A stretch of DNA of 64,000 bases from Ginglymostoma cirratum. Its lineage: Eukaryota. The translations under genes and the position numbers were made by a program. Location: contig JAHRHZ010000069.1 of the NCBI GenBank assembly GCA_024137785.1, positions 12,646,618-12,710,617 of the forward strand, read 5' to 3'. Positions 1 to 64,000 of this stretch are shown piece by piece. Each line of letters opens with the position of its first letter. The first letter of the stretch is position 1. The notes beneath the pieces are model-generated. The model saw only the letters and a program-made list of their open reading frames with translations. It did no database searches and had not been told where the DNA came from.

Positions 1-365
1 ACAATGCAGAAGAAGAGTATCTGTGGAGTAGATTATATTCTGCAGTGTAATGTTGCAGAGGTGCTATCAGAAAGGAATAGGAAGTGGGGATTAAGATCTA
101 AAACTTTGAACAATCTGCCTTTAAAGTAAATAACAAGTTATCTTTCCGAACAGAGCCATGGGTGGAGTGATCTGGCATTACCAGTTCCAGATATTCTTCC
201 TCTCTGACAAGATATCCTATAACATGTTGAAGAAAATGTTTTTGTTTGTACAATCAAGAAATCATGACGTATCTTTGAAGAATCAAAACTGTTTTGCTAC
301 AGGAAGACTGACCACTGACAGAGGCTGAGGCCTTACTGTGCAATGGAAGATGGCAAATGTTGACT

Positions 366-580
366 ATGTCTGCATGGGTTTCCTCTGGGTGCTCCGTTTA
401 CTCCCACAGACCAAAGATGTGCAGGTTAGGTGGATTGGCCATGCTAAATTGCTTGTAGTGTTCAGGGGTGTGTAGATTACGTGGGTTATAGGGGGATGGG
501 GTCTGGTTGGGATGCTCTGAGGGTCAATGTGGACTAGTTTGGCCAAAGAGCCTGGTTCCACGCTGGAGGGATTCTATGAT
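366..580 (+). mobile_element. 5'-truncated HE1-type (V-domain) shark SINE
   Basis: tgtctgcatgggtttcc..gatgtgcaggttaggtggattggccatgctaaattg core and 3' tail ..ttccacgctggagggattctatga; matches the full-length copy at 57593-57899. Confidence 0.85.
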
Positions 581-698
581 TCTAGTATGGTGGAATACCG
601 TTAGTGTGAAGCCAAAGTCTCATTTTCACATTGAGGATATTCTCTGTTGCGTTCTGTGGCACTATCTCAGTGTTAAATGGGATAGATTTGCAATAGAT

Positions 699-808
699 GT
701 AGTTCAGGGATGTATAGATTAGGGGATGGGTCTGGATGGGATGCTCGGAGGGTCGGTGTGGACTTGTTGGGCTGAAGGGCCTGTTTCCACACTGTAGGGC
801 TTCTATGG
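699..808 (+). mobile_element. HE1-type SINE 3' fragment
   Basis: ttcagggatgtatagatt..gggctgaagggcctgtttccacactgtagggcttctatg; near-identical to 57777-57890. Confidence 0.8.
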
Positions 809-1419
809 AGATGCAGATTCTCATATGCAGTTCTGCCGTCCAGGAGGGAAAAGAAAACATCAAGTGTAAATTCAGAGAGAGTAGCAACCTGCAGATGTTC
901 ACTGAAGCTTCTAACTCTGTTGAAACCCCAAAAGCTTCTGATGCTACTGAGAAACCAAAATTCAGAAATCCTGATCTATGAGAGCTGGTCACACCCAAAC
1001 AGGCTGTTTAAAAATAATCAGCGCCTCCCAAATTGTTTCCTCAAGTGATATTAACTAGCCAGCTCTTCACCTCTCCTTCAATCTCAATCTTCAAAAAGAC
1101 CAAAGCAAAATAAACTCTTAAAGTTACAGCATCACTGCAGGAGGGAATGAGTGAGATAAAAGTGGGATCACAGTTGTGAGTGCTGGTGCAAGTTGGGGAA
1201 TGGTGGCGAGGTGTCCTGAGTAAATGAGGAGGAATGCAGAGGCAATGCGTGGTTAGAAGAAAGAATGGATTGGGGCAGTTGAGAGCAACTCAGGGTTGAT
1301 GCTGCATGCAGGGGGAGAATGGTGCAGCATGAGTCTTGGTTGGAGATTGGGTTCAGTAGTGGAGATGAAGTGAATGTGAGGGAGCAGAGAGCTAATCTGG
1401 TGGCACTTGTACTGTTTCA

Positions 1420-1632
1420 AGTGTGGATTGTGACTGACTCTCTTCCTGTGCTGCTGGGCATTCTACCAGACAGCTAACATTGCAATGACCCCTGGGTGCC
1501 AATCTCAGACAAGACTGGCAAGGTCTGATGGAGTTGTATCCTGTGCCGATTCTGAAGAAAGAGGACTTTCTTGGTCTGCACCTCCAGGTGCCTGCCTGCA
1601 AAGCGGGGTGCAGATTTTCCCTTACCTGCCAT
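1420..1632 (-). pseudogene. Decayed Myb/SANT (NAIF1-like) DNA-binding ORF of a PIF/Harbinger transposon
   Basis: Minus-strand translation MAGKGKSAPRFAGRHLEVQTKKVLFLQN..QTLPVLSEIG, then after a frameshift NAQQHRKRV; resembles the APRF..LE.L..VLF..W.EIA..R...QCRKR pattern of Harbinger Myb/SANT proteins. Confidence 0.6.
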
Positions 1633-3149
1633 TTTAGGGTCATGTGACTGGAACCATTCAGGGCAGCTTTGGGCTGACAGTGCTTCAATGGTTGCAAAGC
1701 AGTTTCTTAAAAAATGGACGCAACTCCAGGAATGTCAGTCTTTTCCTGCATATCCGGCTAATGGTGAATTCTTTTGGGTACGACAAGATGGTAGAATTGA
1801 GCTTGCATTGGGTGAAAGGGGAACCGTGGGGCTGTGGTAGTCGGTTAATGAGTTGTTTGAGACAATGAAGCAATGAACCCACCCAGACCTCATGGAGAAA
1901 AGCCCTCCGTGAAACTCAGCAAAGTTGACATTTGGATAAGATATGGTAAGATTCAGCTTGAATGTTTTTCAACCATTAGTTAGACCTTGTGACAACAGCT
2001 GGTTGCACGTTAACAGCCTCAAAAAAAGAGTGGATTGCTTCCTTGCTTAAATGTAATTTGTTGGCACGTGACTGACAGTGGTACCTTTTCTGTCTGAGTT
2101 ACAACTAAAATCAAACAAAATAACACCAAATGTTGCCAATTAAATTACAGCACACAACTTGGTTTTTTTTGTTTTACCAGTAAATCTCTTTTGGAAAGAA
2201 ATAGACACTCCTAACCTTTTGATCATTCATAACTTGAAAGGTACCTCAATCTTATGTGTGAATTGAGATGTTTGTGATGTTTTAACTGGCCCCAATTTAT
2301 AAGCTGTACAGGTACAGATTCACTGCAGAGCATTGCTGCAAAAGCAACTGTTATACCGACTCTGGTTTAAAATCTACACTTGGATCAAAGACATGAAGAT
2401 GCTTATTTTAATAAGTAAGTATGAGTGCCATTCCCAATAACTTTCAAAGATATCAGATCAATGTGCAAAAATGTATTTCTGGTCACATACTCTTTTTCAG
2501 GACAAAGTCGAAACCTGAGAGTCTGGTGTAAAGGACTACAGAACATAAATTCCTGAGGCCTCTTTCCCCTTCACAGTTCAGTACTTCCATTTTTAAACAA
2601 CTACATCTTTCTGGATGGTGAGGACATGATAGCTGCTTATTTGTGCTTGAAACACGTTACTGATTTATCACTTGATGCATCAAAGAGACAGTTAGTGCCA
2701 AAGAGCAGCTTCCACACAATACTAAGGGTTTCTAATACCTGGGTAAAATGTACAACTCCTGTTACTCAGTCCACCTAGAAACAGGTGTGAAATCTAACCT
2801 TGAATTCACACAGTTGGTTTCCAGCAAGCAATAACCCAATTCAAGAAGCTAGCTATTCAAATCTCAAAGAAGTATTTAAGAACAAAGAATGGTAAGTTCA
2901 GTGAACCCATATTCCCAGTGGGACACATTGCTCAGAGGAACGATGACAGGAATAGAGTGATGACACTGTAGCTGTTATTCTCTGACCTACTTTCATATCA
3001 GTTGAGATTCCCACTGTTTATGTTGTATCATTTAATCTTTAATGTTTTGAAGTCTGAAAAATCTTCTAATTTGTTGGAATCGTAATGAGCAAATTGTTTC
3101 TTTTCTTTCAGTTATGCACAGCTGACGATATAATAAAAGTAATTTGGTT

Positions 3150-3958
3150 TTGACTTATTTATTGTCACATAAAAATACAGTGGAAGATTTTGTATAGTGT
3201 CACCACTCCCCAGCTCCATCTTAAAACACAGAAAAAGTAAATCAAAACATAGAATATAAAAGCAGAAAAGTGAAGAAATAAAGAAAAAGCTTTCTACTTT
3301 ACAGTCCTTCTTGTTAAATGCTCTGTCATGGGCCAGGCATGAGCCCCCCTCGCTGTACTGCTGCCCCTGGAACAAAAGTCACCATTCTTCAGTGCCGTCT
3401 TGCCTCCACTGATGACCTCATCGCTATGAGTCCTAAATGGATCTCACCAATGCAGATGCCATTGACGCCACCGGGTACACACCAGCCCAAACTCACTTCT
3501 GCCACTGCCATGAATCTGCTTCAGGTGCACCTTGCCGATGCAGCCACCACTGATGCCACTGGGTCTTGTTCTGCACTCAAACTCACCTTTGCCTCTGTGA
3601 ATTTGCACTGGTGCTGAACGCAAAACTTGCCTCCACAGCAGCAGCTGTGAGTAGATGCGAGGACCACCTCGAAGATGCAGACAGCCGTCAGGAACTCAGA
3701 CTTGCCTCTAATGCCAGCGCCACAAGTCTGCACTGCTGGGCCTACATGAGTCTATGTGCTGGGCCTACTTGAGTCTGCGCTGCTGGGCCTACAAGAGTAT
3801 GCGCTGCTGCGCCTACTTGCTGCTGATGCTGTCCCTCTGAGCAAGCTCTTCGACAAGAGAAAGGTGGGAAAAAGAAGAAAAAAGAGAGGAAAACACAAAG
3901 AAAACCAGATAGAGCAGACGAGCCCCGGGCTAAAAAGCCCAACTCCACTGCCTTCTTA
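3150..3958 (-). mobile_element. Non-autonomous LINE-derived element (5' end plus 3' end, Rex1/L2-like termini) with internal tandem repeat
   Basis: Minus-strand 3' end ..atgtgacaataaa and 5' end taagaaggcagtggag..gctcgtctgctc; similar termini at 31790-32301. Confidence 0.5.
3726..3818. repeat. Tandem repeat, ~22 bp unit, 4 copies
   Basis: gtctgcactgctgggcctacatga / gtctatgtgctgggcctacttga / gtctgcgctgctgggcctacaaga / gtatgcgctgctgcgcctactt. Confidence 0.85.
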
Positions 3959-6032
3959 TCAGAAATCAACTTATTTTCCTGACTGTTTTCAGTCAGGAGC
4001 ATGAAGTCTTCCTCAGAGGAGTTCAGGGAATCTGATAGAATTTCAATATGTGAATCTTTCATTTCATGTTTTGATTTTTGCATGTCTCCTGAAGTTTATT
4101 TGTTGTTTGACAATTCCTTTGATTGAACTCAGTGCCATCTAAATTTAACCAATATGAACTGTCTTGTAAATAATCCAATTTAAATCCATTGGATTTGGCT
4201 GAATCTTCTATTCCCTTACCTTCTGCTATCTTACCCAAAGGTCCATTGTTAAATAATGTTTAGTAAGCTGTTTGGTTGTTAAGAGCATTACAGTTAATCC
4301 TATCCTCATTTGATCTGTTTTCATGTACTCACTGGAAAATCATGCAGTGTCAGAAGTGTGAACTCTTTCTGGTTCTGTTTGCTGACTGAAGGGAACTAGT
4401 TTGAATATACTATCTTAGCTTCAACCCTGGCTGAAACACCTTATTCAGAAACAGACTGAGATTTTGATCTGTATGATAACTTTCACTGCATGGTTATCAG
4501 GCCAAGTACTGTCATGACAATGTCATAATTTCATAAATCGTTGAAGTTATATTCTAAAAGCTATATTTTAAAAGGTTGAAAGTCAAGATGGCTTCTGAGA
4601 GCCACCAGAAGTCTTTTGAGGATTAAAAAATAATCTCAGCTAGAGGGAGGACGAAGAGGACGCACTTCTTGATGTGACTCGTTGTGAATCAGACAAAGGC
4701 ATACAAGCCTCCGTCGTAGCAATTAGCTCCTTTGCCTTTTTAAATGAAAGGACTTGTGGCTGACTGAAATTACAGCTGGGAAAAACCAACTCGGCCAGTT
4801 TCTTGGATTACCACAATGTGTTATTTGGACATTTTCTAGGAAATCATGTGACAAGATGGACAACTTTGTTCCGAGGCAAAAAGTATATTGGCAGAATGTA
4901 AATGTTGAGGAAAACTCCTGAAGGGTAAGTAAAGCTACCAGACTCCTACGGTTAGTTAAGCAACCAAAGTATCAAACACTAATATTTTGTAAGAAAAATA
5001 ATAATTTTTGTCATTCCACCATTAAGTTCACCTGACAAGTCCACTTCCTGACAGAATGCCTCCCAGAATCTCATAGCTACTGAGAAATCAGTTCTTTTTC
5101 ACTTCAAATGAAACATCAACTCAGTTAAGAAACATTAAGCCTGCAATTAAATAGTTGCTGAGTTAAATTCCATTTTCTTCTTATCTGTATCTGTTTCTAG
5201 GCTTATATCTGTGTCTTCGAGTGGGTGACTCAGTGGAGTGAGATAATTTTTGTTAACCTTTGAGGCAAGTGTCAGAGAAATAAAATGGCCTTCATTGTTA
5301 AATAGACAAAAGTTTGCAACTGGATAATTAAGATTGAGCCATCTGCTCCAAGGGGAAGAAAACAATGTACATAGATATTCATATAAATGATATATTGAAA
5401 ATTCATAAACAGAACACAAAATTGTCTACGGCAAAACTATATACTTGTAGATTTATGAAATATTTTTGATCCTTCAAGGAAACCATAGATTTGAATGAAA
5501 GAATACATTGTGAACAAGAAAAATCAGTGTTTGAGTTTATATCTAATGTTGACCATACGTAGACATTAGCCTTAGCTGAGCTGTGCACGCTCACTTCTGC
5601 ATGACAAGATTTCTTCTTACTCATCTCAACACAGCCTAATCCCTGAATAAAATTTGGATGAGACAGTCAAGTGTATGTTACAATCTACAGAGGATTTACT
5701 GAGAGAATGAAGCCACAAGATTCCACAGTTCTAAATAAACAATAACTGTGACTATATGACGTTAGAATAGCAGTAGGGTATGCAATGCAAGTGCAACTTC
5801 TTTCTGACACCCAGAATTAATATTTGGTGAATATGGGTTATAGACTGTGCACCCTACAGTGCAAATGAAATTGCAAATGTGACTAAGAAAGATCCCATGA
5901 ACAGCTTAGCAATTGCCTTCAAATATTTCACAATGAAAGTGAACATTTCACTTGAATCCTTAACTTTTTAAGTGTTTAACTCCTTCTGTCAACATACATT
6001 GACATTCAAGAGGTAGTCGGTCCCTCGGTTAG

Positions 6033-6217
6033 AGATCACAAGAACTGCAGATGCTGGAGTCAGAGATAACACAGTGTGGAGATGGAGGAACACAGCAGGC
6101 CAGGCAGCATCACAGGATAAGGATGAAGAAGGTTCCCAACCCGAAACATCAACTTTCCTGCTCCTCTGATGCTGCCTGGTCTGCCGTGTTCCTCCAGCTC
6201 TACACTGTGTTATCTCA
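6033..6217. mobile_element. PLE-derived hairpin element with degenerate hammerhead motif (6123-6150)
   Basis: Inverted arms gataacacagtgtggagatggaggaacacagcaggccaggcagcatca / tgatgctgcctggtctgccgtgttcctccagctctacactgtgttatc; flanking direct repeat ggtccctcggttag (6019-6032) / ggtccccgggttag (6218-6231). Confidence 0.85.
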
Positions 6218-6440
6218 GGTCCCCGGGTTAGCTTCGTTGACTGGATGGCTGGTTTGATGATGCACAGTGATGCCGGCACTGAGTTTTTAATGCCTACACC
6301 TCCTGAGGTTGTTGTGAAGGCCCTTCCCTCTCATCCCTACTGTTTTGCCTGAGGTGTGGTGATGTCCAGATTAAACTCACCACCAGTCATTTCTGTCTTT
6401 GTAATGTGAGAGCAGCCCTCTGAGATTACAGCGATATTCA
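6218..6440 (+). mobile_element. Decayed tRNA-derived SINE, apparently interrupted at its head by the hairpin element
   Basis: tRNA-like head ttagcttcgttgactggatggctggtttgatgatgcacagtgatgcc followed by a body resembling other elasmobranch SINEs; recognised from memory only. Confidence 0.45.
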
Positions 6441-7579
6441 CTGACAATTAATGATGGCACCTCAGTAACTTGGAATTGCTGATGTCAGTCCCTATTCTAT
6501 GGCTACATTCATGCCTGGGTATCTTTGGGGAGGGAGTATGTGGTGTCCATCATTATTTTCATAGCTTTCAGGGACAGATGGGTACTGCAGGGGGTAAGAG
6601 TGCTTCATCTCCCCTTCCAACTCCAGTTTGAATTTGCCACCTTCCTCTTTCCCTATGTTCCACTCACCTTCGAGGGTTTGCATTGTCCTTCACGGCTTTG
6701 CGTGTACATTAATCAGTCAGAAAAGACAGGTGATTCACTGGCGCTGGTTAATAGATGAAACAGTATTTGGCAATGGGAGAAAAATACATTCGGTTGTATG
6801 TAAACCCAATTCTGTACAAAAAAAAAGTTGGAGCTGTCCATCAAAATGCACTCTTGAAAGTTATCCCATGATGAAAATGAAAGTTTGGGAAGTCAGTCAT
6901 GCAGCGCAAACCCTCTGCTGGTTTTATGTCAACAGGTAGCCTGAGCTACCTGGCACTTCTTTTACACTCCACATTTTCTTTCAGCCAGTTGCCTGAATGC
7001 TTGATCAGTCCTGATGTGTTTATGCACTTGTGACACACAAGCAGGCCTTCACAAGTACGAGCAACAGGAGAGAAATATCCCCCTCATCATCACTGACGTC
7101 CCATGACCCACCCATGCAACTATGCCCTCTGTCTTTCCTGCATGGCTGCTGATAGGCCTATGCCAACTTAGTGACTCCTCCGACCCACCACCCCTTCCAC
7201 CTTCACCTACCATGTCAAGCTCATTGAGTATCCACAAAACATAATGCATATTGAAAAGAGAGTTCTCTTCTTTAAAGTTCTATATTGCTCACCCTTGCTG
7301 ACAGATGGATACTTAACATATCTAGACACTTTTTGACATGCCTTGATACTTGTCAACATTATTAACACTTCTTAGGTCAGACCATTCCAAAAGGTTTGTT
7401 CACCTTATGGACACAATCTCCTCCACAGTTAAAAGTCCCGAAGGGAAGTTGACTCACTGAAATATTCCCTGACGACCATCCCCAAAATATCCTTCAACCA
7501 TATCTGCAGATATCATGTCTCCAGTGGAGCACCCTAACTCTCTAAAAGACATGTGCTCAGAACAAATCTACTCTTGACT

Positions 7580-7749
7580 GAAACAAAAACAGAAATTGCT
7601 GGAAAAGCTCAGCAATTCTGAGGAAGGGTCACTCAACCAGAAAGGTTAATTCTGATTTCTCTCCACAGAAGCCGCCAGATTTGCTGAGCTTTTCCAGCAA
7701 TTTTCGATTTTGTTTCTGATTTACAACATCTGCAGTTCGTTCGTTTTTT
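7580..7749 (+). mobile_element. PLE-derived hairpin element, second family; hammerhead-like motif 7618-7648
   Basis: Arms aaacaaaaacagaaattgctggaaaagctcagca / tgctgagcttttccagcaattttcgattttgtttc; motif ctgaggaagggtcactcaaccagaaaggtt; TSD atctactcttgact (7566-7579) / atctgcttttgact (7750-7763). Confidence 0.8.
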
Positions 7750-8705
7750 ATCTGCTTTTGACTAGTTTAACCTCCACACTCTGAATCCCAGGCACCAGGG
7801 ACGCCAAAATTCTATTGCAATGGAGACAGTTGCTCAGTTGAATGGCCACCTATTTTTAGGAATCGCACATGTGCAAACTACTGGAATGCCAACCTTACCT
7901 CTGTGAAAATGAGAAATGTCAGGTAAAAGGTCAGGACTGAGAATTCACAACATCTTCCAGCATTTGTCTTGAACAGGGATGTTGTCTCTGATTGGGGCCT
8001 GGATCTTTTATCTCGGGTGACCTTCCAAGATAGCGTGGGCCTATTTTAAAGAAGAATGTGGAAGTTCAACTGATGTATAAGCCAACATTTAGCCAAACAA
8101 ATTTCAATAAAAAATCTGAAACCTTGAGAAGAAGGTATACTATTGTGTTTCCATACATTAATCCAATGTCACTGAAAGTGGACTTGTCACTGTGAGCTGC
8201 TATCATAAATTGAGGACAGGAAGGAATCCACATACATCCAAGTCCTTTCATCGCAGATAATGCCACATTATTTTTCAGCTGGTAAAAGTTCATATCCTGT
8301 TACAGTTGGCAAGTTTCTGGCATTTGAGGAACAAATCATTGCAAGCATGATGTTGTTTTGTATCTGTCAGATCCATTCATTCTTTGAAAGCCATGGGGTG
8401 TCAGGGACATTTTATTTCAATTTCAGCTGAAAGGAAATAAATGTCTGATTCATTGACATTTCTGGGTTGGCTTGGTATATGTTTATAAACATTCAAGCCA
8501 TCTGTTACTTTGATGATGTTTTGATTCATGTATGCTTGAGGTCACCAATTTCCTTTGTTCTTTGGGATGATCCATCAAACTTCTGAGCCAGTTGGTTGGT
8601 TTGAAAGTGTAACACATCAAAGACCAAATGTTTGTACGTGTGTGGAAGTGCATTTCAATGCTTTAGTTTTTTTTTTTTGTTGGAGGAAATTGGAACTTTG
8701 CTCAT

Positions 8706-9110
8706 TAGAATTTCATAGAATAGGAGGCGATCTCTTTGAAACATAAAGGATTTTTAATGGGCCTGACAAGGTAAATGATGAGAAAATGTTTCCTCCCATG
8801 GGAGAGTCTACGGATCAGAGGGCTTAGCCTCAGAATTAAGGAGTGTCAATTTAAGACTGAGATGAGGAAGAATTTCTTCTTTGAGGCTTCAGAGTCTTTG
8901 GAACTCCTTAACACAGAGAGTTGTAAGGGCCGGGAGCTTGTGTATGTTTAAGGCAGAGATATATTCTTGATCAGTAGGGGAACCAAGCGTTATAGGGAAA
9001 GGGCAGGAACATGGACATGAGGAAAGATGGATCAGGCATGATCCTGTTGAATGGCAGAGTAGGCTTGACGGGCAGAATAGCCTTCTCCTGTTCCTATTTC
9101 TTATGGTCTT
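8706..9110 (+). mobile_element. CR1/HER1 LINE 3' fragment
   Basis: RT C-terminus (aggcgatctctttgaaacata, G-D-L-F-E-T) and CR1 3' UTR gaatagccttctcctgttcctatttcttatggtctt. Confidence 0.8.
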
Positions 9111-11320
9111 ATTCAATTTGATCTCCCCCATCATTTACAACCCTGTGCCATTTGTCTTAGGCCTTGTGGAGATTGGGAGTTCCTTGTTTGGAGGAGGTCA
9201 GGTTCCAAATTTTAACTGGGAAGCAAAATCGAATGTGTACCTGAACAAAACTCTTATCTGGTGGGGCAGCATTTTGGAAGCCCATCAAAAATGCTCGCTT
9301 GATTTCAGTCAGTGAAGAAAATGGAAGACCTGTTAAAGAGACTATAACATCCTGGAAGATATAAGTAAGATGTATTTTCAGACTTCCAAATGTCATTACT
9401 GGGTACCATATTGTGATGTGTAAGTGTTTTTAATGCCGTGATTATGATGGGGACCTGTTGTTTAAAAGTAGGTCTGTGTTTATATTGGTCAGCTTTATGA
9501 ACTGGTTCGTGTGCATTACAGTGCTTTCAAAATGGAGAAAGGACCAAAATGCAGAAAATGCTGTTAGAAAGCATCCTGTGAACTGATGTAATCATCATTT
9601 CTGATGTGATTTAAATGATTGTGGCTGCAACAAAGAAAATGGTTTTGACCTTTGGTGGTGAGCGGGGTTAAGAAATCGATACTTGAAAAGAAAGCCGAAC
9701 AACCTTCTATTTCACACTGATTGTCAGGTACTATGTTTGGAAATTAAACTAAACTCCTGCTTTTCCTTTTTTCCTCGAGATTAGTCTATTGTTTTGGCAC
9801 CTGTGGCTATATAAATGATTGGCTACCTTTCAGGCACTCATGGGTTTCAGCAAAGTAGGTGTTTGATTCTTCTGAGAATCAATGAAAATTTAAGAAGTTG
9901 CAAGAAACAGATTATTCTTTTGAAGTGGTTTCTGATTTGCTGATGTGCAAAGTATTGAAAACATTTTCTTGCCATATGACAAAAAGCATTTTTTTCTCAA
10001 TGAAAAATATGAATGCTTTTATTAGATGATGAAATATCCATTTTCCTCTGAAAGATTATCAAATATTTTCCGTTGATGATGCATGGAGATCTGCAGACTG
10101 TATGTGGTGCAAAACATGTGAGGAATGATACAGAGAGACTGAGGAGTGTCATAGATTATCCGAGTAGGATTGAGATGACAAAGTTGGCATTTCAGTTGTG
10201 TTGAGGATGTCAGTTGTGAGGCATGATATTTATGAGGCCTTTAAACACTGCTATAAATCGGGATAATGTGTTGAAGATTTGAGGTGGGTTTTCTGACTGA
10301 GCTGCCTCTGAACCCACACTCCTTACCCCCTTGTAGCTGCATTGGAAACTGAACCTTGTTGTCAAAGGGTGTGTGAAGGCAACCATGGGATGGACGTGCA
10401 TTTCGTGAACTGCAAGCATGTTTTCTCACATCCGAAGGAACATTCAGCCCCTGGTCTCTTGGTGATTAAGAAGCATGTTTATTCTCTTCCCTCTACTGAC
10501 ATTGTGCCACATCATAAATTTGTGTCCCAAATGGACCACACATGTTAAGTTAAGATACAGAGTGTCTTCTAAAGTGCAAAGAGCAGTCTGCTCAGTCTGC
10601 AAAAGCAGTCCTAAAAGATGTTCTCTTTGCCCCTCTCAACCATGAACAATTTTTCTTTTAAGGTATGAGTCATGCCATAAATGAGTATGACGAATGCATA
10701 CAAAACAACATGCTTTGGATACAGAAAATATGAATTAAGAATAACAAAGCTGGGAAAATTCAGCATATTGGGTAGCATGTGACAGAAGAACAGAAATAGT
10801 GGATGGAAGATTATGGTTGGAAGTGTGGAAAGTCCCCTGCCATAACCCTCCTCCACTCAAAAAAGTCTTTGGCCAGCTCACTGGCAGTTTAGAAGGGGCT
10901 GCACCTGGCGAGACAAGCTCCTAATGGAACCCACCCCTTGCTGGGAGGAAGACTCACTCAGTAGAGATGCCAGCCAAATGGATTTGCCGACAGCACCCAC
11001 AATCCTGGCAGTGCCTGAGCTCCATAGTGGGATCTGTCAGAATTGCAGTCAGAAGTGATGATCTGAAGTTGTTGACCTCAGTGCTGAGTGTAAAAGACAG
11101 AAGACTGCTGAGTCAAAAAATATAATGCTGCTCATTGAGCTTATGCTAAGCTTCACTGGAACTGTGTAGCAGGCCTCAGACAACATATTAGCAAACTGGA
11201 GAATGATAAGCTTGTGCATTGAATTAAGGTGATCAGCAAAGCAGCCATCCAGTCTGCTTTTGGTGCCCCCTCCCCCTGCCCCCAGTGGAGAGAATAACAC
11301 GTCATGAGCAGAAAGTACAG

Positions 11321-11658
11321 CATCATCATCATTGGTAGTCCCTCAGAGATGAGAATGTCGAGAATCCGTCGGTGGCTGTGTACAGACCAATGTGGCTGCC
11401 ATAGGCTCTGTTACACTTGGGCCGTGGGAAGGAATGGGTGGAGCGTTGGTGTGGCAGCGCACTCCTTTTGCTGTTTTCACCTTACTTCCGTTTTTACCCA
11501 ATAACGAGTCTCGAGGTGCTCAATGCCTTCCTGGATGCTCCTGGTGACTGTGGACGGTCTGGAGCCAGTGATTCCCAGGTGTCTGTGGGAATGCTTCACT
11601 TCACCAGTGAGGCCTTAAGGGTATCACTGAAGCGCTTCCTCTGTCCACCTGGGGCTCA
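11321..11658 (-). mobile_element. RTE-clade LINE 3' fragment
   Basis: Minus-strand translation APGGQRKRFSDTLKASLVK..IPTDTWESLAPDR, typical of the RTE ORF C-terminus; (gat)n tail at 11321-11332. Confidence 0.8.
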
Positions 11659-11866
11659 CCTAATAAGTTGAAAGATGCAGTGGTAAATCAGTGTTTCACT
11701 TGGAAAGGATATTTGGTGACTTGGACAAGGAGGGCTCCATCCTTCCCAATGTTCTCATCCTCTTTCCTTGGAAAACTGCTCCTGTTCCTCCAGTGCTCAA
11801 CATCTAACATATCACTTTGTTGCCCTGTTCCAATTGGGCCATGCAGAGCACAGTACACCAGTCAGA

Positions 11867-12731
11867 TGTGGCATACTCTACCCAGACAACACTGAAGGGA
11901 ACCCCCAGAAGAATTAGGACTGTTTTTACGCTTGAAGGAAAAACCCAGAGCTTAGAAAGCTTTTGTTTTTTAGTTGCTGAAGTTCTGGCTGACATTGGAT
12001 GGATCCGTTTCTCTTCAAGAATGGAGCTAGTTTAGAACGGTTAGGAAACACGTAAGGATTTTAGCTTGAAAGTTTAAGACCGGAAGTGGTTGGATAGAAT
12101 CCTGAAAGGGTTATTTGAAGCTGAGAAGGTCTAATCTTAGTCAATATAATGTGGAGCTAGAGGAACACAGCAGGTCAGGCAGCATCTGGGGAGCACGAAG
12201 GTTGATGTTTCGAGTTTACACCCTGCATCTTGACTTTCCTGCTCCTCTGATGCTGCCTGACCTGCTGTGTTCCTCCACCTGTATTGAATCTGACTCCAGC
12301 ATCTGCTGTTCTTGGTTAATCTTAGTTGTTTGACTAATTAAGGGAGAGGCTACCAACCTCTCAAGATTGTTGAACTGAAGAAACTATAAAGTTAAACCTA
12401 TGGATGGATAGAGAAGTAAACTCTTTCCTGTGTTTGAATACTGTAAAGTGACAATTTTGGAATAGTTGGGATTGTATGTTAACTGTTTGTTTCAAAATCT
12501 TTCAAATTGTCTTGTATGTAAATAATTTGGGTTATTTCAGTCCAACTCCTTTTGTTTTGCATAAAAAAAGCCTGTCTTATTGTTAAAACCAAATTTGCAA
12601 CATGTGTTTCAGTGGAAAACCACCTTGTTAAACCAACAAAAATAAAAAAAAGGCAAAAAAATGTGATTTATCAAGATAGACAGAAGACTGGAATCTGACT
12701 TGTCCTAATAACATTAGTTGGGATCAGAACA
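11867..12731 (+). mobile_element. Solo-LTR-like repeat, family A (start approximate)
   Basis: 3' end tctgacttgtcctaataacattagttgggatcagaaca is shared with 26325-26369; AATAAA-like signals; CA end; interrupted by the hairpin element at 12142-12313. Confidence 0.55.
12142..12313. mobile_element. PLE-derived hairpin element
   Basis: Arms ggaacacagcaggtcaggcagcatc / gatgctgcctgacctgctgtgttcc; antisense hammerhead remnant gatgtttcgagtttacaccctgcatc; TSD taatcttagt at 12132-12141 and 12317-12326. Confidence 0.85.
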
Positions 12732-14674
12732 CCATGATCTTGTTAAAGTATTCATCAGAAAAAAAAAGTAACAATTGGACAACTTTATTTCAATTCAATT
12801 CTATAAAGTTACAAGATTGACTCTTCCTGCTTGAAAATACATTCGGATGTTATTGGAATTGCTAAGACCTCTCACTGGCATTTTGAAGAACTAATAAGGA
12901 AACTGCAGCAATAATACCAATATTCCCAATGTTCTCATCAGGTATTTAAGGAATTTCGCAAAACTGTAACATTTCTCTTTGTTTGGAGGTTGGCTTGCAT
13001 GTTGTTTCTTATATAGATCTCGAATGACATCTTGTGCTTGAGCAGACTATACTGCTGAACACTTACTGACACCTCAGCAAAAGCTGTGTTTTGCACGGTG
13101 TTAGTTTTGAGTAAAGAGAGATACATGGGAAAAAAACAATTCAAATGTATCAAAACAAAAGAGTGCTCCATCTATTGTATTCTCTATGGCCTGCTAAAAT
13201 CTGTATTGGAGCCTTTTTGCCATTTATTGATCATTCGCAAAAGTGCCAGGCGGCTTTACTCAATGGTCAAAAGCATTTCTCTAAGGTACTGTAAACCATG
13301 TCGCAAGGTGATTAAAAACATGTTTAAAGAGTTCAACAAATGGAAAATCAACAGAATTGTTCAAATGTGACTTGACAAGCAGCATTTAAGCATTAGATCT
13401 CAATAATGGATGTAGGTGATGGTCAGTAAAAATGAATTCCACACAGATTGGTGGAGTGCCTTAATTCCAAATTCACTTTCACCCTGCTGTCTTTTATTTA
13501 TTGTGATTTTAGCAAATGACTTCGTATTACGGGAAGATAACTTTTGCATTTGACTATCTGTGAACCCTTTTTAATATCTTTTCATTGAAATTGATGTAAA
13601 ATATTGCGTGATTTAACATTAGAAGGTTGATTGAAGCTAAACAGTTTTAATGAAGATCTTTGTGGCATGACCCTTAGTTTGATAACCAGACACAAGATGG
13701 GATTGTTGTGCACAACAAGAAAAAAACAAAAGTAGTGAGCTCCGACATGATTGTATGTTATCAGTCAATAGGCCTTCAAAAGGCAAGTGTGCATCAAGCT
13801 TAATAATACAGACTGGCTTGCTTCAGCCATATGCTCTCCTTGTTCAGTTGTATGTGAACATCAATTGATGTATTGGTTTGAATTGTGTAACATCTTAAGT
13901 TATTAGCAGTCAACTTGCTTGTTGTAGATCTGCATATTCTTGCACCTGATAAATGATGTTTGCAGTTTGGCTGTCTAGTATAACAGAAGACTGACAAACA
14001 GGGAATGAAAAAGCTGCACTTGGATTTAGAAGACAAGAGGTTGAGTTTGAAATTATATTTAGATTTATGCCATTAGCTTGTGTTTGTTTGCTTACAAGCC
14101 TGAAATGACAGCTCCAAAATGCATTGTTGCTCCGGATTAACAATTTTTTAAAAAATGTGCCTTTTAAATCCTGATGACATCATTCTGTGTCATTCAGAAT
14201 GGAACACTTCTTATCCTTTTCCAATGGGAATGGTCATGTAACTTAATTCATCACAATTTCACAGAAGTCTGATTATTTAATCAGTGAAAACACAAATTAA
14301 AAAGCTGTCGGTATAGTTGGTAGAGGCTTCCACTTAAAGAAAAGCAAGCAAAGTTGAAAAACTTGAAAATTTACGTCATAGAAGTTTGAGATTTGAATTG
14401 CAACTTTAAAATATCTTGAACTTTAAAAAACAGATCAGGACAGTTCAAAGCTGATGGAAATGCCTGTTTCGTGTATTATAATGTGATCCACTAATATCAC
14501 CCTCTAGGTTTGTGGAACAAACTTGAAAACTGGAGGAAATAAAGACACTTTGACCTACTTGTGGGAGATCCATTTTTACTTCCTACCAGTTGCCACTTAA
14601 AGGAATAATGAGGATATTTTGTAAAAATCCAATTTGGCGAAGGAAGTTTGCTCTCCATAACTGACCTACAATCA

Positions 14675-14812
14675 TAATATGGAATCCCTACAGTGCAGAT
14701 AGAGGCCTTTCTATCCATCAACTCTGCATCACCCCTCTGAAGAGCATCCCAGCTGGACATACCCCCTTCAATCTCTGTAATCCTGCATTTACCATATGGC
14801 TTATCTGTATAG
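14675..14812 (-). mobile_element. HE1-type SINE 3' fragment
   Basis: ggaatccctacagtgcagatagaggcc..ctctgaagagcatccc is the reverse complement of the HE1 tail. Confidence 0.65.
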
Positions 14813-15119
14813 GATTGTTATGTAATTTAGGTGATGATGTGATCAAGTCTTTAAAGGAGAAAACGACAGTAAAAATGTCGGAATTATGAGATCGGATTAT
14901 ATGCACATATCCATTTGAAGTGATTTGGTACAAATAAAGAATGCAGTAAAGAGTACAGAAACTAACTAGTTTGAAGCTGGAGATGCCTGTTATTAGACTG
15001 AGCAAAAACAAGCAATCCCTGTGAATATTATGTAGTAAAGATATAAAAAAGAGCCAAGGAGCCGGTAGGCACAAACAAGAAGAGAAATGAGAAAAATGTT
15101 TCCATTCAATCTGTCTTCC

Positions 15120-15520
15120 ATGACATCTCAAGTATGTGACAACCAATAAACTGCTTTTGTAATGTAATCATTGTTGCAATGTAGAAATAGTGGCAGTCAA
15201 TTTATGCGTAGCTAGATTCCAAAGTCAAAATGTGACATTAACGAGATAATCTTTTTATCATGACCTGTTTGAGGACTAAATGTTAAACAGAGCACTGAGT
15301 AGAATTACTCTGCTGTATTTCAGAACGGTGCCATGGGAACGCTTGTGTCCATTTGGAAGGGCAGGCAGATTTCAGTTTAACAATCTGAAAAATCAAACCT
15401 CTGGCAGCACCCCACTCACTCAGTGTCAGCTTAGGCTTCTATGCTCCTGTCCAAGAGTGGTGCTTTGAACTGACAATCCTCTGATTCAGAGGTCAGTTTG
15501 TCATCTTCTGAGGCAAGGTT
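15120..15520 (-). mobile_element. Deu-domain (SacSINE1/AmnSINE-like) SINE, decayed
   Basis: Reverse complement gives a tRNA-like head (..tctgaatcagaggattgtcagttcaaagcacc) and Deu-like core (atcccatggcac-like..gagtaattc..ttgtcacatac); similar to 53565-53965. Confidence 0.55.
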
Positions 15521-15601
15521 GGCAAAGGACTGGTTCTTATTTTCACATCGACACCTTTTTTGTTTTAGGTAATTTTACTTAATGAAGAAAACACTATTTT
15601 T

Positions 15602-15648
15602 TAGAAATAGCAGGAACTGCAGATGCTGGAAAATCTGAGATAACCAGG
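15602..15648 (-). mobile_element. Start of a PLE-derived terminal repeat running into the assembly gap
   Basis: gaaatagcaggaactgcagatgctggaaaatctgagataacc matches the left arms at 6033, 17490 and 59697. Confidence 0.75.
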
Positions 15649-16048
15649 NNNNNNNNNNNNNNNNNNNNNNNNNNNNNNNNNNNNNNNNNNNNNNNNNNNN
15701 NNNNNNNNNNNNNNNNNNNNNNNNNNNNNNNNNNNNNNNNNNNNNNNNNNNNNNNNNNNNNNNNNNNNNNNNNNNNNNNNNNNNNNNNNNNNNNNNNNNN
15801 NNNNNNNNNNNNNNNNNNNNNNNNNNNNNNNNNNNNNNNNNNNNNNNNNNNNNNNNNNNNNNNNNNNNNNNNNNNNNNNNNNNNNNNNNNNNNNNNNNNN
15901 NNNNNNNNNNNNNNNNNNNNNNNNNNNNNNNNNNNNNNNNNNNNNNNNNNNNNNNNNNNNNNNNNNNNNNNNNNNNNNNNNNNNNNNNNNNNNNNNNNNN
16001 NNNNNNNNNNNNNNNNNNNNNNNNNNNNNNNNNNNNNNNNNNNNNNNN
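15649..16048. other. Assembly gap (400 N)
   Basis: Run of n characters. Confidence 1.
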
Positions 16049-16799
16049 AGGTAATAATTATCAGTGCTGAGCATTCGATTTCCTAAAGCTCTGGGTATTC
16101 AATCTGCCTTTGCAAAATATTTTATTGTTCACTGCTCACTCTTGCTGACCAAAATTGGAGATCATGGATTTGAGAAAAGTCAGATGGCTTATTGCACTCA
16201 TGGTATCCCATTGCTTTGGCTTTTGTTTATAACTCAATCATTTGCATGATTTGCTGAAGTCTATTCCATTGTATATTTCTAAAACTGCTGATCAAATGCT
16301 TACCTTTGGAGTTCTTTAGTGCCTGACTCAACATTCAAGGAAAAGGTGATTTTCCACATATCACAGCAAGTGTCTAAATATTTTTTGAAGAAATCATGGC
16401 TAATAACAGATTAAATAGTTGGAGTTATTCATTACTTCAGATAGCCCAATTATTGTTAGGTCAGCAAGGAAGTAAAGACTCCAGAGTTAGATGTGCTTGG
16501 GAGAGGATGAAAGGTTCAGATCAAGATTATCAGTGAGACCAGTAATGACAACACACATCACTGTGTGATGTGAATGCAGGAAAGGAAGCTGATTGATGAG
16601 TATTTGTAATCCTTAAAATAAAAGTAAGGCCTTTGATTTGTGTTAAGATAGCCAGTCTTTTTCTTTCTCTTTTTCTTAAAAATACTTTGTAATGATAAGA
16701 TTGATAGATGGTGTTTAAAAAAATGTGACAATAAAGTACAAAGTATGGGAACACCACAGTAGTTGTTGGTACATTAAATTAAATATGATAGTGATGGTA

Positions 16800-17312
16800 G
16801 GATAAATGATGCAAGGTGACCCACAGCAAATACATGGAAAGCAAGTGTTTGCATCTCGAGGGGCCTGTGTTGAGGAGCTAGTATTTGAGTTGCAGCCAAT
16901 GCACAACATTAGGGAAAGGGAAAGACACCTGGACGCTTTGCTTCAGAGGGTAATTACACACCACAGCCTAGATAATTGAAATTTTGTCTGTGATCAGAGA
17001 CAGGAGGGTGTGGCAGCATATTGGGTAGATATGGGGATTCAGCAGTTGTATTTGAGGAGCCTCAGAACCTTCAGTTGTCCAGAACACAGTGAACCTTTGG
17101 TATTCTTTACTGTAGTGAGTTGCAGAAACTGTTCATTAAATGTATTGAAGGCTGAGAGGGCAGATTTCTAATCAGTCAGAGAGCCAAGGGTTATGGGGAA
17201 AATGCAGCAGAGTCAAGTTGAAGATTATCAAATCAACCATTGTCTCAATGGATAGGGAAGCAAACTCAGTGGGCTGAATGGCCTGTATCTGCTCTAGCAT
17301 CTTGTGGTCATA
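16800..17312 (+). mobile_element. Decayed CR1-like LINE pieces; the 3' UTR at ~17100-17312 is clearest
   Basis: gggttatggggaaaatgcag..gggctgaatggcctgtatctgctcta CR1-type 3' end. Confidence 0.55.
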
Positions 17313-17489
17313 TGTATGTGTATGTGTGTACACGCACAGACCCTCGGTAACCTTGATTGAAATTAGATCTCTGACAGGAACATTTTGTAACCTTAAGCAT
17401 GCAAAACAGCTCTTGATTCTGACAGATAAACATTCCATTAAAAAGGAATAGAATCAACAACTGGAAACAGATTTCCAACATCAGCATTG

Positions 17490-17684
17490 GGAGATAGTAA
17501 GAACTGCCAATACTGGAGTCAGTGATAATACAGTGTGGAGCTGGATGAACACAGCAGGCCAGGCAGCATCAGAGGAGCAGGAAAGTTGATGTTTTGAGTT
17601 GGGATCCTTCTTCAGAAATCAGCTTTCCTGCTCCTCTGATGCTGCCTGGCCTGCTGTGCTCCTCCAGCTCCACACTGTGTTATC
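17490..17684. mobile_element. PLE-derived near-perfect hairpin element with antisense hammerhead motif in the loop
   Basis: ~65 bp inverted arms gataatacagtgtggagctggatgaacacagcaggccaggcagcatcagaggagcaggaaag / ctttcctgctcctctgatgctgcctggcctgctgtgctcctccagctccacactgtgttatc; TSD tccaacatcagcattg (17474-17489) / tccaacattaacattg (17685-17700). Confidence 0.9.
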
Positions 17685-20043
17685 TCCAACATTAACATTG
17701 TTGTTTTTGTGTTGAAAGGAACATTGAAGCAATGTGGTAGTCCCTCAAATGAGGAAGAACGTTGAGTATTTTAGCAGGGGAGGCTGTTGCACTGCACCTG
17801 CTGCAAATTTCTAGCTGACCATGAAAGTGTCCCATTCCTACAGCCTGCCATAAATATATCAGAAAGACTTACTGACTGACAAGTGACTTGTTTAGCCGTA
17901 TCATGCTACACCTTCCATGGCTGTCAAGTCCTGAGGTGTAATATCAACTCAGACTTTCTGACCAATAGGCTACCACTGTGTCACAAGTCCTCCCACTGAG
18001 GCAGTGATGCACTTGGTTTTGGGAAGGGTACAGTATACCTTCTTTTCTGATAATTGCCGTGGAATATCACATGGCGACTTTCTGATTCTATCAAGCTAAA
18101 TGGAGGATCAGATATTCATCATGTCAACTTGATATCATAATTTATTGGCTGAACCAGACATTTTGGAAAACATCATGGCTGAGGTATCTGCTGTTGTCCT
18201 GGATGCTCAGACCAGTTTTCAACAGTCGCTGCCTGTGCTGCTTCCTGCATATTCCAGTATGTTAAATTGCACACAACAGCAAAGAACGGAATCAACATCC
18301 CTATATTGTTCCAAGTTCTATCATTTAGAATATCTGTTCTGTTCAATAATTCTTTAGACAACAAAGAACATTTTATGCTGTTTAAATAAAGTTCCGCTGT
18401 GAGCTAACAAGAGCTTTCAAACATCACATTGATCATTGTTGTGATACTAAGTCTGGAACTCTGTGGAGTTGAAGTCAATTTCACAGAAGAAAGTCTGAAT
18501 TATTTGTTGTGAAAGTATGTTGATCCCATGATTTTGACACGAGTAATCCATGTGGCTCAGGAAGCCAAATATCATAGATTAGCTCTGTGTATTTCCAATC
18601 AACGTTAGCATTTTGTACCTCACATGTTAAAGCCCAGGGACCCGTAGCTTCTCACACACCTTTAATATAAGAAATTGCATTTCGTCCCATCTATCACAGG
18701 ATCATTCAAAGAACAGAGTCCATTATGCTGACCAGAAAAGAAAAGTACAAACAGCCAAGCTAAAAATATTATTTTCTATAGCAACCGAATGGGTTTTTCC
18801 AGGCATACCAATGCTTCTGTATCATTAAGATACAAATTCAAATCTCTTCAACCACTCCGTAATGTGCAAAAGATACATTTTAAAAGATGATAATTTATAT
18901 TGAAAAGATGTGGGTCAGCGTGCATATTGCAGAATAATTCTATATTTTCCTTTACATCTTACGATTGTTTCCCTTCTCCACAGTTCAGAGATGATAGTTT
19001 ACACTTGGAATAATGTTTAGCTATTATGGCCATTCTTCAGCTCTGGGATCTGATCTAGTAGTGGTGGATTATTTGACCCACAAGACCACTATTTTATCAG
19101 CCTCATTCAAATGGGATCATTGAATAGTGATGAGTCCTGAATGATATCTTTTCCCTCTCCCAGAGTACTTGAGCAGGTGTCAGAGGCACAAATTGTCTGA
19201 AGCATCAGTAAGATCATGGCCCAACTCCATCTATAAAGAGATAACTGTCTCTGAAAGGCATAGGAAGGATGACTTGCAAGCATGTGGTCATTCTCAAACC
19301 ATGATACTTATTTTTGCATCAGAAAAAATCTTGATTAAATATACGTTTATTTTCATGTTAGCTTAAAAATTAAGTTTGGGTGTTTTGCTCCATACTTCCA
19401 AGAAAACAGTTCCAAAAGCTGCCCAGACTTTTCTAAACCAATTTTTGAACCTTTATGGATGTTGAATTGGATAACACATGCAATAAATAACCATGAATGA
19501 ATTGCTCGACAAACCACACTGGAGACATAATGGGTGTGTTTCTTTCCTTTCCTTTCTCCAATTTGTTTTTCTGCACTAGTTCTTCACACAATCATAAAGA
19601 CTATTACCAGTAGAAAATTTATTTATGATTCAGAAAATTTTGCATAAGGAGAAAAACATATCAGAGAAGCAATGATGTGATACTTAGCTTACATATTACA
19701 TCAATTTGTCTCAAAATGAAAACAGCTTGATTTTTTTTCTAGTCTTTGATAACATCTGAAATGCAGATTGGAAGATAACATTAAGGCTTCTCTCTTTTGC
19801 TACTTCATATCGTATCGATAAAGTGGAAAATTTTGAGGGCATAACACATCTCATTTCACTTTTGTTAAGTGGATGTTTGATGATTGAACAAATTCACCAC
19901 ACTGTCAGCTAGTTAAGACATTTTCTGTCACTAATATTAAACAGATGAACTGTGATTAATAATCTTTTGCTTACCTCATGTTCCTTTTACTTTTGACGCT
20001 TTAACAGTTGAAATCACATTAAACTGAATTCCTGCATTGATGT

Positions 20044-20140
20044 CGATTTTCTGATGAAGGGTTTAGGCCCGAAACGTCAAGTTTTCCTGCTCCTATGATG
20101 CTGCTTGACCTGCTGTGTTCATCCAGCCCCATGCTTGTTA
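20044..20140 (+). mobile_element. 97-bp PLE-derived insertion consisting of a hammerhead motif plus tail
   Basis: Perfect 14-bp TSD tcctgcattgatgt at 20030-20043 and 20141-20154. Confidence 0.9.
20047..20082 (+). ncRNA. Minimal type I hammerhead ribozyme motif (PLE-associated)
   Basis: CUGAUGA (20051-20057), A, stem II GGGUUUAGGCCC, GAAAC, GUC cleavage triplet (20076-20078); short stem I UUU/AAG. Confidence 0.75.
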
Positions 20141-20864
20141 TCCTGCATTGATGTTGTGTTTTATTTTGAACTTCGGCCAGGGACATCCTTGAAGGTCCAT
20201 TTTTTTTTTCTTCTGTAATCTCACAGGTTTTGGCATTTCAAACTATTTCCATTTGACATGGAATGGAGTAAATACATTATTTATTGCCCTTCAAAGGATT
20301 GACAGTTTGAATTCAAGTTGCGTTTTGTTCAAAGCTTTTACAAACTTTATGGATCAAGTATAATACAGAATAGTTCAAATGAGATGTTACATAGAGTGTA
20401 GTACAGACTGATTTATTTCAGTGCAGTACAAAACATTCTGAGGTGGCTTATTACACTTATAGTTTAAGGTATTAAATTAAAATTCACTTTTCATTTTACT
20501 CAATTGTTGGTTCATGTGGCCCAGGGCATACAAGGTCCAGGCCCTTCGATTTTATTATGTTGGAGGAGCCTTAGGCCAAGGTGGAATTTTCTCTTCTGAG
20601 CCTGCATCATGGAAGGCCTGAAAAGTGGGAGGGACTCCTGTGCCAGGGTTGATTGTGTTTTCTGTGCAATTGTGTTCTTCTCAGCTCATTACATACGGAT
20701 GCACGGGTAAAACACCAAATTTTATAGGCAGTAAGTTGTGAAGTCTACCAAATCTGCTGGGCTAAAACGTCAGGCACCATAGTTAAAAGGCATTCAGACA
20801 GCACTTCACTGGAGTATCATTCGATCTCTGCTCATCACCACTGGATATGTCAGAAACAAAACAA

Positions 20865-21000
20865 AATTGAAGACCGTCCTGGAGAAGAGGAAAGTTATTT
20901 TCCTTAGGGATGGCAACAAGGTGCTGTCATGACTGGCAAAGGCAACCTGGACAAAGGAGGTCAGTGCCCATGGATGGTTCACGAAAAGCCAGAGGCACAT
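20865..21000 (+). pseudogene. Second decayed Harbinger-type Myb/SANT fragment
   Basis: Translation LKTVLEKRKVIFLRDGNKVLS*LAKATWTKEVSAHG resembles the Myb/SANT-like domain. Confidence 0.4.
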
Positions 21001-21445
21001 AAGCATACATACTCTCTGTGCTTTCAGGCTTTGTACCACTGTCCACTCAGTGTTTTATGCTTCTATGCTTGTGAGTTAGCATTGGAAAGTCGCCATTGCA
21101 CAGACTAGAGGTTGGGTGCCAGGCATCTCCATCGGATGCCTCACGTGCAGCTGATGCCTGTTGTTTCATTGCAGCTATCAATGCAGCACGACCAGCACCA
21201 TATGGTACTGTCTCTGCAGCATCTGCTCAAATTCACACTCAAACATAAAAGGAGCTACAGCACTCAGCTGCTCACACACCATCAGGTCACTGACCTTTCC
21301 TTACATCGACAAGAACATCTGATAGAATTTCACAAAAGGCTTGCATGTGACAAGGACACAACCACAAAAACTGTTTGAATTAAACTCCATTTACCAACGT
21401 GGCTACTTCACTTGGGCAGGCTTGTTGGCTGGGTCAGACCTGCAT

Positions 21446-21655
21446 TAGACCATAAGATATAGGCGCAGAATTAGACCATTCAGCCCATCAAGTCTGCTTC
21501 GCTATTCAATCATGGTCGATACGTTTCTCAACCCCATCCTTGTGCCTTCTCCCTGTGACTCCTGGTCCCCCAACCAATCAAGAACATTTCTATCTCTGTA
21601 TTAAATACACTTAATGACTTGCCTCCACAGCCCTATGCAGCAATGAATTCCCCTG
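21446..21655 (-). mobile_element. CR1/HER1 LINE 3' fragment
   Basis: agaccataagatataggcgcagaattagaccattcagcccatc is the reverse complement of a CR1 3' end. Confidence 0.8.
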
Positions 21656-24600
21656 ACCCTTTACCCCTTACACTAAGTGTTTTTAGCAACAACAAGCCAC
21701 AATGCAGTTGAGTCAGATTTCTCATTAGCAGGTCAACATTGACAGGCTTCACCCATACACTTAGTTTTCACCTAGGAAGGGCTTGGTTATAACACAGCCA
21801 AGTAACAGAAGATGTTTGCATCTCAGCAAAGCTTGGAGGAAGAAGTCAACACAAAAGCTTCACACATCATATGTAGTCAGATTTGTGAACAAACATTTCC
21901 CAATTTTTTCTAAGAAGGCTGCACCCTTGAATGTAACTCTAGTGAGTGGTGGGTGTTAATGAGTTTTCATAACATGTTAATAAATGCAAACTGAATTCCA
22001 AACGTAAGGTCAGGGCCCCCAATCCCCTCGAAATATTCCATAAATTTAACACCAAAAGCTTTTCCTGTTGTCAGGAAACTGAGTTTTTGTCTCTCGCATA
22101 ATTGTCCCTTGTTCTTCCTTCTGCATATTCCTCAGTAATACGTCTTCTGCTTCGATTTATATTTTCTTCATGGATTTTTCTAAGTAGGTGTTCATGAAAT
22201 GCTGGTAGGAATCAAATAGGTCACTTCAGTTAAAATTGTGTTAGTATTAAATTCCTCAGAAAGAATGAATCATCCTCTGCTGTGTTTAGTTGTTCCAGGC
22301 GTTTAAAAGAGTGTAGAGAGGAACAGTCAGTGGCCCAGCCTCCTTCCAAACTCTGCCCTGATTTAATCCAAGGTTTGGAGGCTTGAGCATGACCTTCCTG
22401 TCCGACTAACAATTGAGTTAATGCCCATTTAAAGGCCTCATCCCGCCCCAGCTGGGAGTCAGGAGACTCGCCAAATGATAAATCCAAATAGCAAGCCCGT
22501 CAGCGTGGGCTTTTCATGAGTGTCCCTCATTGAATGGCACTCAGTGTTTGATCAAGGGATGTGGCATTGGGAAGGGAAGGGATAGGGATGCATCTGAGAA
22601 GCCGCCAACTTTCCTTGCCGCCAATCGCCTACTGCCCAGTGAGCTGGGATACCCATCCGGCCATAATTCACCTATGGCTGAGTAGTCCTATGCCTATTTC
22701 ATCAATTGCTGACAGCAGCTACTGCTCCAATTGGTGCTGCCGAGTAATACACTTCTACCAAACTTTGATTAGCTGTCAGCTTTCAGGGATGCTGGATTTC
22801 TGCCCCTAGTTTCTTGATTTCGGGAAGGCCCTCAGCTGCCACATTGCCTGATGGCCACTTAGTCCATCAGAATTTCCTAATGGGAGGTGATGCTGGGCTT
22901 TCAGTGACACTCCAACTGATGGTCAAAACCCCTCTCTCCTCCATTAATTGTCACAGTGTTAACTTTGGACTGAAACTATACTGTGCCTGTGAGCTAGTTT
23001 TGGATTATATTTAAACAGTTTCATGCATAAGATGTTACGTTAAAACTTTCAAACCTATTTGAAATCATACTCCATTGGATGTTTAAAAAGTGTCAGCCAA
23101 CTATACAAGAATAGACTGTGGTCACTGCAAGTGAAAGGATACCATTAGATTCAGTCAGTGATTTGGCCAGATTACCTTGAGAGTGAATCTTAATAATTTG
23201 TACCTGGAAGATTATCCAGTCAGGATGTGCATTGTTGTGATGGAGGGAACTGAATATTATGAATGGTTTTGGTTAGGAAAAAAAGTCAATACACTTTGTG
23301 AAACATCCAAAAAGATTACACCCGTAAAGGGAGACCAGGCACGATCCAGCACTGCTGTAGGAAACAATGGGCAGGAGTTCTCAGATGGTCAGGTGGTTTT
23401 TCCATCCAGTCACCAAGTTCATGCTACGCATCACAGTTGTCTGCCCCATCGCCTTCTAACATTTGAAGGAGGGTTTTTTGATTAGAGATGAGTTTTCTTC
23501 CCCTGACTTGGGACCAACTATCTTCTTGTAGATATGCCGGCCAATCTAATTGGCCAGCAGCTGTGTAGTTCCTAATAATATCAGTTGAGCATTGTCTAGG
23601 GATGAAACGATAAGCAGCCCACAGAGTTTGAATCAGGTAAGTGCAGGTGCTACCTTAGTAAGGTGGGCAGTTGAAGAAGGAATGGTTATTGATGGAGATG
23701 CCAAAGCTGGGGCAGCACTTGCTCGGGTGGTTGAAGTTGGGAGAAAATGCAAAGAGGAGGGAAGCGTTGTAAGGGTGTCATGTGCCCAGTGTAGAAAAAT
23801 GGCCACAATCACTTTCCCATCTACCCTTGAGTGGAGTGACTTTCCGATCTTATTTGTGATTCTCAAGTCTTACTGCCAATCAGCCAGGCAGGAAATCACC
23901 ATTAAATGGGCATTAATTGCCTCCTTATGGACCTGAAATGACACAAGGATGGGTGAGCCGGCCTGGGTCTTGCTTTTTCCGATGTAATACTGTGGCAAGA
24001 ACTGGGCAAGTGAGCAGGAGGGTAGGGTGGTGCCAATACCATTCAAAATACATGACATCCTCTCCACCCCAATCAGTTCTGCAGTGTAAAATTCATTCCA
24101 GTGTCCAAGGAGTAAAGGTAGACAGAGACGCAGTTTAAAAGCCACAGAGATTGTAGCTGTAAGCGATCCTTTACTCAGTAAAAGGAATAGATGTGTACAT
24201 AAGCATAATTAAACTGTTCAACTAGATCAGCCAATCATGAGAAAGGAACCAGCATACTTAAATAGGAACTCCAAGTAGAAGTAAATAACATTGAAAAATT
24301 ATATAAGGGCCTTGAAACCACAAATGTGAACTACAGTCGACTGTTGTATTTGTAATGTTTTGGAAGGTAAGAACTAGCAGTTGTCTTCCTGAGTAACTGG
24401 GAATCTTCCCAGAATAAAAGGAACTGATAGAGGAGACACTAGCTTTACATAAACAAAATAGGAACAAAGAAACTTGCATTGAAAATTGATGACCTAAGTG
24501 TCATAACTAAGATGGAAGGAATGTACTGTCGATCTCTAGCCCCTATAGCCCATGCATCACAATTTAAATTTAATGCTTTACCCTGTTCCCAATATGGCTA

Positions 24601-25469
24601 TCATATGCTTTCTCTGTATTAGACCTAAAAAGATCCATCAAGCAGGTTTCTTTCATAAACTCAAATATATTGACTTATCATAAAAGAAAATTCATTTGAT
24701 CAAGATGTATGAGCTTGTTAACACATTTAATGTGAAACTCGAAATGATTACATGCTAAATGATCCAAAACGCACATTATTACATGCATTAGGTAAAAGAG
24801 GAAAGCAGATTTATCTCTGCAGATATTCATGTTCAGAAGAAAACAGATCACGTTTGCCCAATAAATCTTAGTTCTTGAAAATAAAATAAAATGGTTTGAG
24901 ACATACAGATGGCTGTCTGTCTGACATTCTGCTACACACAGAAGGATGTCAACAAGCACAGCCAGATCTGTCTGGGATCTTTACCAACACAGCTTGTGAT
25001 GGAAACCAATATTGAGGATTCTTCTAGATGCTGCTTAGGAAGAGGGACAAAGTTCATGCTGGACCAAGGGTCCAGTGCCACATCGGATCCACAATCAGAT
25101 GTTTTGAGAAATCGAAGAGCTGGGTTGGAAAGGTGTTTTTCTTCTCCAGCATGGCTGTTGACCAAAAGAAAAAAAAAATGAAAAACGTACAAAGCTTAAG
25201 CCGCAAGCTGACAATTGTAAACCCCGTCAGGAGATTCTACTGTAAACAGGCTGTCGTCACACGGCATGTGACTTCCAGGAAAAAAATGTGTCAAAAAAAT
25301 TCCAATGTCCCTTTTTTATAAAAGCCATGCATCGACAAGACTTAAGATTTGAGTTCACAAAAGTGATCAAACATGAAGCATCTTTACAAGAAAACATTGT
25401 ATTTCAGATGGATAGTTGTCTTTGAGGCTAGGAGGAAGCGGGATGCCAGACGAGTCCACTCATTGGCAA

Positions 25470-26369
25470 TGTGAAGACATGTGCGATTGATCTATATTTT
25501 AAAATTAATTATTTTGAACTTTTAAATTTTGAACCAGTGACAATATGGGTTTGATGTGTCTGAAGGAGTTTAATGGTTAACTTGTATGGATTTCTGTGTA
25601 CATGGTGATTTATTTTAAAACATAATATTAGAGCGAGAGTTCCTGAAGAAAATGGAGGTTTAATAAAATCGGGAGAGCTTGAGTGAACAAAGTGAAGCCA
25701 TGTTGTGTGTGAGTCTTACAGATGGAAGATTCTGGAATTATTTTTGGGCTTAGGGGTAACACTGATAGCTTAGGGGATTTTCTTTTAAATTTCAGCTTGG
25801 GACAGCTTGCGGAAATGATAGCTAAAAGGGAATTTATGAAACTGTTGCACCTTGAGAAAGGGAAGCAGTTTAGCACTGTCAAGAAATAAGTTAGCACAGT
25901 GTGAGGAATTAGTTTAACAGACCAAGACCAGAAGTGTTTGATTACAACCCTGAAGGGATTATTTAAACCTGCAAAAGTCTCAGCACAGTTATAAGAAGGT
26001 ACCAGGAAAAGGTTATCAGATTCTCAAGACAAGAAATGGAAGCCACAGCTAAATTAAACCCAACAGATGTGAAAGAGAAGGAAATTCTCTCTGGTATGAA
26101 GGATTGTAAAGGTGTGTTTTTGGAATAAATGGGATTGTATTTCATCATGTGTTTTGAAATCTTTCAGTTTGGATCATATGTATAAATAGTTTGGTTTTAT
26201 TTTATCTTCTTTCCTTATGTGTAATAAAAGTTTGTTTTATTGTTAAGCACAAATCAGCATCCCGTGTCCATGTTTCAGTGAAGGACAACCTGGTTAAAAC
26301 CAAATAAACAAGCCAGACTGCAGTCTGGGATCTAACTTGCCCAGTAATAACCCAGATGGGATCATAACA
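25470..26369 (+). mobile_element. Solo-LTR-like repeat, family A (start approximate)
   Basis: aataaa at ~26223; end gtctgggatctaacttgcccagtaataacccagatgggatcataaca; homologous to 12560-12731 and 27340-27420. Confidence 0.6.
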
Positions 26370-27829
26370 ATAGAATATAGGTATGAGTACATGAACCAGA
26401 AATTACTTTTAAAGGCTCATAATTGCTTGTTAAAGTTTGGAAACAGTTATCAAGTTTGTACTCTTCTCCCGAATGATGGTCAATAGAGATCTGGACTCAT
26501 TCCCTTTGACACCATCTGATGTCCGTTGATGCCAAGTGCAGTACTGAGCATTTTAGAGCATGATTGCACATTCTTTTTTTTCCCTCTCTGGAAGGGAAAT
26601 AGACAGACATAGAATATTATAATGCAGGGAAGACATTGGCAATGTAATTAAATCTATAGGATTTAAAATCAATATTTAGGCAAAGAGGCTATCTTTAAAA
26701 GATTGTGGCATGTTTTTGAATGTCGGAGGTTTGACAGGTAGACTAAGAAAGTGATCGAAATTCCTAAATGAGTTGGAAAAGTACGGAGGGAGAATTATGA
26801 TACATGAAAACTGATGGGGATAAGTAAGATACTCGGGAAAGAACAAAAGACATACGTGTGTTGAAATTGCTAAGGATGAATCTACAAGATGCCTTCGTGG
26901 ATGAGACAAAGATGTTTGGATTCTAAATTGTGATAAAAAATGAATTCAAGTCATTGGAAGTAATGAGAAAACTTTATCATGCAGTGGTCAGATTGCTTCT
27001 CGAATACTGCGAGGATTTTGAGTTATCAAGGCAATTAAACACGAGAAGCTTGTGGAGAAAAGGACACAAGACTGAACCTCAGTGTCACATATTCAAGTTA
27101 TGAGAAAAGATTTACACACATGTGTTTTCATCTGAAAAAGTTGATCTTCTATAGGTGTGTAAGATTGTTTCAGTCATTGTGAACCCAGAGCCTTATTAAA
27201 CTGCATGATTAGCAGAAAGGAGAATAATTTTAGAGTAGAAAAAGATAGATTTCAGAAATCCCTCACATAGGGAATGTCCATGGTATTTAATACATTTTCA
27301 GATGAAGGCTAAACTGTAATTAATATTTTTGAGGTATTTCTTTTGTGTAATAAACATTGTTTTCTTGTTAAATCCAAATCAGTAACATTGCATGCCTGTG
27401 TTTCAGTGAAAGACCACCCAGCCATATTTCATGGCTGAATGCTGCAAGGGGGACATTTTAGGATCTCACTGTGTTTACAAATTGAAACAGGCTAAATAAT
27501 CTTCCTCATCTGTGGTTTAGTAATTTGGACCAAATGTGTCAATTTATGCTGGCACAAGTTTCACACTTGCTTCATTAAAGCTGTGGTTACATTAGTACTT
27601 TGTGTCATGGGATCTCTTGGCCCACCTGCGCAGTTACTTAACCTACTTTTCATCGACTTGTTAATTGAGAGCAGACACTCTAACATATGCTAGTTTCATG
27701 AAGAATACAATAAGTCAGCAGGAATAAAGCGCTATTCAGTACATGTGTTTGAGGAAACTTTGTGGCTCCCTACATACTGCAATGAGACTTCAATCTTTTC
27801 AAAATGACCTGCAATCTATACTTCGGCAA

Positions 27830-29000
27830 GCAGAGAAATAACAGAGCACAGAAGGCCCTATTCTGTTCGCCATGCCTGTGCCAGCTGTCTGTCAGGAGCA
27901 ATTTATCTGGTGCCACTTCCTTACTTTCTACCCATAGCCCTGTACATCCTTCCTTTCCAGTTTAAAATCCATCTCCCTCTCAAATGTCTCAGTTGAACCT
28001 GCTTCCACTCCCAAAAATAGTTCATCCCAGATCATGAGTGCAAAAGTTTTTCACATGTCATGGTAAGTTATAAACCCGCGCCCTATTGTTCCAAATCAAA
28101 TGAGTTATGGGGACATTGTTACTTTATATTCTGTACCCAGACTCCTTCCTCTCCTCGGAAAGCAGTCCCAATATCTTCATTCTTATCTGTGTAACTGGAG
28201 ATCCTCATCCCTGGAACTACAAATCTACATGTTTCTCTCTGTAACACCTTCACATCTTTTCTAAGAACTGGATTTCGTTGTCCAGTTGAGGCTGAACCAT
28301 TGTTCTGCAGAAATTTAACATAACTTCCTTGCCCATTCCCCTATCTGTATATGTTCAGATGCTTTTTTTATTTAACCAGTCTCTCAAACTTTCTGGTCAC
28401 CTTAATGCACAAATGCCCCCAGGTACCTCTGTTCGTGCAACTCTTTAGAATTACACAGTTTTATACTGTCTCTCTGTGCTCTTTGAACCAAAATGAATCA
28501 CTTCACATTTCTCTGCAGTAATATCATTTGCTACTTGTCGTCAACGAAATCCATGTCCTTCTGAAATTCTACACTATCCTCTTCAAGGTTTTGTATCAAC
28601 TACAAATTTTGAAATTATACTCATTAAACCAGGGTCTGTGTCATTATTAGACATCAGAAAGAGCAAAGGACCCAGCATCAACCTCTGTGGTACTCCACTG
28701 GAGACCTGCCTCCTTTCCGAAAAATATCAATTAACCACTACGCTGTTTCCTACCACTCATTCAATTTCATGTCCATTTTGCCACTGTCCCTTTAATAGTG
28801 TAACCAGTAATCTTGTCCACAAGTCAGTTGTGTGGCATTAGATAGAAAGCCTTCCAGTTGTCATGCACATCAAGAGCATTATGCTCTGCAAACTTCATTA
28901 TCTCATCAAAACTCCAGCAATTCTGTGAAACACAAATTGCCATTCAAAAAATCCATGTTGGTTTTACAGAATTAGCCAATATTTATCCAAGTGACTATTT
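27830..29000 (-). mobile_element. Decayed CR1 LINE (RT C-terminal half and 3' UTR)
   Basis: CR1 3' end reverse complement (acagagcacagaaggcccta..); RT-like segments ttttgtatcaactacaaat (FVVDTK, cf. FADDTK) and ctgtggtactcc (GVPQ). Confidence 0.7.
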
Positions 29001-29035
29001 ATTTCATCCTACGTTCCCATTTCAAGAAGCTTACC

Positions 29036-29673
29036 TGACACTGGAGGAGGCCCAGGATGGACATGTTGTCCAGGGAGTGAGAGGGGGAGTTGAAGTGGTC
29101 CACGAATGGGAGGTGTTGTCATTTGTCATGAACCAAGCGTAGGAGCTCTACAAAGCAGTCTCCGAGCCTCCACTTGGGCTCACCGATGTAGAGGAGGCTG
29201 CATCGGGAGACAACATCTCCCATTTGTGAACCACTTCAACTCCCCCTGCCACTCCCTGGACAATATGTCCATCCTGGGCCTCCTCCAGTGTCACAATGAT
29301 GCCACCCGGAAACTGGAGGAACAGCACCTCATATTCCACCTTGAAAGCCTACAATCCAATGGTCTCAATGTGGACTTTATTAGCTTCAAAATCCCCACGC
29401 CCTGGCCTCATCCCAAGACTAGCCCCCGTCTCATCCCCACCTCATTGATCTGTCCGCCTTCTCTCCCACCTATCTGCTCCACTATCTACCTGCTATCACT
29501 GCCCTCGCTCTCTATTTATTTCAGAGCCTCCTTCCCCTCCCCCATTTCTGAAGAAGGGTCCCGACCCGAAACGTCAGCTTTCCTGCTCCTCTGATGCTGC
29601 CTGGCCTGCTGTGTTCCTTCAGCTCCACACCATGTTATCTCAGACTCCAGGATCGGCAGTTCTTACTATCTCT
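29036..29673 (+). mobile_element. 5'-truncated Penelope-like element with inverted 5' segment, GIY-YIG endonuclease remnant and hammerhead motif
   Basis: 29036-29210 on the minus strand encodes SRCSLLYIGE (YIG motif). 29211 onward on the plus strand encodes QHLPFVNHFNSPCHSLDNMSILGLLQCHNDATRKLEEQHLIFHLESLQSNGLNVDF. C-rich UTR and terminal repeat follow. Confidence 0.9.
29545..29578 (+). ncRNA. Minimal hammerhead ribozyme motif in the PLE terminal repeat
   Basis: CUGAAGA (29548-29554), A, GGGUCCCGACCC stem II, GAAAC, GUC (29573-29575). Confidence 0.7.
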
Positions 29674-29679
29674 GAGTGA

Positions 29680-30260
29680 TTTATTGCCTATCCCTGGTTG
29701 TCCTTGAGAAGGCAGCAGTGAGCTGCCTTCTTGAACTTCTGCAGTCCTCCTGTAGTGCATTGACCTATTATGCCATTAGGGAGGAAATTCCAGGATTTTG
29801 ACACAGAGATAGTGAAAGAATGGCCTGGTGTTTGCATGGTGCAAATGTTACTCTCCATCTGTCAGTCCAAGCCTGGACATTGTCCAGATCTTGTTCCACT
29901 TGAGCAGGGACTGCTTCAAGATCTGAGGAATTGTGAATGATGCTGAATTTTGCACAACCTTCAGTGAAACTTCCCCACTTTTCACCTCATAATGGAGGGA
30001 AGGTGGTTGTTGAAGCACATGAAGATGGCTGGACCGAGAACATTAGCCTGAGGAACACCTGCAGAGATATCCTGTAGCTGAGATGAATGACTTCCAATAA
30101 CCATGACCATCTTCTATATGCCAGTTATGACTCCAACTTGTAAAAAGTTTGCCCCCCCCCAATATTCACTGATTCTAATTATGCTCGGGTTTCTTGATGC
30201 CACACTAAGTAGAATGCAGAATTGATGTTAAGGGCTGTCACTTTCATCTCACTTCTGGGC
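29680..30260 (-). mobile_element. Decayed LINE fragment (CR1/L2 group)
   Basis: attgcctatccctggttgtccttgagaaggcagcagtgagctgccttcttgaac terminus, with a second copy at ~30510-30570; RT-like cctgaggaacacc (GVPQ on the minus strand). Confidence 0.6.
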
Positions 30261-30589
30261 TGGTCTTGATACTTTTTGAACAAGGCCCACACAATTTCCA
30301 TTCTCACTTCCCTTTGAATTCTTGAATGCATTAGTCTTTGTGGCTTTTCAACTTCAAAGTAGAAACTGCCTATCTAAAAGTTGCCCTTTATCATTTTTAA
30401 AACTTATAATTTTCTCAACTACTTCCTCTTTCACCATGACCAGTTATTTTTTGGATTATTTATTTATGGGATGAGTGCATCATGTTTGCAAATGTTCTGA
30501 CAGTGCCAACATTAATTTTCCATCTCTAATTGCCTTCAAGAAGGCTCTGCTGAGTTGCCATCTTGAACTCCTACACTCAATGTGGTGCA

Positions 30590-31030
30590 CATATGAACAT
30601 GTGAAACAGGAGCAGAAGTATACCATTTAGCCTCTTGTGCCTACTCTGCCATTGAACAAGATCATGCTGATCTGTTAATGTTTTGGAATTCATTTGCCCA
30701 ATTACTCCCAACGGCCTATAATTCCCCATCTATCAATATCTATCTCTGCTTTCAAGATATTTAATGAACACGCCTCTGCCACTTCAGAGACAAAGAGTTC
30801 CAAAGTTGCGCAGCCCCCAGAGAAAGGATTTCTCCTTATCTCTATCCTAGAAGGACAACTTCTAAGTTTAAAACAATGCGTCGTAGTTCTTAAACTGGCC
30901 TGTCACCTTGTGATTCAGGATCTTAAACACTTCAATCAAATCATTTGTCACCCTACTAAGCTCCGGTGGAAACAAACCCAGCATGCTCTCATATTATCTT
31001 CACAAGACAACTCACTCATTCCAGGTAACA
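30590..31030 (-). mobile_element. CR1/HER1 LINE 3' fragment
   Basis: gaacatgtgaaacaggagcagaagtataccatttagcc is the reverse complement of a CR1 3' end. Confidence 0.7.
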
Positions 31031-31789
31031 CTCTAGAAAGTTCCAGAATTTTTACCAAACAATTTTGGATAGCTTGTTCAAGTTTGGTACAAGCTGCCAG
31101 GTGTTAGTGAGGAAGGTTTAGAGGCTAGTTAAGTGTCAGGTCAAATCATTCAAGCAACCAATCAATTACGAAAACCACGCAGGACGAATTCTTGCATGTA
31201 GACTTGGAACTGTTACTGATTGTGTTTCTTTATCATTCAGTTTTGAACATGCTGCATATAGGGAAAGATTCCTAACTCATTTCATACAATGCATAATTAT
31301 TTTGTAAATTGATTAAATATTTTAGATTGTTCAAATGCTAAAAGGAGAGTTGGGAAATATTAATCGTTTTTTGAAGAGACATGTTAAACTTTTTTCTCTA
31401 ATATCTCAAACGTTTGCCTTCTTGTCATGTCATCTTCTTGTAGCCTATTGTTCCTCCACTGTTCAGAGCCAAATTAAACACCTTTGTTTCAGCTACTCGT
31501 GATTGAAGGTCAACTTCCTTAGACATCAACTATCATCAGTTTGCAGCCGTCTTAATTTGGCCAATTCAAATGCAAAGAGACATATCCAGCTTTACTTTGC
31601 ATCAGGAATACATTGTAGATAATTTCAATTTCAATTATCTTGGTATAGTTGTCGTGTTTAAAAATATAGAATACTATGTAATAATTTGAGATCAATAAGC
31701 AAGCTAATTCTGAGACAACATGAGATCTTGATAACACATGTATAATTTCATGCTCTTGTTCTGAGATTGAAGTTAGTATGGAATAGAAA

Positions 31790-32301
31790 ATCCTTTATTG
31801 TCACATGTACCTAGGTACAAATCTTAGAACAAAAAGAGGAATTAAAAAAAGTAGCTGCATTATTATACAGAAATATGACATAGTTAAAAGGATAGTCATT
31901 ACAGTCATATAAACAAATTACAAATAAACATGACATTGTAGTCTCTGAGGGCAGGAGCTTCCACATGTGGTCTGACTGCCCACACCAGACCCTTGTCTAA
32001 CAACCATTCCCGCTCCACTCCAAGCCTCTAGTCCACTCCCACCAGCTCTCAGCTGCTCCAAGGTAAGTTTTCTCCTGGAGCACGATTCCCTTCACTGGTT
32101 TCCACTTGGGACTGCTTCCCCTCACTGGTCTCCACTCCGGGATTCACCTCCAGGGCTTGCCAGCTACTCCATTCCCTTCCGGGGAAGTCAAAGTCATTAG
32201 TTGAGAAAAAAAATGGGAAGGAAGAGAAAAAGAGAACAAAGAGAAAGAAAGGGTGGAGCAGAGGAGCTTCAGCTGGAGTGTTTTACTCTGCACCACCTTA
32301 C
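31790..32301 (-). mobile_element. Second non-autonomous LINE-derived element related to 3150-3958
   Basis: Minus-strand 3' end atgtgacaataaa; 5' end gtaaggtggtgcagag..gctcctctgctc; internal ~28-bp duplication at 32086-32142. Confidence 0.5.
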
Positions 32302-33262
32302 ATGAGTTGTTGTGATTTACTGAGATTGCCATCTGTTTCTAATAAATATTTCCAAATACAAGGATTTTTTAAAAATTACATGATCCTGTGTAAACTATAT
32401 TTGAGTGTACAGCCTTACTAACACCTTGCAGTTCCAGGACACATAACTTTGAATTCACAAGTTGAATGATCAATAATTTGCCTTCACAATTTTTTTTCCT
32501 TTTGAAATCATATCAATGCCAGTGATATCTTGCAAATGGTACACAATGGAATGATTGTTTCATTAATATGGTAAACAGAAGTAAAATATTCTAAGGTCTC
32601 ATTTTATCCCTTGACAGAAGATAATTCTGTATTCCTTAAAATTATATCAGAAACTGGATCTTAAACAGACAAAGTATATGCGTGGTCAGATCCCTCATTT
32701 AAACCTTCTTTCTGGACTTGATGGGCGAGTCCTGTTTGACCTGATGTTACTTGGCTTCAGCAGGATCTTTTCCCTGATGATTTTGTTATCTCCTATAATA
32801 TAAAAAACTGAGCATGGACATTGCGGTATTGAAGAATCCATCAGCCATTGATAAACAAAAAAAGTTTTTAAGTAGAAACCTTACATTTTTCAGCCATATC
32901 AGTCTGAGCTAATATTAAGCTACGAATTTACACAGATCAGCATGTTTCCACTCTAGTGTCATGCTTCAAGTAAACAGAAGTTGGCAAATTAGGAACATGA
33001 GATCTTTAATATGCTACACACCCAGGAACAGCAAGCCAAACTGAATCAGACTCACTTTCAACACGGTGAAATTAAAATATTAAATGACCATCAAAATTGC
33101 CCAATTGTTCCTGACCAGTTTAAGAATGACAGATATCAGACATCACATTTGTACCTTAACCAGAAATTAACAATTTATTATTGACAATATAACTTAGCAG
33201 ACCAAAACTAAACAACAAGGTAATCTAATTAATGTCTGATTTAAATCGTATCTTCTTTGATA

Positions 33263-33399
33263 GAAACTGAAAAAACTGTGGATGCTGTAAATCAGGAACA
33301 AAAACAGAAGTTGCTGTAAAAGCTCAGCAGGTCTGGCAGCATCTGTCAGGAGAAGTCAGAGTTAATGTTTCAGATCTGGTGACCCTTCCTCAGAACTCC
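33263..33399 (-). mobile_element. PLE-derived short element (family 2), hammerhead plus tail
   Basis: Homologous to 7618-7749, 39913-40034 and 53079-53177. Confidence 0.85.
33358..33399 (-). ncRNA. Hammerhead ribozyme motif with a 6-bp stem I
   Basis: Minus strand GGAGUU-CUGAGGA-AGGGUCACCAGAUCU-GAAAC-AUU-AACUCU; GGAGUU pairs with AACUCU. Confidence 0.7.
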
Positions 33400-33419
33400 A
33401 GAGAAGACAGCCATGGTCT

Positions 33420-35870
33420 CAACAATACCCTCAGATCACATTCTATGATACAGTAATGATAGCATGAGCATATCTATTCAAGGTATACCGATATACTGAC
33501 TGTGAGCCATAAAACAATATGCCCCTTTCAACAAAGATTATAAAAAAATCCATGACAAATGTCGATGGTTATAAATCAGCACACATTGTCAATTCTATAA
33601 TTATACAAACTGGTAACAAAAAAGGTTCACAGAACTAACATTTTAAAGTTCAATGTAATTCTACTCATTGACAACTCATCCTGATCTGGAATCGCATAAC
33701 CATCTGGAGAGGCACATGTTATTTTCAGCTGCACCTGTTTGACAACTTGGCAGACTTGTTACTGGTTGCTGTTACGCAACATCCCCATGCAATGATCATC
33801 ATCATTGAAGTAGTCTTCTTCACTGTCATTACACATCATTAATGTGCCAGACATTGGGCACATCTGAGTTATTCCTTCACAATGTAGTATCTTGATCATG
33901 AATAAGTTTGTATGAAATTGTTTCTAACCTGGACTGTCTCCCCTGTGGACAGTTTTGTGAGTTCTCTACCTGCTCGCTCAATCTCTTTCTTTCTCCTCTG
34001 TTTTTGATGAAGACTGCCCAATGCCTTGGAATGGTTAGACATTGTTTGCTTACCAAGGTCGCATTTACCTTCCATGCATAAATTATAATGGAGAATTTAA
34101 TCCCTTCTTCATTGTTTTGCAGGGAAATGCAATGTAAAAACTTGCTTTCTTGCTTAATACATAATACCCCTTGCTCATACAGACATAAGATGTTTTCTTC
34201 AAGAGTTTGAGAGTGGATAGTGGAATGACGATGTGTATGTACCACTCTCCACTTATTAACATGTTTCTTGAAATGGTTTGTCAATGTACTGCAGTCCATT
34301 GGCTGACACTATCTCATGCAGGACATCAAATAAACTGAAAATAATACTCGTTCTATCAGTGACAGTCATGCTCGTTGTGGTGCTAAGTTGCTGAATAAAG
34401 GGAAATTAAGCAGTAATCCATCACAGAAATGCAATCTTCCCCATTCACAATGAATAGGTATGTTGATACTTTTATACAAGGAGTCAATGGGACAGAATCT
34501 GCATATAGGGGTTCTCTCCATTGTTGAAATTGGTTTATTTGGCATGCCTGACATGCATTCATAGGTCGTTGAATATCCTGGTTCATCCCTGACTGGTACA
34601 TAGACTCATGTGCAATGTGGATATAATAGCTTGGTGTAATGCTTTTGATGTTCAGACTTGTTTGCCCTTGAAAGTGATTTGTTGTGAAATAACAAGTTCA
34701 CATCTGCCTTACCTAAATAAGTACTCTTTTCAGGTACTTCGGTAATGCTATTATGTCACGTCTGGTTAAAGATTGTTTGCAACTCTTACAATTGTCCATA
34801 TTTGGCAGTTGCTGTTTGTCATTGTCCACACATCTTGAACTTTGTGGTCGAGAACATCAATGCGTGGACCAAGAGAAATATTTTGGTAGTTGGGTAATCT
34901 GTTCAGACATAATCATCCTACTAGCTCGTTTTATATCTCATTCCACATCATAGCCTTTGAGATCATTGATAAATTTGATTGCCTCACATGTAGTCTGTTT
35001 CATGCAGTGAGTATGGTTTGAATCTCGTGAATTGTGACTATACCAAGATCAGTGCTTTCTGCTAATTCTCTCACGACGAGAATGTTGGCAGCTATCAGGT
35101 ACAGGATTTCGGGAAGCCAAGGTGAGCTAGCATATGCGCATGGCAGTATTATCCTGTCGCGACACAGAACTGATAATTCATTATACTCTGTGAGAGGGTT
35201 TCTTCTATGTTACATCATGGAGTGCAAATTGCTGAGGTACATTCATTTCAGGACACATAATAGTAACATATTGGCACTAGGTCCTGTGTCAATTTTAGCC
35301 TTTTCTGTGTGCCATCCAGCCTTTTCGGGATACATAATACCATGTTACATGTATTGCCGGTACGAGTACTTTTTGACACTGAAGTCACAAGTAACGCAAC
35401 GAGGGAGTCAGCCGTATTAAGATCCTTGCCAAAGGCTTTAACTGAAAGTCATGACCAACTCATGGAGTATCTATGGCAGTTTGCCTCAGAAAATTCACAT
35501 TCATATTCTTTTACCGCAGCAACTCCAATAAACTGGTCAATAGACTCTTGTGATTGCTATCCATATGACACGAGTTCTATTAATAGAATGAATCTATTAA
35601 TTCGGAAGTTGATGCTTACCGTGAGCTGGTTGCTGAGAACTTTGCAGCACATCATTGTTTGGCGAACATTAAGTTGTACAGAACGGTATTGAGTAGCTTG
35701 GTGCCAGAAGCATATCATCCATCAAGTGACCCTGAGGCAAGTTGGAGTATGAGATCTTTATACCCTCGCATCATAATGCTCAGATACACTGATGATATCA
35801 TGAGCATGTCTCTTCAAGGTATCCTGACATCATGGGCATGAGACATTACACAATATCACCCACTTCAGAA
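33420..35870 (-). mobile_element. Highly decayed Ty3/Gypsy element (gag, protease and integrase remnants; RT/RNase H not seen)
   Basis: gag-like QESIDQFIG (~35530-35560); protease AKIDTGPSANML (35264-35299); integrase zinc-finger region MYQSGMNQDIQRPMNACQACQ..REPL (ORF 34383-34601); purine tract near 33521-33530. Confidence 0.7.
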
Positions 35871-37409
35871 AATGACATCGTAGACACAGCACAAATCTTG
35901 CAACAGCTGTGAATATATGTTTATTTCTCCCCCACTGTACTTTTAAAAGCAATCACATTTATTCATGATAATAAACTGATCAAAAGTAAACATTTTTCAA
36001 GTGTCGAAAGTGATCTTAATGATTATGTAATAGTTATGAATACGGGACATTCATTTATCCATTCTGTGCCCCGTGTGCAATAATTTTGAAAATGCCACAT
36101 ATATTCTTTCTATGGCTTTCTTTGAATGTTGTATTAACCAGTGAACAGTTTGAACTATTGTGTCCAAAATGATCCTTTGATGCTTTTCTTCTTGAGATTG
36201 TCACTTCAACTGGCATTTTAATGGTCCATTTTAATATTTACATTTCTGTAGCTATTTCTCAAATGATCATTTCAAGAAGATAATGCAGAAGCTGTTAAGT
36301 TGCAAATACCTGTCCACTGAATAGATGTTATTACTTTTTCGTAATTATCCCATCTCCTGCCCCCAGAAAAAATAATAACATTGACCATTGTAGCCACTGA
36401 TTATTATCACTTTCAGTCATAGAGCTTCAAATTGATATGATATGTTCTTGTTTCAATCATTTACGATAAATTACTTCTCACGTTTAGCTCCAGAACTTTG
36501 TTAGAACCCCCATTTGCAACAATTCTTTCAGGAATTCTTGATTTTTGCTTTCAGTGATTATCCGTGACCACTGACAACTGAAAGGATAAATGTAAGTCCT
36601 TCATTATGGAAAGTAAAACATTTCAATGGTGTTTTTACTTATACTATCTCTTTGCAATGTTTTGTGAGTATGAGTGATTATTGTATTTTCAAATAAACAG
36701 TCTGTTGCTATCAAGGTCCAGAAAGCTTGCAAAGATGATGAGCCAGATGTTTGTTCTTTCTTGTTGCTGTTTCTGATGAAACGTGTGTAATGTGAAATTA
36801 TTGAAATAATTGATCTGCTTGATCCACAGAGCAAACAGAGGCATTATTCTTATTTTCTTTGTCAAAAAGGATGGCTGATTTCAATCATGCATTGTTGCAA
36901 TGGAGAATTGGTTGAATTCATGAACTGAAACTCGTTTGGTTCGGTTTGAACACAATGATTACGTCCTGCTATATTATCAATTCTGCAATCGTGCATTTTC
37001 TTCCAAAGGAGTGTTTGAGAAAAAGAAGTGGAAACAGGAATAGCAAAGAGAGACAGATGTGTCCTTTTTTAAGAAATCAAAATTATTTCAAGACACTTGA
37101 AGTTCCTTAGCTTCAGAAAATGAAAATTACCTGCAGTACAAGCTACAGTGATAAGTAGCATGACAGAACTAAATATTTGTTTCTAAGGGGGGAAACATTG
37201 GCATTGGGAAATTAAGGATAACATTTCAGACATGTCAGGAAACAGCTTGCAGTCACAGACCGTCAAACGTATTAAGATTTAAAAAAGAACTTCAGTATAA
37301 TTTTCCATGCTATTTCCATATATTTCTTCCTTTCATGGTCAAAAATCTATTGATTGCAATCTTGATTATATTGATCCACTGAGCATTCACGCCCTCGTAG
37401 AAAATTCCA

Positions 37410-37750
37410 GTGGTCAGCACTGCTGCCTCACAGCACCAGGGACCTGGGTTTGATTCCACCCTCAGGTGACTGTCTGTGTGGAGTTTGCACGTTCTCCCCG
37501 TGTCTGCATGGGTTTCCGTTGGCTGCTCCGGTTTCCTCCCATGCGCAAGATGTGCAAATTAGGTGGATTGGCCATGTTAAATTGCCCATAGTGTTCGGCA
37601 ATGTAGGTGGGTTAACAATGGGAAATGTGGTATTACAGGGATAGGGTGGGGGCATGGGTCTGAGTGGGATGCTCTTCAGAGAGTCAGTGTGGACCTATTA
37701 GGCTGAATAGCCTGTTTCCACACAGGAGGGACCCTATGGAATTTCTATGA
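37410..37750 (+). mobile_element. HE1-type SINE, nearly full length
   Basis: tRNA-like head gtggtcagcactgctgcctcacagcaccagggacctgggtttgattcc, V-core and CR1-like tail. Confidence 0.9.
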
Positions 37751-37759
37751 ACATGCACC

Positions 37760-38195
37760 TCTCTGAATGAAGAAAAAGACAAATCTCTACTCTTGCATGT
37801 TCTCTGAGGAATCTTATTCATTTCAATGAGAGCACCTCTTGTTCTTGCAAACACCAAAGAGAAGTAAGCCTATTTTATGCAATCATTCCTCATAGCACAA
37901 TTCTATCACCCCATGAATTAATTTAATCAACCTTTATTACATCTGCCTAAAAGAAGCGCATCTTTCCTTTGATAAGAAAATTGAAACTGTGAACTGAACA
38001 CCAGATGTAGCCAGAACAAAGTCCTAAAATAATTCAGCAAAACGTCTCTATTTTAACATCCCAAATCTCTCACAATGAAAGTTAACACACCATATAAGTT
38101 CTTACCCTTGTGGTTTACTTATATGTTAACTTTCTATGATTCAAATCTCCCTGAACATCAGTATTTAGTTTCTCAGCTTTTTCATTCTTCCCGTT
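37760..38195 (-). mobile_element. Old CR1 LINE fragment; appears to continue after 39210 to ~41380 in pieces
   Basis: Minus-strand translation LNTDVQGDL typical of CR1 RT; interrupted by a younger plus-strand CR1. Confidence 0.55.
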
Positions 38196-38199
38196 AAAC

Positions 38200-39207
38200 A
38201 ATGGACTTCCTGAGAGATTGGGATTGGGATCCTTGCTTTTCCAGATATGTATTAATGATCTGGATCTTGGTGTGTAGTGGATAATTTTAATGTTTGCAAA
38301 TGAAAAAAGCCTTGGAAGATTTGTAAACTGTGAAGAGGACAATGTGGAATTCCAGTTGAGCATTGACAAGTTGGTGGAATAGGCAGATAGGTGGCAGATG
38401 AGGTTCAATGCAGAGAAGTGTGAGAAGATGCACTTTGTTCAGAAGAACATTGAAAGACAATGTAAAATTCGGGATGCAATTTTAAATTGCGTGCGGGGAC
38501 AGATGGAACTGGATGTATATGTGCACAGGTCATTACAGGTGGCAGGACAGGTGGAAATAGCAGTTAATAAAGCATACGTTGCCCTCGGCTTTATGAATAG
38601 GGCCAGAGACAGCAAGAGCAAGGCGATGATGTTGAACTTGGATAAGACGCTTATTAGATCTCAGTTGGAGTATTGTGTACAGGTGTGAGTGTTACATTAT
38701 AGGAAAGATATAATTACATTGAAGAGGGTGCAGATGTAATTTAAAGGAAGGGTTCCAGGAATTTCAGTTGTGAGGATAGATCATAGAAGTTGGGACTGTT
38801 CTCCTTGGAGAGTCGAAGGCTGATTGGAGTTTGATTGAGATCTTCAAAATCATGAGCAGGCTAGGTAGAGTAGGTAAGGCAAAGCTATTCCTGCTCAGAA
38901 AAAGTACAAGAATGAGAAGCCATAAATTTAAAGTGATGTGCAAAAGAAGTAAGGATGATGTGAGAAAAAAAAAACACTTTTCACTCAGCAAGCAATAGGG
39001 TATGGAATGCATTGCTTGCAAGTATGGTGCTGACAGGTTCAGTTGAGGTATTAACAAGGGCATTGAATGATTATTTCAATAGAGATAGTGTGCAATGGTA
39101 TAAGGAAAAAGCAGGAGAGGTACAAGGTAGTGATGTTTGAAGAACTGGAGCATTTGGAGTGGGCCGAATGGCCTTATTCCACACCAAAACAATTCTGAGA
39201 TTCTGTG
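38200..39207 (+). mobile_element. CR1 LINE 3' part (RT domain remnant)
   Basis: LGLGSLLFQICINDLDLG..FANEKSLG, MRFNAEKCEKMHF..LEYCVQV; 3' end gggccgaatggccttattcc..ttctgagattctgtga. Confidence 0.9.
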
Positions 39208-39534
39208 AAAGTGGATAATTTTGCACATCTATATATTATGATCCATCTGTCAGCCTGTTTCATCATCAACTTGTGTCTATCCCTTGGCAGCTGCCCCGAA
39301 CCCTTGTCATAATATACTTTCCCATCATTGGAAACCTTGGATTACAGTTGGACCTATCGTCTATGTCAATTATGCAGATTATAAACAGCTGAGGCTGAAG
39401 TTCTTATAATATTGCATTAGTTGCACCTTAACATTTATTTATTTATAATTTCTGTCCATTGACCACTTCTTAATCCACAGTAGTATATTGCCCCTAATCA
39501 CATTGGTCCTAATATTATGTAGCAATGGGCTGTA

Positions 39535-39748
39535 CAGGTACTTCTCCTACATCACGATAGTCGTGTTTTTGTTGACCTCGCGCTTTGGAAAATTGTGCTC
39601 TGGAAAATCGCGTTCTCGGGAAATCGCTATGGAAAATGGCTATACCTGTACGACAAAAGTTCACATTATCCAAACAGCATCCACTATTCATCAATCACAT
39701 TGCAGCCAATTCGCCTTAACGAAACACACATGATAGCAGAACTACCTT
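39535..39748. mobile_element. Tc1/mariner-pogo (Tigger-like) MITE
   Basis: TA|caggtacttctcct ... agcagaactacctt|TA; homologous along its whole length to 58737-58935. Confidence 0.8.
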
Positions 39749-39899
39749 TATCAAATTATCAAATGCATTTTGAAAATCCAAATGTACTACATCCAGTTCC
39801 CGAATCCCTTTATCCACTGTGCTCATTATACTCTCTAAAACAGTTATAGATTTATGAATCACAATTTCATTTCATAAAACCAAGTTCACTGTTGATCAT

Positions 39900-40034
39900 G
39901 TGACCCTTCCTCGGTCACCAGACCCGAAACATTAACTCTGAACTTTGTTTTCACAGGTGCTGCCAGACATGCTGAGCTATTCCAGCTACTTCTGTTTTTG
40001 TTCCTGATTTACAGCATCCGCAGTTCTTTCGGTT
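39900..40034 (+). mobile_element. PLE-derived short element with a micro-inversion inside the hammerhead
   Basis: gtgacccttcctc (antisense of the ribozyme 5' half) joined to ggtcaccagacccgaaacattaactctg; perfect 15-bp TSD ttcactgttgatcat at 39885-39899 and 40035-40049. Confidence 0.9.
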
Positions 40035-41389
40035 TTCACTGTTGATCATACTGTGAAGTTTAAATGCACTGTGCCCACACGTTTATGGTAAATTCTAGTG
40101 TGGTTTCTTTTTAATCGTGCCAGGCTGATAGAAACTTTTCATCCCTGTTTACTTTTTCCTACTTTTTTTGGAACAGTGTGGTTACATTTGCTGCCTTCCA
40201 AACCATTTCAGTATTTAGAAGATCAAAACCAGTGTATCCTTTATCTCTGAGCCAACTTCTTTGATAGATTAGCATCTAGGCCATCAGATCGAGGGAATGG
40301 GTTAGGTTTTAACTCAAATGATTTCTCGAGGATGTTTCCTATATCAATATTAATTGTGCGTTCCTTACTCTCTTTGGATTCTATTTTCCCCACAATTTCC
40401 ACTTCTTTGTGACTACTGTTATAAAGGCAGATAAAGTGTAGCATTTAATGGAACTAATGGTGTTCTCATCCATGATCACAGAAAGTGTGGAGGAATACTG
40501 TCATTTATGTGCTGGAAGACTGGAAGAATCTCATAAAGGACCTTACTGGTCACTGTTCAGAATTCCCTGGAGAGGGGACACTGCGGGCAGCGGATGGAGC
40601 AGTGCAGCAACCTCTCACACTGACCTCCTATTGCGCAAAATAATCACCCGCAGGCGTGGAAATTGCATGTAATATGCTCACCAAAAGCCAGGATGAAAAT
40701 GGGGCACCAGCCGTGGGTGAATGAGGCTGGGGTGAGGTTTGCCAGAGAGGGATTACAGGGCATTTGAAGGTGAGAACAAAGGACTCTCTTTCATCAGAAG
40801 CCCCACCACCTTACTCAATAATTGTATCTGACAATGGTGAATGCTGGCAGGTTGCTGGCTATCATGACATTTTTGTCTGGTATTTTGTTCGAGACTTGGG
40901 AGAGCCATGTCACTCCAATTTAATCCCTGAGCCAATACAAAATAGCAGGGGGCTCAGAGATCATACATTAATTTAATTGGGAACAGATTTCTTTAACTGG
41001 ATATTTCATGTAGCTGATCCCACCCAGCTTTCCCAAGCAGCAGAACGTGCCCATTTCTGCTTGCTCAATTTTTTTTCTAAAATATCCATTTACAGCCTTT
41101 AACATTCCTTATCCCTTATCATAATTTATCTTATTGCTGCTTTAAGAGACCAGAACTTAGTTTTGCTGTACTCTTGCTTTTTACCTATTTGTGAAAGCTA
41201 ACAATTTTTTTAAACTTCTTTTTAAATTTACTCTGATTTTGTACTCTATCCAAAAACTGTTAAAGTACTCTCATTTTCTATCCTACCTTGCTTTCTCATT
41301 TTCTCAGCCATAATTCATTATCATTTCAAACATTTACAGTTCTTAACCTGGCAGCTCTTTTTGGCAATGCTATCAATCATGTTTCATTG

Positions 41390-42890
41390 AGTTAAGTAAG
41401 CGGGCACGCACCATGGATTATTTTGTGGTAAAATGCAAAGTGATATACTTTGGTCATAAGTACAGAAAGGCAGGATCTTTTTTAAGATATGTGAAACTTA
41501 TAAAGGTTGATGGTGCCATGATCGTGGTAAAAGATAAAGTACCAATTTTTGACTTGTATCATCTGATTTTAATACCAGGATTTTTGGGACTAAAATGGTT
41601 TTTACAAAGGAAAATCACATTGACCACAGGCTAACCCAACTTTGTGAAACTAAATAAACTGAGCCAAAATTAATGTTTTCAAAAGCCATTGAAACTCAGA
41701 TCCGTAATTCTTATATTATTTACATCTTTATGAATATGTTTCACAGACTGGAGATTAATGGTCCAGCGAAGAAAACGATGGGCCCAGACATGGGAATACA
41801 CAACCGAGCTATATTTTAAGCAGTTACTTCAGCAGAGTAACAAATAGATAGATGGATTTGTAACTGGAAAGGGATAAGTTTATTCATCAGTATCTCTTTC
41901 TGACTGGCTGTGATCTTGTTTTCTCTCAGTTTCTATCATGGGACAGAACCCAGTGATAAAACCAAACAGAGAAACATTGGTGCGCAGAGAACTCCAACGT
42001 AGCTCAAATATTTGTTTTTACTGAGTACACAAGGCATCAGTTAAATACGCATGGTTTCAAGTTAAATCCTAATATCTCAAGGACTCTTCCCAAGAACATT
42101 TAAGTTGCATGTTCCTTTGTTTACCTTTTGTCCTTGTCATTCTCCTTTTTTAATACCAGTTTTTGCATGTGTGTTTAATGTCACTTTTTTTTATTTTTCT
42201 TGGGGTTTGCAAAAAAATGCTCTTCCCTTCACTCAAGAAAACCTTGTACTTCGCTCCTTGACTAATTCTGATGACATTTTATTGAAATAAGGCACAGCTA
42301 ATCACGAAAAAGAATTGAAAATTTAACTCCAAAGGGGTTAAAACGAGAAAGCCAATTCACACATACTTTTACCTGGTGTTAACAGTATCCAGGGAAACTT
42401 GGGTGTACTCAGGCAAGGAACAAAAAATGTTAACAGGCAAGTATGACAAGCTGTTAGGAAAGCCTGTGTTATGCTGGCTGATATTGCAAAAAATTGCAAT
42501 GCAACAAATGAAATAAAAAACATGTTGCAATTAAATGGGGATTGCACTTGGAATATTGTGTCCAACTTTCAACTTTATATTTAAGGAATGATATACTTGC
42601 ATTGGAAGCAATACAATGAATATTCACCAGATTGATCCCTGAGATGGGAGAATTGTCCTTTAGTGAGAGGTTGAGTAAATTAGGTCAAGGTTATCTTGGA
42701 GTTTCAAAAAAAAACAGAGGTGATTTCATCAGAATGTTCAAGTTTATGAAGGAATATGACAGGACAAATATTGAAATGGCTTTCCTTTAAATGTGATTTG
42801 GATACCAGTATCAATGATGATCATATTGAATGCTGGAGCAGGGCTCCATTGATTGCAAAGTCTCCTGTGCCTATTTCTTATGTTTTGATA
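41390..42890 (+). mobile_element. CR1 LINE fragment interrupted by an LTR-like insertion
   Basis: KCKVIYFGHK at 41431-41460; CR1 resumes at ~42384 (cagggaaacttgggtgtact) and ends cctgtgcctatttcttatgtttt. Confidence 0.7.
41514..42383 (+). mobile_element. Solo-LTR-like insertion nested in CR1
   Basis: TG..CA ends (tgccatgatc..ggtgttaaca); the CR1 sequence is continuous across it. Confidence 0.5.
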
Positions 42891-43153
42891 GAATCGGTCA
42901 GACCTTTGTTTAGCTATGGTTGTTACGCCTTTCCAGTGCAGATTTGATTCATGTAAGGAATGTAATCATTGACAATTATGATTTATTTCTTCAAATATGT
43001 CCCATTGTTTATCCACCATCATACCATTAAATTGCTAACCAATGTAAACTAGGTCAGTTCTCATAGCTCCACAGTTGGATTTATTTAATTGTCAGATCCA
43101 GTTTTGGACTTAACTGTAACAAGCTATTAAATGTAGCATGAAATATTCCAGTT

Positions 43154-44000
43154 TGTCATGAGTTAGACTTGTCCTCATAATCTCAGTACCAAACTTTTCC
43201 TCAAAAATTTGCTGGAAGCACAAGCTTTCAATGCAGCAAGATAAACAGGACATCTGGGATTTGACTGAACAGGGCAAGTTATAGCTACAACCAATTCAGT
43301 TGGAGGATTTGAGCATAAACACACAGGAGGAAACCGAATTAAGGACAACACAAAAAAAGAAGACAAAAAGATTTGATGAAGAAGTGACAATGCTGTGGCT
43401 TTAAGAGATGTACATTATCTTTGTTTCTTTCAAGAAGGAGATTGAAGGAGAGGTGATGAGTCATCTGTGGTAATGTAGACAGCTTGCCAGCATTTGGGTT
43501 TTTTAAAGTTGGAACAGTAGATTCAGCCTGGATCAGTGTGACCAGTTCTCAAAGACAAGGATTCTTAGATTTTTTTAGCTTTAAACTGTTGCTGTTGGTG
43601 TCTCAAAAGGTTTGGAAGCTGCAGTAAATGTCTCCTGGCTGCTGCTCTCTGTTTTCACTTGATTTTTTTCTCTTTTTCTGCTGCAGGATTGCATGTGAGA
43701 CAATTTGTTTCAGACTTTGTCTTTTTGCAATAGGGGATGTTATGATATTGGAACAGTTAATTAATAATAACTACTGTATCTATTATTCTGTGAATTTTTC
43801 CAATAGAGTTAAGTGATTTCAAGTTCTTTCTTTTGTTGTATTTTAGCAACAGTATTTGAATAAATTGTGTTTTGCTTAATACCAAGTGGTTTGACCAATC
43901 AAATTGCATCTGGAACACTTGTCTTTTCAACCGAAAAATAAGTTGGACTCTAGGCTACATTCTTAAAATATATTGAGAGTATCTGGTCTGGTCCATAACA
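43154..44000 (+). mobile_element. Solo-LTR-like repeat, family B
   Basis: tgtcatg..ccataaca termini, aataaa at ~43859; 3' half homologous to 51280-51820 plus 52091-52103. Confidence 0.6.
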
Positions 44001-44771
44001 AGTGAAAACAGTAAGAGACAAAAGGGTATGAAACACGATGTGAAATTTATCATCTGACATATTTCCAATTTTCTTCAGAGCAAGAATGAGACTTCATAAT
44101 TAAAATAGTTAAATTTTAATGTGAGATTATTGGATTGAGATTCATTATCACTGATCTGTAATGGCCAGAGTATTTATCCTTGTAATAACAAAACATAAGT
44201 ACCTGTGGTGCATTAAATTAAAATTTGGAACATTTCCAGAAAAAAGAGTTAGGAAGCTTTTAGAGTACAATTATGGCTTGAATTATATCATTTAAAGAGC
44301 TGTTCAATGTTTTCCAAAATGGTGGATGTGCCTGGAAATCACACATCCCACTTTCACTGAAGTGGGAATAGATCAGGTTGGCATTTGCACACGTATGGCT
44401 CTGGCAGGCGAGTATCAACTGAAATCATTAGATGCCTTGACTGAAACAGGATTTTGGCAGCCTTGACGTGTGAAACCTGAGGTGCACAGAGTAGATCTGG
44501 TAAGAGCAGGTCTGGACTTTGTGGACTTCTTTTGATTACCAGGGAACCCCTTTTGAAAGATGAGGTACACTTCGGGGCTTTGTTCTGTGACACCTTTGGG
44601 GAAGGTAAGATGCCCTGTGTTGGAGTAGATCTATCTCTGAAGTGAGGGTGCTTTGGAATATGTCAGGTGGTCTTTGAGAAACGCAAGTTGACTTTTGTAA
44701 TTGTGAAAGGTAGATTAAAAAAAAAACTGTTGAAACTATCCGAAGCCCCGCTTGAAGGAATCGGTCCAAAG

Positions 44772-45498
44772 TGTTGTGAGGTTGAGTAGAATACTTGTGG
44801 AACAGGAGGCAGGAAGTTAGAATTTGGTGTGTGTAAAAGGCTAAGGGTGAAAGTATTGCATGGTCCCTTGAAAAGATGATGTGTTTTTTCTGTGCGTGGA
44901 GATTTAAAGTGGATGTCTGTGAACAGCAGCTTGAAAGTTTGCAAGTACACAGAGAGCTAACTGCCATCAGCCAGAATTAACAGCCCTCACTCTCAAGAGA
45001 GAATTGTTTGCTCTCATAACTTGCTCTATGTATGAGAGAAAGCATCATCTAAGGAACAAAGGTACCCATGGCACAACTAATTAGTGTTTCTGACAGAAGA
45101 ATCAACAAAGAAGGCAGAAGAACATTCCAGAAGATTTAACCTGGCTATAATTTTGAGACACTAAATTCTTTTTCAAATATAAGTGGGACGCGTATTTAGT
45201 AGAACAGCATACCATTACACTCTTGCTTTCTTCGGGAATAGTTAGGAGTTAGATGAGATTTATTCAGTTTGTTAATAGTTTAGTTAATTTGTTCACTGTT
45301 AGAGTTAGATAAATAAATTGTTAGTCGTTGATTTTAAAGTCTGTGTCAGGGGTTTATTTTATTTAACCACTAGAAGTTGCTGAACAGCAGGTTACACCAC
45401 TTTTCACACTCCTTTTATAGATTATAGAGTGAGGTGGTCCTCTTTGGGTGTTTCGGTTTCAGTTCTCAGAGGGGGAGATCAACGCTCCCTTTATAACA
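44772..45498 (+). repeat. 5' LTR of the Gmr1-type element
   Basis: Colinear with 50204-50928. Confidence 0.9.
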
Positions 45499-45699
45499 GA
45501 ACGGGGGTTCGTGTCTAGGATTCGGATAGATCTGAAATGGATTTGGACAGATTTGAATATACTTAGTGTACAAAATATCCCAGCAGATTTAAACAGACTT
45601 GGGGACTAGTGTCCTGCATCTTGAAGTAAAACTAAAGTGAGAAGTGGAAAATCTGTTTAATTTTTGTTGCTTGTTGTTGGTTAAATCAAAAGTGGGCAA

Positions 45700-46930
45700 A
45701 TGGCTCTTAACATTGCTGAAGAGATTCTGGTGGTTGAAGATGCTTCCCCAAATTTGCCAAAAAAGTTTAGAAAGACCGAAAAGGAGACACTTTTAGAATT
45801 AGCAGATAGGCTAGGATTGTGTTTAACCTGGGGTACATAGAAAGCTGAAATTATAACGGAGTTAATCAAGCATTTTGGGATATGAGAGAAACGGTGAAAT
45901 ACAATGGAGTGAGAAAAAAAGTTAAATTGAGAATGAGACAATTGGACTTAGAAGAAGAAGAAAGGGAAAGAAGATTCCTAGCTGAAAAGAAAGAAAGGGA
46001 GCTGAAACAATTAGGATTAGGGCCAAAAACAGAGCAAAAAAAAAAGGAAAGAATTATTCTGGCAGAGCAAAAAGAAAAAGAGAGTTTGAACTTCTGAAGT
46101 TGGCAACTGGACAGGAAATTCAATTTAAAAGGATGAAGGTGAAGGTAGAAGGTGGGCTTAATGAGCAGGAGAGTGATGATGAGCAAACCCATTGCAGCCA
46201 AAGGCCTGATACGGATATACACAAATATTTCAAAATCTGACCAAAATTTGATGGAAGAGATGCAGAAGCCTTTTTCATTTCTTTTGAGAAATTGGCTAAA
46301 CAGATGAACTGGCCAGAGACTGTATGAAGAATGTTGATTCAGACCAAGTTGGTAGGCAGGGCTAATGAGGTATTTGCAGCGCTGTCAGAGAAGGTGTCAG
46401 GAGAATATGAACAAGTAAAACAGGCTATTTTTAGGGCCTATGAACTGGTACTAGAAACATAGACAATGGCTCAGTAATGTAAGAAAAGAACCAGATCAGA
46501 TTTTTATCGAATTTGAGAGAATTAAACAGAGCAACTACGATAGAGGGACAAGAGCATTAAAGATAGAAAAGACTTCTGAGGCTGTTAGAGATATTCTGCT
46601 GGAGGAGTTCAAAAACTCACTTCCAGAAGTGATAAGAACTCATGTTGAGGAGCAGAAAGTTAAAACAGTGAGAAGACCTGCAGAGATGGTGGATGAATAC
46701 ACATTAGTGCATAAATTGAAGTCCAGCTTCTGACAGCAAATTTATTCTGTGAGGGATAGAAGTTGGGAAACAGGGAGATCCTTCAATGAAAAGCAAAAAG
46801 GAGATCACATTGGGAACAGTTTACCACACGTGAAAAGAGAAACCCAAGAGGGTGGAAATGAAGTGAAAGACCTCAGGTTTTGTTCACAGCATTAAGGTGG
46901 AACTCACAACGTCACAGTGCTGGTGATTTA
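45700..46930 (+). pseudogene. gag: gag with coiled-coil and SCAN-like capsid domain (stops and frameshifts)
   Basis: MALNIAEEIL.., E/K/R-rich coiled coil, PKFDGRDAEAFFISFEKLA, ILLEEFKNSLPEVIRTHVEEQKVKTVRRPAEMVDEY (from 46593). Confidence 0.85.
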
Positions 46931-47289
46931 AGAGAGGCACTGGGAAAAAAATTATGTGGTAAAAGAGGCTAAACCAGTGGGATTAGTTGAGGTAGTAAAG
47001 GAAATCCCAAGAGAAGTCAAGGAGCTGCAGGAGAGTGCACAGCCTCATCATGGGATGGATAGTAAGTCATGAAAAAGCCAGAAGAAAGCCCAGGAAATGA
47101 GGAGTTTAAGGAAAAATGGCATTTTTTTTCAGACTGTGTGGTGACAAGATCCCACATCCATAAGTTAAAACAAGAAAGAAAACAAAAGAGAAAGATGAAG
47201 GAGTTGAGGCCCAGTTCGCTGACACTCTTTTTGATGAAACAGTAAAGGAAAAACCTAAGCAGGTAGAAGATCACGCAGAGGTGATTAGC

Positions 47290-48530
47290 TCTGAAAGTCT
47301 AATGGAGTTAGAACAAAAAGATGAGATGGTAAAAGGTTTATATCATAAAGCTTACATGGAAAAGGAAACAGAACGTTTTCCAGAATGCTATTAACTTAAG
47401 GATAAAATCTTAGGGTGGAAATGGAGACCTTAACAGGTTAGTGCAGATGAGAAATGAGTGGAAGTCCACCAGATTGTCTTGCCAGTAGAATACAGACAGG
47501 AAGTATTGCGGGTAGCACACAAAATACCTGTAAGAGGTCATCTAGGAGTGAGGAAGACTCAGGCTAAAATATATAAGCATTTCTGGGTTACAGAAAGATG
47601 TGGTTGAATTTTGCTCTTCCTGTCATACATGTCAGGTGGAGGAACACCACAGGCAGTGATAAAACCAATGCCTTTCATGTCAATTCCTGCAATTGAAGAA
47701 CCTTTTACATGCGTGATAATAGATTGTGTTGGTCACCTCCTTAAAACCAAAAGTGGGAGCCAATATTAGCTAAACATAATGGATGTGTCTTCCAGGTTTC
47801 TGGAGGCAATTCCATTACAGAATGTCAATGCGAAAAAGGGTATGGAGGAGTTGCTTGCTTTCTGTACCCATTTTGGATGCCCCAGGGAGGTTCAGTCAGA
47901 CTAAGGGTCCAATTTTACTGCCAAATTATTTAAGGAGGTTATGATAGTTTAGGTATCCAACACTTCAAACCAAGTGCGTACCATCCTGAATCCCAGGGAA
48001 CATTAGAAAGGTAGCATCAGACCCTAAAGACAATGCTGAGAGCTTATTGCCAGGATTGCCCAAATGATTGAGATAAAGGTACCCCATTTATATTATTTGC
48101 TATTAGGGATGCTCCAAATGAATTGACTCCGTTTACTCCATTTGAATTGATATTCAGACACGAAGTAAGCGGCCTGTAAAATTAATTAAGGAAAAGTTGA
48201 TTGTTGAAGATCTCACAGTTGGATTATGTATCTGAGGTGAGAGAAAGATTAAACAGAGTAGGTGAATTAGCTGGACAACATTTGAAGGCGGCAAAGCACC
48301 TCATGAAGCAAGAAGCAGATAAGAAATCTAAAATATGTAAGTTTGCCCATGGGGATAAAGTACTGATGTTGTTCCAGTGATAGGAGATCCCTTCAAAACA
48401 AGGTTTAGTGATCCCTATCAGATTGAGAAGAAGTTAAATCAGGTGAATTATCTAGTAAAGATGCCAGATAGGAAAAAAATTATCAGGTATGTCATGTAAA
48501 CATGCTGAAACCTTACTGTGACAGGGAAAG
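47290..48530 (+). pseudogene. Integrase (HHCC, DDE and GPY/F regions), disrupted
   Basis: AHKIPVRGHLGVRKT..CHTCQ, IIDCVG..MDVSSRF..VQSD*GSNF..YHPESQGTLER, DPYQIEKKL..HVNMLKPY. Confidence 0.88.
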
Positions 48531-48789
48531 GGAACTGGAGAAACAGGTATTAGTTCCTGTCATTCAGAGTGAGGAATCAAATCCAGATGATTTGGATTTT
48601 GAGGTGCCTCAGAGTAAATTGAATAATGAGGAAGTCCTTAAGGAATGGGATGAGGTACTGAGTTATCTGTCCCAGGTACAGAGAACTGAATTGAAAGACT
48701 TGTTCCATTGCTATGAGGACCAATGTAGAAATAAAATGGGAGGGGGAGGGGTGCGGATAACACTATGTTGACATTGGGAATGCTGTTCT

Positions 48790-50035
48790 GATAAAATAAC
48801 ACCCCTACAGGCTTAATCCTCTCAAAGCAGCACAGGTTCAAAAAGAAGTGGAAGTGATGCCCCAAGAAGACATCATTGAGATGAGCCAAAGTGAGTGGAG
48901 CTTGCTGAGCATGTTGGTTCTCAAACCCAATGGTACTCAATGATTCTGTGTAGATCATTGGAAGGTCAACACTATGACCAAATCTGACTCATACCCATTT
49001 CCAAAGCTGGAGGACTATACGGAAAAGGTAGGACAAGCCACTTACATCACAACGTTGGACTTACTTTGCGGTTACTGGCAAGTACCTTTGTCAGAGACAG
49101 CGAAAGAAGTTTCTGCTTTTGTAACCCCTAGTGGGCTATATTGATTTAAAGTAATGTCCTTTGGAATAAAAAAATGTACCAGCCACTTTTCAAAGGCTCA
49201 TGAATAGGGTTGTTGACGGATTGACTAATTGTGCTGTCTATATAGACGACTTAATGATCTTTGGCCATTTGTGGAAAAATCACATGGTGCATTTGGCAGA
49301 GCTCTTTAAAAGACTGCAGAAGGCAAAGTTAGACATAAACTTGGCAAAAACAGAATGCGCAAATGCGGAAGTGACATTCTTAGGGCACAGCATTGGAAAT
49401 GAATGGATGACACCAAGGAACATGAAAACGAAGGCCATCGAGGAATTTCCAAGACCATCCTCGAAATATAAAGTGCTATGATTTTTAAGATTGAGCAGAT
49501 TCTCCAGGAAATTTGTACCAAACTTTAATAGCGTGGCTATACCATTGTCGGACTTTTTAAAAAAGAACGCAACATTTCAGTGGACAGAACAATGCCAGGA
49601 GGCATTTGAGAATTTAAAAGCAGTGTTAACCATTGCACCAGTTCTAGCCAAGCCAAATTTTTTGAAACCCTTCAAAGTCGCCATTGACACAAGCAATGAA
49701 AATGTTAGAGCTGTATTGTTACAGAAGGATGACTGTGGAATTAAAAGGCCATCTGTTTTACAAAATTAAGCTCAATATCTACCAGAAAATAATATTCAAC
49801 CACTGAAAAAGAGTTATTGAGTTTGATAATCGCCTTACAACATTCTATTGTTTACAACGCAAGCAATGTATCAGAGATCACTGTGCATGCCGATCACAAT
49901 ACTTTGACATTTCTGGAAAGATTTAAGGACAAGAACATCAGATTATTTCATTGGACCGTCATATTATAAGCATTTAATTGACAGATTTGACGTGTTGTGG
50001 GCCATGAAAATATTATTCTGGATACTTTATTGCAA
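48790..50035 (+). pseudogene. pol: Reverse transcriptase and RNase H, disrupted
   Basis: DSYPFPKLED, LDLLCGYWQVPL, YIDD at 49239-49250, KPFKVAIDTS..AVLLQ. Confidence 0.9.
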
Positions 50036-50203
50036 GTTTAAAAGAAAAATTTTAATATAAGATAAAAACAATAGTTTTCAATGTTGTACAGATATAGAAT
50101 GAGAATAAAATGTGTAACTCTAGACTAATGAGCTTTGGATCAAAGAGAAAAAAAATGAAGCCATCTTTTCAAAATGATGGTTCATTTCTTTCTTAATGGG
50201 AGG

Positions 50204-50928
50204 TGTTGCAAATTTGGGTAGAGTACTTATGGATCAGGAGGCCAGAAGTTAGAATTTGGTGTTTGTAAAATTCTAAGGAGGAAAGCATTACATAGTCCTT
50301 TTAAAAGATGATGTGCTTTTCCCATGCTTAGAGGGTTAGAATGGATGTCTGTGAGCAGCAGCTTGAAAGTTTGCAAGTACACAGAGAGCTAACTGCCATC
50401 CGCCAGGTTTAACAGCCCTGAACTCTCAAGAGAGAGTCACTGGCTCTCAGAGCCTCCTCCATATATTAGAGAAAGCTAAATAACAAAGGTACCCATGACA
50501 CAACTAGTTGATGTTCCTCACAGAAGAATCAACAAAGAAGGCAGAAGAACATTCTGGAAGACACATAACCTGGCTGTAATTTTGAGAGACTAAATTCTAT
50601 TTTTGTTTATATAAGTGGGACTTCTATTTTTTCGAACAGCATACCATTAGTATCTTTCTTTATTAAGGAATAGTTAGGAGTTAGATGACATTTATTTGGT
50701 TTGTTAATACTTTAGGTAATTTGTTCAGTGTTAGAGTTAGATAAATAAATTGTTACTTGTTGATTTTAAATTCAGAGTCAGGAATTTATTTTACTTAACC
50801 ACTAGAAGTTGCTGAAAAGCAGGTTTACCACTTTTCACACTCCTTTTACAGATTATAGTGCAAGGCACTCCTCTCTGAGTGTTTCATTTTTACTTCTGAG
50901 ATGGGGGACCAACCTCCACTTTATAACA
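50204..50928 (+). repeat. 3' LTR of the Gmr1-type element
   Basis: Directly follows the PPT; colinear with the 5' LTR. Confidence 0.9.
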
Positions 50929-51157
50929 AAATTATGAAGAGGGCCCTTTTAAAGTGGTGGTCAAAAATTCAAGGGAACCTTATAAAGGAAGCTGTCAAAC
51001 GTGTCAAGATGATCCATCAAAATCATCTATCAAAGGAGCTGACAAGGCAGTTAAAATTCCTGCTCTTTAAATTTTGAAAAAAACGTCAAGTTTTTTTGTA
51101 AGAGAAAACATTTCCTGCTGTTTCACTCTGTCTGCTAAAATTAACCTAAGGGTACTA

Positions 51158-52103
51158 TGTGACTGATTACATAACCAACCATTGTCACATACTTTGATTG
51201 ACACTTGCTGTATGGATACTATGGTGTTGTGAAGAAAAGTTGAGGCAGAGTGAAGAGGGGTCTCTTCCAACCTAATAAATTCAACAGCTTGTGAGGTCTT
51301 GGCAATTTCTTTAAAGTTAGAACAATAGAAGTGGCTTGAATAGGTCGGGTCTCGCTCCCTCAGAACCAGGATTTTTAATATTGGCAGTTGCTGAAATCTT
51401 GGAGCTGGATGTGGATATTTTATTCTTCTCTCTGTTAGAGCTGAAAGCTGGGGTTCTCTTCCTGCTGCTAGAATTTCATGTGAGACAATCTATTTTACTG
51501 AATTTGCCTTTGCCAAGGGTGTGTTTATGGGATGTTACTGTATTGGAGAAATAATCAGTACTAGTTATATATATATATGTTAGTTTGTTAACCATTTCGA
51601 TAGAGTTACAGTTAAGCAAATTCTTTTCTTTTGCTTTTTATTTTGTCTGTTTTAATTTGCAGTGTAAAGTAAAGTGTGTTTTACTTTTTCCTTTTTACTT
51701 TTCAGTCGTTTGACAGATTGAATTGCACCCAGAATGCAATTTCTTACACTTACCTTTAAAAGAAGAAATTGTTAACGCCTAGGCTGTCTCCTTAATATAT
51801 TTTGACGGCGTTTGATCTAAGAGCAAAGAACAAAGAAAATTACAGCACAGGAACAGGCCCTTCGGCCCTCCAAGCCCGCGCTGATCCAGATCCTGTATCT
51901 AAACCTGTCGCCTATTTTCCAAGGATCTGTATCCCTCTGCTCCCTGCCCATTCATGTATCTGTCTAGATACATCTTAAATGACGCTATTGTGCCCACCTT
52001 TACCACCTCCCCTGGCAATGTGTTCCAGACACCCACCACCCTCTGCGTAAAGAACTTTCCATACATATCTCCCTTAAACTTTTCTCCTCTCTGACCCATA
52101 ACA
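51158..52103 (+). mobile_element. Solo-LTR-like repeat, family B (start approximate), interrupted near its 3' end by CR1
   Basis: catgtgagacaat..ctaggct..aatatattttga..ccataaca blocks are shared with 43690-44000. Confidence 0.6.
51823..52090 (-). mobile_element. Relatively young CR1/HER1 3' fragment
   Basis: caaagaacaaagaaaattacagcacaggaacaggcccttcggccc; minus-strand translation KFFTQRVVGVWNTLP; CpGs retained. Confidence 0.85.
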
Positions 52104-53078
52104 CTGCAAATTGTTATAAACTCTTTGGACTATCACTGCTCATTTCAGTGAGGGATTTTACACTTGATTGAAGTGTTTGTTGTTCGAAAGCTTTACTTCA
52201 TTGAAAGAGCTTAAATGTAGTTTTGTTTTACGAAGGTCTTTTTTCAGTATCATAATACTTCATAAACAAAAGTACATTTACATTTTTTCAACAAAATAAC
52301 AACAAACTTTTCAATCAAGTGTAAAATCCCTTATGATAATGAGCATTGGAATTTATAGTCATAAAAAGGTCTCACAATTTGTAGGTGCCAATCAAACTAT
52401 GAAATGGCAGGTACCCGACTAAAATAATCTAACATCTGCATGTGTCCTGAGGCCTACATGTGGTGGGTACCAAGCGAGTGAGATGTAAGGGTAAAGAGTT
52501 GTGAGCCATGGGAATGAGTTGGCAGGAATTAGCAGAAAATTAGCAGGGTCAATAAATGGCCAAGGGGTGTGATGGAAAAACTCAGATTTGCTTTGTTGAC
52601 ATGAAGGGTTATGGCGGTAAGATAGCAGCCTCGGTTGATATGGGGTGCATGATGAGGTCAATTTAGTTGTTTGGGGGAATATTTTGCAATGGAGGATCTG
52701 AGAATCAATGGGAACTGTGGGGAATATGAGTTGGCATGGAGCTTTGGGAGCATGGTGGAGGTGTGTGTCGAGTGAGCAGTGAGAGCTGGAGGATGTTTAA
52801 TGATTTTTTCATTATTTTTACACTTCAGACGAGGTACTAGATCCCCACCCAGGCTTTCTGATCAGCCAACCTACTCACAAAGCAGGTTCCTCAGTTCATT
52901 GGGTGGTCTGGGGGTGTGGGTGTAGGTGGGGTGGGAAGGGATGTGGCAGTTCGATGGTCCAATTTGTAATCCAGCCTCCATGCCCCGACCATAAATCTGA
53001 CACCTGGGCAGCTGTTTTTAAAGGTTGCATTCACAGACCCAGGAATTCTCCCATTGATGCACACCAAACCCAGGAGCA

Positions 53079-53177
53079 AAAATAAAAATTGCTGGAAAAG
53101 CTCGGCCGGTCTGGCAGCATCTGTGTAGAGAAATCAGTTTCATGTTTCAGGTAGAGTGACCCTTCCTCAGAACTGAG
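53079..53177 (-). mobile_element. PLE-derived short element (family 2)
   Basis: Antisense hammerhead motif atgtttcaggtagagtgacccttcctcagaactg; possible 8-bp TSD caggagca at 53071-53078 and 53178-53185. Confidence 0.8.
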
Positions 53178-53564
53178 CAGGAGCAGGACCAAACATTGAT
53201 GCCTGTGTTTTCACAAAGCTCGTTGCAGACATCTTGGGATACTTACATGCATCCAATTTGACATTCCTGTAACATTTATCCACAAAAACTGAATTATGCT
53301 ATGAGCCTTGCTGTTATTTCAACGCCAAGTGATGGCTCTGCGCCTTAGTGACAAGTATTCCCAGTTTAGTACAGCAGCAATTGTAAGTAGAGCAAGGTTT
53401 CACTTTCAGTACCTCAGTAATGTCCTCTACTTGTCTTGAAAGAAAAGGCTGTGCATCACCAGGCATCATGATGCCTGTTTCAGGTTGCCAATTAATGTCA
53501 AATTGGACCAGTTTTTTTTTGTGCTATATGCCTGAGCTCGTGGTAATTAGGGAGTGTTGTCACA

Positions 53565-53965
53565 GCTTGGCTCGGTTGATAACTCGCTCTCATTGAAATA
53601 ATCTGCTGTGCAGGAATGCAGCACCTTAGCTAGTCCTTTTATCCAGTGCAGAAAAACAGAAATGCTGGAGGTGTCATTTCAACGAGACATTTCAAACAAA
53701 GTACTGTTAATTCAGGTCTCTGTCAATAGTCCTGTGGCAGCATTCAAAGCAAAGTGGGTCATTTTTTTGGTATCCTGGCTGAATTTGTGCTCTCAACAAC
53801 ATCCATTGTTTATCTGTTCATTTTGCTCCAGGATGTTGCACTGCTCTAATTAGCTCCTGTATTGGACGACAGAACTGGACTGCAACTGCATTTCAAAGAA
53901 ACTCAATGTCTCAGAAACATTTCCAGACATTTCTGAGAGTTGTGATAATGGGCTACATTAATATG
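53565..53965 (+). mobile_element. Deu-domain SINE, decayed
   Basis: ttggctcggttgataactcgctc head; cctgtggcagcattcaaagc..tcctggctgaatttgtgctctcaacaacatc Deu-like core; L2-like tail. Confidence 0.55.
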
Positions 53966-56900
53966 AACCAACCTACTTTACTTTCTTATTCCATGGAGAA
54001 CCCTTGCAGACAGACAAAATAAAGACTCATTCGATCAGTAGGAACATACAACAATCCATTGTAACTCGCAGTATCCTGAAAGGTGGGAATTTTAATGCTT
54101 TGTTGTTTTCTGAAGTTTCACAGATTTTGTTTTATTAAAATGCAGTGAAAGAAATGATATCAATATAAATTCCTGTATACTACTGGAACAGATGCCACAA
54201 AATTTCTTTGTCAAAAGCATATTTATAATGTTGAAGGTATGTGGTTGTTATTTTGATCTTTCTCAAAAATCAGTGTAGTCTGTGTTGTCTGACATGATTA
54301 GCTTTGCTTATGTAAACAGAAGGAACAATCAGTTTCTATGCTGTACAGTGCTGTAAATTGGATCATGCTGGTTCAGGCTTGAAGATAGCAACACAGGATT
54401 ACTCTGTACCTGAACAGTTGATGCAGGCGGCATGCAAACTCTGCTCCCTGCTGATCAACACGATTGCAGTCTGCAGTTCATTGCTAAAACTGATGCTGAC
54501 TGGCTGCACACTCAGCAAGGGGAGCAGGTGTACACATAGTTAGCGTGAAGTTCAGCTGAAGTGCACTTCTTCAAAGCTGTCTGCATTTCTAAAAAGTAAC
54601 TGCACTTTGGCTTCAACAAATGATGGAAAGGTGCCCAAAGTATAAATGAATGAAAGAATGAATGAAAGATTTATTAAATCAATGAATGAAATATGACTAA
54701 CTAGAGAGCAAGAAACCAGTGAAAGAACTTCCAGGTTTTCTGAAGCAACTCCAGAAGCTTCCCTCAAGGAAATAGAAAGAATTTAGAAGGTCATTGTAGT
54801 GATTGTGATGAGGTTAGCCAAGAATATGAGTTCCCTGATTGGGCCTGTTAACCTGGTCTAATCAAGGATTCCTGGCTGACAGATATAAACAGGACTGTCA
54901 GAGATTCTGTTCACTCAGATCTAGCGCTGAGGATGCTAGATCAGTGTCAAATACAATGCATATGTAAATAAAGGGTGACTTGGTGATGTGATACTGGGCT
55001 CTGTGGTGTTATTTCAGTGGCGACAAGAGGAAAGAAAAAGCATGCTCTTGAAGAAATTTGCTCGCAACTGTTGTCTCTGAGTTGGGGTGAACATTTGTGG
55101 CATCATGCTGTCACTTGGGAAGCTTGATTCATTCGATCCTGCTGTCAAAGACTTTACCCAGTTTGCGGAAAGAACCTGTTATTTTTTCTAGGCAAGTGAC
55201 ATTGAGGCAGATGAAAAGCAATGAGTAATTCTCCTGACCACTTGTGAACCCGCAGCTTTCTCAGTCAATAGGAGCCTAACATTTCCTGAGGCAGCAGACA
55301 CTAAAACCTTTCAAGAGTTGATGGATTTAGGTAAGGAATATTATGACCCTGAGCCTCCTCTAATTTTGAGATGCTATCGATTTTACTCAACCATTCAAGA
55401 ACAAGGGGCCTCCGTGTTGGGATTTTTGACAAGGTTAAGACTGCTGGCAGAGGCGTGTGACTTTGGTTTAAACCTTAATGAGATGCTAAGAGACCATTTT
55501 GTGTGTTGCACTTATGAATAGCTATTAAAAAGTGCCTACTCGCTGAAGCCCAACTGAACTTCAAACAGGCACTACAACTGGCTTTGTCATTAGAAAATAT
55601 GTTGAGTGGAGTTTATGAGTTACAGGGTATGCCGATGGAAGTGGACACTTTCACCAAGCCGATTGAGCCTGTGGGATGCCACCTGAGTGAAAGCAAATGC
55701 ATAGCCTCACTCAGGACATGTACAGAACAGAAGGACTCTAGATCAGCCCACAAAACCCAAAAATAAAGTAAAGCCTCAACCAGACAGTTAACATTTTCTT
55801 CAGAATCAGAGCTGGTAAGCCATTGTAGCTGCTGCCAGTATGTTGACTCGAGACGGCAAAATTTCCCAGCAGGCTTGAATTGAATAAGAAAACTTGTAGG
55901 CCAGTATCCAAGAGAGTGCACACCCTGGAAAGCTCATCTACATATGTCTTGGAACAGTTAAATTGATTGATAACATCCAGATCAGAACCAGTCAAAATAA
56001 ATATCTGGTTAAATGGTCACCCTGTTCTCATGGAGATTGATACTCGCATGGCTGTAACAGTGATTGCAGAACCAGTCTTTACTAAAATTTACTCTGGATT
56101 CCAGCCCTTAAATTGCATAAGATGTTGGCTCGACTGAAAACCTATACCAGAGAACTTTTGCAGATTAAGGGTACTACTTTGATTCCTGTCTCCTATGAGA
56201 ACGAACTGGTTCAGTTACCAGTAATTACAGTTAAAGGCTTGGGCCCAAGCCTGATTGGGTGAAATTGGTTGAGAAAGATTCATCTTGATTGGCTCAATGT
56301 TTTTCGATTTGAAAATGGCGACCTGAGTGAAGTCTTAATTAAATATCTGGAGGTATTTCAGGAAGGCGTATGGGGCTGTCAGAGGAGCCAAGGCCACCTT
56401 GCATGTTGACCAGGAATCAATTCCACGATTCTGCAAGGCCTGCTCAGCACCATTAGCCTTATGTGCAAAAGTAGATGCAGAAATCAGGAGGCTGGAAAGG
56501 TGGGGATTTTAAGCAAATGATAACTGCTTTTCACAGGTGAATAAATTCCTAGTCCCTCGCATAGAGGGTTTATTTGTAAAGCTGGCAGGGGTGGGGGAGA
56601 ACTGTCCTTCACAAAGCTTGACATGAGCCATGTGTACTTTCAATTGCAGTTTGATGAGGATTCCCAGAAGTATGCTACGATTAATAGTCATAAGAATTTG
56701 TACCAATGTATGATACTGCCATTTGGGATATTATCAGCCTGTGCCATTTTTCTGCAAAGAATGGAGAACATTTACAAAGTCCAACCCAGGTTGCCATTTA
56801 TCTGGATGACGTGCTAATAATGGGGAAGACCCACAAGGAGCACTTATAGAACTTGGACATAATCCTGAGACATTTCTCCCAGGAAGGCATACACCTTAGA

Positions 56901-57434
56901 AGGGAAAACTGTGTGTTCTAGGACCCCACATGACTATTTTGACTACAGAGTCGACAAGACTGGGCTGCACCTATTGGAAGATAAACTGAGGGCAATCAAA
57001 GGTGCCCTGACTCCTATATCTGTACCGGAGCTTAGGTCTTTCCTTGGATTGGTGAATTAAACCTGGCCTCCATCCTGGCACCCTTACATCTGCCATTGAA
57101 ATGGTCTTGTGGCCAAGACATAGCCTTTAGAGAAGTAAAGAAGCAATCATCGTCTAAGCGGTCTGGTGTGATGCCTCCCTATACAGTATTGGGGTAGTAT
57201 TAGCCCACAGGTGGCCCAATGGAGAGGTACACTCAATCGTGTATGCTTCCCAGACTTTGGCTGACACAGAGTGCCAATACACCCAGACAGGGGAGGAAGG
57301 TTTGGTGGTTATCTTTGGTGTGAGAAAGTTCCATCAATACCCTTATGGATGTAAATGGGGAGGGATGTCGCGATTGTAACAATATCAGTCAGGTGGATCT
57401 CATAGAATATGAGTTCCCTGATTGGGTCTGTTAA

Positions 57435-57590
57435 GGGGAGATGGTGGTGTACTGGTAATGACACTGGTGTCGTGATCAAGGACCTCAGGCTAATGTTCTG
57501 GGGTACCTGTCTTCAAACCCTGAATTCAGTAAATACCTGGAACAGAAAGCTATCCTAATGGTGAACGTGTAACAACAGTTGATAGTTTTA
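57435..57590 (+). mobile_element. tRNA-headed SINE-like fragment inserted in the 3' LTR
   Basis: ggggagatggtggtgtactggtaatgacactgg..ggctaatgttctgggg..ttcaaaccc; reverse-complement homolog at ~63420-63680. Confidence 0.65.
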
Positions 57591-57592
57591 CA

Positions 57593-57899
57593 GGCAGCAC
57601 TGTGGCTCAGTGGTTAGCACTGCTGCCTCACAGATCCAGGGACGCGGTTTCGATTCCAATCTCGAAAAACTGGCTGTGTGGAGTTTGCACGTTCTCCCCG
57701 TGTCTGCGTGGGTTACTTCCACAGTCCGAAGATGTGCAGGCTATGTGAATTGGTCATGCTAAATTGCCTGTGGTGTTCAGGGATGTATAGATTTGATGGG
57801 TTATAGGGATGGGTCTGGGTGGGATGCTCTGAGGATCAGTGTGGAGTGTTGGGCTGAAGAGCCTGTTTCCACGCTGTAGGGATTCTATGATGATGATGA
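57593..57899 (+). mobile_element. Full-length HE1-type SINE
   Basis: A-box gtggctcagtgg, B-box-like ggtttcgattcc, V-core and (gat)n tail. Confidence 0.9.
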
Positions 57900-58019
57900 A
57901 CCTGGTCCAATCAGGGAGCCCTGGCTGACAGATATAAGCAGGAGCATCAGACATCCTGTTCTCACTGAGAGCAAGCTCTGAGGGAGCTGGATCAGTGTCA
58001 AGGATTCTCCACGTGCTTT

Positions 58020-58660
58020 ACTGAGGTCACATCTCATTCTTGTAACTCTCGAGAACACAGGCCCTGTCTCCTCAATTGCTCCTCATTATACAATCCCACC
58101 ATCCCAGGATTCTGCCTGGGAACCATACGCTGCACACTCCCTTGGGTAAGATGGTAAAAACTGTAAATAGTACTCGAAGCACAGTCTCACCAATGGTCTG
58201 ACCAATTGAATTAACACATCTTTACTCCTGTAATAAAGATAAAATATGGCAGATGATGTAAATTTGAAACAAATACAGGGAACGCTGGAGAAATACACCA
58301 GGTCTGGCAGCATCAATGGAAAGAAATAGAGTTAATGTTTTGAGTCTGGTATGACTGTTCTACAGAACGACTTCATTTTTATTCCGATACTCAAATTCTC
58401 CTTCAATAAAGGCCACATATCATTTGCCTTCCTAATTGATTATTACAGCTGCATATTAGCTTTCAGTGACTTATGCACAAGGACACTCCCATTCCTTTGG
58501 ACATGAATACTTCCCAAACTCTCTCATTTTACAGATGTACTCTGCACTTCTTCCACCTACATGGATATCCTCACATTTATTCACATCACGTTCCATCAGC
58601 CTTGTTCATTCTGAAGTAAGTGAGTGTCATTTGAATAAAGGAAATTGTGAAGGCACGAGG
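58020..58660 (-). mobile_element. Decayed CR1 LINE fragment
   Basis: Minus-strand translation SKDVLIQLVRPLVRLCFEYYLQFLPSY; interrupted by a PLE-derived element. Confidence 0.7.
58241..58368 (-). mobile_element. PLE-derived short element, older variant
   Basis: caggtctggcagcatc..agagttaatgttttgagtctggtatgactgttctacagaac; the boundary again lies at the ribozyme 5' side. Confidence 0.65.
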
Positions 58661-58736
58661 CACTAATTGACAGTACATAGGTCTCTGCACCACTTCCAAT
58701 GCATTTACATCCTCCTGAAAGAAGATCAATATTTTA

Positions 58737-58935
58737 CAGGTATTTCTCCTATAATGCAATAGTTGCGTTCTTATGTGACCTCGCGATATAGAAAATTGCA
58801 TTATAGAGAAATTGCTTTAGAAAATTGTCATACTGTACAGTAGAAAGTTCACATTGTCCAAACAGCGTCCACTATTCATCAATTGCATGACAGCAATTTG
58901 CGTTAATGAAACACATGTTGAAGCAGAAATACCTG
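58737..58935. mobile_element. Tc1/mariner-pogo (Tigger-like) MITE
   Basis: TA|caggtatttctcct..agcagaaatacctg|TA terminal inverted repeats with TA duplication. Confidence 0.85.
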
Positions 58936-58939
58936 TATT

Positions 58940-59680
58940 TGTCCTGCAGCCCTGTTTAACTCAAGTACAACCTCCCTACTTTTGCGTTCAATTTTATTTC
59001 AAATCAACCATAACATTTTATTAACTTTCCTATTTACTTAATATACCTACACACTAACCTTTGGTGGTTCACACAGCAGAACATACAGCCCTCTGCATCT
59101 CAGAGCTCGACAGTCTCTTCCCGTTTGGATAGTATGCCTCTTTTCACGTTGCTGGTCAAATAGATACTTTCACATTTCCCCCATTATATCTTATTTATCA
59201 GATCTATTCCCACTTCATTAACCAATCTGTATCCCTTTACAACTCCTTATGTCCTCTTCAGAACTTGCCTTCCTGCCGATCTTTGTGCAATTAGTAAACA
59301 TAGCATCCATACCTTCCGTTCCTCCAACCATGTCATTTCTATAAATTGTAAAATGTTGAACTCCCAGCATTGATCCATGTAACACAGCACTCATTACATC
59401 TTTCTAACCAGCAAATTAGCCATCTCTACTTATTTTCTGTTTCCTGTTAGCTATCCCATCTCTTAGTTATGCGAACACACAATTGATGTCTATTTTCTGC
59501 ACTAACTTTTGGTGTGACAATGTAATGGTTAAACATGCTTGGACTTTGACAAAGGCATGTTGACCTTTCCAGATTGCCTTTAATTTATCTAAATGCTTGT
59601 CTTATATTGTATTTAACAATAACTTATAATGTTTTCCTTCAACATTTGATAAGCTAACTTGGCCTGTACTTTCTTACAAT
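58940..59680 (-). mobile_element. Decayed CR1 RT fragment
   Basis: ctttgtgcaattagtaaacat (MFTNCTK, cf. FADDTK) and ctcccagcattgatccatg (GSMLG). Confidence 0.55.
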
Positions 59681-59696
59681 AACATATTTGTTTCTA

Positions 59697-60284
59697 GAGA
59701 GAAAAGGTACTGCAGATGCTGGAGAATCCAAGATAACAAGGCGTGGGGCTGGATGAACACAGCAGGCCAAGCAGAATCATAGGAGCAGCAAATCATATTC
59801 AGCCTGGGAACCCTGCAGCCCAATGGCATCAATGTGGATTTCACAAGCTTCAAAATCTCCCCTCCCCCAACCGCATCCCAAAACCAGCCCAGCTCATCTC
59901 CACCTCCCTAACCTGTTTTTCCTCTCACCTATCCCCTCCTCCCACCTCAAGCCCCACCCCCATCTCCTATCGACTAACATCATCCCGCCTCCCCTTGACC
60001 TGTCCGTCCTCCCTGGACTGACCTATCTCCTCCCTACCCCCCCACCACCAACACTCACCTTAACTGGCTCCATCCCCACCTCTTCAACTTGTCTGCCTCC
60101 TCTCCACCTATCCTCTCCTCTATCCATCCTCTATCCGCCTCCCCTCTCTCCCTATTTATTTCAGAACCCTCTTCCCCTCCCCCATTTCTGATGAAGCATC
60201 TAGGCCCGAAACGTCAAGTTTTCCTGCTCCTATGATGCTGCTTGGCCTGCTGTGTTCATCCAGCCCCACACTTTGTTATCTCGG
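59697..60284 (+). mobile_element. Truncated Penelope-like element with inverted terminal arm and hammerhead motif (60188-60215)
   Basis: Inverted arm 59697-59789; ORF end IFSLGTLQPNGINVDFTSFK; C-rich UTR; ctgatgaagcatctaggcccgaaacgtc; TSD atttgtttcta (59686-59696) / atttatttcta (60285-60295). Confidence 0.9.
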
Positions 60285-60532
60285 ATTTATTTCTACTCTG
60301 TTTTCTATCCAGTTGTCAATCTGCAGCTCATGCCCAGATGTTAAACCTTCCAATAATACCTCTATGCCATTGTATCCTTAACATATGTCTCTTTGCATGT
60401 CTCCTTGATGCCTCTGACAACTCATTGTCACTGGCCTGTTGACAGTTTTAAAGAATTTGACAGTTCATGAGTTTATTCATGTTTTGCACACATTAATTCC
60501 AACTTTTAAAAGTGACAAAGAACAGCTCACAG

Positions 60533-60656
60533 GAGCAAATCACTGCAGAATCTGGAATCTGTACTGAAAACAATAAAAAATCATAGAAATCACAGCAGAT
60601 CAGGCATCCGTGGAGAGAGTGCAAACTAACGTAGTTGACTCTTCGTCAGGGCTGAC
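60533..60656 (-). mobile_element. PLE-derived short element, further variant with partly deleted hammerhead
   Basis: actgcagaatctggaatctg..cagcagatcaggcatccgtggagagag..ctaacgt..gactcttcgtcagggctg; CUGACGA on the minus strand. Confidence 0.6.
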
Positions 60657-63419
60657 CATCAGAATAGACTTAAGAACAACTTGTCTCCACCAAAAGACAC
60701 ATTATCTCTTAAAAGAACATGTTCCAAGCCCCGAAGATATCCCAAGATCATATCCAAATGGGGACACTGACTAATCAAATAAATTTATCCCTCAGACCTG
60801 CTCTTACCAGGTGTATTCTGCACATTTCAGCTATCACAGTCCTGGGCATCCAAAATCTGACTTGAGTGGAGCCAGGAAATTATGTCAATGCCCAGCTGTC
60901 TTCATGAACCATGCATGCAAAAAATTCAACCCCAAACCAATGCTTGCTTTGCAAAAATAGAATGCACCATGCTTGGTGGTGGAACCTGGGATATCTGGGC
61001 CTATAAACCATTTTTGCCCTGACAGGGAGATTCACTGAATATATTGTCATATATTCAACTAATTAACTCCACATGTTGCCTTTTTCTGTGATAAGTACAC
61101 AATATCTAAAAAGAAACACTTAACAGGAAAGCTCAAGAAAGCATATTGTATACATTAGAAATAATTTCAGGACATTTCCCACCACAATCTATTTGGTATA
61201 ACAAATGTTCCTGTTGCAGAGAATTTAAATGCTGTTGATGGAGTCTATGTGTGAGATCACAAAAATTGTAGTTTTCATGCCATGAGAGTTGTACCACAAG
61301 AGTTATAATTTTCATGTCTTCACGATAATATTACAGGAACTAGAAGGAAGTTTTGGGGGTGCTGTGTTTCATCCCTACATCTGGGCCAACAGCTCTTGTT
61401 TAAGCATGACATGGTGGCAAGAAGGGTGGGTTCACACATGGCCAAATCATTTGATTGTTGGACAGCAAATCTTCTTTAATGTACTGATGGTAGCTGAAAA
61501 GTGCGGAAGATTTTTTTCCTCGGCCATCCTGCTGAAGGCAATGGCAAACCACTGCAATACTTTGTACAAGAACACAGACTAATCCAATGAAAATCCATGA
61601 CCTAACTGTTGGAAATGAAGATGGATGAAAGACAGACAGCCAGACAGAGAAGAACATGAGTGAATAGTCAAGCAGAGCTAAGGGAAGGTAATTGACCATA
61701 ACTCACAATGGACCATCGGTATCTCCCTCTGTTAGGGAGAGCCAAGTTCTGATATTACTTCAGTGGCATTCCTCTGCATTAAGTACGGGGTGAGGGAAGA
61801 TGGCAGTTGGCAATCCTGTTTGATCTACCATAGCAGGTACAGTGATCAAACCTACACCGTTTGTATCATCTGCACCATTGCTGAAGTCAACTGAGCTAAC
61901 TGATCCCCAGAAACAGGCAAAAATTTGAAAATACTTATGAGGGTTCAAGGGTTGAGAAGAAAATGAGAAAACTCTGTATAGATTTCCTAACAGTTCTCTG
62001 CAGATTCTTGTACCAGATGGACTGCAGCAAAAATGTCGGTGAAGGGCAGAATGGATGGGCAGCAAATGGCAACCTTTCCAGTGACGCATCCTATGGAACA
62101 ATACTAAAAAAAAACCCTTTAATTTGAGGTTCTGAGGAAAGGCATTGCTTTGAAATTAGAATTTTCAGGTTATTTATAAAAACTGGTACAAATATTCCTC
62201 AGACTCTTAGCTGTTGAACTCTCATATATGAACCAAATTCTTTGAAATGTATTTTCTTCCATTTACAAATTTCAGATAAGAAATAAATGCTTGTCTAAAA
62301 TTGGAATCAGTGTTTTAAACTCAAGTTTTTGTGATAATCTCATCTGGCATCAAGTAAATAGGAAAAGCTCAAGCAGCTCTGAAACATTGAGAACTCAGCT
62401 ATGGCCTCGAATATCAGGCTGTGACATGTGAAACAAATGGTGCTGTGTGCTTGGTAAGCCACACCTCAGGTACACCCAACATTCCCTTCCTTGTATTGCA
62501 ATGCATGCATGTTTGAAGGGTAATCCAAATGTTGAAAGCATAAAATTCATGGTATATTTCTAAGCAGTCTACAAACATGTTCCGAGTGATACAATAGAAT
62601 TCCCTGTAAATTAATCAAAGCTTCACTTCCCGAAAGTTATTTTTCTCACATCCAATTGCCCCAAACACAGTTTACAGTGTCACCATGTTACATTACATTG
62701 GAAATCATTGACATGAACACTCTTGCTTTCATCAACCATTAGCAATATAATATGCCATTCATTTCTCTTCCCTGTGTAATCTGCCATTCTCTTTCACTGT
62801 CACTATTCAAATTGACATTCTTTCTGATCCTTCAGTCTATTCAGCTGAAGATCATACCAATGTTCTTCTCATCTTTTGACAGTTAATATTCACATTCTCC
62901 ATCACCATTCCCTCTGTTTAAGTTGTTTCTGCATCCTTGAACTCACAAAAATTCAGTTTCTGTTTCTTCTCCCATTTCTCCTTTACCTGATTATCTAATT
63001 TCCTGTCACTTAATACCCCACTTATCGTTTTGCTCCCCACCTCATTGTCCCCTCAGTTTTGACCTCAGTGCCACACCTGCCAACATGCCATTGTCCGATG
63101 AAGAGGGATTCTAAGTCCTGCAAGCTGTAGGTTGTAATTTCTCTTCAAACAGGAATTTCTGCCAACGTTGTACAGTGATCAAAATCCCTTCAGTTGTCTG
63201 AAGAATTCTCAAAAGAGTGGCATTGAGAGGACACGAGAATGGTTTGCTCTGAATTTTGTAAAAAGTTTTCTGATTTGTTGACCTGGTCAATACATGCTCG
63301 CAGTTAACATGTGCAACTTGTGAAGGAAGAAGAATTTATCCGAAAATATTCCTTGATTTACTTGGTGCTTGCAGCTTTATCATGTAGAAACAAATTAGCT
63401 TTCTTTTGTTAAGCAGGAT

Positions 63420-63680
63420 GGGTGTTGCTGACAAGGCCAACAGACCAGCTGAGGATGACATATTTCCTTCCCTGATGGATATTGATGAACCAGATGGGTT
63501 TTTGGAACAATTTCGCAATGACTACATGGTCACCATTTGAATCATTTTGTCTTCCAGAATTTTATTGAATGCAAATTTTACCACTTGTCATGGTGATATT
63601 CAAATCCATACCCCTAGAATTTTAGCCTAATGTTCTGAATTACTAATCAAGTGATATTACGACTCTGCCACCACCTCCCT
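63420..63680 (-). mobile_element. tRNA-headed SINE-like repeat
   Basis: Reverse complement gggaggtggtggcagagtcgtaatatcacttgattagtaattcagaacattaggctaaaattctagggg..; same family as 57435-57590. Confidence 0.6.
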
Positions 63681-64000
63681 CCAACAAACTTATTTTAAGT
63701 AATTGGCTGTTTCAAATACATTCCGATACATACTTCAATCATTGTTTGAAAACCTGAATTCATGGCAGCTTATACTGCAAAGGGATTTACAAAAACTGCA
63801 TTGACTGCTATTCTGTGTGTGTCCTGAGCTATGACAGTGAACTCCACTCAATGGCAGTTAGACCTACGCTGCCTTCAAATTATTTGTGGTTTGGGTGTGT
63901 ACTTTCGAGGTGCAGTTTGCAGACTCAGTTTCTTGCCTGATCCAAAATTTAAAAACAGATGATCAAAAATTAAATTTGGTGCTTTAATTGCACATTTGCA

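Follow-up and report, generated by a model that had tools for sequence, protein, structure and literature searches.

Leader copies of two Penelope-like families in the window

The window, meaning the whole 64,000-nt stretch of Ginglymostoma cirratum DNA analysed here, contains repeats from two Neptune-type Penelope-like element (PLE) families, A and B; the repeats are the families' 5′ leader (+1 to +98/+131). A preliminary description had listed 13 loci with the same terminal repeat as the GIY-YIG-bearing elements, and this repeat was present at 13/13 (with a weak match at 60533). All three stem II sequences quoted there were found, and its claim of at least two variants was borne out by family A (with subfamilies) and family B, together with older B-like copies. 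Its count of 13 mini-elements was too high: 29036 and 59697 are the two endonuclease remnants with inverted arms. It also overlooked that the short copies at 6033, 7580, 12142 and 17490 are head-to-head two-arm pairs, each inside one target duplication. The features are as follows.

6033..6218, no single strand: family A head-to-head pair; left arm minus, leader +38 to outer end; right arm plus, +6 to inner end; C3 missing, hence no intact hammerhead; target duplication 6019-6032/6218-6231 (14 bp, 2 mismatches)
7580..7749, no single strand: family B pair; left arm minus, +62 to +101; right arm plus, about +1 to +136; GAAAC replaced by GAAAG; target duplication 7566-7579/7750-7763 (14 bp, 2 mismatches)
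12142..12313, no single strand: family A pair, arms beginning at about +21 and +35; no hammerhead; target duplication 12132-12141/12317-12326 (10 bp, exact)
15602..15648, minus: family A copy, outer (tail) end, entering a 400-N assembly gap
17491..17686, no single strand: family A pair; left arm minus, +1 to outer end, with G12 changed to A; right arm plus, +25 to inner end; target duplication 17474-17489/17685-17700 (16 bp, 2 mismatches)
20044..20140, plus: young family A single arm, +1/+2 to inner end, with extra bases at the 5′ end; minimal hammerhead intact in sequence (20047-20082); target duplication 20030-20043/20141-20154 (14 bp, exact)
29036..29672, plus: remnant 1, comprising the 3′ part of GIY-YIG, pseudo-LTR, and leader to outer end; inverted arm 29036-29208, beginning within the endonuclease region; putative RNA start (+1) at 29544, predicted hammerhead cut 29575/29576; no target duplication found
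29513..29519, plus: TATA-like box of remnant 1 at -31, a putative promoter
33263..33397, minus: family B single arm whose first base is precisely +1 (33397), with a G immediately before it; both core boxes intact, triplet AUU; no target duplication found
39900..40036, plus: family B copy, +14 to outer end, preceded by an inverted 13-nt piece; no CUGANGA; target duplication 39885-39899/40035-40049 (15 bp, exact)
53079..53176, minus: family B single arm, about -1 to inner end; AUG at the cleavage triplet, predicted non-cleavable; target duplication 53071-53078/53178-53185 (8 bp, exact)
58241..58368, minus: single arm of an older B-like copy, starting at +2; broken core
59697..60285, no single strand: remnant 2; minus arm 59697-59792 (+37 to outer end); plus arm with endonuclease end, pseudo-LTR, TATA-like box 60153-60159, +1 at 60184, and inner end; target duplication 59686-59696/60285-60295 (11 bp, 1 mismatch)
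60533..60660, minus: diverged, partly deleted copy with a weak score, GAAA box absent

Elsewhere, assembly gaps like that at 15602 occupy the centre of young head-to-head pairs.

A census covered 13 stretches from 10 contigs, the window among them, with 745,180 non-N bases in all; the stretches did not form a strictly random sample, and N made up ~251 kb of the first 604 kb of census DNA. The census yielded 217 arms (~0.3 arms per kb), of which the 201 with an alignment score of at least 60 entered the counts. The density of about one copy per 5 kb noted earlier for the window was similar to that found (about one insertion per 4 kb), but it is general and not specific to the window.

Translations of long copies from both families contain, in one frame, what we take to be reverse transcriptase (RT) motifs followed by a GLLYIG endonuclease (EN) motif, with a C-x4-C-x2-C linker separating the two. 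We assume the clade to be Neptune, not Nematis. According to PMC8557442, a Zn-finger-like RT-EN linker defines both. Two broken protein pieces of these elements matched 0 Pfam families, and the broken pieces gave no significant match in the PDB. In partial-tandem copies the leader is continuous with the ORF, and the first in-frame ATG after the tail lies at about +168. The elements show the pseudo-LTR, partial tandem, inverted 5′-truncated copy, one-sided 30–40-nt tail and target duplication, and the 3′ ends of copies lie at either of two sites separated by ~33 nt. An inverted pseudo-LTR, a tail and heavy 5′ truncation are usual for the class (PMC8557442 and PMC3846280).

Copies stop in a narrow zone at the start of the leader

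The earlier suggestion that a 100–200-bp unit is a dominant product was supported, and the distribution of its 5′ ends was not uniform. Among arms reaching the first bases of the leader in the 745-kb sample, 52/91 in family A and 39/51 in family B stop within -4..+8, corresponding to per-base stop rates of 0.065 and 0.11, respectively; rates elsewhere were 0.0014–0.013 across +9..+70 and 0–0.003 upstream, so that in each family the rate in this zone is at least fivefold the rate of every other measured stretch. Truncation points in long copies are scattered. The short copies are the first ~100–135 bases of Neptune-type elements, mostly starting near one site a little upstream of the hammerhead core, and we consider it likely that they represent dead-end run-off cDNAs. 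Speaking against run-off, the boundary is a zone of ~12 nt rather than a single base, with many copies starting at +2..+8, and 39/91 family A arms cross +1 seamlessly. Our search of openly accessible literature returned no account of PLEs with a cap G, a strong-stop product or a fixed 5′ boundary, nor any that dealt specifically with short PLE copies in sharks.

The boundary sits ~30 nt downstream of a TATA-like box that is confined to long copies; the box was the only promoter-like motif examined, and short copies lack it upstream. The motif was present at -31 in 24/37 long A arms, at -31 (TATAAA from -29) in 6/11 long B arms, and at -32 in the one older copy, its spacing being kept although the upstream sequences of A and B share little. 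Position +1 is a putative Pol II start. Because the promoter of Drosophila virilis Penelope is internal and TATA-less (PMC2377424), such a reading is not general for the class. For two partial-tandem copies, reads from a polyA RNA run (unstranded and mostly from dispersed copies) gave no listed site where many molecules begin and no discrete ends, and among the joints shown none was of the intron type.

A non-template G before +1 was also enriched. In a genome-wide test of one subfamily, the young A subfamily, the base before +1 was G in 2392 versus A/T in 2022 matches, a G share of 54% versus 27% expected from base make-up; the base preceding a C at -1 was G in 1236 versus 2004. The small sample gave a weak signal (A, 11/25, p=0.054; B, 3/10). 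As a control, G:A at +5 was 50:50 among the first 100 matches listed, compared with about 1.6 at -1, where the A share was likewise estimated from the first 100 matches listed, so that the excess over the control is modest. The first 40 G loci listed (41 matches) included 0 long copies; one shows a duplication, exactly one G and the leader, and in two the G is accounted for by the -1 base of the opposite arm. A short repeat of the first bases lay immediately upstream in 9/41 G matches (2 exact) versus 0/23 A/T matches. Such stutter repeats would be expected if the end of the cDNA paired again with the template; they make up about one-fifth of the G matches, and their G can be read as base +7. 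The extra G may be a copied cap; an extra G marks capped full-length insertions of L1 (PMC11702581).

Hammerhead stem I has its 5′ edge at +1, which leaves room for a boundary set by RNA or cDNA structure, in which the enzyme would drop off, or the two cDNA ends would anneal, where the fold has its 5′ edge on a longer read-through RNA. In its favour, family B +1 is the first base of the stem I 5′ strand (AGUU/AACU), stop rates are already elevated across +9..+40, and at many pair junctions the overlap used lies within stem II or within the T run. Partnerless single arms also stop at +1, however, stem I of family A has just 2–4 bp, none of six single-strand folds was stabler than shuffles (z -1.5 to +1.4), and the non-template G and conserved TATA spacing are left unexplained; we regard this alternative as unlikely.

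No peak of 5′ ends at the predicted hammerhead cut

The hammerheads predicted in the sample are of the minimal type I, consisting of CUGANGA, an extra base, stem II, GAAA, a palindromic stem III and NUH. Nearly all copies had been thought to retain this core, whereas both boxes occur in 6/13 and the full CUGANGA-A-stem II-GAAAC-NUH pattern in 4/13 (20044, 29036, 33263 and 59697), or in 2/10 complete short copies. Across the 176 census cores with both boxes, the extra base is A in 172 and the triplet is GUC or GUU in 125. Stem II was near-invariant, with a U-A/U-G wobble exchange, and its covariation did not exceed that of shuffles (p 0.18 and 0.70; 142/500); one stem I pair exceeded shuffles (37 versus 28 of 176) and mirrors the A/B split. 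A search of Rfam matched no hammerhead family; its 19 matches at E≤1, all below the gathering score and mostly to microRNA models on hairpin pairs, were rejected as chance. Dimer cleavage has reportedly been studied by Lünse et al. Delimitation by the ribozyme, as proposed earlier, is not supported, because the 5′ ends are found ~30 nt upstream of where the ribozyme is predicted to cut, with no peak at the cut itself (+33/+35); 7/120 A arms and 2/67 B arms stop in +31..+40.

These results bear on the proposal that the short copies are a self-propagating, non-autonomous SINE- or retrozyme-like unit that the ribozyme excises and that a Penelope-like enzyme mobilises as an element of its own. The very high copy number and discrete size fit such a unit, as do a leader depth about 2–4 times that of the adjacent pseudo-LTR and hundreds of times that of the ORF 5′ part (two contig sets), the two hammerheads 340–780 nt apart in jump units, and the derivation of retrozymes from PLE ends reported in 10.64898/2026.07.22.740005. 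Against it, the cut site has no peak, most cores are lost or broken, short copies lack the TATA-like box, and short and long copies are intermixed on trees of 82 A and 42 B arms (with only ~95 columns, from which young small subfamilies could escape). Changes of the short/long label numbered 22 versus 25.7 in shuffles for A (37/500 shuffles as low) and 9 versus 10.0 for B, and one identical-sequence set contains three short and three long copies. The same arms yielded no short-only subfamily or base diagnostic of short copies. A change of G16.2 to A, first seen as a candidate short-copy marker (16/47 versus 1/35), was not replicated (11/58 short versus 21/98 long). The window contains no head-to-tail arrays, its pairs being head-to-head, and units with two hammerheads in direct orientation are rare, no two of them being alike. 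An RNA joint that "goes back 413" with an added G was seen in about 50 reads of the polyA run, a library unsuited to circular RNA; its exact pattern was not found in the assembly, and the joint could be a genomic copy of another individual. A self-propagating unit is largely refuted already, and we hold it to be very improbable.

Head-to-head pairs, and the same boundary at jump junctions

Of the short pairs, 24/31 combine an inner with an outer end, inside a target duplication. Among 30 loci selected on the 5′ part of the ORF, 16 have the ORF joined directly to the leader, which restarts at -6..+7 in 15/16; at least five of the 15 restart junctions are enclosed by one 13–14-bp target duplication. 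All 16 junctions differ from each other, and 1/16 lies near the ribozyme cut. Direct jumps were rare in the unbiased sample (1/53), which counts against run-off. Ordinary random 5′ truncation, with nothing special about +1, agrees with the scattered truncation points of long copies and with the heavy truncation that is textbook for the class (PMC8557442 and PMC3846280), yet it is scarcely credible given the stop rate at -4..+8 and the use of the same site by jump junctions and ORF-containing copies.

In published biochemical work, RT has been shown to start internally at two tail-flanking sites with both target strands extended, and product length is fixed by where the template's 5′ end lies, with uncut RNA as the main substrate (PMC11167929).

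Discussion

If the short copies are dead-end run-off cDNAs, RT primed at the target nick would start within the 5′ leader of the RNA and then drop off its capped end. Each target strand would prime one cDNA, one from each start site, and joining of the two cDNA ends would yield a hairpin-shaped pair; occasionally the enzyme may jump from +1 to another point of the RNA and continue synthesis. The template, mostly uncut by the ribozyme, would be either the mRNA in full or short transcripts driven by the promoter that truncated long copies retain. As short copies no longer carry the upstream promoter, the prediction is that they spread no further.

EN+ Neptune-clade PLE insertion units share the order of RT, Cys-rich linker and GIY-YIG, and likewise have a minimal type I hammerhead in the pseudo-LTR, a one-arm tail, 8–16-bp duplications and partial tandems. 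The published EN+ PLE descriptions compared give 5′ truncation without a fixed boundary, whereas here more than half of the arms reaching the leader start stop there; the shark families add a TATA-like box at -30 and the G excess at -1. In these families the likely start codon is downstream of the hammerhead and of both RT start sites; the corresponding hammerhead and start sites of anole Poseidon overlap the ORF (PMC11167929). Animal non-LTR retrozymes are similarly short and non-coding, with a type I hammerhead and kinship to PLE pseudo-LTRs, and form head-to-tail tandems processed cut-to-cut into circular RNA (PMC7229834 and 10.64898/2026.07.22.740005); the latter reports them in one chondrichthyan. 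Unlike retrozymes, the shark copies are scattered as single arms or as head-to-head pairs, with the putative RNA start and the RT start sites as their limits.

In retroviral minus-strand strong-stop synthesis, priming near the 5′ end of the RNA gives a short run-off cDNA that can be transferred to another point of the template. The shark copies would involve the same kind of short run-off cDNA and a possible move to another template point; the primer, however, is probably nicked target DNA and not a tRNA, and for this reason abortive products would become fixed in the genome. L1 resembles them in its cap-derived extra 5′ G and in cDNAs from both target strands that give an inversion within a normal duplication; it differs in priming at the polyA tail, with the second cDNA starting internally, beside the end of the first (PMC11702581). 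In the shark pairs the two cDNAs would copy one and the same leader from two fixed starting points separated by ~33 nt.

[quoted passage not shown] Guidance by homology, as in the retroviral first strand transfer, is only hypothetical in the shark copies. Were this cycle true, pseudo-LTRs and partial tandems would be restored by it and the ribozyme would gain a function; the short arms, of which there are roughly one million, would be its failed first step, and the 5′ stutters would be telomerase-like realignments at the cap.

Such copies should not be annotated as SINEs or active ribozymes. At ~0.3 arms per kb, the genome keeps a record, resolved to single bases, of where RT starts, of the likely RNA start, of templates left uncut and of jumps between template points.

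The 13 loci of the window and their parent elements

All 13 short-repeat loci share, as the preliminary description had claimed, the terminal repeat of the two Penelope-like element (PLE) remnants that bear an endonuclease, and the short repeats are real. The loci comprise the two remnants themselves (29036 and 59697), one locus that enters the gap (15602), four head-to-head pairs of leader copies (arms) and six single arms, that at 39900 being preceded by a 13-nt inverted piece. Target duplications were well above a random control (score 10 reached by 1 of 149 random pairs) at 12142, 17490, 20044 and 39900, and weaker at 6033, 7580, 53079 and 59697; none was found around 29036, 33263 or 58241, and the flanks of 60533 share just a 7-bp match, at chance level. 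Nearly all loci had been said to retain the hammerhead core, which is wrong: 6 of 13 have both boxes, and 4 of 13 have the full pattern. An Rfam search of the window gave no hammerhead match. In the first remnant (29036–29293) the inverted arm begins within the endonuclease region instead of the tail, with an 85-base overlap between it and the direct arm. Also in the window are a separate dispersed repeat family (368–809, 37408–37740 and 57608–57891; D6, D8–D11), which may resemble elasmobranch HE1 SINE or CR1 tails, and a ~700-bp repeat in two copies 5.4 kb apart and 83% alike (44771–45475 and 50203–50906).

PLE insertion architecture is established from earlier reports (PMC3846280, PMC8557442, PMC2377424). 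Translated long copies of family A, which continue upstream of +1, contain a reverse transcriptase (RT), a Cys-rich linker and a GIY-YIG domain, the order given for Neptune/Nematis (PMC8557442). Long copies of family B exist as well (7 of the best 30 loci extend upstream); of three translated, two reach linker and endonuclease and the third reaches the endonuclease. A 1.8-kb family A copy that extends into the RT lies 4–6 kb ahead of the window (L061:4219–6010). Another stretch, L034, carries upstream of its match a 215-aa frame of a different RT type with an IRYVDDTF motif, presumably a Poseidon-type element.

With +1 set at the A four bases ahead of CUGA, the order in two partial tandems is pseudo-LTR, hammerhead (+1 to +36), tail (to about +133) and ORF, whose first downstream ATG is near +168. 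The short unit is therefore the element's 5′ leader, which doubles as the 3′ terminus of inserted elements. Two loci (L220:469–550 and L222:477–560) also have an ATG further upstream, near +52, that shares the frame of the main ORF but runs into a TGA where the tail has its outer end; in another subfamily this frame is shifted.

Short copies mostly stop at the leader start

Arms numbered 217 in 745,180 non-N bases, which scales to roughly a million, a rough figure, in the 4.36-Gb assembly. Their 3′ ends form two groups (near +98 and +131 for family A; near +101 and +137 for family B), in agreement with the anole element, which has two RT start sites, one on each side of the tail (PMC11167929), and in 24 of 31 short pairs the two arms differ in the kind of 3′ end. 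The 5′ stops fall in −4 to +8 in 52 of the 91 family A arms reaching this zone (0.065 per base) and in 39 of 51 for family B (0.11 per base), compared with 0–0.013 per base in other stretches. Contig depth from two further runs reproduces the step seen in the 5′ ends, the leader being ~2–4 times as deep as the adjoining pseudo-LTR. The proposal that the ribozyme delimits the units was not supported, with stops near the predicted cut (+33/+35) in only 7 of 120 (A) and 2 of 67 (B). Many young head-to-head pairs have a 400-N gap in their centre (window 15649–16048; loci L255–L314); perfect hairpin pairs are therefore under-assembled and under-counted.

A TATA-like motif occurs at −31 in 24 of 37 family A long copies and at −31/−29 in 6 of 11 of family B, in sequence that is otherwise pyrimidine-rich and family-specific. 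Of 94 long A copies, 84 have C as the template base at −1. In exact genome-wide counts, which cover the young A subfamily, G outnumbered A/T at −1 (2392 vs 2022) and not at −2 (1236 vs 2004), the expectation for G being 27%; the −1 signal was weak in the small sample. Part of the G excess is not specific, because at the control position +5 the first 100 listed of 582 matches were evenly split (50 G, 50 A). Among the first 40 G loci listed (41 hits), no hit was a long copy and 2 were explained by the opposite arm's −1 base; among the first 20 A/T loci listed (23 hits), 9 hits lay at pair centres with the A supplied by the other arm, and 2 more were long copies. Immediately upstream of the leader, its first bases recur as a short repeat in nine of the G hits and in none of the A/T hits; two of the nine are exact G+1..6 repeats, consistent with re-pairing of the cDNA end to G7–A8. 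In L1, a copied cap is known to leave an additional G at the 5′ junction (PMC11702581). The +1 A of short copies is often replaced by T (family A, 25 of the 34 copies with another base; family B, 9 of 13), which could reflect non-templated A addition, a misread modified first base or T-rich microhomology.

Probable template jumps to the leader start

At 16 of 30 loci picked by the 5′ part of the ORF, ORF sequence ends at +336 to +1750 and is fused directly to a leader, which begins at −6 to +7 in 15 and at +35 in one. Every junction is different, several carry an added G, and five, each together with its inverted arm, lie within a single 13–14-bp duplication. The ORF-bearing segment starts at −2 to +19 in 12 of the 30 (one beside a gap), inside or just past the leader (+45 to +109) in 12, and runs on into the pseudo-LTR in 6. 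Direct jumps made up 1 of 53 in an unbiased sample. At L222:426–837, about 50 polyA RNA reads of run X22 fuse +412 back to −1 with one G added; a search of the assembly for the exact joint gave no match. In neighbouring stretches (L085:5687 to L087:8167, contig C16 of assembly G000), an 11.1-kb inverted duplication of 99.9% identity extends from a long pair of family A as far as the tail of a short copy, terminating in the ~15-bp target duplication of that pair; it may stem from a replication template switch between homologous leaders, a read-through transcript or assembly.

No sign of independent mobility

The suggestion that short copies are mobilised in their own right, like a SINE or retrozyme, is unsupported. 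Trees of the shared region mix short and long copies (label changes: A, 22 vs 25.7 shuffled; B, 9 vs 10.0 shuffled), the nearest neighbour of short A arms is a long copy in 30 of 47, and one set of identical sequences holds three short and three long copies; no diagnostic base unique to short copies held up. Head-to-tail arrays, a retrozyme hallmark (PMC7229834; 10.64898/2026.07.22.740005), were absent from the window. The pairing of stem II is conserved between families, with wobble exchange; covariation is not above shuffles, and any constraint is explained by active parents.

Proposed mechanism

We propose that the element RNA is likely capped and likely begins at +1, and that the enzyme would nick both target strands, each priming at one of the two sites that flank the tail. 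Synthesis would proceed toward the RNA 5′ end, yielding 98–135 bases on the 5′ leader. A single copy would then be one arm plus repair, a hairpin pair two arms joined, and a direct partial repeat a jump at +1; for long copies, either a read-through RNA that includes a downstream leader or a jump leaving no seam would be required. Since copying takes in the intact hammerhead, the RNA templates would be mostly uncut. Dispersed single minimal hammerheads were earlier called 'probably related to truncated PLEs' (PMC4209133), and no description of PLE short copies as run-off products was found in the literature searched. The short copies usefully document how Penelope elements are reverse-transcribed.

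What the first reader, a model, noticed from the sequence alone, without database searches (positions are those of the whole stretch)
7580..60656. 5' boundaries and inversion points cluster at the ribozyme
Seen: single-arm copies at 20044, 33263, 53079, 58241 and 60533 stop within about 10 nt upstream of CUGANGA, and the sense arms at 6033 and 7580 start there too. At 17490 and 12142 the sense arm starts essentially at the predicted cleavage site (C|AGCUUUCC and |GACUUUCC). At 39900 the inversion falls inside stem II. Inference: the ribozyme marks the end of the reverse-transcribed template. Starts at the cleavage site would reflect self-cleaved RNA. Starts just upstream of the core would reflect RT stalling or a transcription start next to the ribozyme. 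This could be a genomic record of in vivo cleavage.
Basis: partly seen in the sequence, partly recalled or inferred. Interest (0 to 1): 0.7.

Follow-up and report, generated by a model that had tools for sequence, protein, structure and literature searches.

The report
Penelope copies start beside uncut ribozyme
Short copies of a Penelope-like jumping gene in this genome begin at one sharp point four to five bases before its hammerhead ribozyme, not at the ribozyme's cut site, which likely marks where the element's RNA starts and would mean it usually spreads from uncut RNA.

Summary
The repeats are 3′ ends (pLTRs) of Penelope-like retrotransposons with a minimal hammerhead motif. The clustering is real, but it is not at the cleavage site. 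Of 356 arms mapped, 105 start 1–6 nt upstream of CUGANGA and only 8 start 11–60 nt upstream. Fifteen start within 3 nt of the NUH, 3 exactly at +1. Genome-wide counts put the edge at a C-A dinucleotide (−5/−4) in two families, with excess G before the A.

Best reading (about 60%): reverse transcriptase runs off the 5′ end of an RNA that starts flush with the ribozyme's 5′ edge, so the template is uncleaved. One young subfamily has a 2–3-fold bump at +1/+2, under 2% of copies and confounded by microhomology. It may record rare cleavage (about 35%).

In head-to-head pairs, 69 of 75 classifiable pairs have one arm ending at each of the two 3′ end points. This fits two primings per insertion. The element type, tail and inversions are known. 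I did not find the 5′ cliff in the papers I could search.

The parts
6031..6218 (.). Family A head-to-head pair: minus arm 6031-6123 (with tail, starts 6 nt past the cut site); plus arm 6124-6218 (short end, starts at C3+1)
7580..7752 (.). Family B head-to-head pair: short minus arm 7580-7620; plus arm with C3 at 7618, starting 2-3 nt upstream, with tail
12143..12316 (.). Family A head-to-head pair: minus arm starts at C3+2; plus arm starts within about 3 nt of the cut site (ambiguous)
15604..15648 (-). Tail end of a family A arm cut off by a 400-N assembly gap
17491..17686 (.). Family A head-to-head pair: minus arm 17491-17619 starts at C3-4 (tail end); plus arm starts at 17620 = C17, one base before the cut site
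20031..20154 (+). Young family A single short copy: target duplication 20031-20043, a few extra bases, T run, C3 at 20051, predicted cut after 20078, short 3' end at 20142, second duplication copy to 20154
29036..29675 (+). Long family A copy: end of the ORF (29211-29402 open), C-rich UTR, C3 at 29548, tail to 29675; inverted ORF piece 29036-29208. It runs through the ribozyme.
33259..33397 (-). Family B single copy, C3 at 33393, starts at -4 with a G before it, tail end
39885..40050 (+). Family B copy: 15-nt target duplication, 13-nt inverted piece 39900-39912, sense arm 39913-40036 starting in stem II
53071..53176 (-). Family B single copy, C3 at 53170, starts at -4 to -6, short 3' end
58241..58368 (-). 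Old B-like copy with decayed core; start near -3 by eye only
59696..60288 (.). Long family A insertion: minus arm 59696-59792 (tail, starts 5 nt past the cut site) joined to a plus arm from the ORF end through C3 at 60188 to the short end
60533..60656 (-). Third-family copy, C3 at 60649, stem II/GAAA decayed; 5' boundary not determinable

Best explanation
These are 5'-truncated copies of Penelope-like retrotransposons whose starts pile up at a C-A dinucleotide 4-5 bases before the hammerhead core, likely because the element's RNA begins there and reverse transcriptase runs off its end, so the copied RNA would be uncut. SHOWN: (1) 3' ends fall at two points about 65-70 and 97-104 nt past the cut site. 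(2) The 5' cliff, with almost no starts in the next 50 nt upstream. (3) The edge includes C(-5) and little beyond it. (4) In family B the ORF begins about 40 nt after the tail. (5) Head-to-head pairs carry one short and one tail end. INFERRED: (a) The pLTR promoter fires at C(-5)/A(-4), probably by RNA polymerase II, with some extra G from copying the cap. (b) The enzyme starts internally at the two tail sites. On the first pLTR of a transcript it has only 100-135 nt to copy, which gives the short class; on the downstream pLTR it gives the long class. (c) Each end of the target break primes at one of the two sites. The two cDNAs join head-to-head, or one joins the target by microhomology. (d) Self-cleaved RNA is at most a rare template.
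For: Cliff: 105 of 356 arms in -6..-1, 8 in -60..-11, 80 beyond -60; unselected subset 56, 3 and 42 of 189; simulation null. Composition is random upstream of -5 in short arms and fixed in long ones. Target duplications abut the cliff in individual copies. Genome-wide family A: 11,326 copies with intact ATTT and non-templated -8/-7, about 17% of an estimated 105,000; base at -5 in the 100 listed rows, counted by hand, C50 A22 G21 T7. Family B base at -5: G 2611, A+T 2954, C 4991 with most long copies excluded; T at -6 in only 36 of 100 listed rows. G is 47% of non-C bases against 26% expected; internal truncations show no G bias (33 against 29.7 of 145); three clean duplication+G+start cases (L149, L245, L298). 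Re-copied first bases before the start: 14 of 117 cliff arms against 3 of 101 internal arms, p = 0.02. Both arms of one insertion often stop at the same edge. C6 and A7 are invariant in 24 long copies of both families. The lizard element initiates internally at two sites, does not need cleavage in vitro, and has no RNA reads starting at the cut site (PMC11167929).
Against: No RNA 5' end was observed: all 20 runs offered are contigs and two layings showed no start. About half of the edge copies keep C(-5), which a canonical start at A would not transcribe, so a second start one base upstream has to be assumed (precedent in PMC6954239). G is not enriched before C(-5) in family B (12 of 100), where C is (31 of 100). 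Much of the G excess can come from partner-arm, target or re-copying microhomology; head-to-head arms at -4 show G in only 6 of 17. The re-copying test has a high distant control (9 of 117). In family A the T run is often lengthened, so the A itself is not enriched in local short arms (20 of 57). No promoter element was tested.
Confidence: 0.6

Rival explanations
1. Reverse transcriptase arrests or lets go at the 5' edge of the ribozyme on a longer RNA (structure, bound protein, or the C-rich tract), or the RNA end is made by some processing other than transcription start.
For: The edge coincides with the 5' strand of stem I. Family A has a C run directly upstream. Starts decay smoothly downstream of the edge.
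Against: Family B has no C run at the edge. Stem I is weak (80% paired). Copies that pass the point almost never stop in the next 50 nt (8 of 356). Re-copied first bases fit a physical template end.
Confidence: 0.2
2. The GIY-YIG endonuclease, or a resolution step, cuts the new DNA at the element's own CATTT/CAGTT and discards the upstream part.
For: The lizard enzyme prefers ATT near the ORF-pLTR junction and cuts both strands (PMC11167929). ATT is mildly enriched in target flanks (96 against 73.5).
Against: CAGTT (4 against 4.0), CATTT (9 against 6.1) and CATT (21 against 18.8) are not clearly enriched at targets. Family B has no ATT at the edge. A cut would not give re-copied starts or extra G.
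Confidence: 0.08
3. The edge is a 3' splice site and the copies derive from spliced RNA.
For: Family B reads as a pyrimidine tract then CAG|TT at -5..-3. In D. virilis the intron end maps to the 5' end of helix I (PMC4209133).
Against: Family A has the same cliff with no AG there. No shared upstream exon is seen, and target duplications abut the start. A at -5 is only about 14% of AG-bearing B copies, lower than I recall for exon ends (recalled, not tested).
Confidence: 0.07
4. Self-cleavage sets most 5' boundaries. As a rare event only, I put it at about 0.35.
For: Young subfamily A1, corrected starts per 1000 copies: -7 3.5, -2 1.4, -1 2.8, +1 8.1, +2 8.0, +3 3.0, +10 4.3. About half of 100 listed +1 starts have unique flanks (hand count). 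In L250 both arms start at +1/+2.
Against: Only 3 of 356 arms start at +1, and the bump is under 2% of copies against 17% or more at the cliff. The purine-rich partner arm and stem I supply AA/AG microhomology exactly there. In family B both the +1 count (186) and the control (91) are dominated by microhomology and indel variants.
Confidence: 0.02
5. Artefact: alignments stop where the conserved ribozyme ends, or hairpin loops were deleted after insertion.
For: The family B simulation piles calls at -10..-7. Eight of 9 assembly gaps of 400 N lie beside element arms, so long palindromes are under-sampled.
Against: The cliff is present in single-arm copies with abutting target duplications and in near-identical young copies. 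The family A simulation is flat. Upstream bases are random.
Confidence: 0.03

Closest known systems
Poseidon_Ac (PAc), lizard Penelope-like element, PMC11167929 (main text parts 1-2 of 4 read; supplements not seen)
   Same: Hammerhead at the pLTR/ORF junction, two internal RT start sites that define the tail, AT-rich targets, both DNA strands cut and extended, uncleaved RNA as the main substrate in vitro.
   Different: There the ORF starts inside stem II; here family B's ORF starts about 40 nt after the tail. In what I read, the paper maps neither 5' ends of genomic copies nor a transcription start; its supplementary Fig. S2 shows copy ends and could bear on this.
Minimal type I hammerheads of metazoan PLEs, PMC4209133 (parts 1-2 of 4 read)
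   Same: CUGANGA, extra base before helix II, GAAA, palindromic 15.2-16.2, no helix III, short helix I; mostly single motifs, some pairs on opposite strands.
   Different: That paper proposes processing by self-cleavage; here most copies derive from uncut RNA.
PLE insertion anatomy, PMC8557442 (passages) and PMC3846280 (parts 2-3 of 5 and passages)
   Same: 5' truncation, inverted 5'-truncated copy, 30-40 bp tail often at one end only, target duplications, microhomology at 5' junctions, Inr-like motif in the pLTR.
   Different: PMC3846280 explains head-to-head palindromes by self-priming, possibly on antisense RNA. The 69-of-75 short-plus-tail pairing and the shared 5' edge fit two primings on sense RNA better, though snap-back is not excluded.
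D. virilis Penelope promoter, PMC2377424 (passages)
   Same: Transcription starts inside the pLTR at an initiator.
   Different: There the start lies 46 nt plus a 75-nt intron upstream of the ribozyme (PMC2377424 with PMC4209133); here it would be flush with stem I.
Non-LTR retrozymes, PMC7229834 (passages) and bioRxiv 10.64898/2026.07.22.740005 (parts 1-3 of 5 read; supplements closed)
   Same: Type I hammerhead, pLTR-related, many monomers.
   Different: No tandem arrays in this window. Copies end at PLE tail sites and begin upstream of the core, not at the cut.
Untemplated 5' G of full-length L1, PMC9341517 (passages)
   Same: An extra G before a pyrimidine/purine start, read as a copy of the cap.
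   Different: Here the G excess is confounded by microhomology and re-copying.

Membership tests
EN+ Penelope-like element | One ORF with RT followed by a C-terminal GIY-YIG endonuclease | tested here: met
   L009 frame: RVT_1 (E 0.0015) then GIY-YIG (E 0.0048), both below the curated cut-offs; it links to the window's ORF end by tblastn at 73%. The 64-aa window piece alone had no Pfam hit.
EN+ Penelope-like element | Optional 30-40 bp tail (two 3' end points) | tested here: met
   Bimodal 3' ends near +64-70 and +97-104 in both families
EN+ Penelope-like element | Inverted 5'-truncated partner copy and target duplication | tested here: met
   83 head-to-head pairs, all within one family, 47 with a duplication score of 8 or more
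EN+ Penelope-like element | pLTR sequence also lies upstream of the ORF | tested here: met
   Family B: L252 and L275 continue from the tail into the same predicted ORF start; contigs bridge it. Not found for family A.
Penelope/Poseidon versus Neptune clade | RT phylogeny; Cys-rich linker | not tested
   No tree built
Minimal type I hammerhead | Core CUGANGA and GAAA, NUH | tested here: met
   A: 112 and 96 of 128 arms; B: 56 and 53 of 83. NUH is GUC in A, GUU in B. No Rfam hammerhead match at E up to 1.
Minimal type I hammerhead | Helices I and II supported by covariation | tested here: inconclusive
   Helix II 95.8% and helix I 80.2% paired, far above slid controls, but covariation no higher than shuffles (265 of 500)
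Minimal type I hammerhead | Self-cleavage activity | not testable with these tools
   Only the indirect +1/+2 bump
Non-LTR retrozyme | Tandem units, each with a hammerhead | tested here: not met
   No such array in the window; copies are dispersed
Polymerase II initiator at the cliff | Pyrimidine/purine dinucleotide at the start | tested here: met
   C-A invariant at -5/-4 in 24 long copies; the initiator consensus itself is recalled
Polymerase II initiator at the cliff | Cap-derived extra G | tested here: inconclusive
   Excess G with confounders
Polymerase II initiator at the cliff | Capped RNA 5' ends at that base | not testable with these tools
   Only contig runs were available

The most novel reading that the evidence does not exclude
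Tens of thousands of genomic copies record the Penelope integration reaction at single-base resolution. Transcription starts flush with the ribozyme's 5' edge; a dimeric enzyme primes both ends of the break at the two tail sites of one uncut RNA; it runs off and re-copies the template end in a telomerase-like way; and a small +1/+2 class is the first in vivo trace of cleavage by a minimal PLE hammerhead. The ribozyme would then act as an off-switch at the head of the mRNA rather than as the processing step for transposition.
Probability: 0.25. Interest if true: 0.75.

Novelty: new member of a known kind. Interest (0 to 1): 0.52.

Why it matters
The role of hammerheads in Penelope-like elements and their integration mechanism are stated open questions (PMC8557442, PMC11167929). 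This gives base-level predictions from the genome alone: an RNA 5' end 33-35 nt upstream of the cut site, mostly uncut templates, and one RT start site per DNA end. A ribozyme at the very head of the mRNA would remove the cap if it cut, which suggests a control role. The short copies also coincide with assembly gaps in this genome.

Tried and rejected
Rfam scan: only hairpin/miRNA-like hits below gathering scores, no hammerhead. Covariation: not above shuffles. RNA runs: contigs only; no starts, no splice joint. Cap-G test on local data: weak (B 8 of 17, p = 0.05; A 5 of 14, p = 0.29), and inspection of 50 loci (20 picked for G, 30 for any non-C base at -5) showed many G's explained by partner, target or re-copying. 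Target motif CATT/CAGTT, suggested by eye from duplications, was not clearly enriched. Family B cleavage-site counts were uninformative. Same-RNA origin of the two arms: the partner is in the top quarter of identities in 34 of 56 pairs, compatible but unable to separate twin priming from snap-back. No family A ORF start was found among 108 tail ends. PDB sequence search gave only two unrelated weak hits. Earlier scan findings: none. Literature searches for the 5' cliff or an equivalent analysis found none; subscription papers and unseen supplements are not covered. About half of the genome stretches requested were not available, so the unselected sample is 916 kb from five contigs.
Full report
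WHAT THE REPEAT IS. The window lies in a 4.36-Gb genome. It holds 17 arms of a dispersed repeat in two main families, A and B, plus one third-family copy. Long copies read: end of an ORF, pyrimidine-rich UTR, CUGANGA-stem II-GAAA-CG-UH, then 65-105 nt. A related frame (L009) has RT followed by GIY-YIG, both below Pfam cut-offs. The 3' ends are bimodal, about 30-35 nt apart, which is the Penelope 'tail' (PMC8557442, passages; PMC11167929, parts 1-2). In family B the sequence continues from the tail into a predicted ORF start about 40 nt later (L252, L275), so the ribozyme sits near the head of the coding transcript. The motif matches the minimal hammerhead of PMC4209133 (parts 1-2 read). Rfam has no match, covariation is not above shuffles and activity is untested.

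OBSERVATION. The two 'cleavage-site' starts do not: 17490 keeps C17, which lies 5' of the cut, and 12142 is ambiguous. Two long copies that run through the ribozyme were omitted.

HISTOGRAM. I seeded only on sequence at least 8 nt downstream of the cut site, in 916 kb of unselected sequence (window included) plus 88 loci found by tail similarity. I called 5' ends against 15 natural long copies. Of 422 arms, 66 were dropped (30 at N or an edge, 25 under 80% identity, 11 short at the 3' end). Of the 356 kept, 105 start at -6..-1 relative to C3, 11 at -10..-7, 8 at -60..-11 and 80 further upstream. Fifteen start within 3 nt of the cut site and 3 exactly at +1. The unselected subset gives 56, 3, 42 and 10 of 189 for cliff, -60..-11, long and cut-site classes. 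Uniformly truncated real copies predict 5.6 (family A) in the cliff window against 48 seen. The B simulation is noisier and piles at -10..-7, but short B arms have random bases where long ones are fixed. Young copies and copies with abutting target duplications show the same edge.

WHERE THE EDGE IS. Exact genome-wide counts: family A, 11,326 copies with ATTT intact and non-templated bases at -8/-7, about 17% of roughly 105,000 (a scale-up from 22 local copies, so loose). By hand count of the 100 listed rows the base at -5 is C50, A22, G21, T7. Family B: G 2611, A+T 2954, C 4991 at -5; among 100 listed C rows the base at -6 is T36, C31, A21, G12, near background for the templated T. So the template reaches C(-5) or A(-4) and little further, in both families. 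G makes up 47% of non-C bases against 26% expected, and internal truncations show no such bias. But partner-arm, target and re-copying microhomology explain many G's, and only three cases are clean (L149, L245, L298). Re-copied first bases occur in 14 of 117 cliff arms against 3 of 101 internal arms (p = 0.02; distant control 9 of 117).

CLEAVAGE SITE. For the young A1 subfamily I counted starts with three non-templated upstream bases: -7 148, -2 55, -1 111, +1 404, +2 391, +3 129, +10 246. After removing indel variants seen in listed rows (at +1, +2 and +3 only) and correcting for exclusion probability, this is 3.5, 1.4, 2.8, 8.1, 8.0, 3.0 and 4.3 per 1000 copies. Of 100 listed +1 rows, about 19 are indel variants, 30 join a partner or tandem arm and 51 have unique flanks (hand count). 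This is a 2-3-fold bump covering under 2% of copies, placed where cleavage predicts it but also where AA/AG microhomology is easiest. Family B counts are swamped by such artefacts. I put real rare cleavage at about 35%.

HEAD-TO-HEAD PAIRS. All 83 pairs join arms of one family and 47 have a target duplication. Sixty-nine pair a short end with a tail end, 4 are tail/tail, 2 short/short and 8 unclassifiable (69 of 75, p = 6e-15 against 0.5). Tail and short arms reach the cliff equally often (33 and 34), and both arms often stop there. 'Tail at one end only' is known qualitatively (PMC8557442, PMC3846280). The simplest reading, given the dimer model and two start sites in PMC11167929, is one priming per DNA end; snap-back self-priming (PMC3846280) is not excluded.

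MECHANISM. Best reading (0.6): transcription starts at C(-5)/A(-4), and internal RT initiation on the first pLTR yields a 100-135-nt run-off product from uncut RNA. Adjacent C and purine starts occur at vertebrate dual-initiation promoters (PMC6954239, passages), and an extra 5' G is read as a cap copy in L1 (PMC9341517, passages). Penelope pLTRs carry promoters (PMC2377424, passages). Rivals: RT arrest or other processing (0.2), endonuclease cut (0.08; target flanks are not clearly enriched for the edge motifs), splice acceptor (0.07; fits B only), artefact (0.03), cleavage as the main cause (0.02). No RNA end could be seen: the runs are contigs.

NOVELTY. The element, ribozyme, tail and inversions are known. 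I found no report of the 5' cliff or of a count of short/tail pairing in eight searches; supplements of PMC11167929 and the retrozyme preprint were not seen and may bear on this. Verdict: a new member of a known kind, with a testable mechanistic readout; interest 0.52.

Noticed in passing
window 15649-16048 and 8 other 400-N gaps in unselected loci: 8 of 9 assembly gaps of 400 N lie beside an arm of this repeat, so long palindromic copies probably break the assembly and are under-counted.
   Followed up: partly
L250:1498-1725: Head-to-head pair whose arms start at +1 and +2 of the cut site, with 51 nt between them, mostly the post-tail sequence: the best single candidate for a cleaved template with a template jump.
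   Followed up: partly
G000 rows (C24, C40): A few copies carry short A/T-rich insertions exactly at or next to the cut site with both sides retained; these may be rejoined cleaved halves or later insertions.
   Followed up: no
L252:2862-2905; L275:139-185: A pyrimidine tract and AG lie just before the predicted start codon of family B, a possible splice acceptor; no spliced joint was seen in contigs.
   Followed up: partly
L212:1498-1760: The spacer between the two arms holds telomere-like repeats, also present in the flank, plus a re-copied element start.
   Followed up: no
window 44771-45475 and 50203-50906: Direct repeats about 700 nt long and 5.4 kb apart, 81-88% identical, LTR-like.
   Followed up: no
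window 368-809, 37408-37740, 57608-57891: Another dispersed repeat family of about 300-400 nt (D6, D8-D11), SINE-like by size.
   Followed up: no
window 60533-60656; L097:9400; L131:1674: A third hammerhead-bearing family with a different stem II; no long copy was held to map its boundary.
   Followed up: partly
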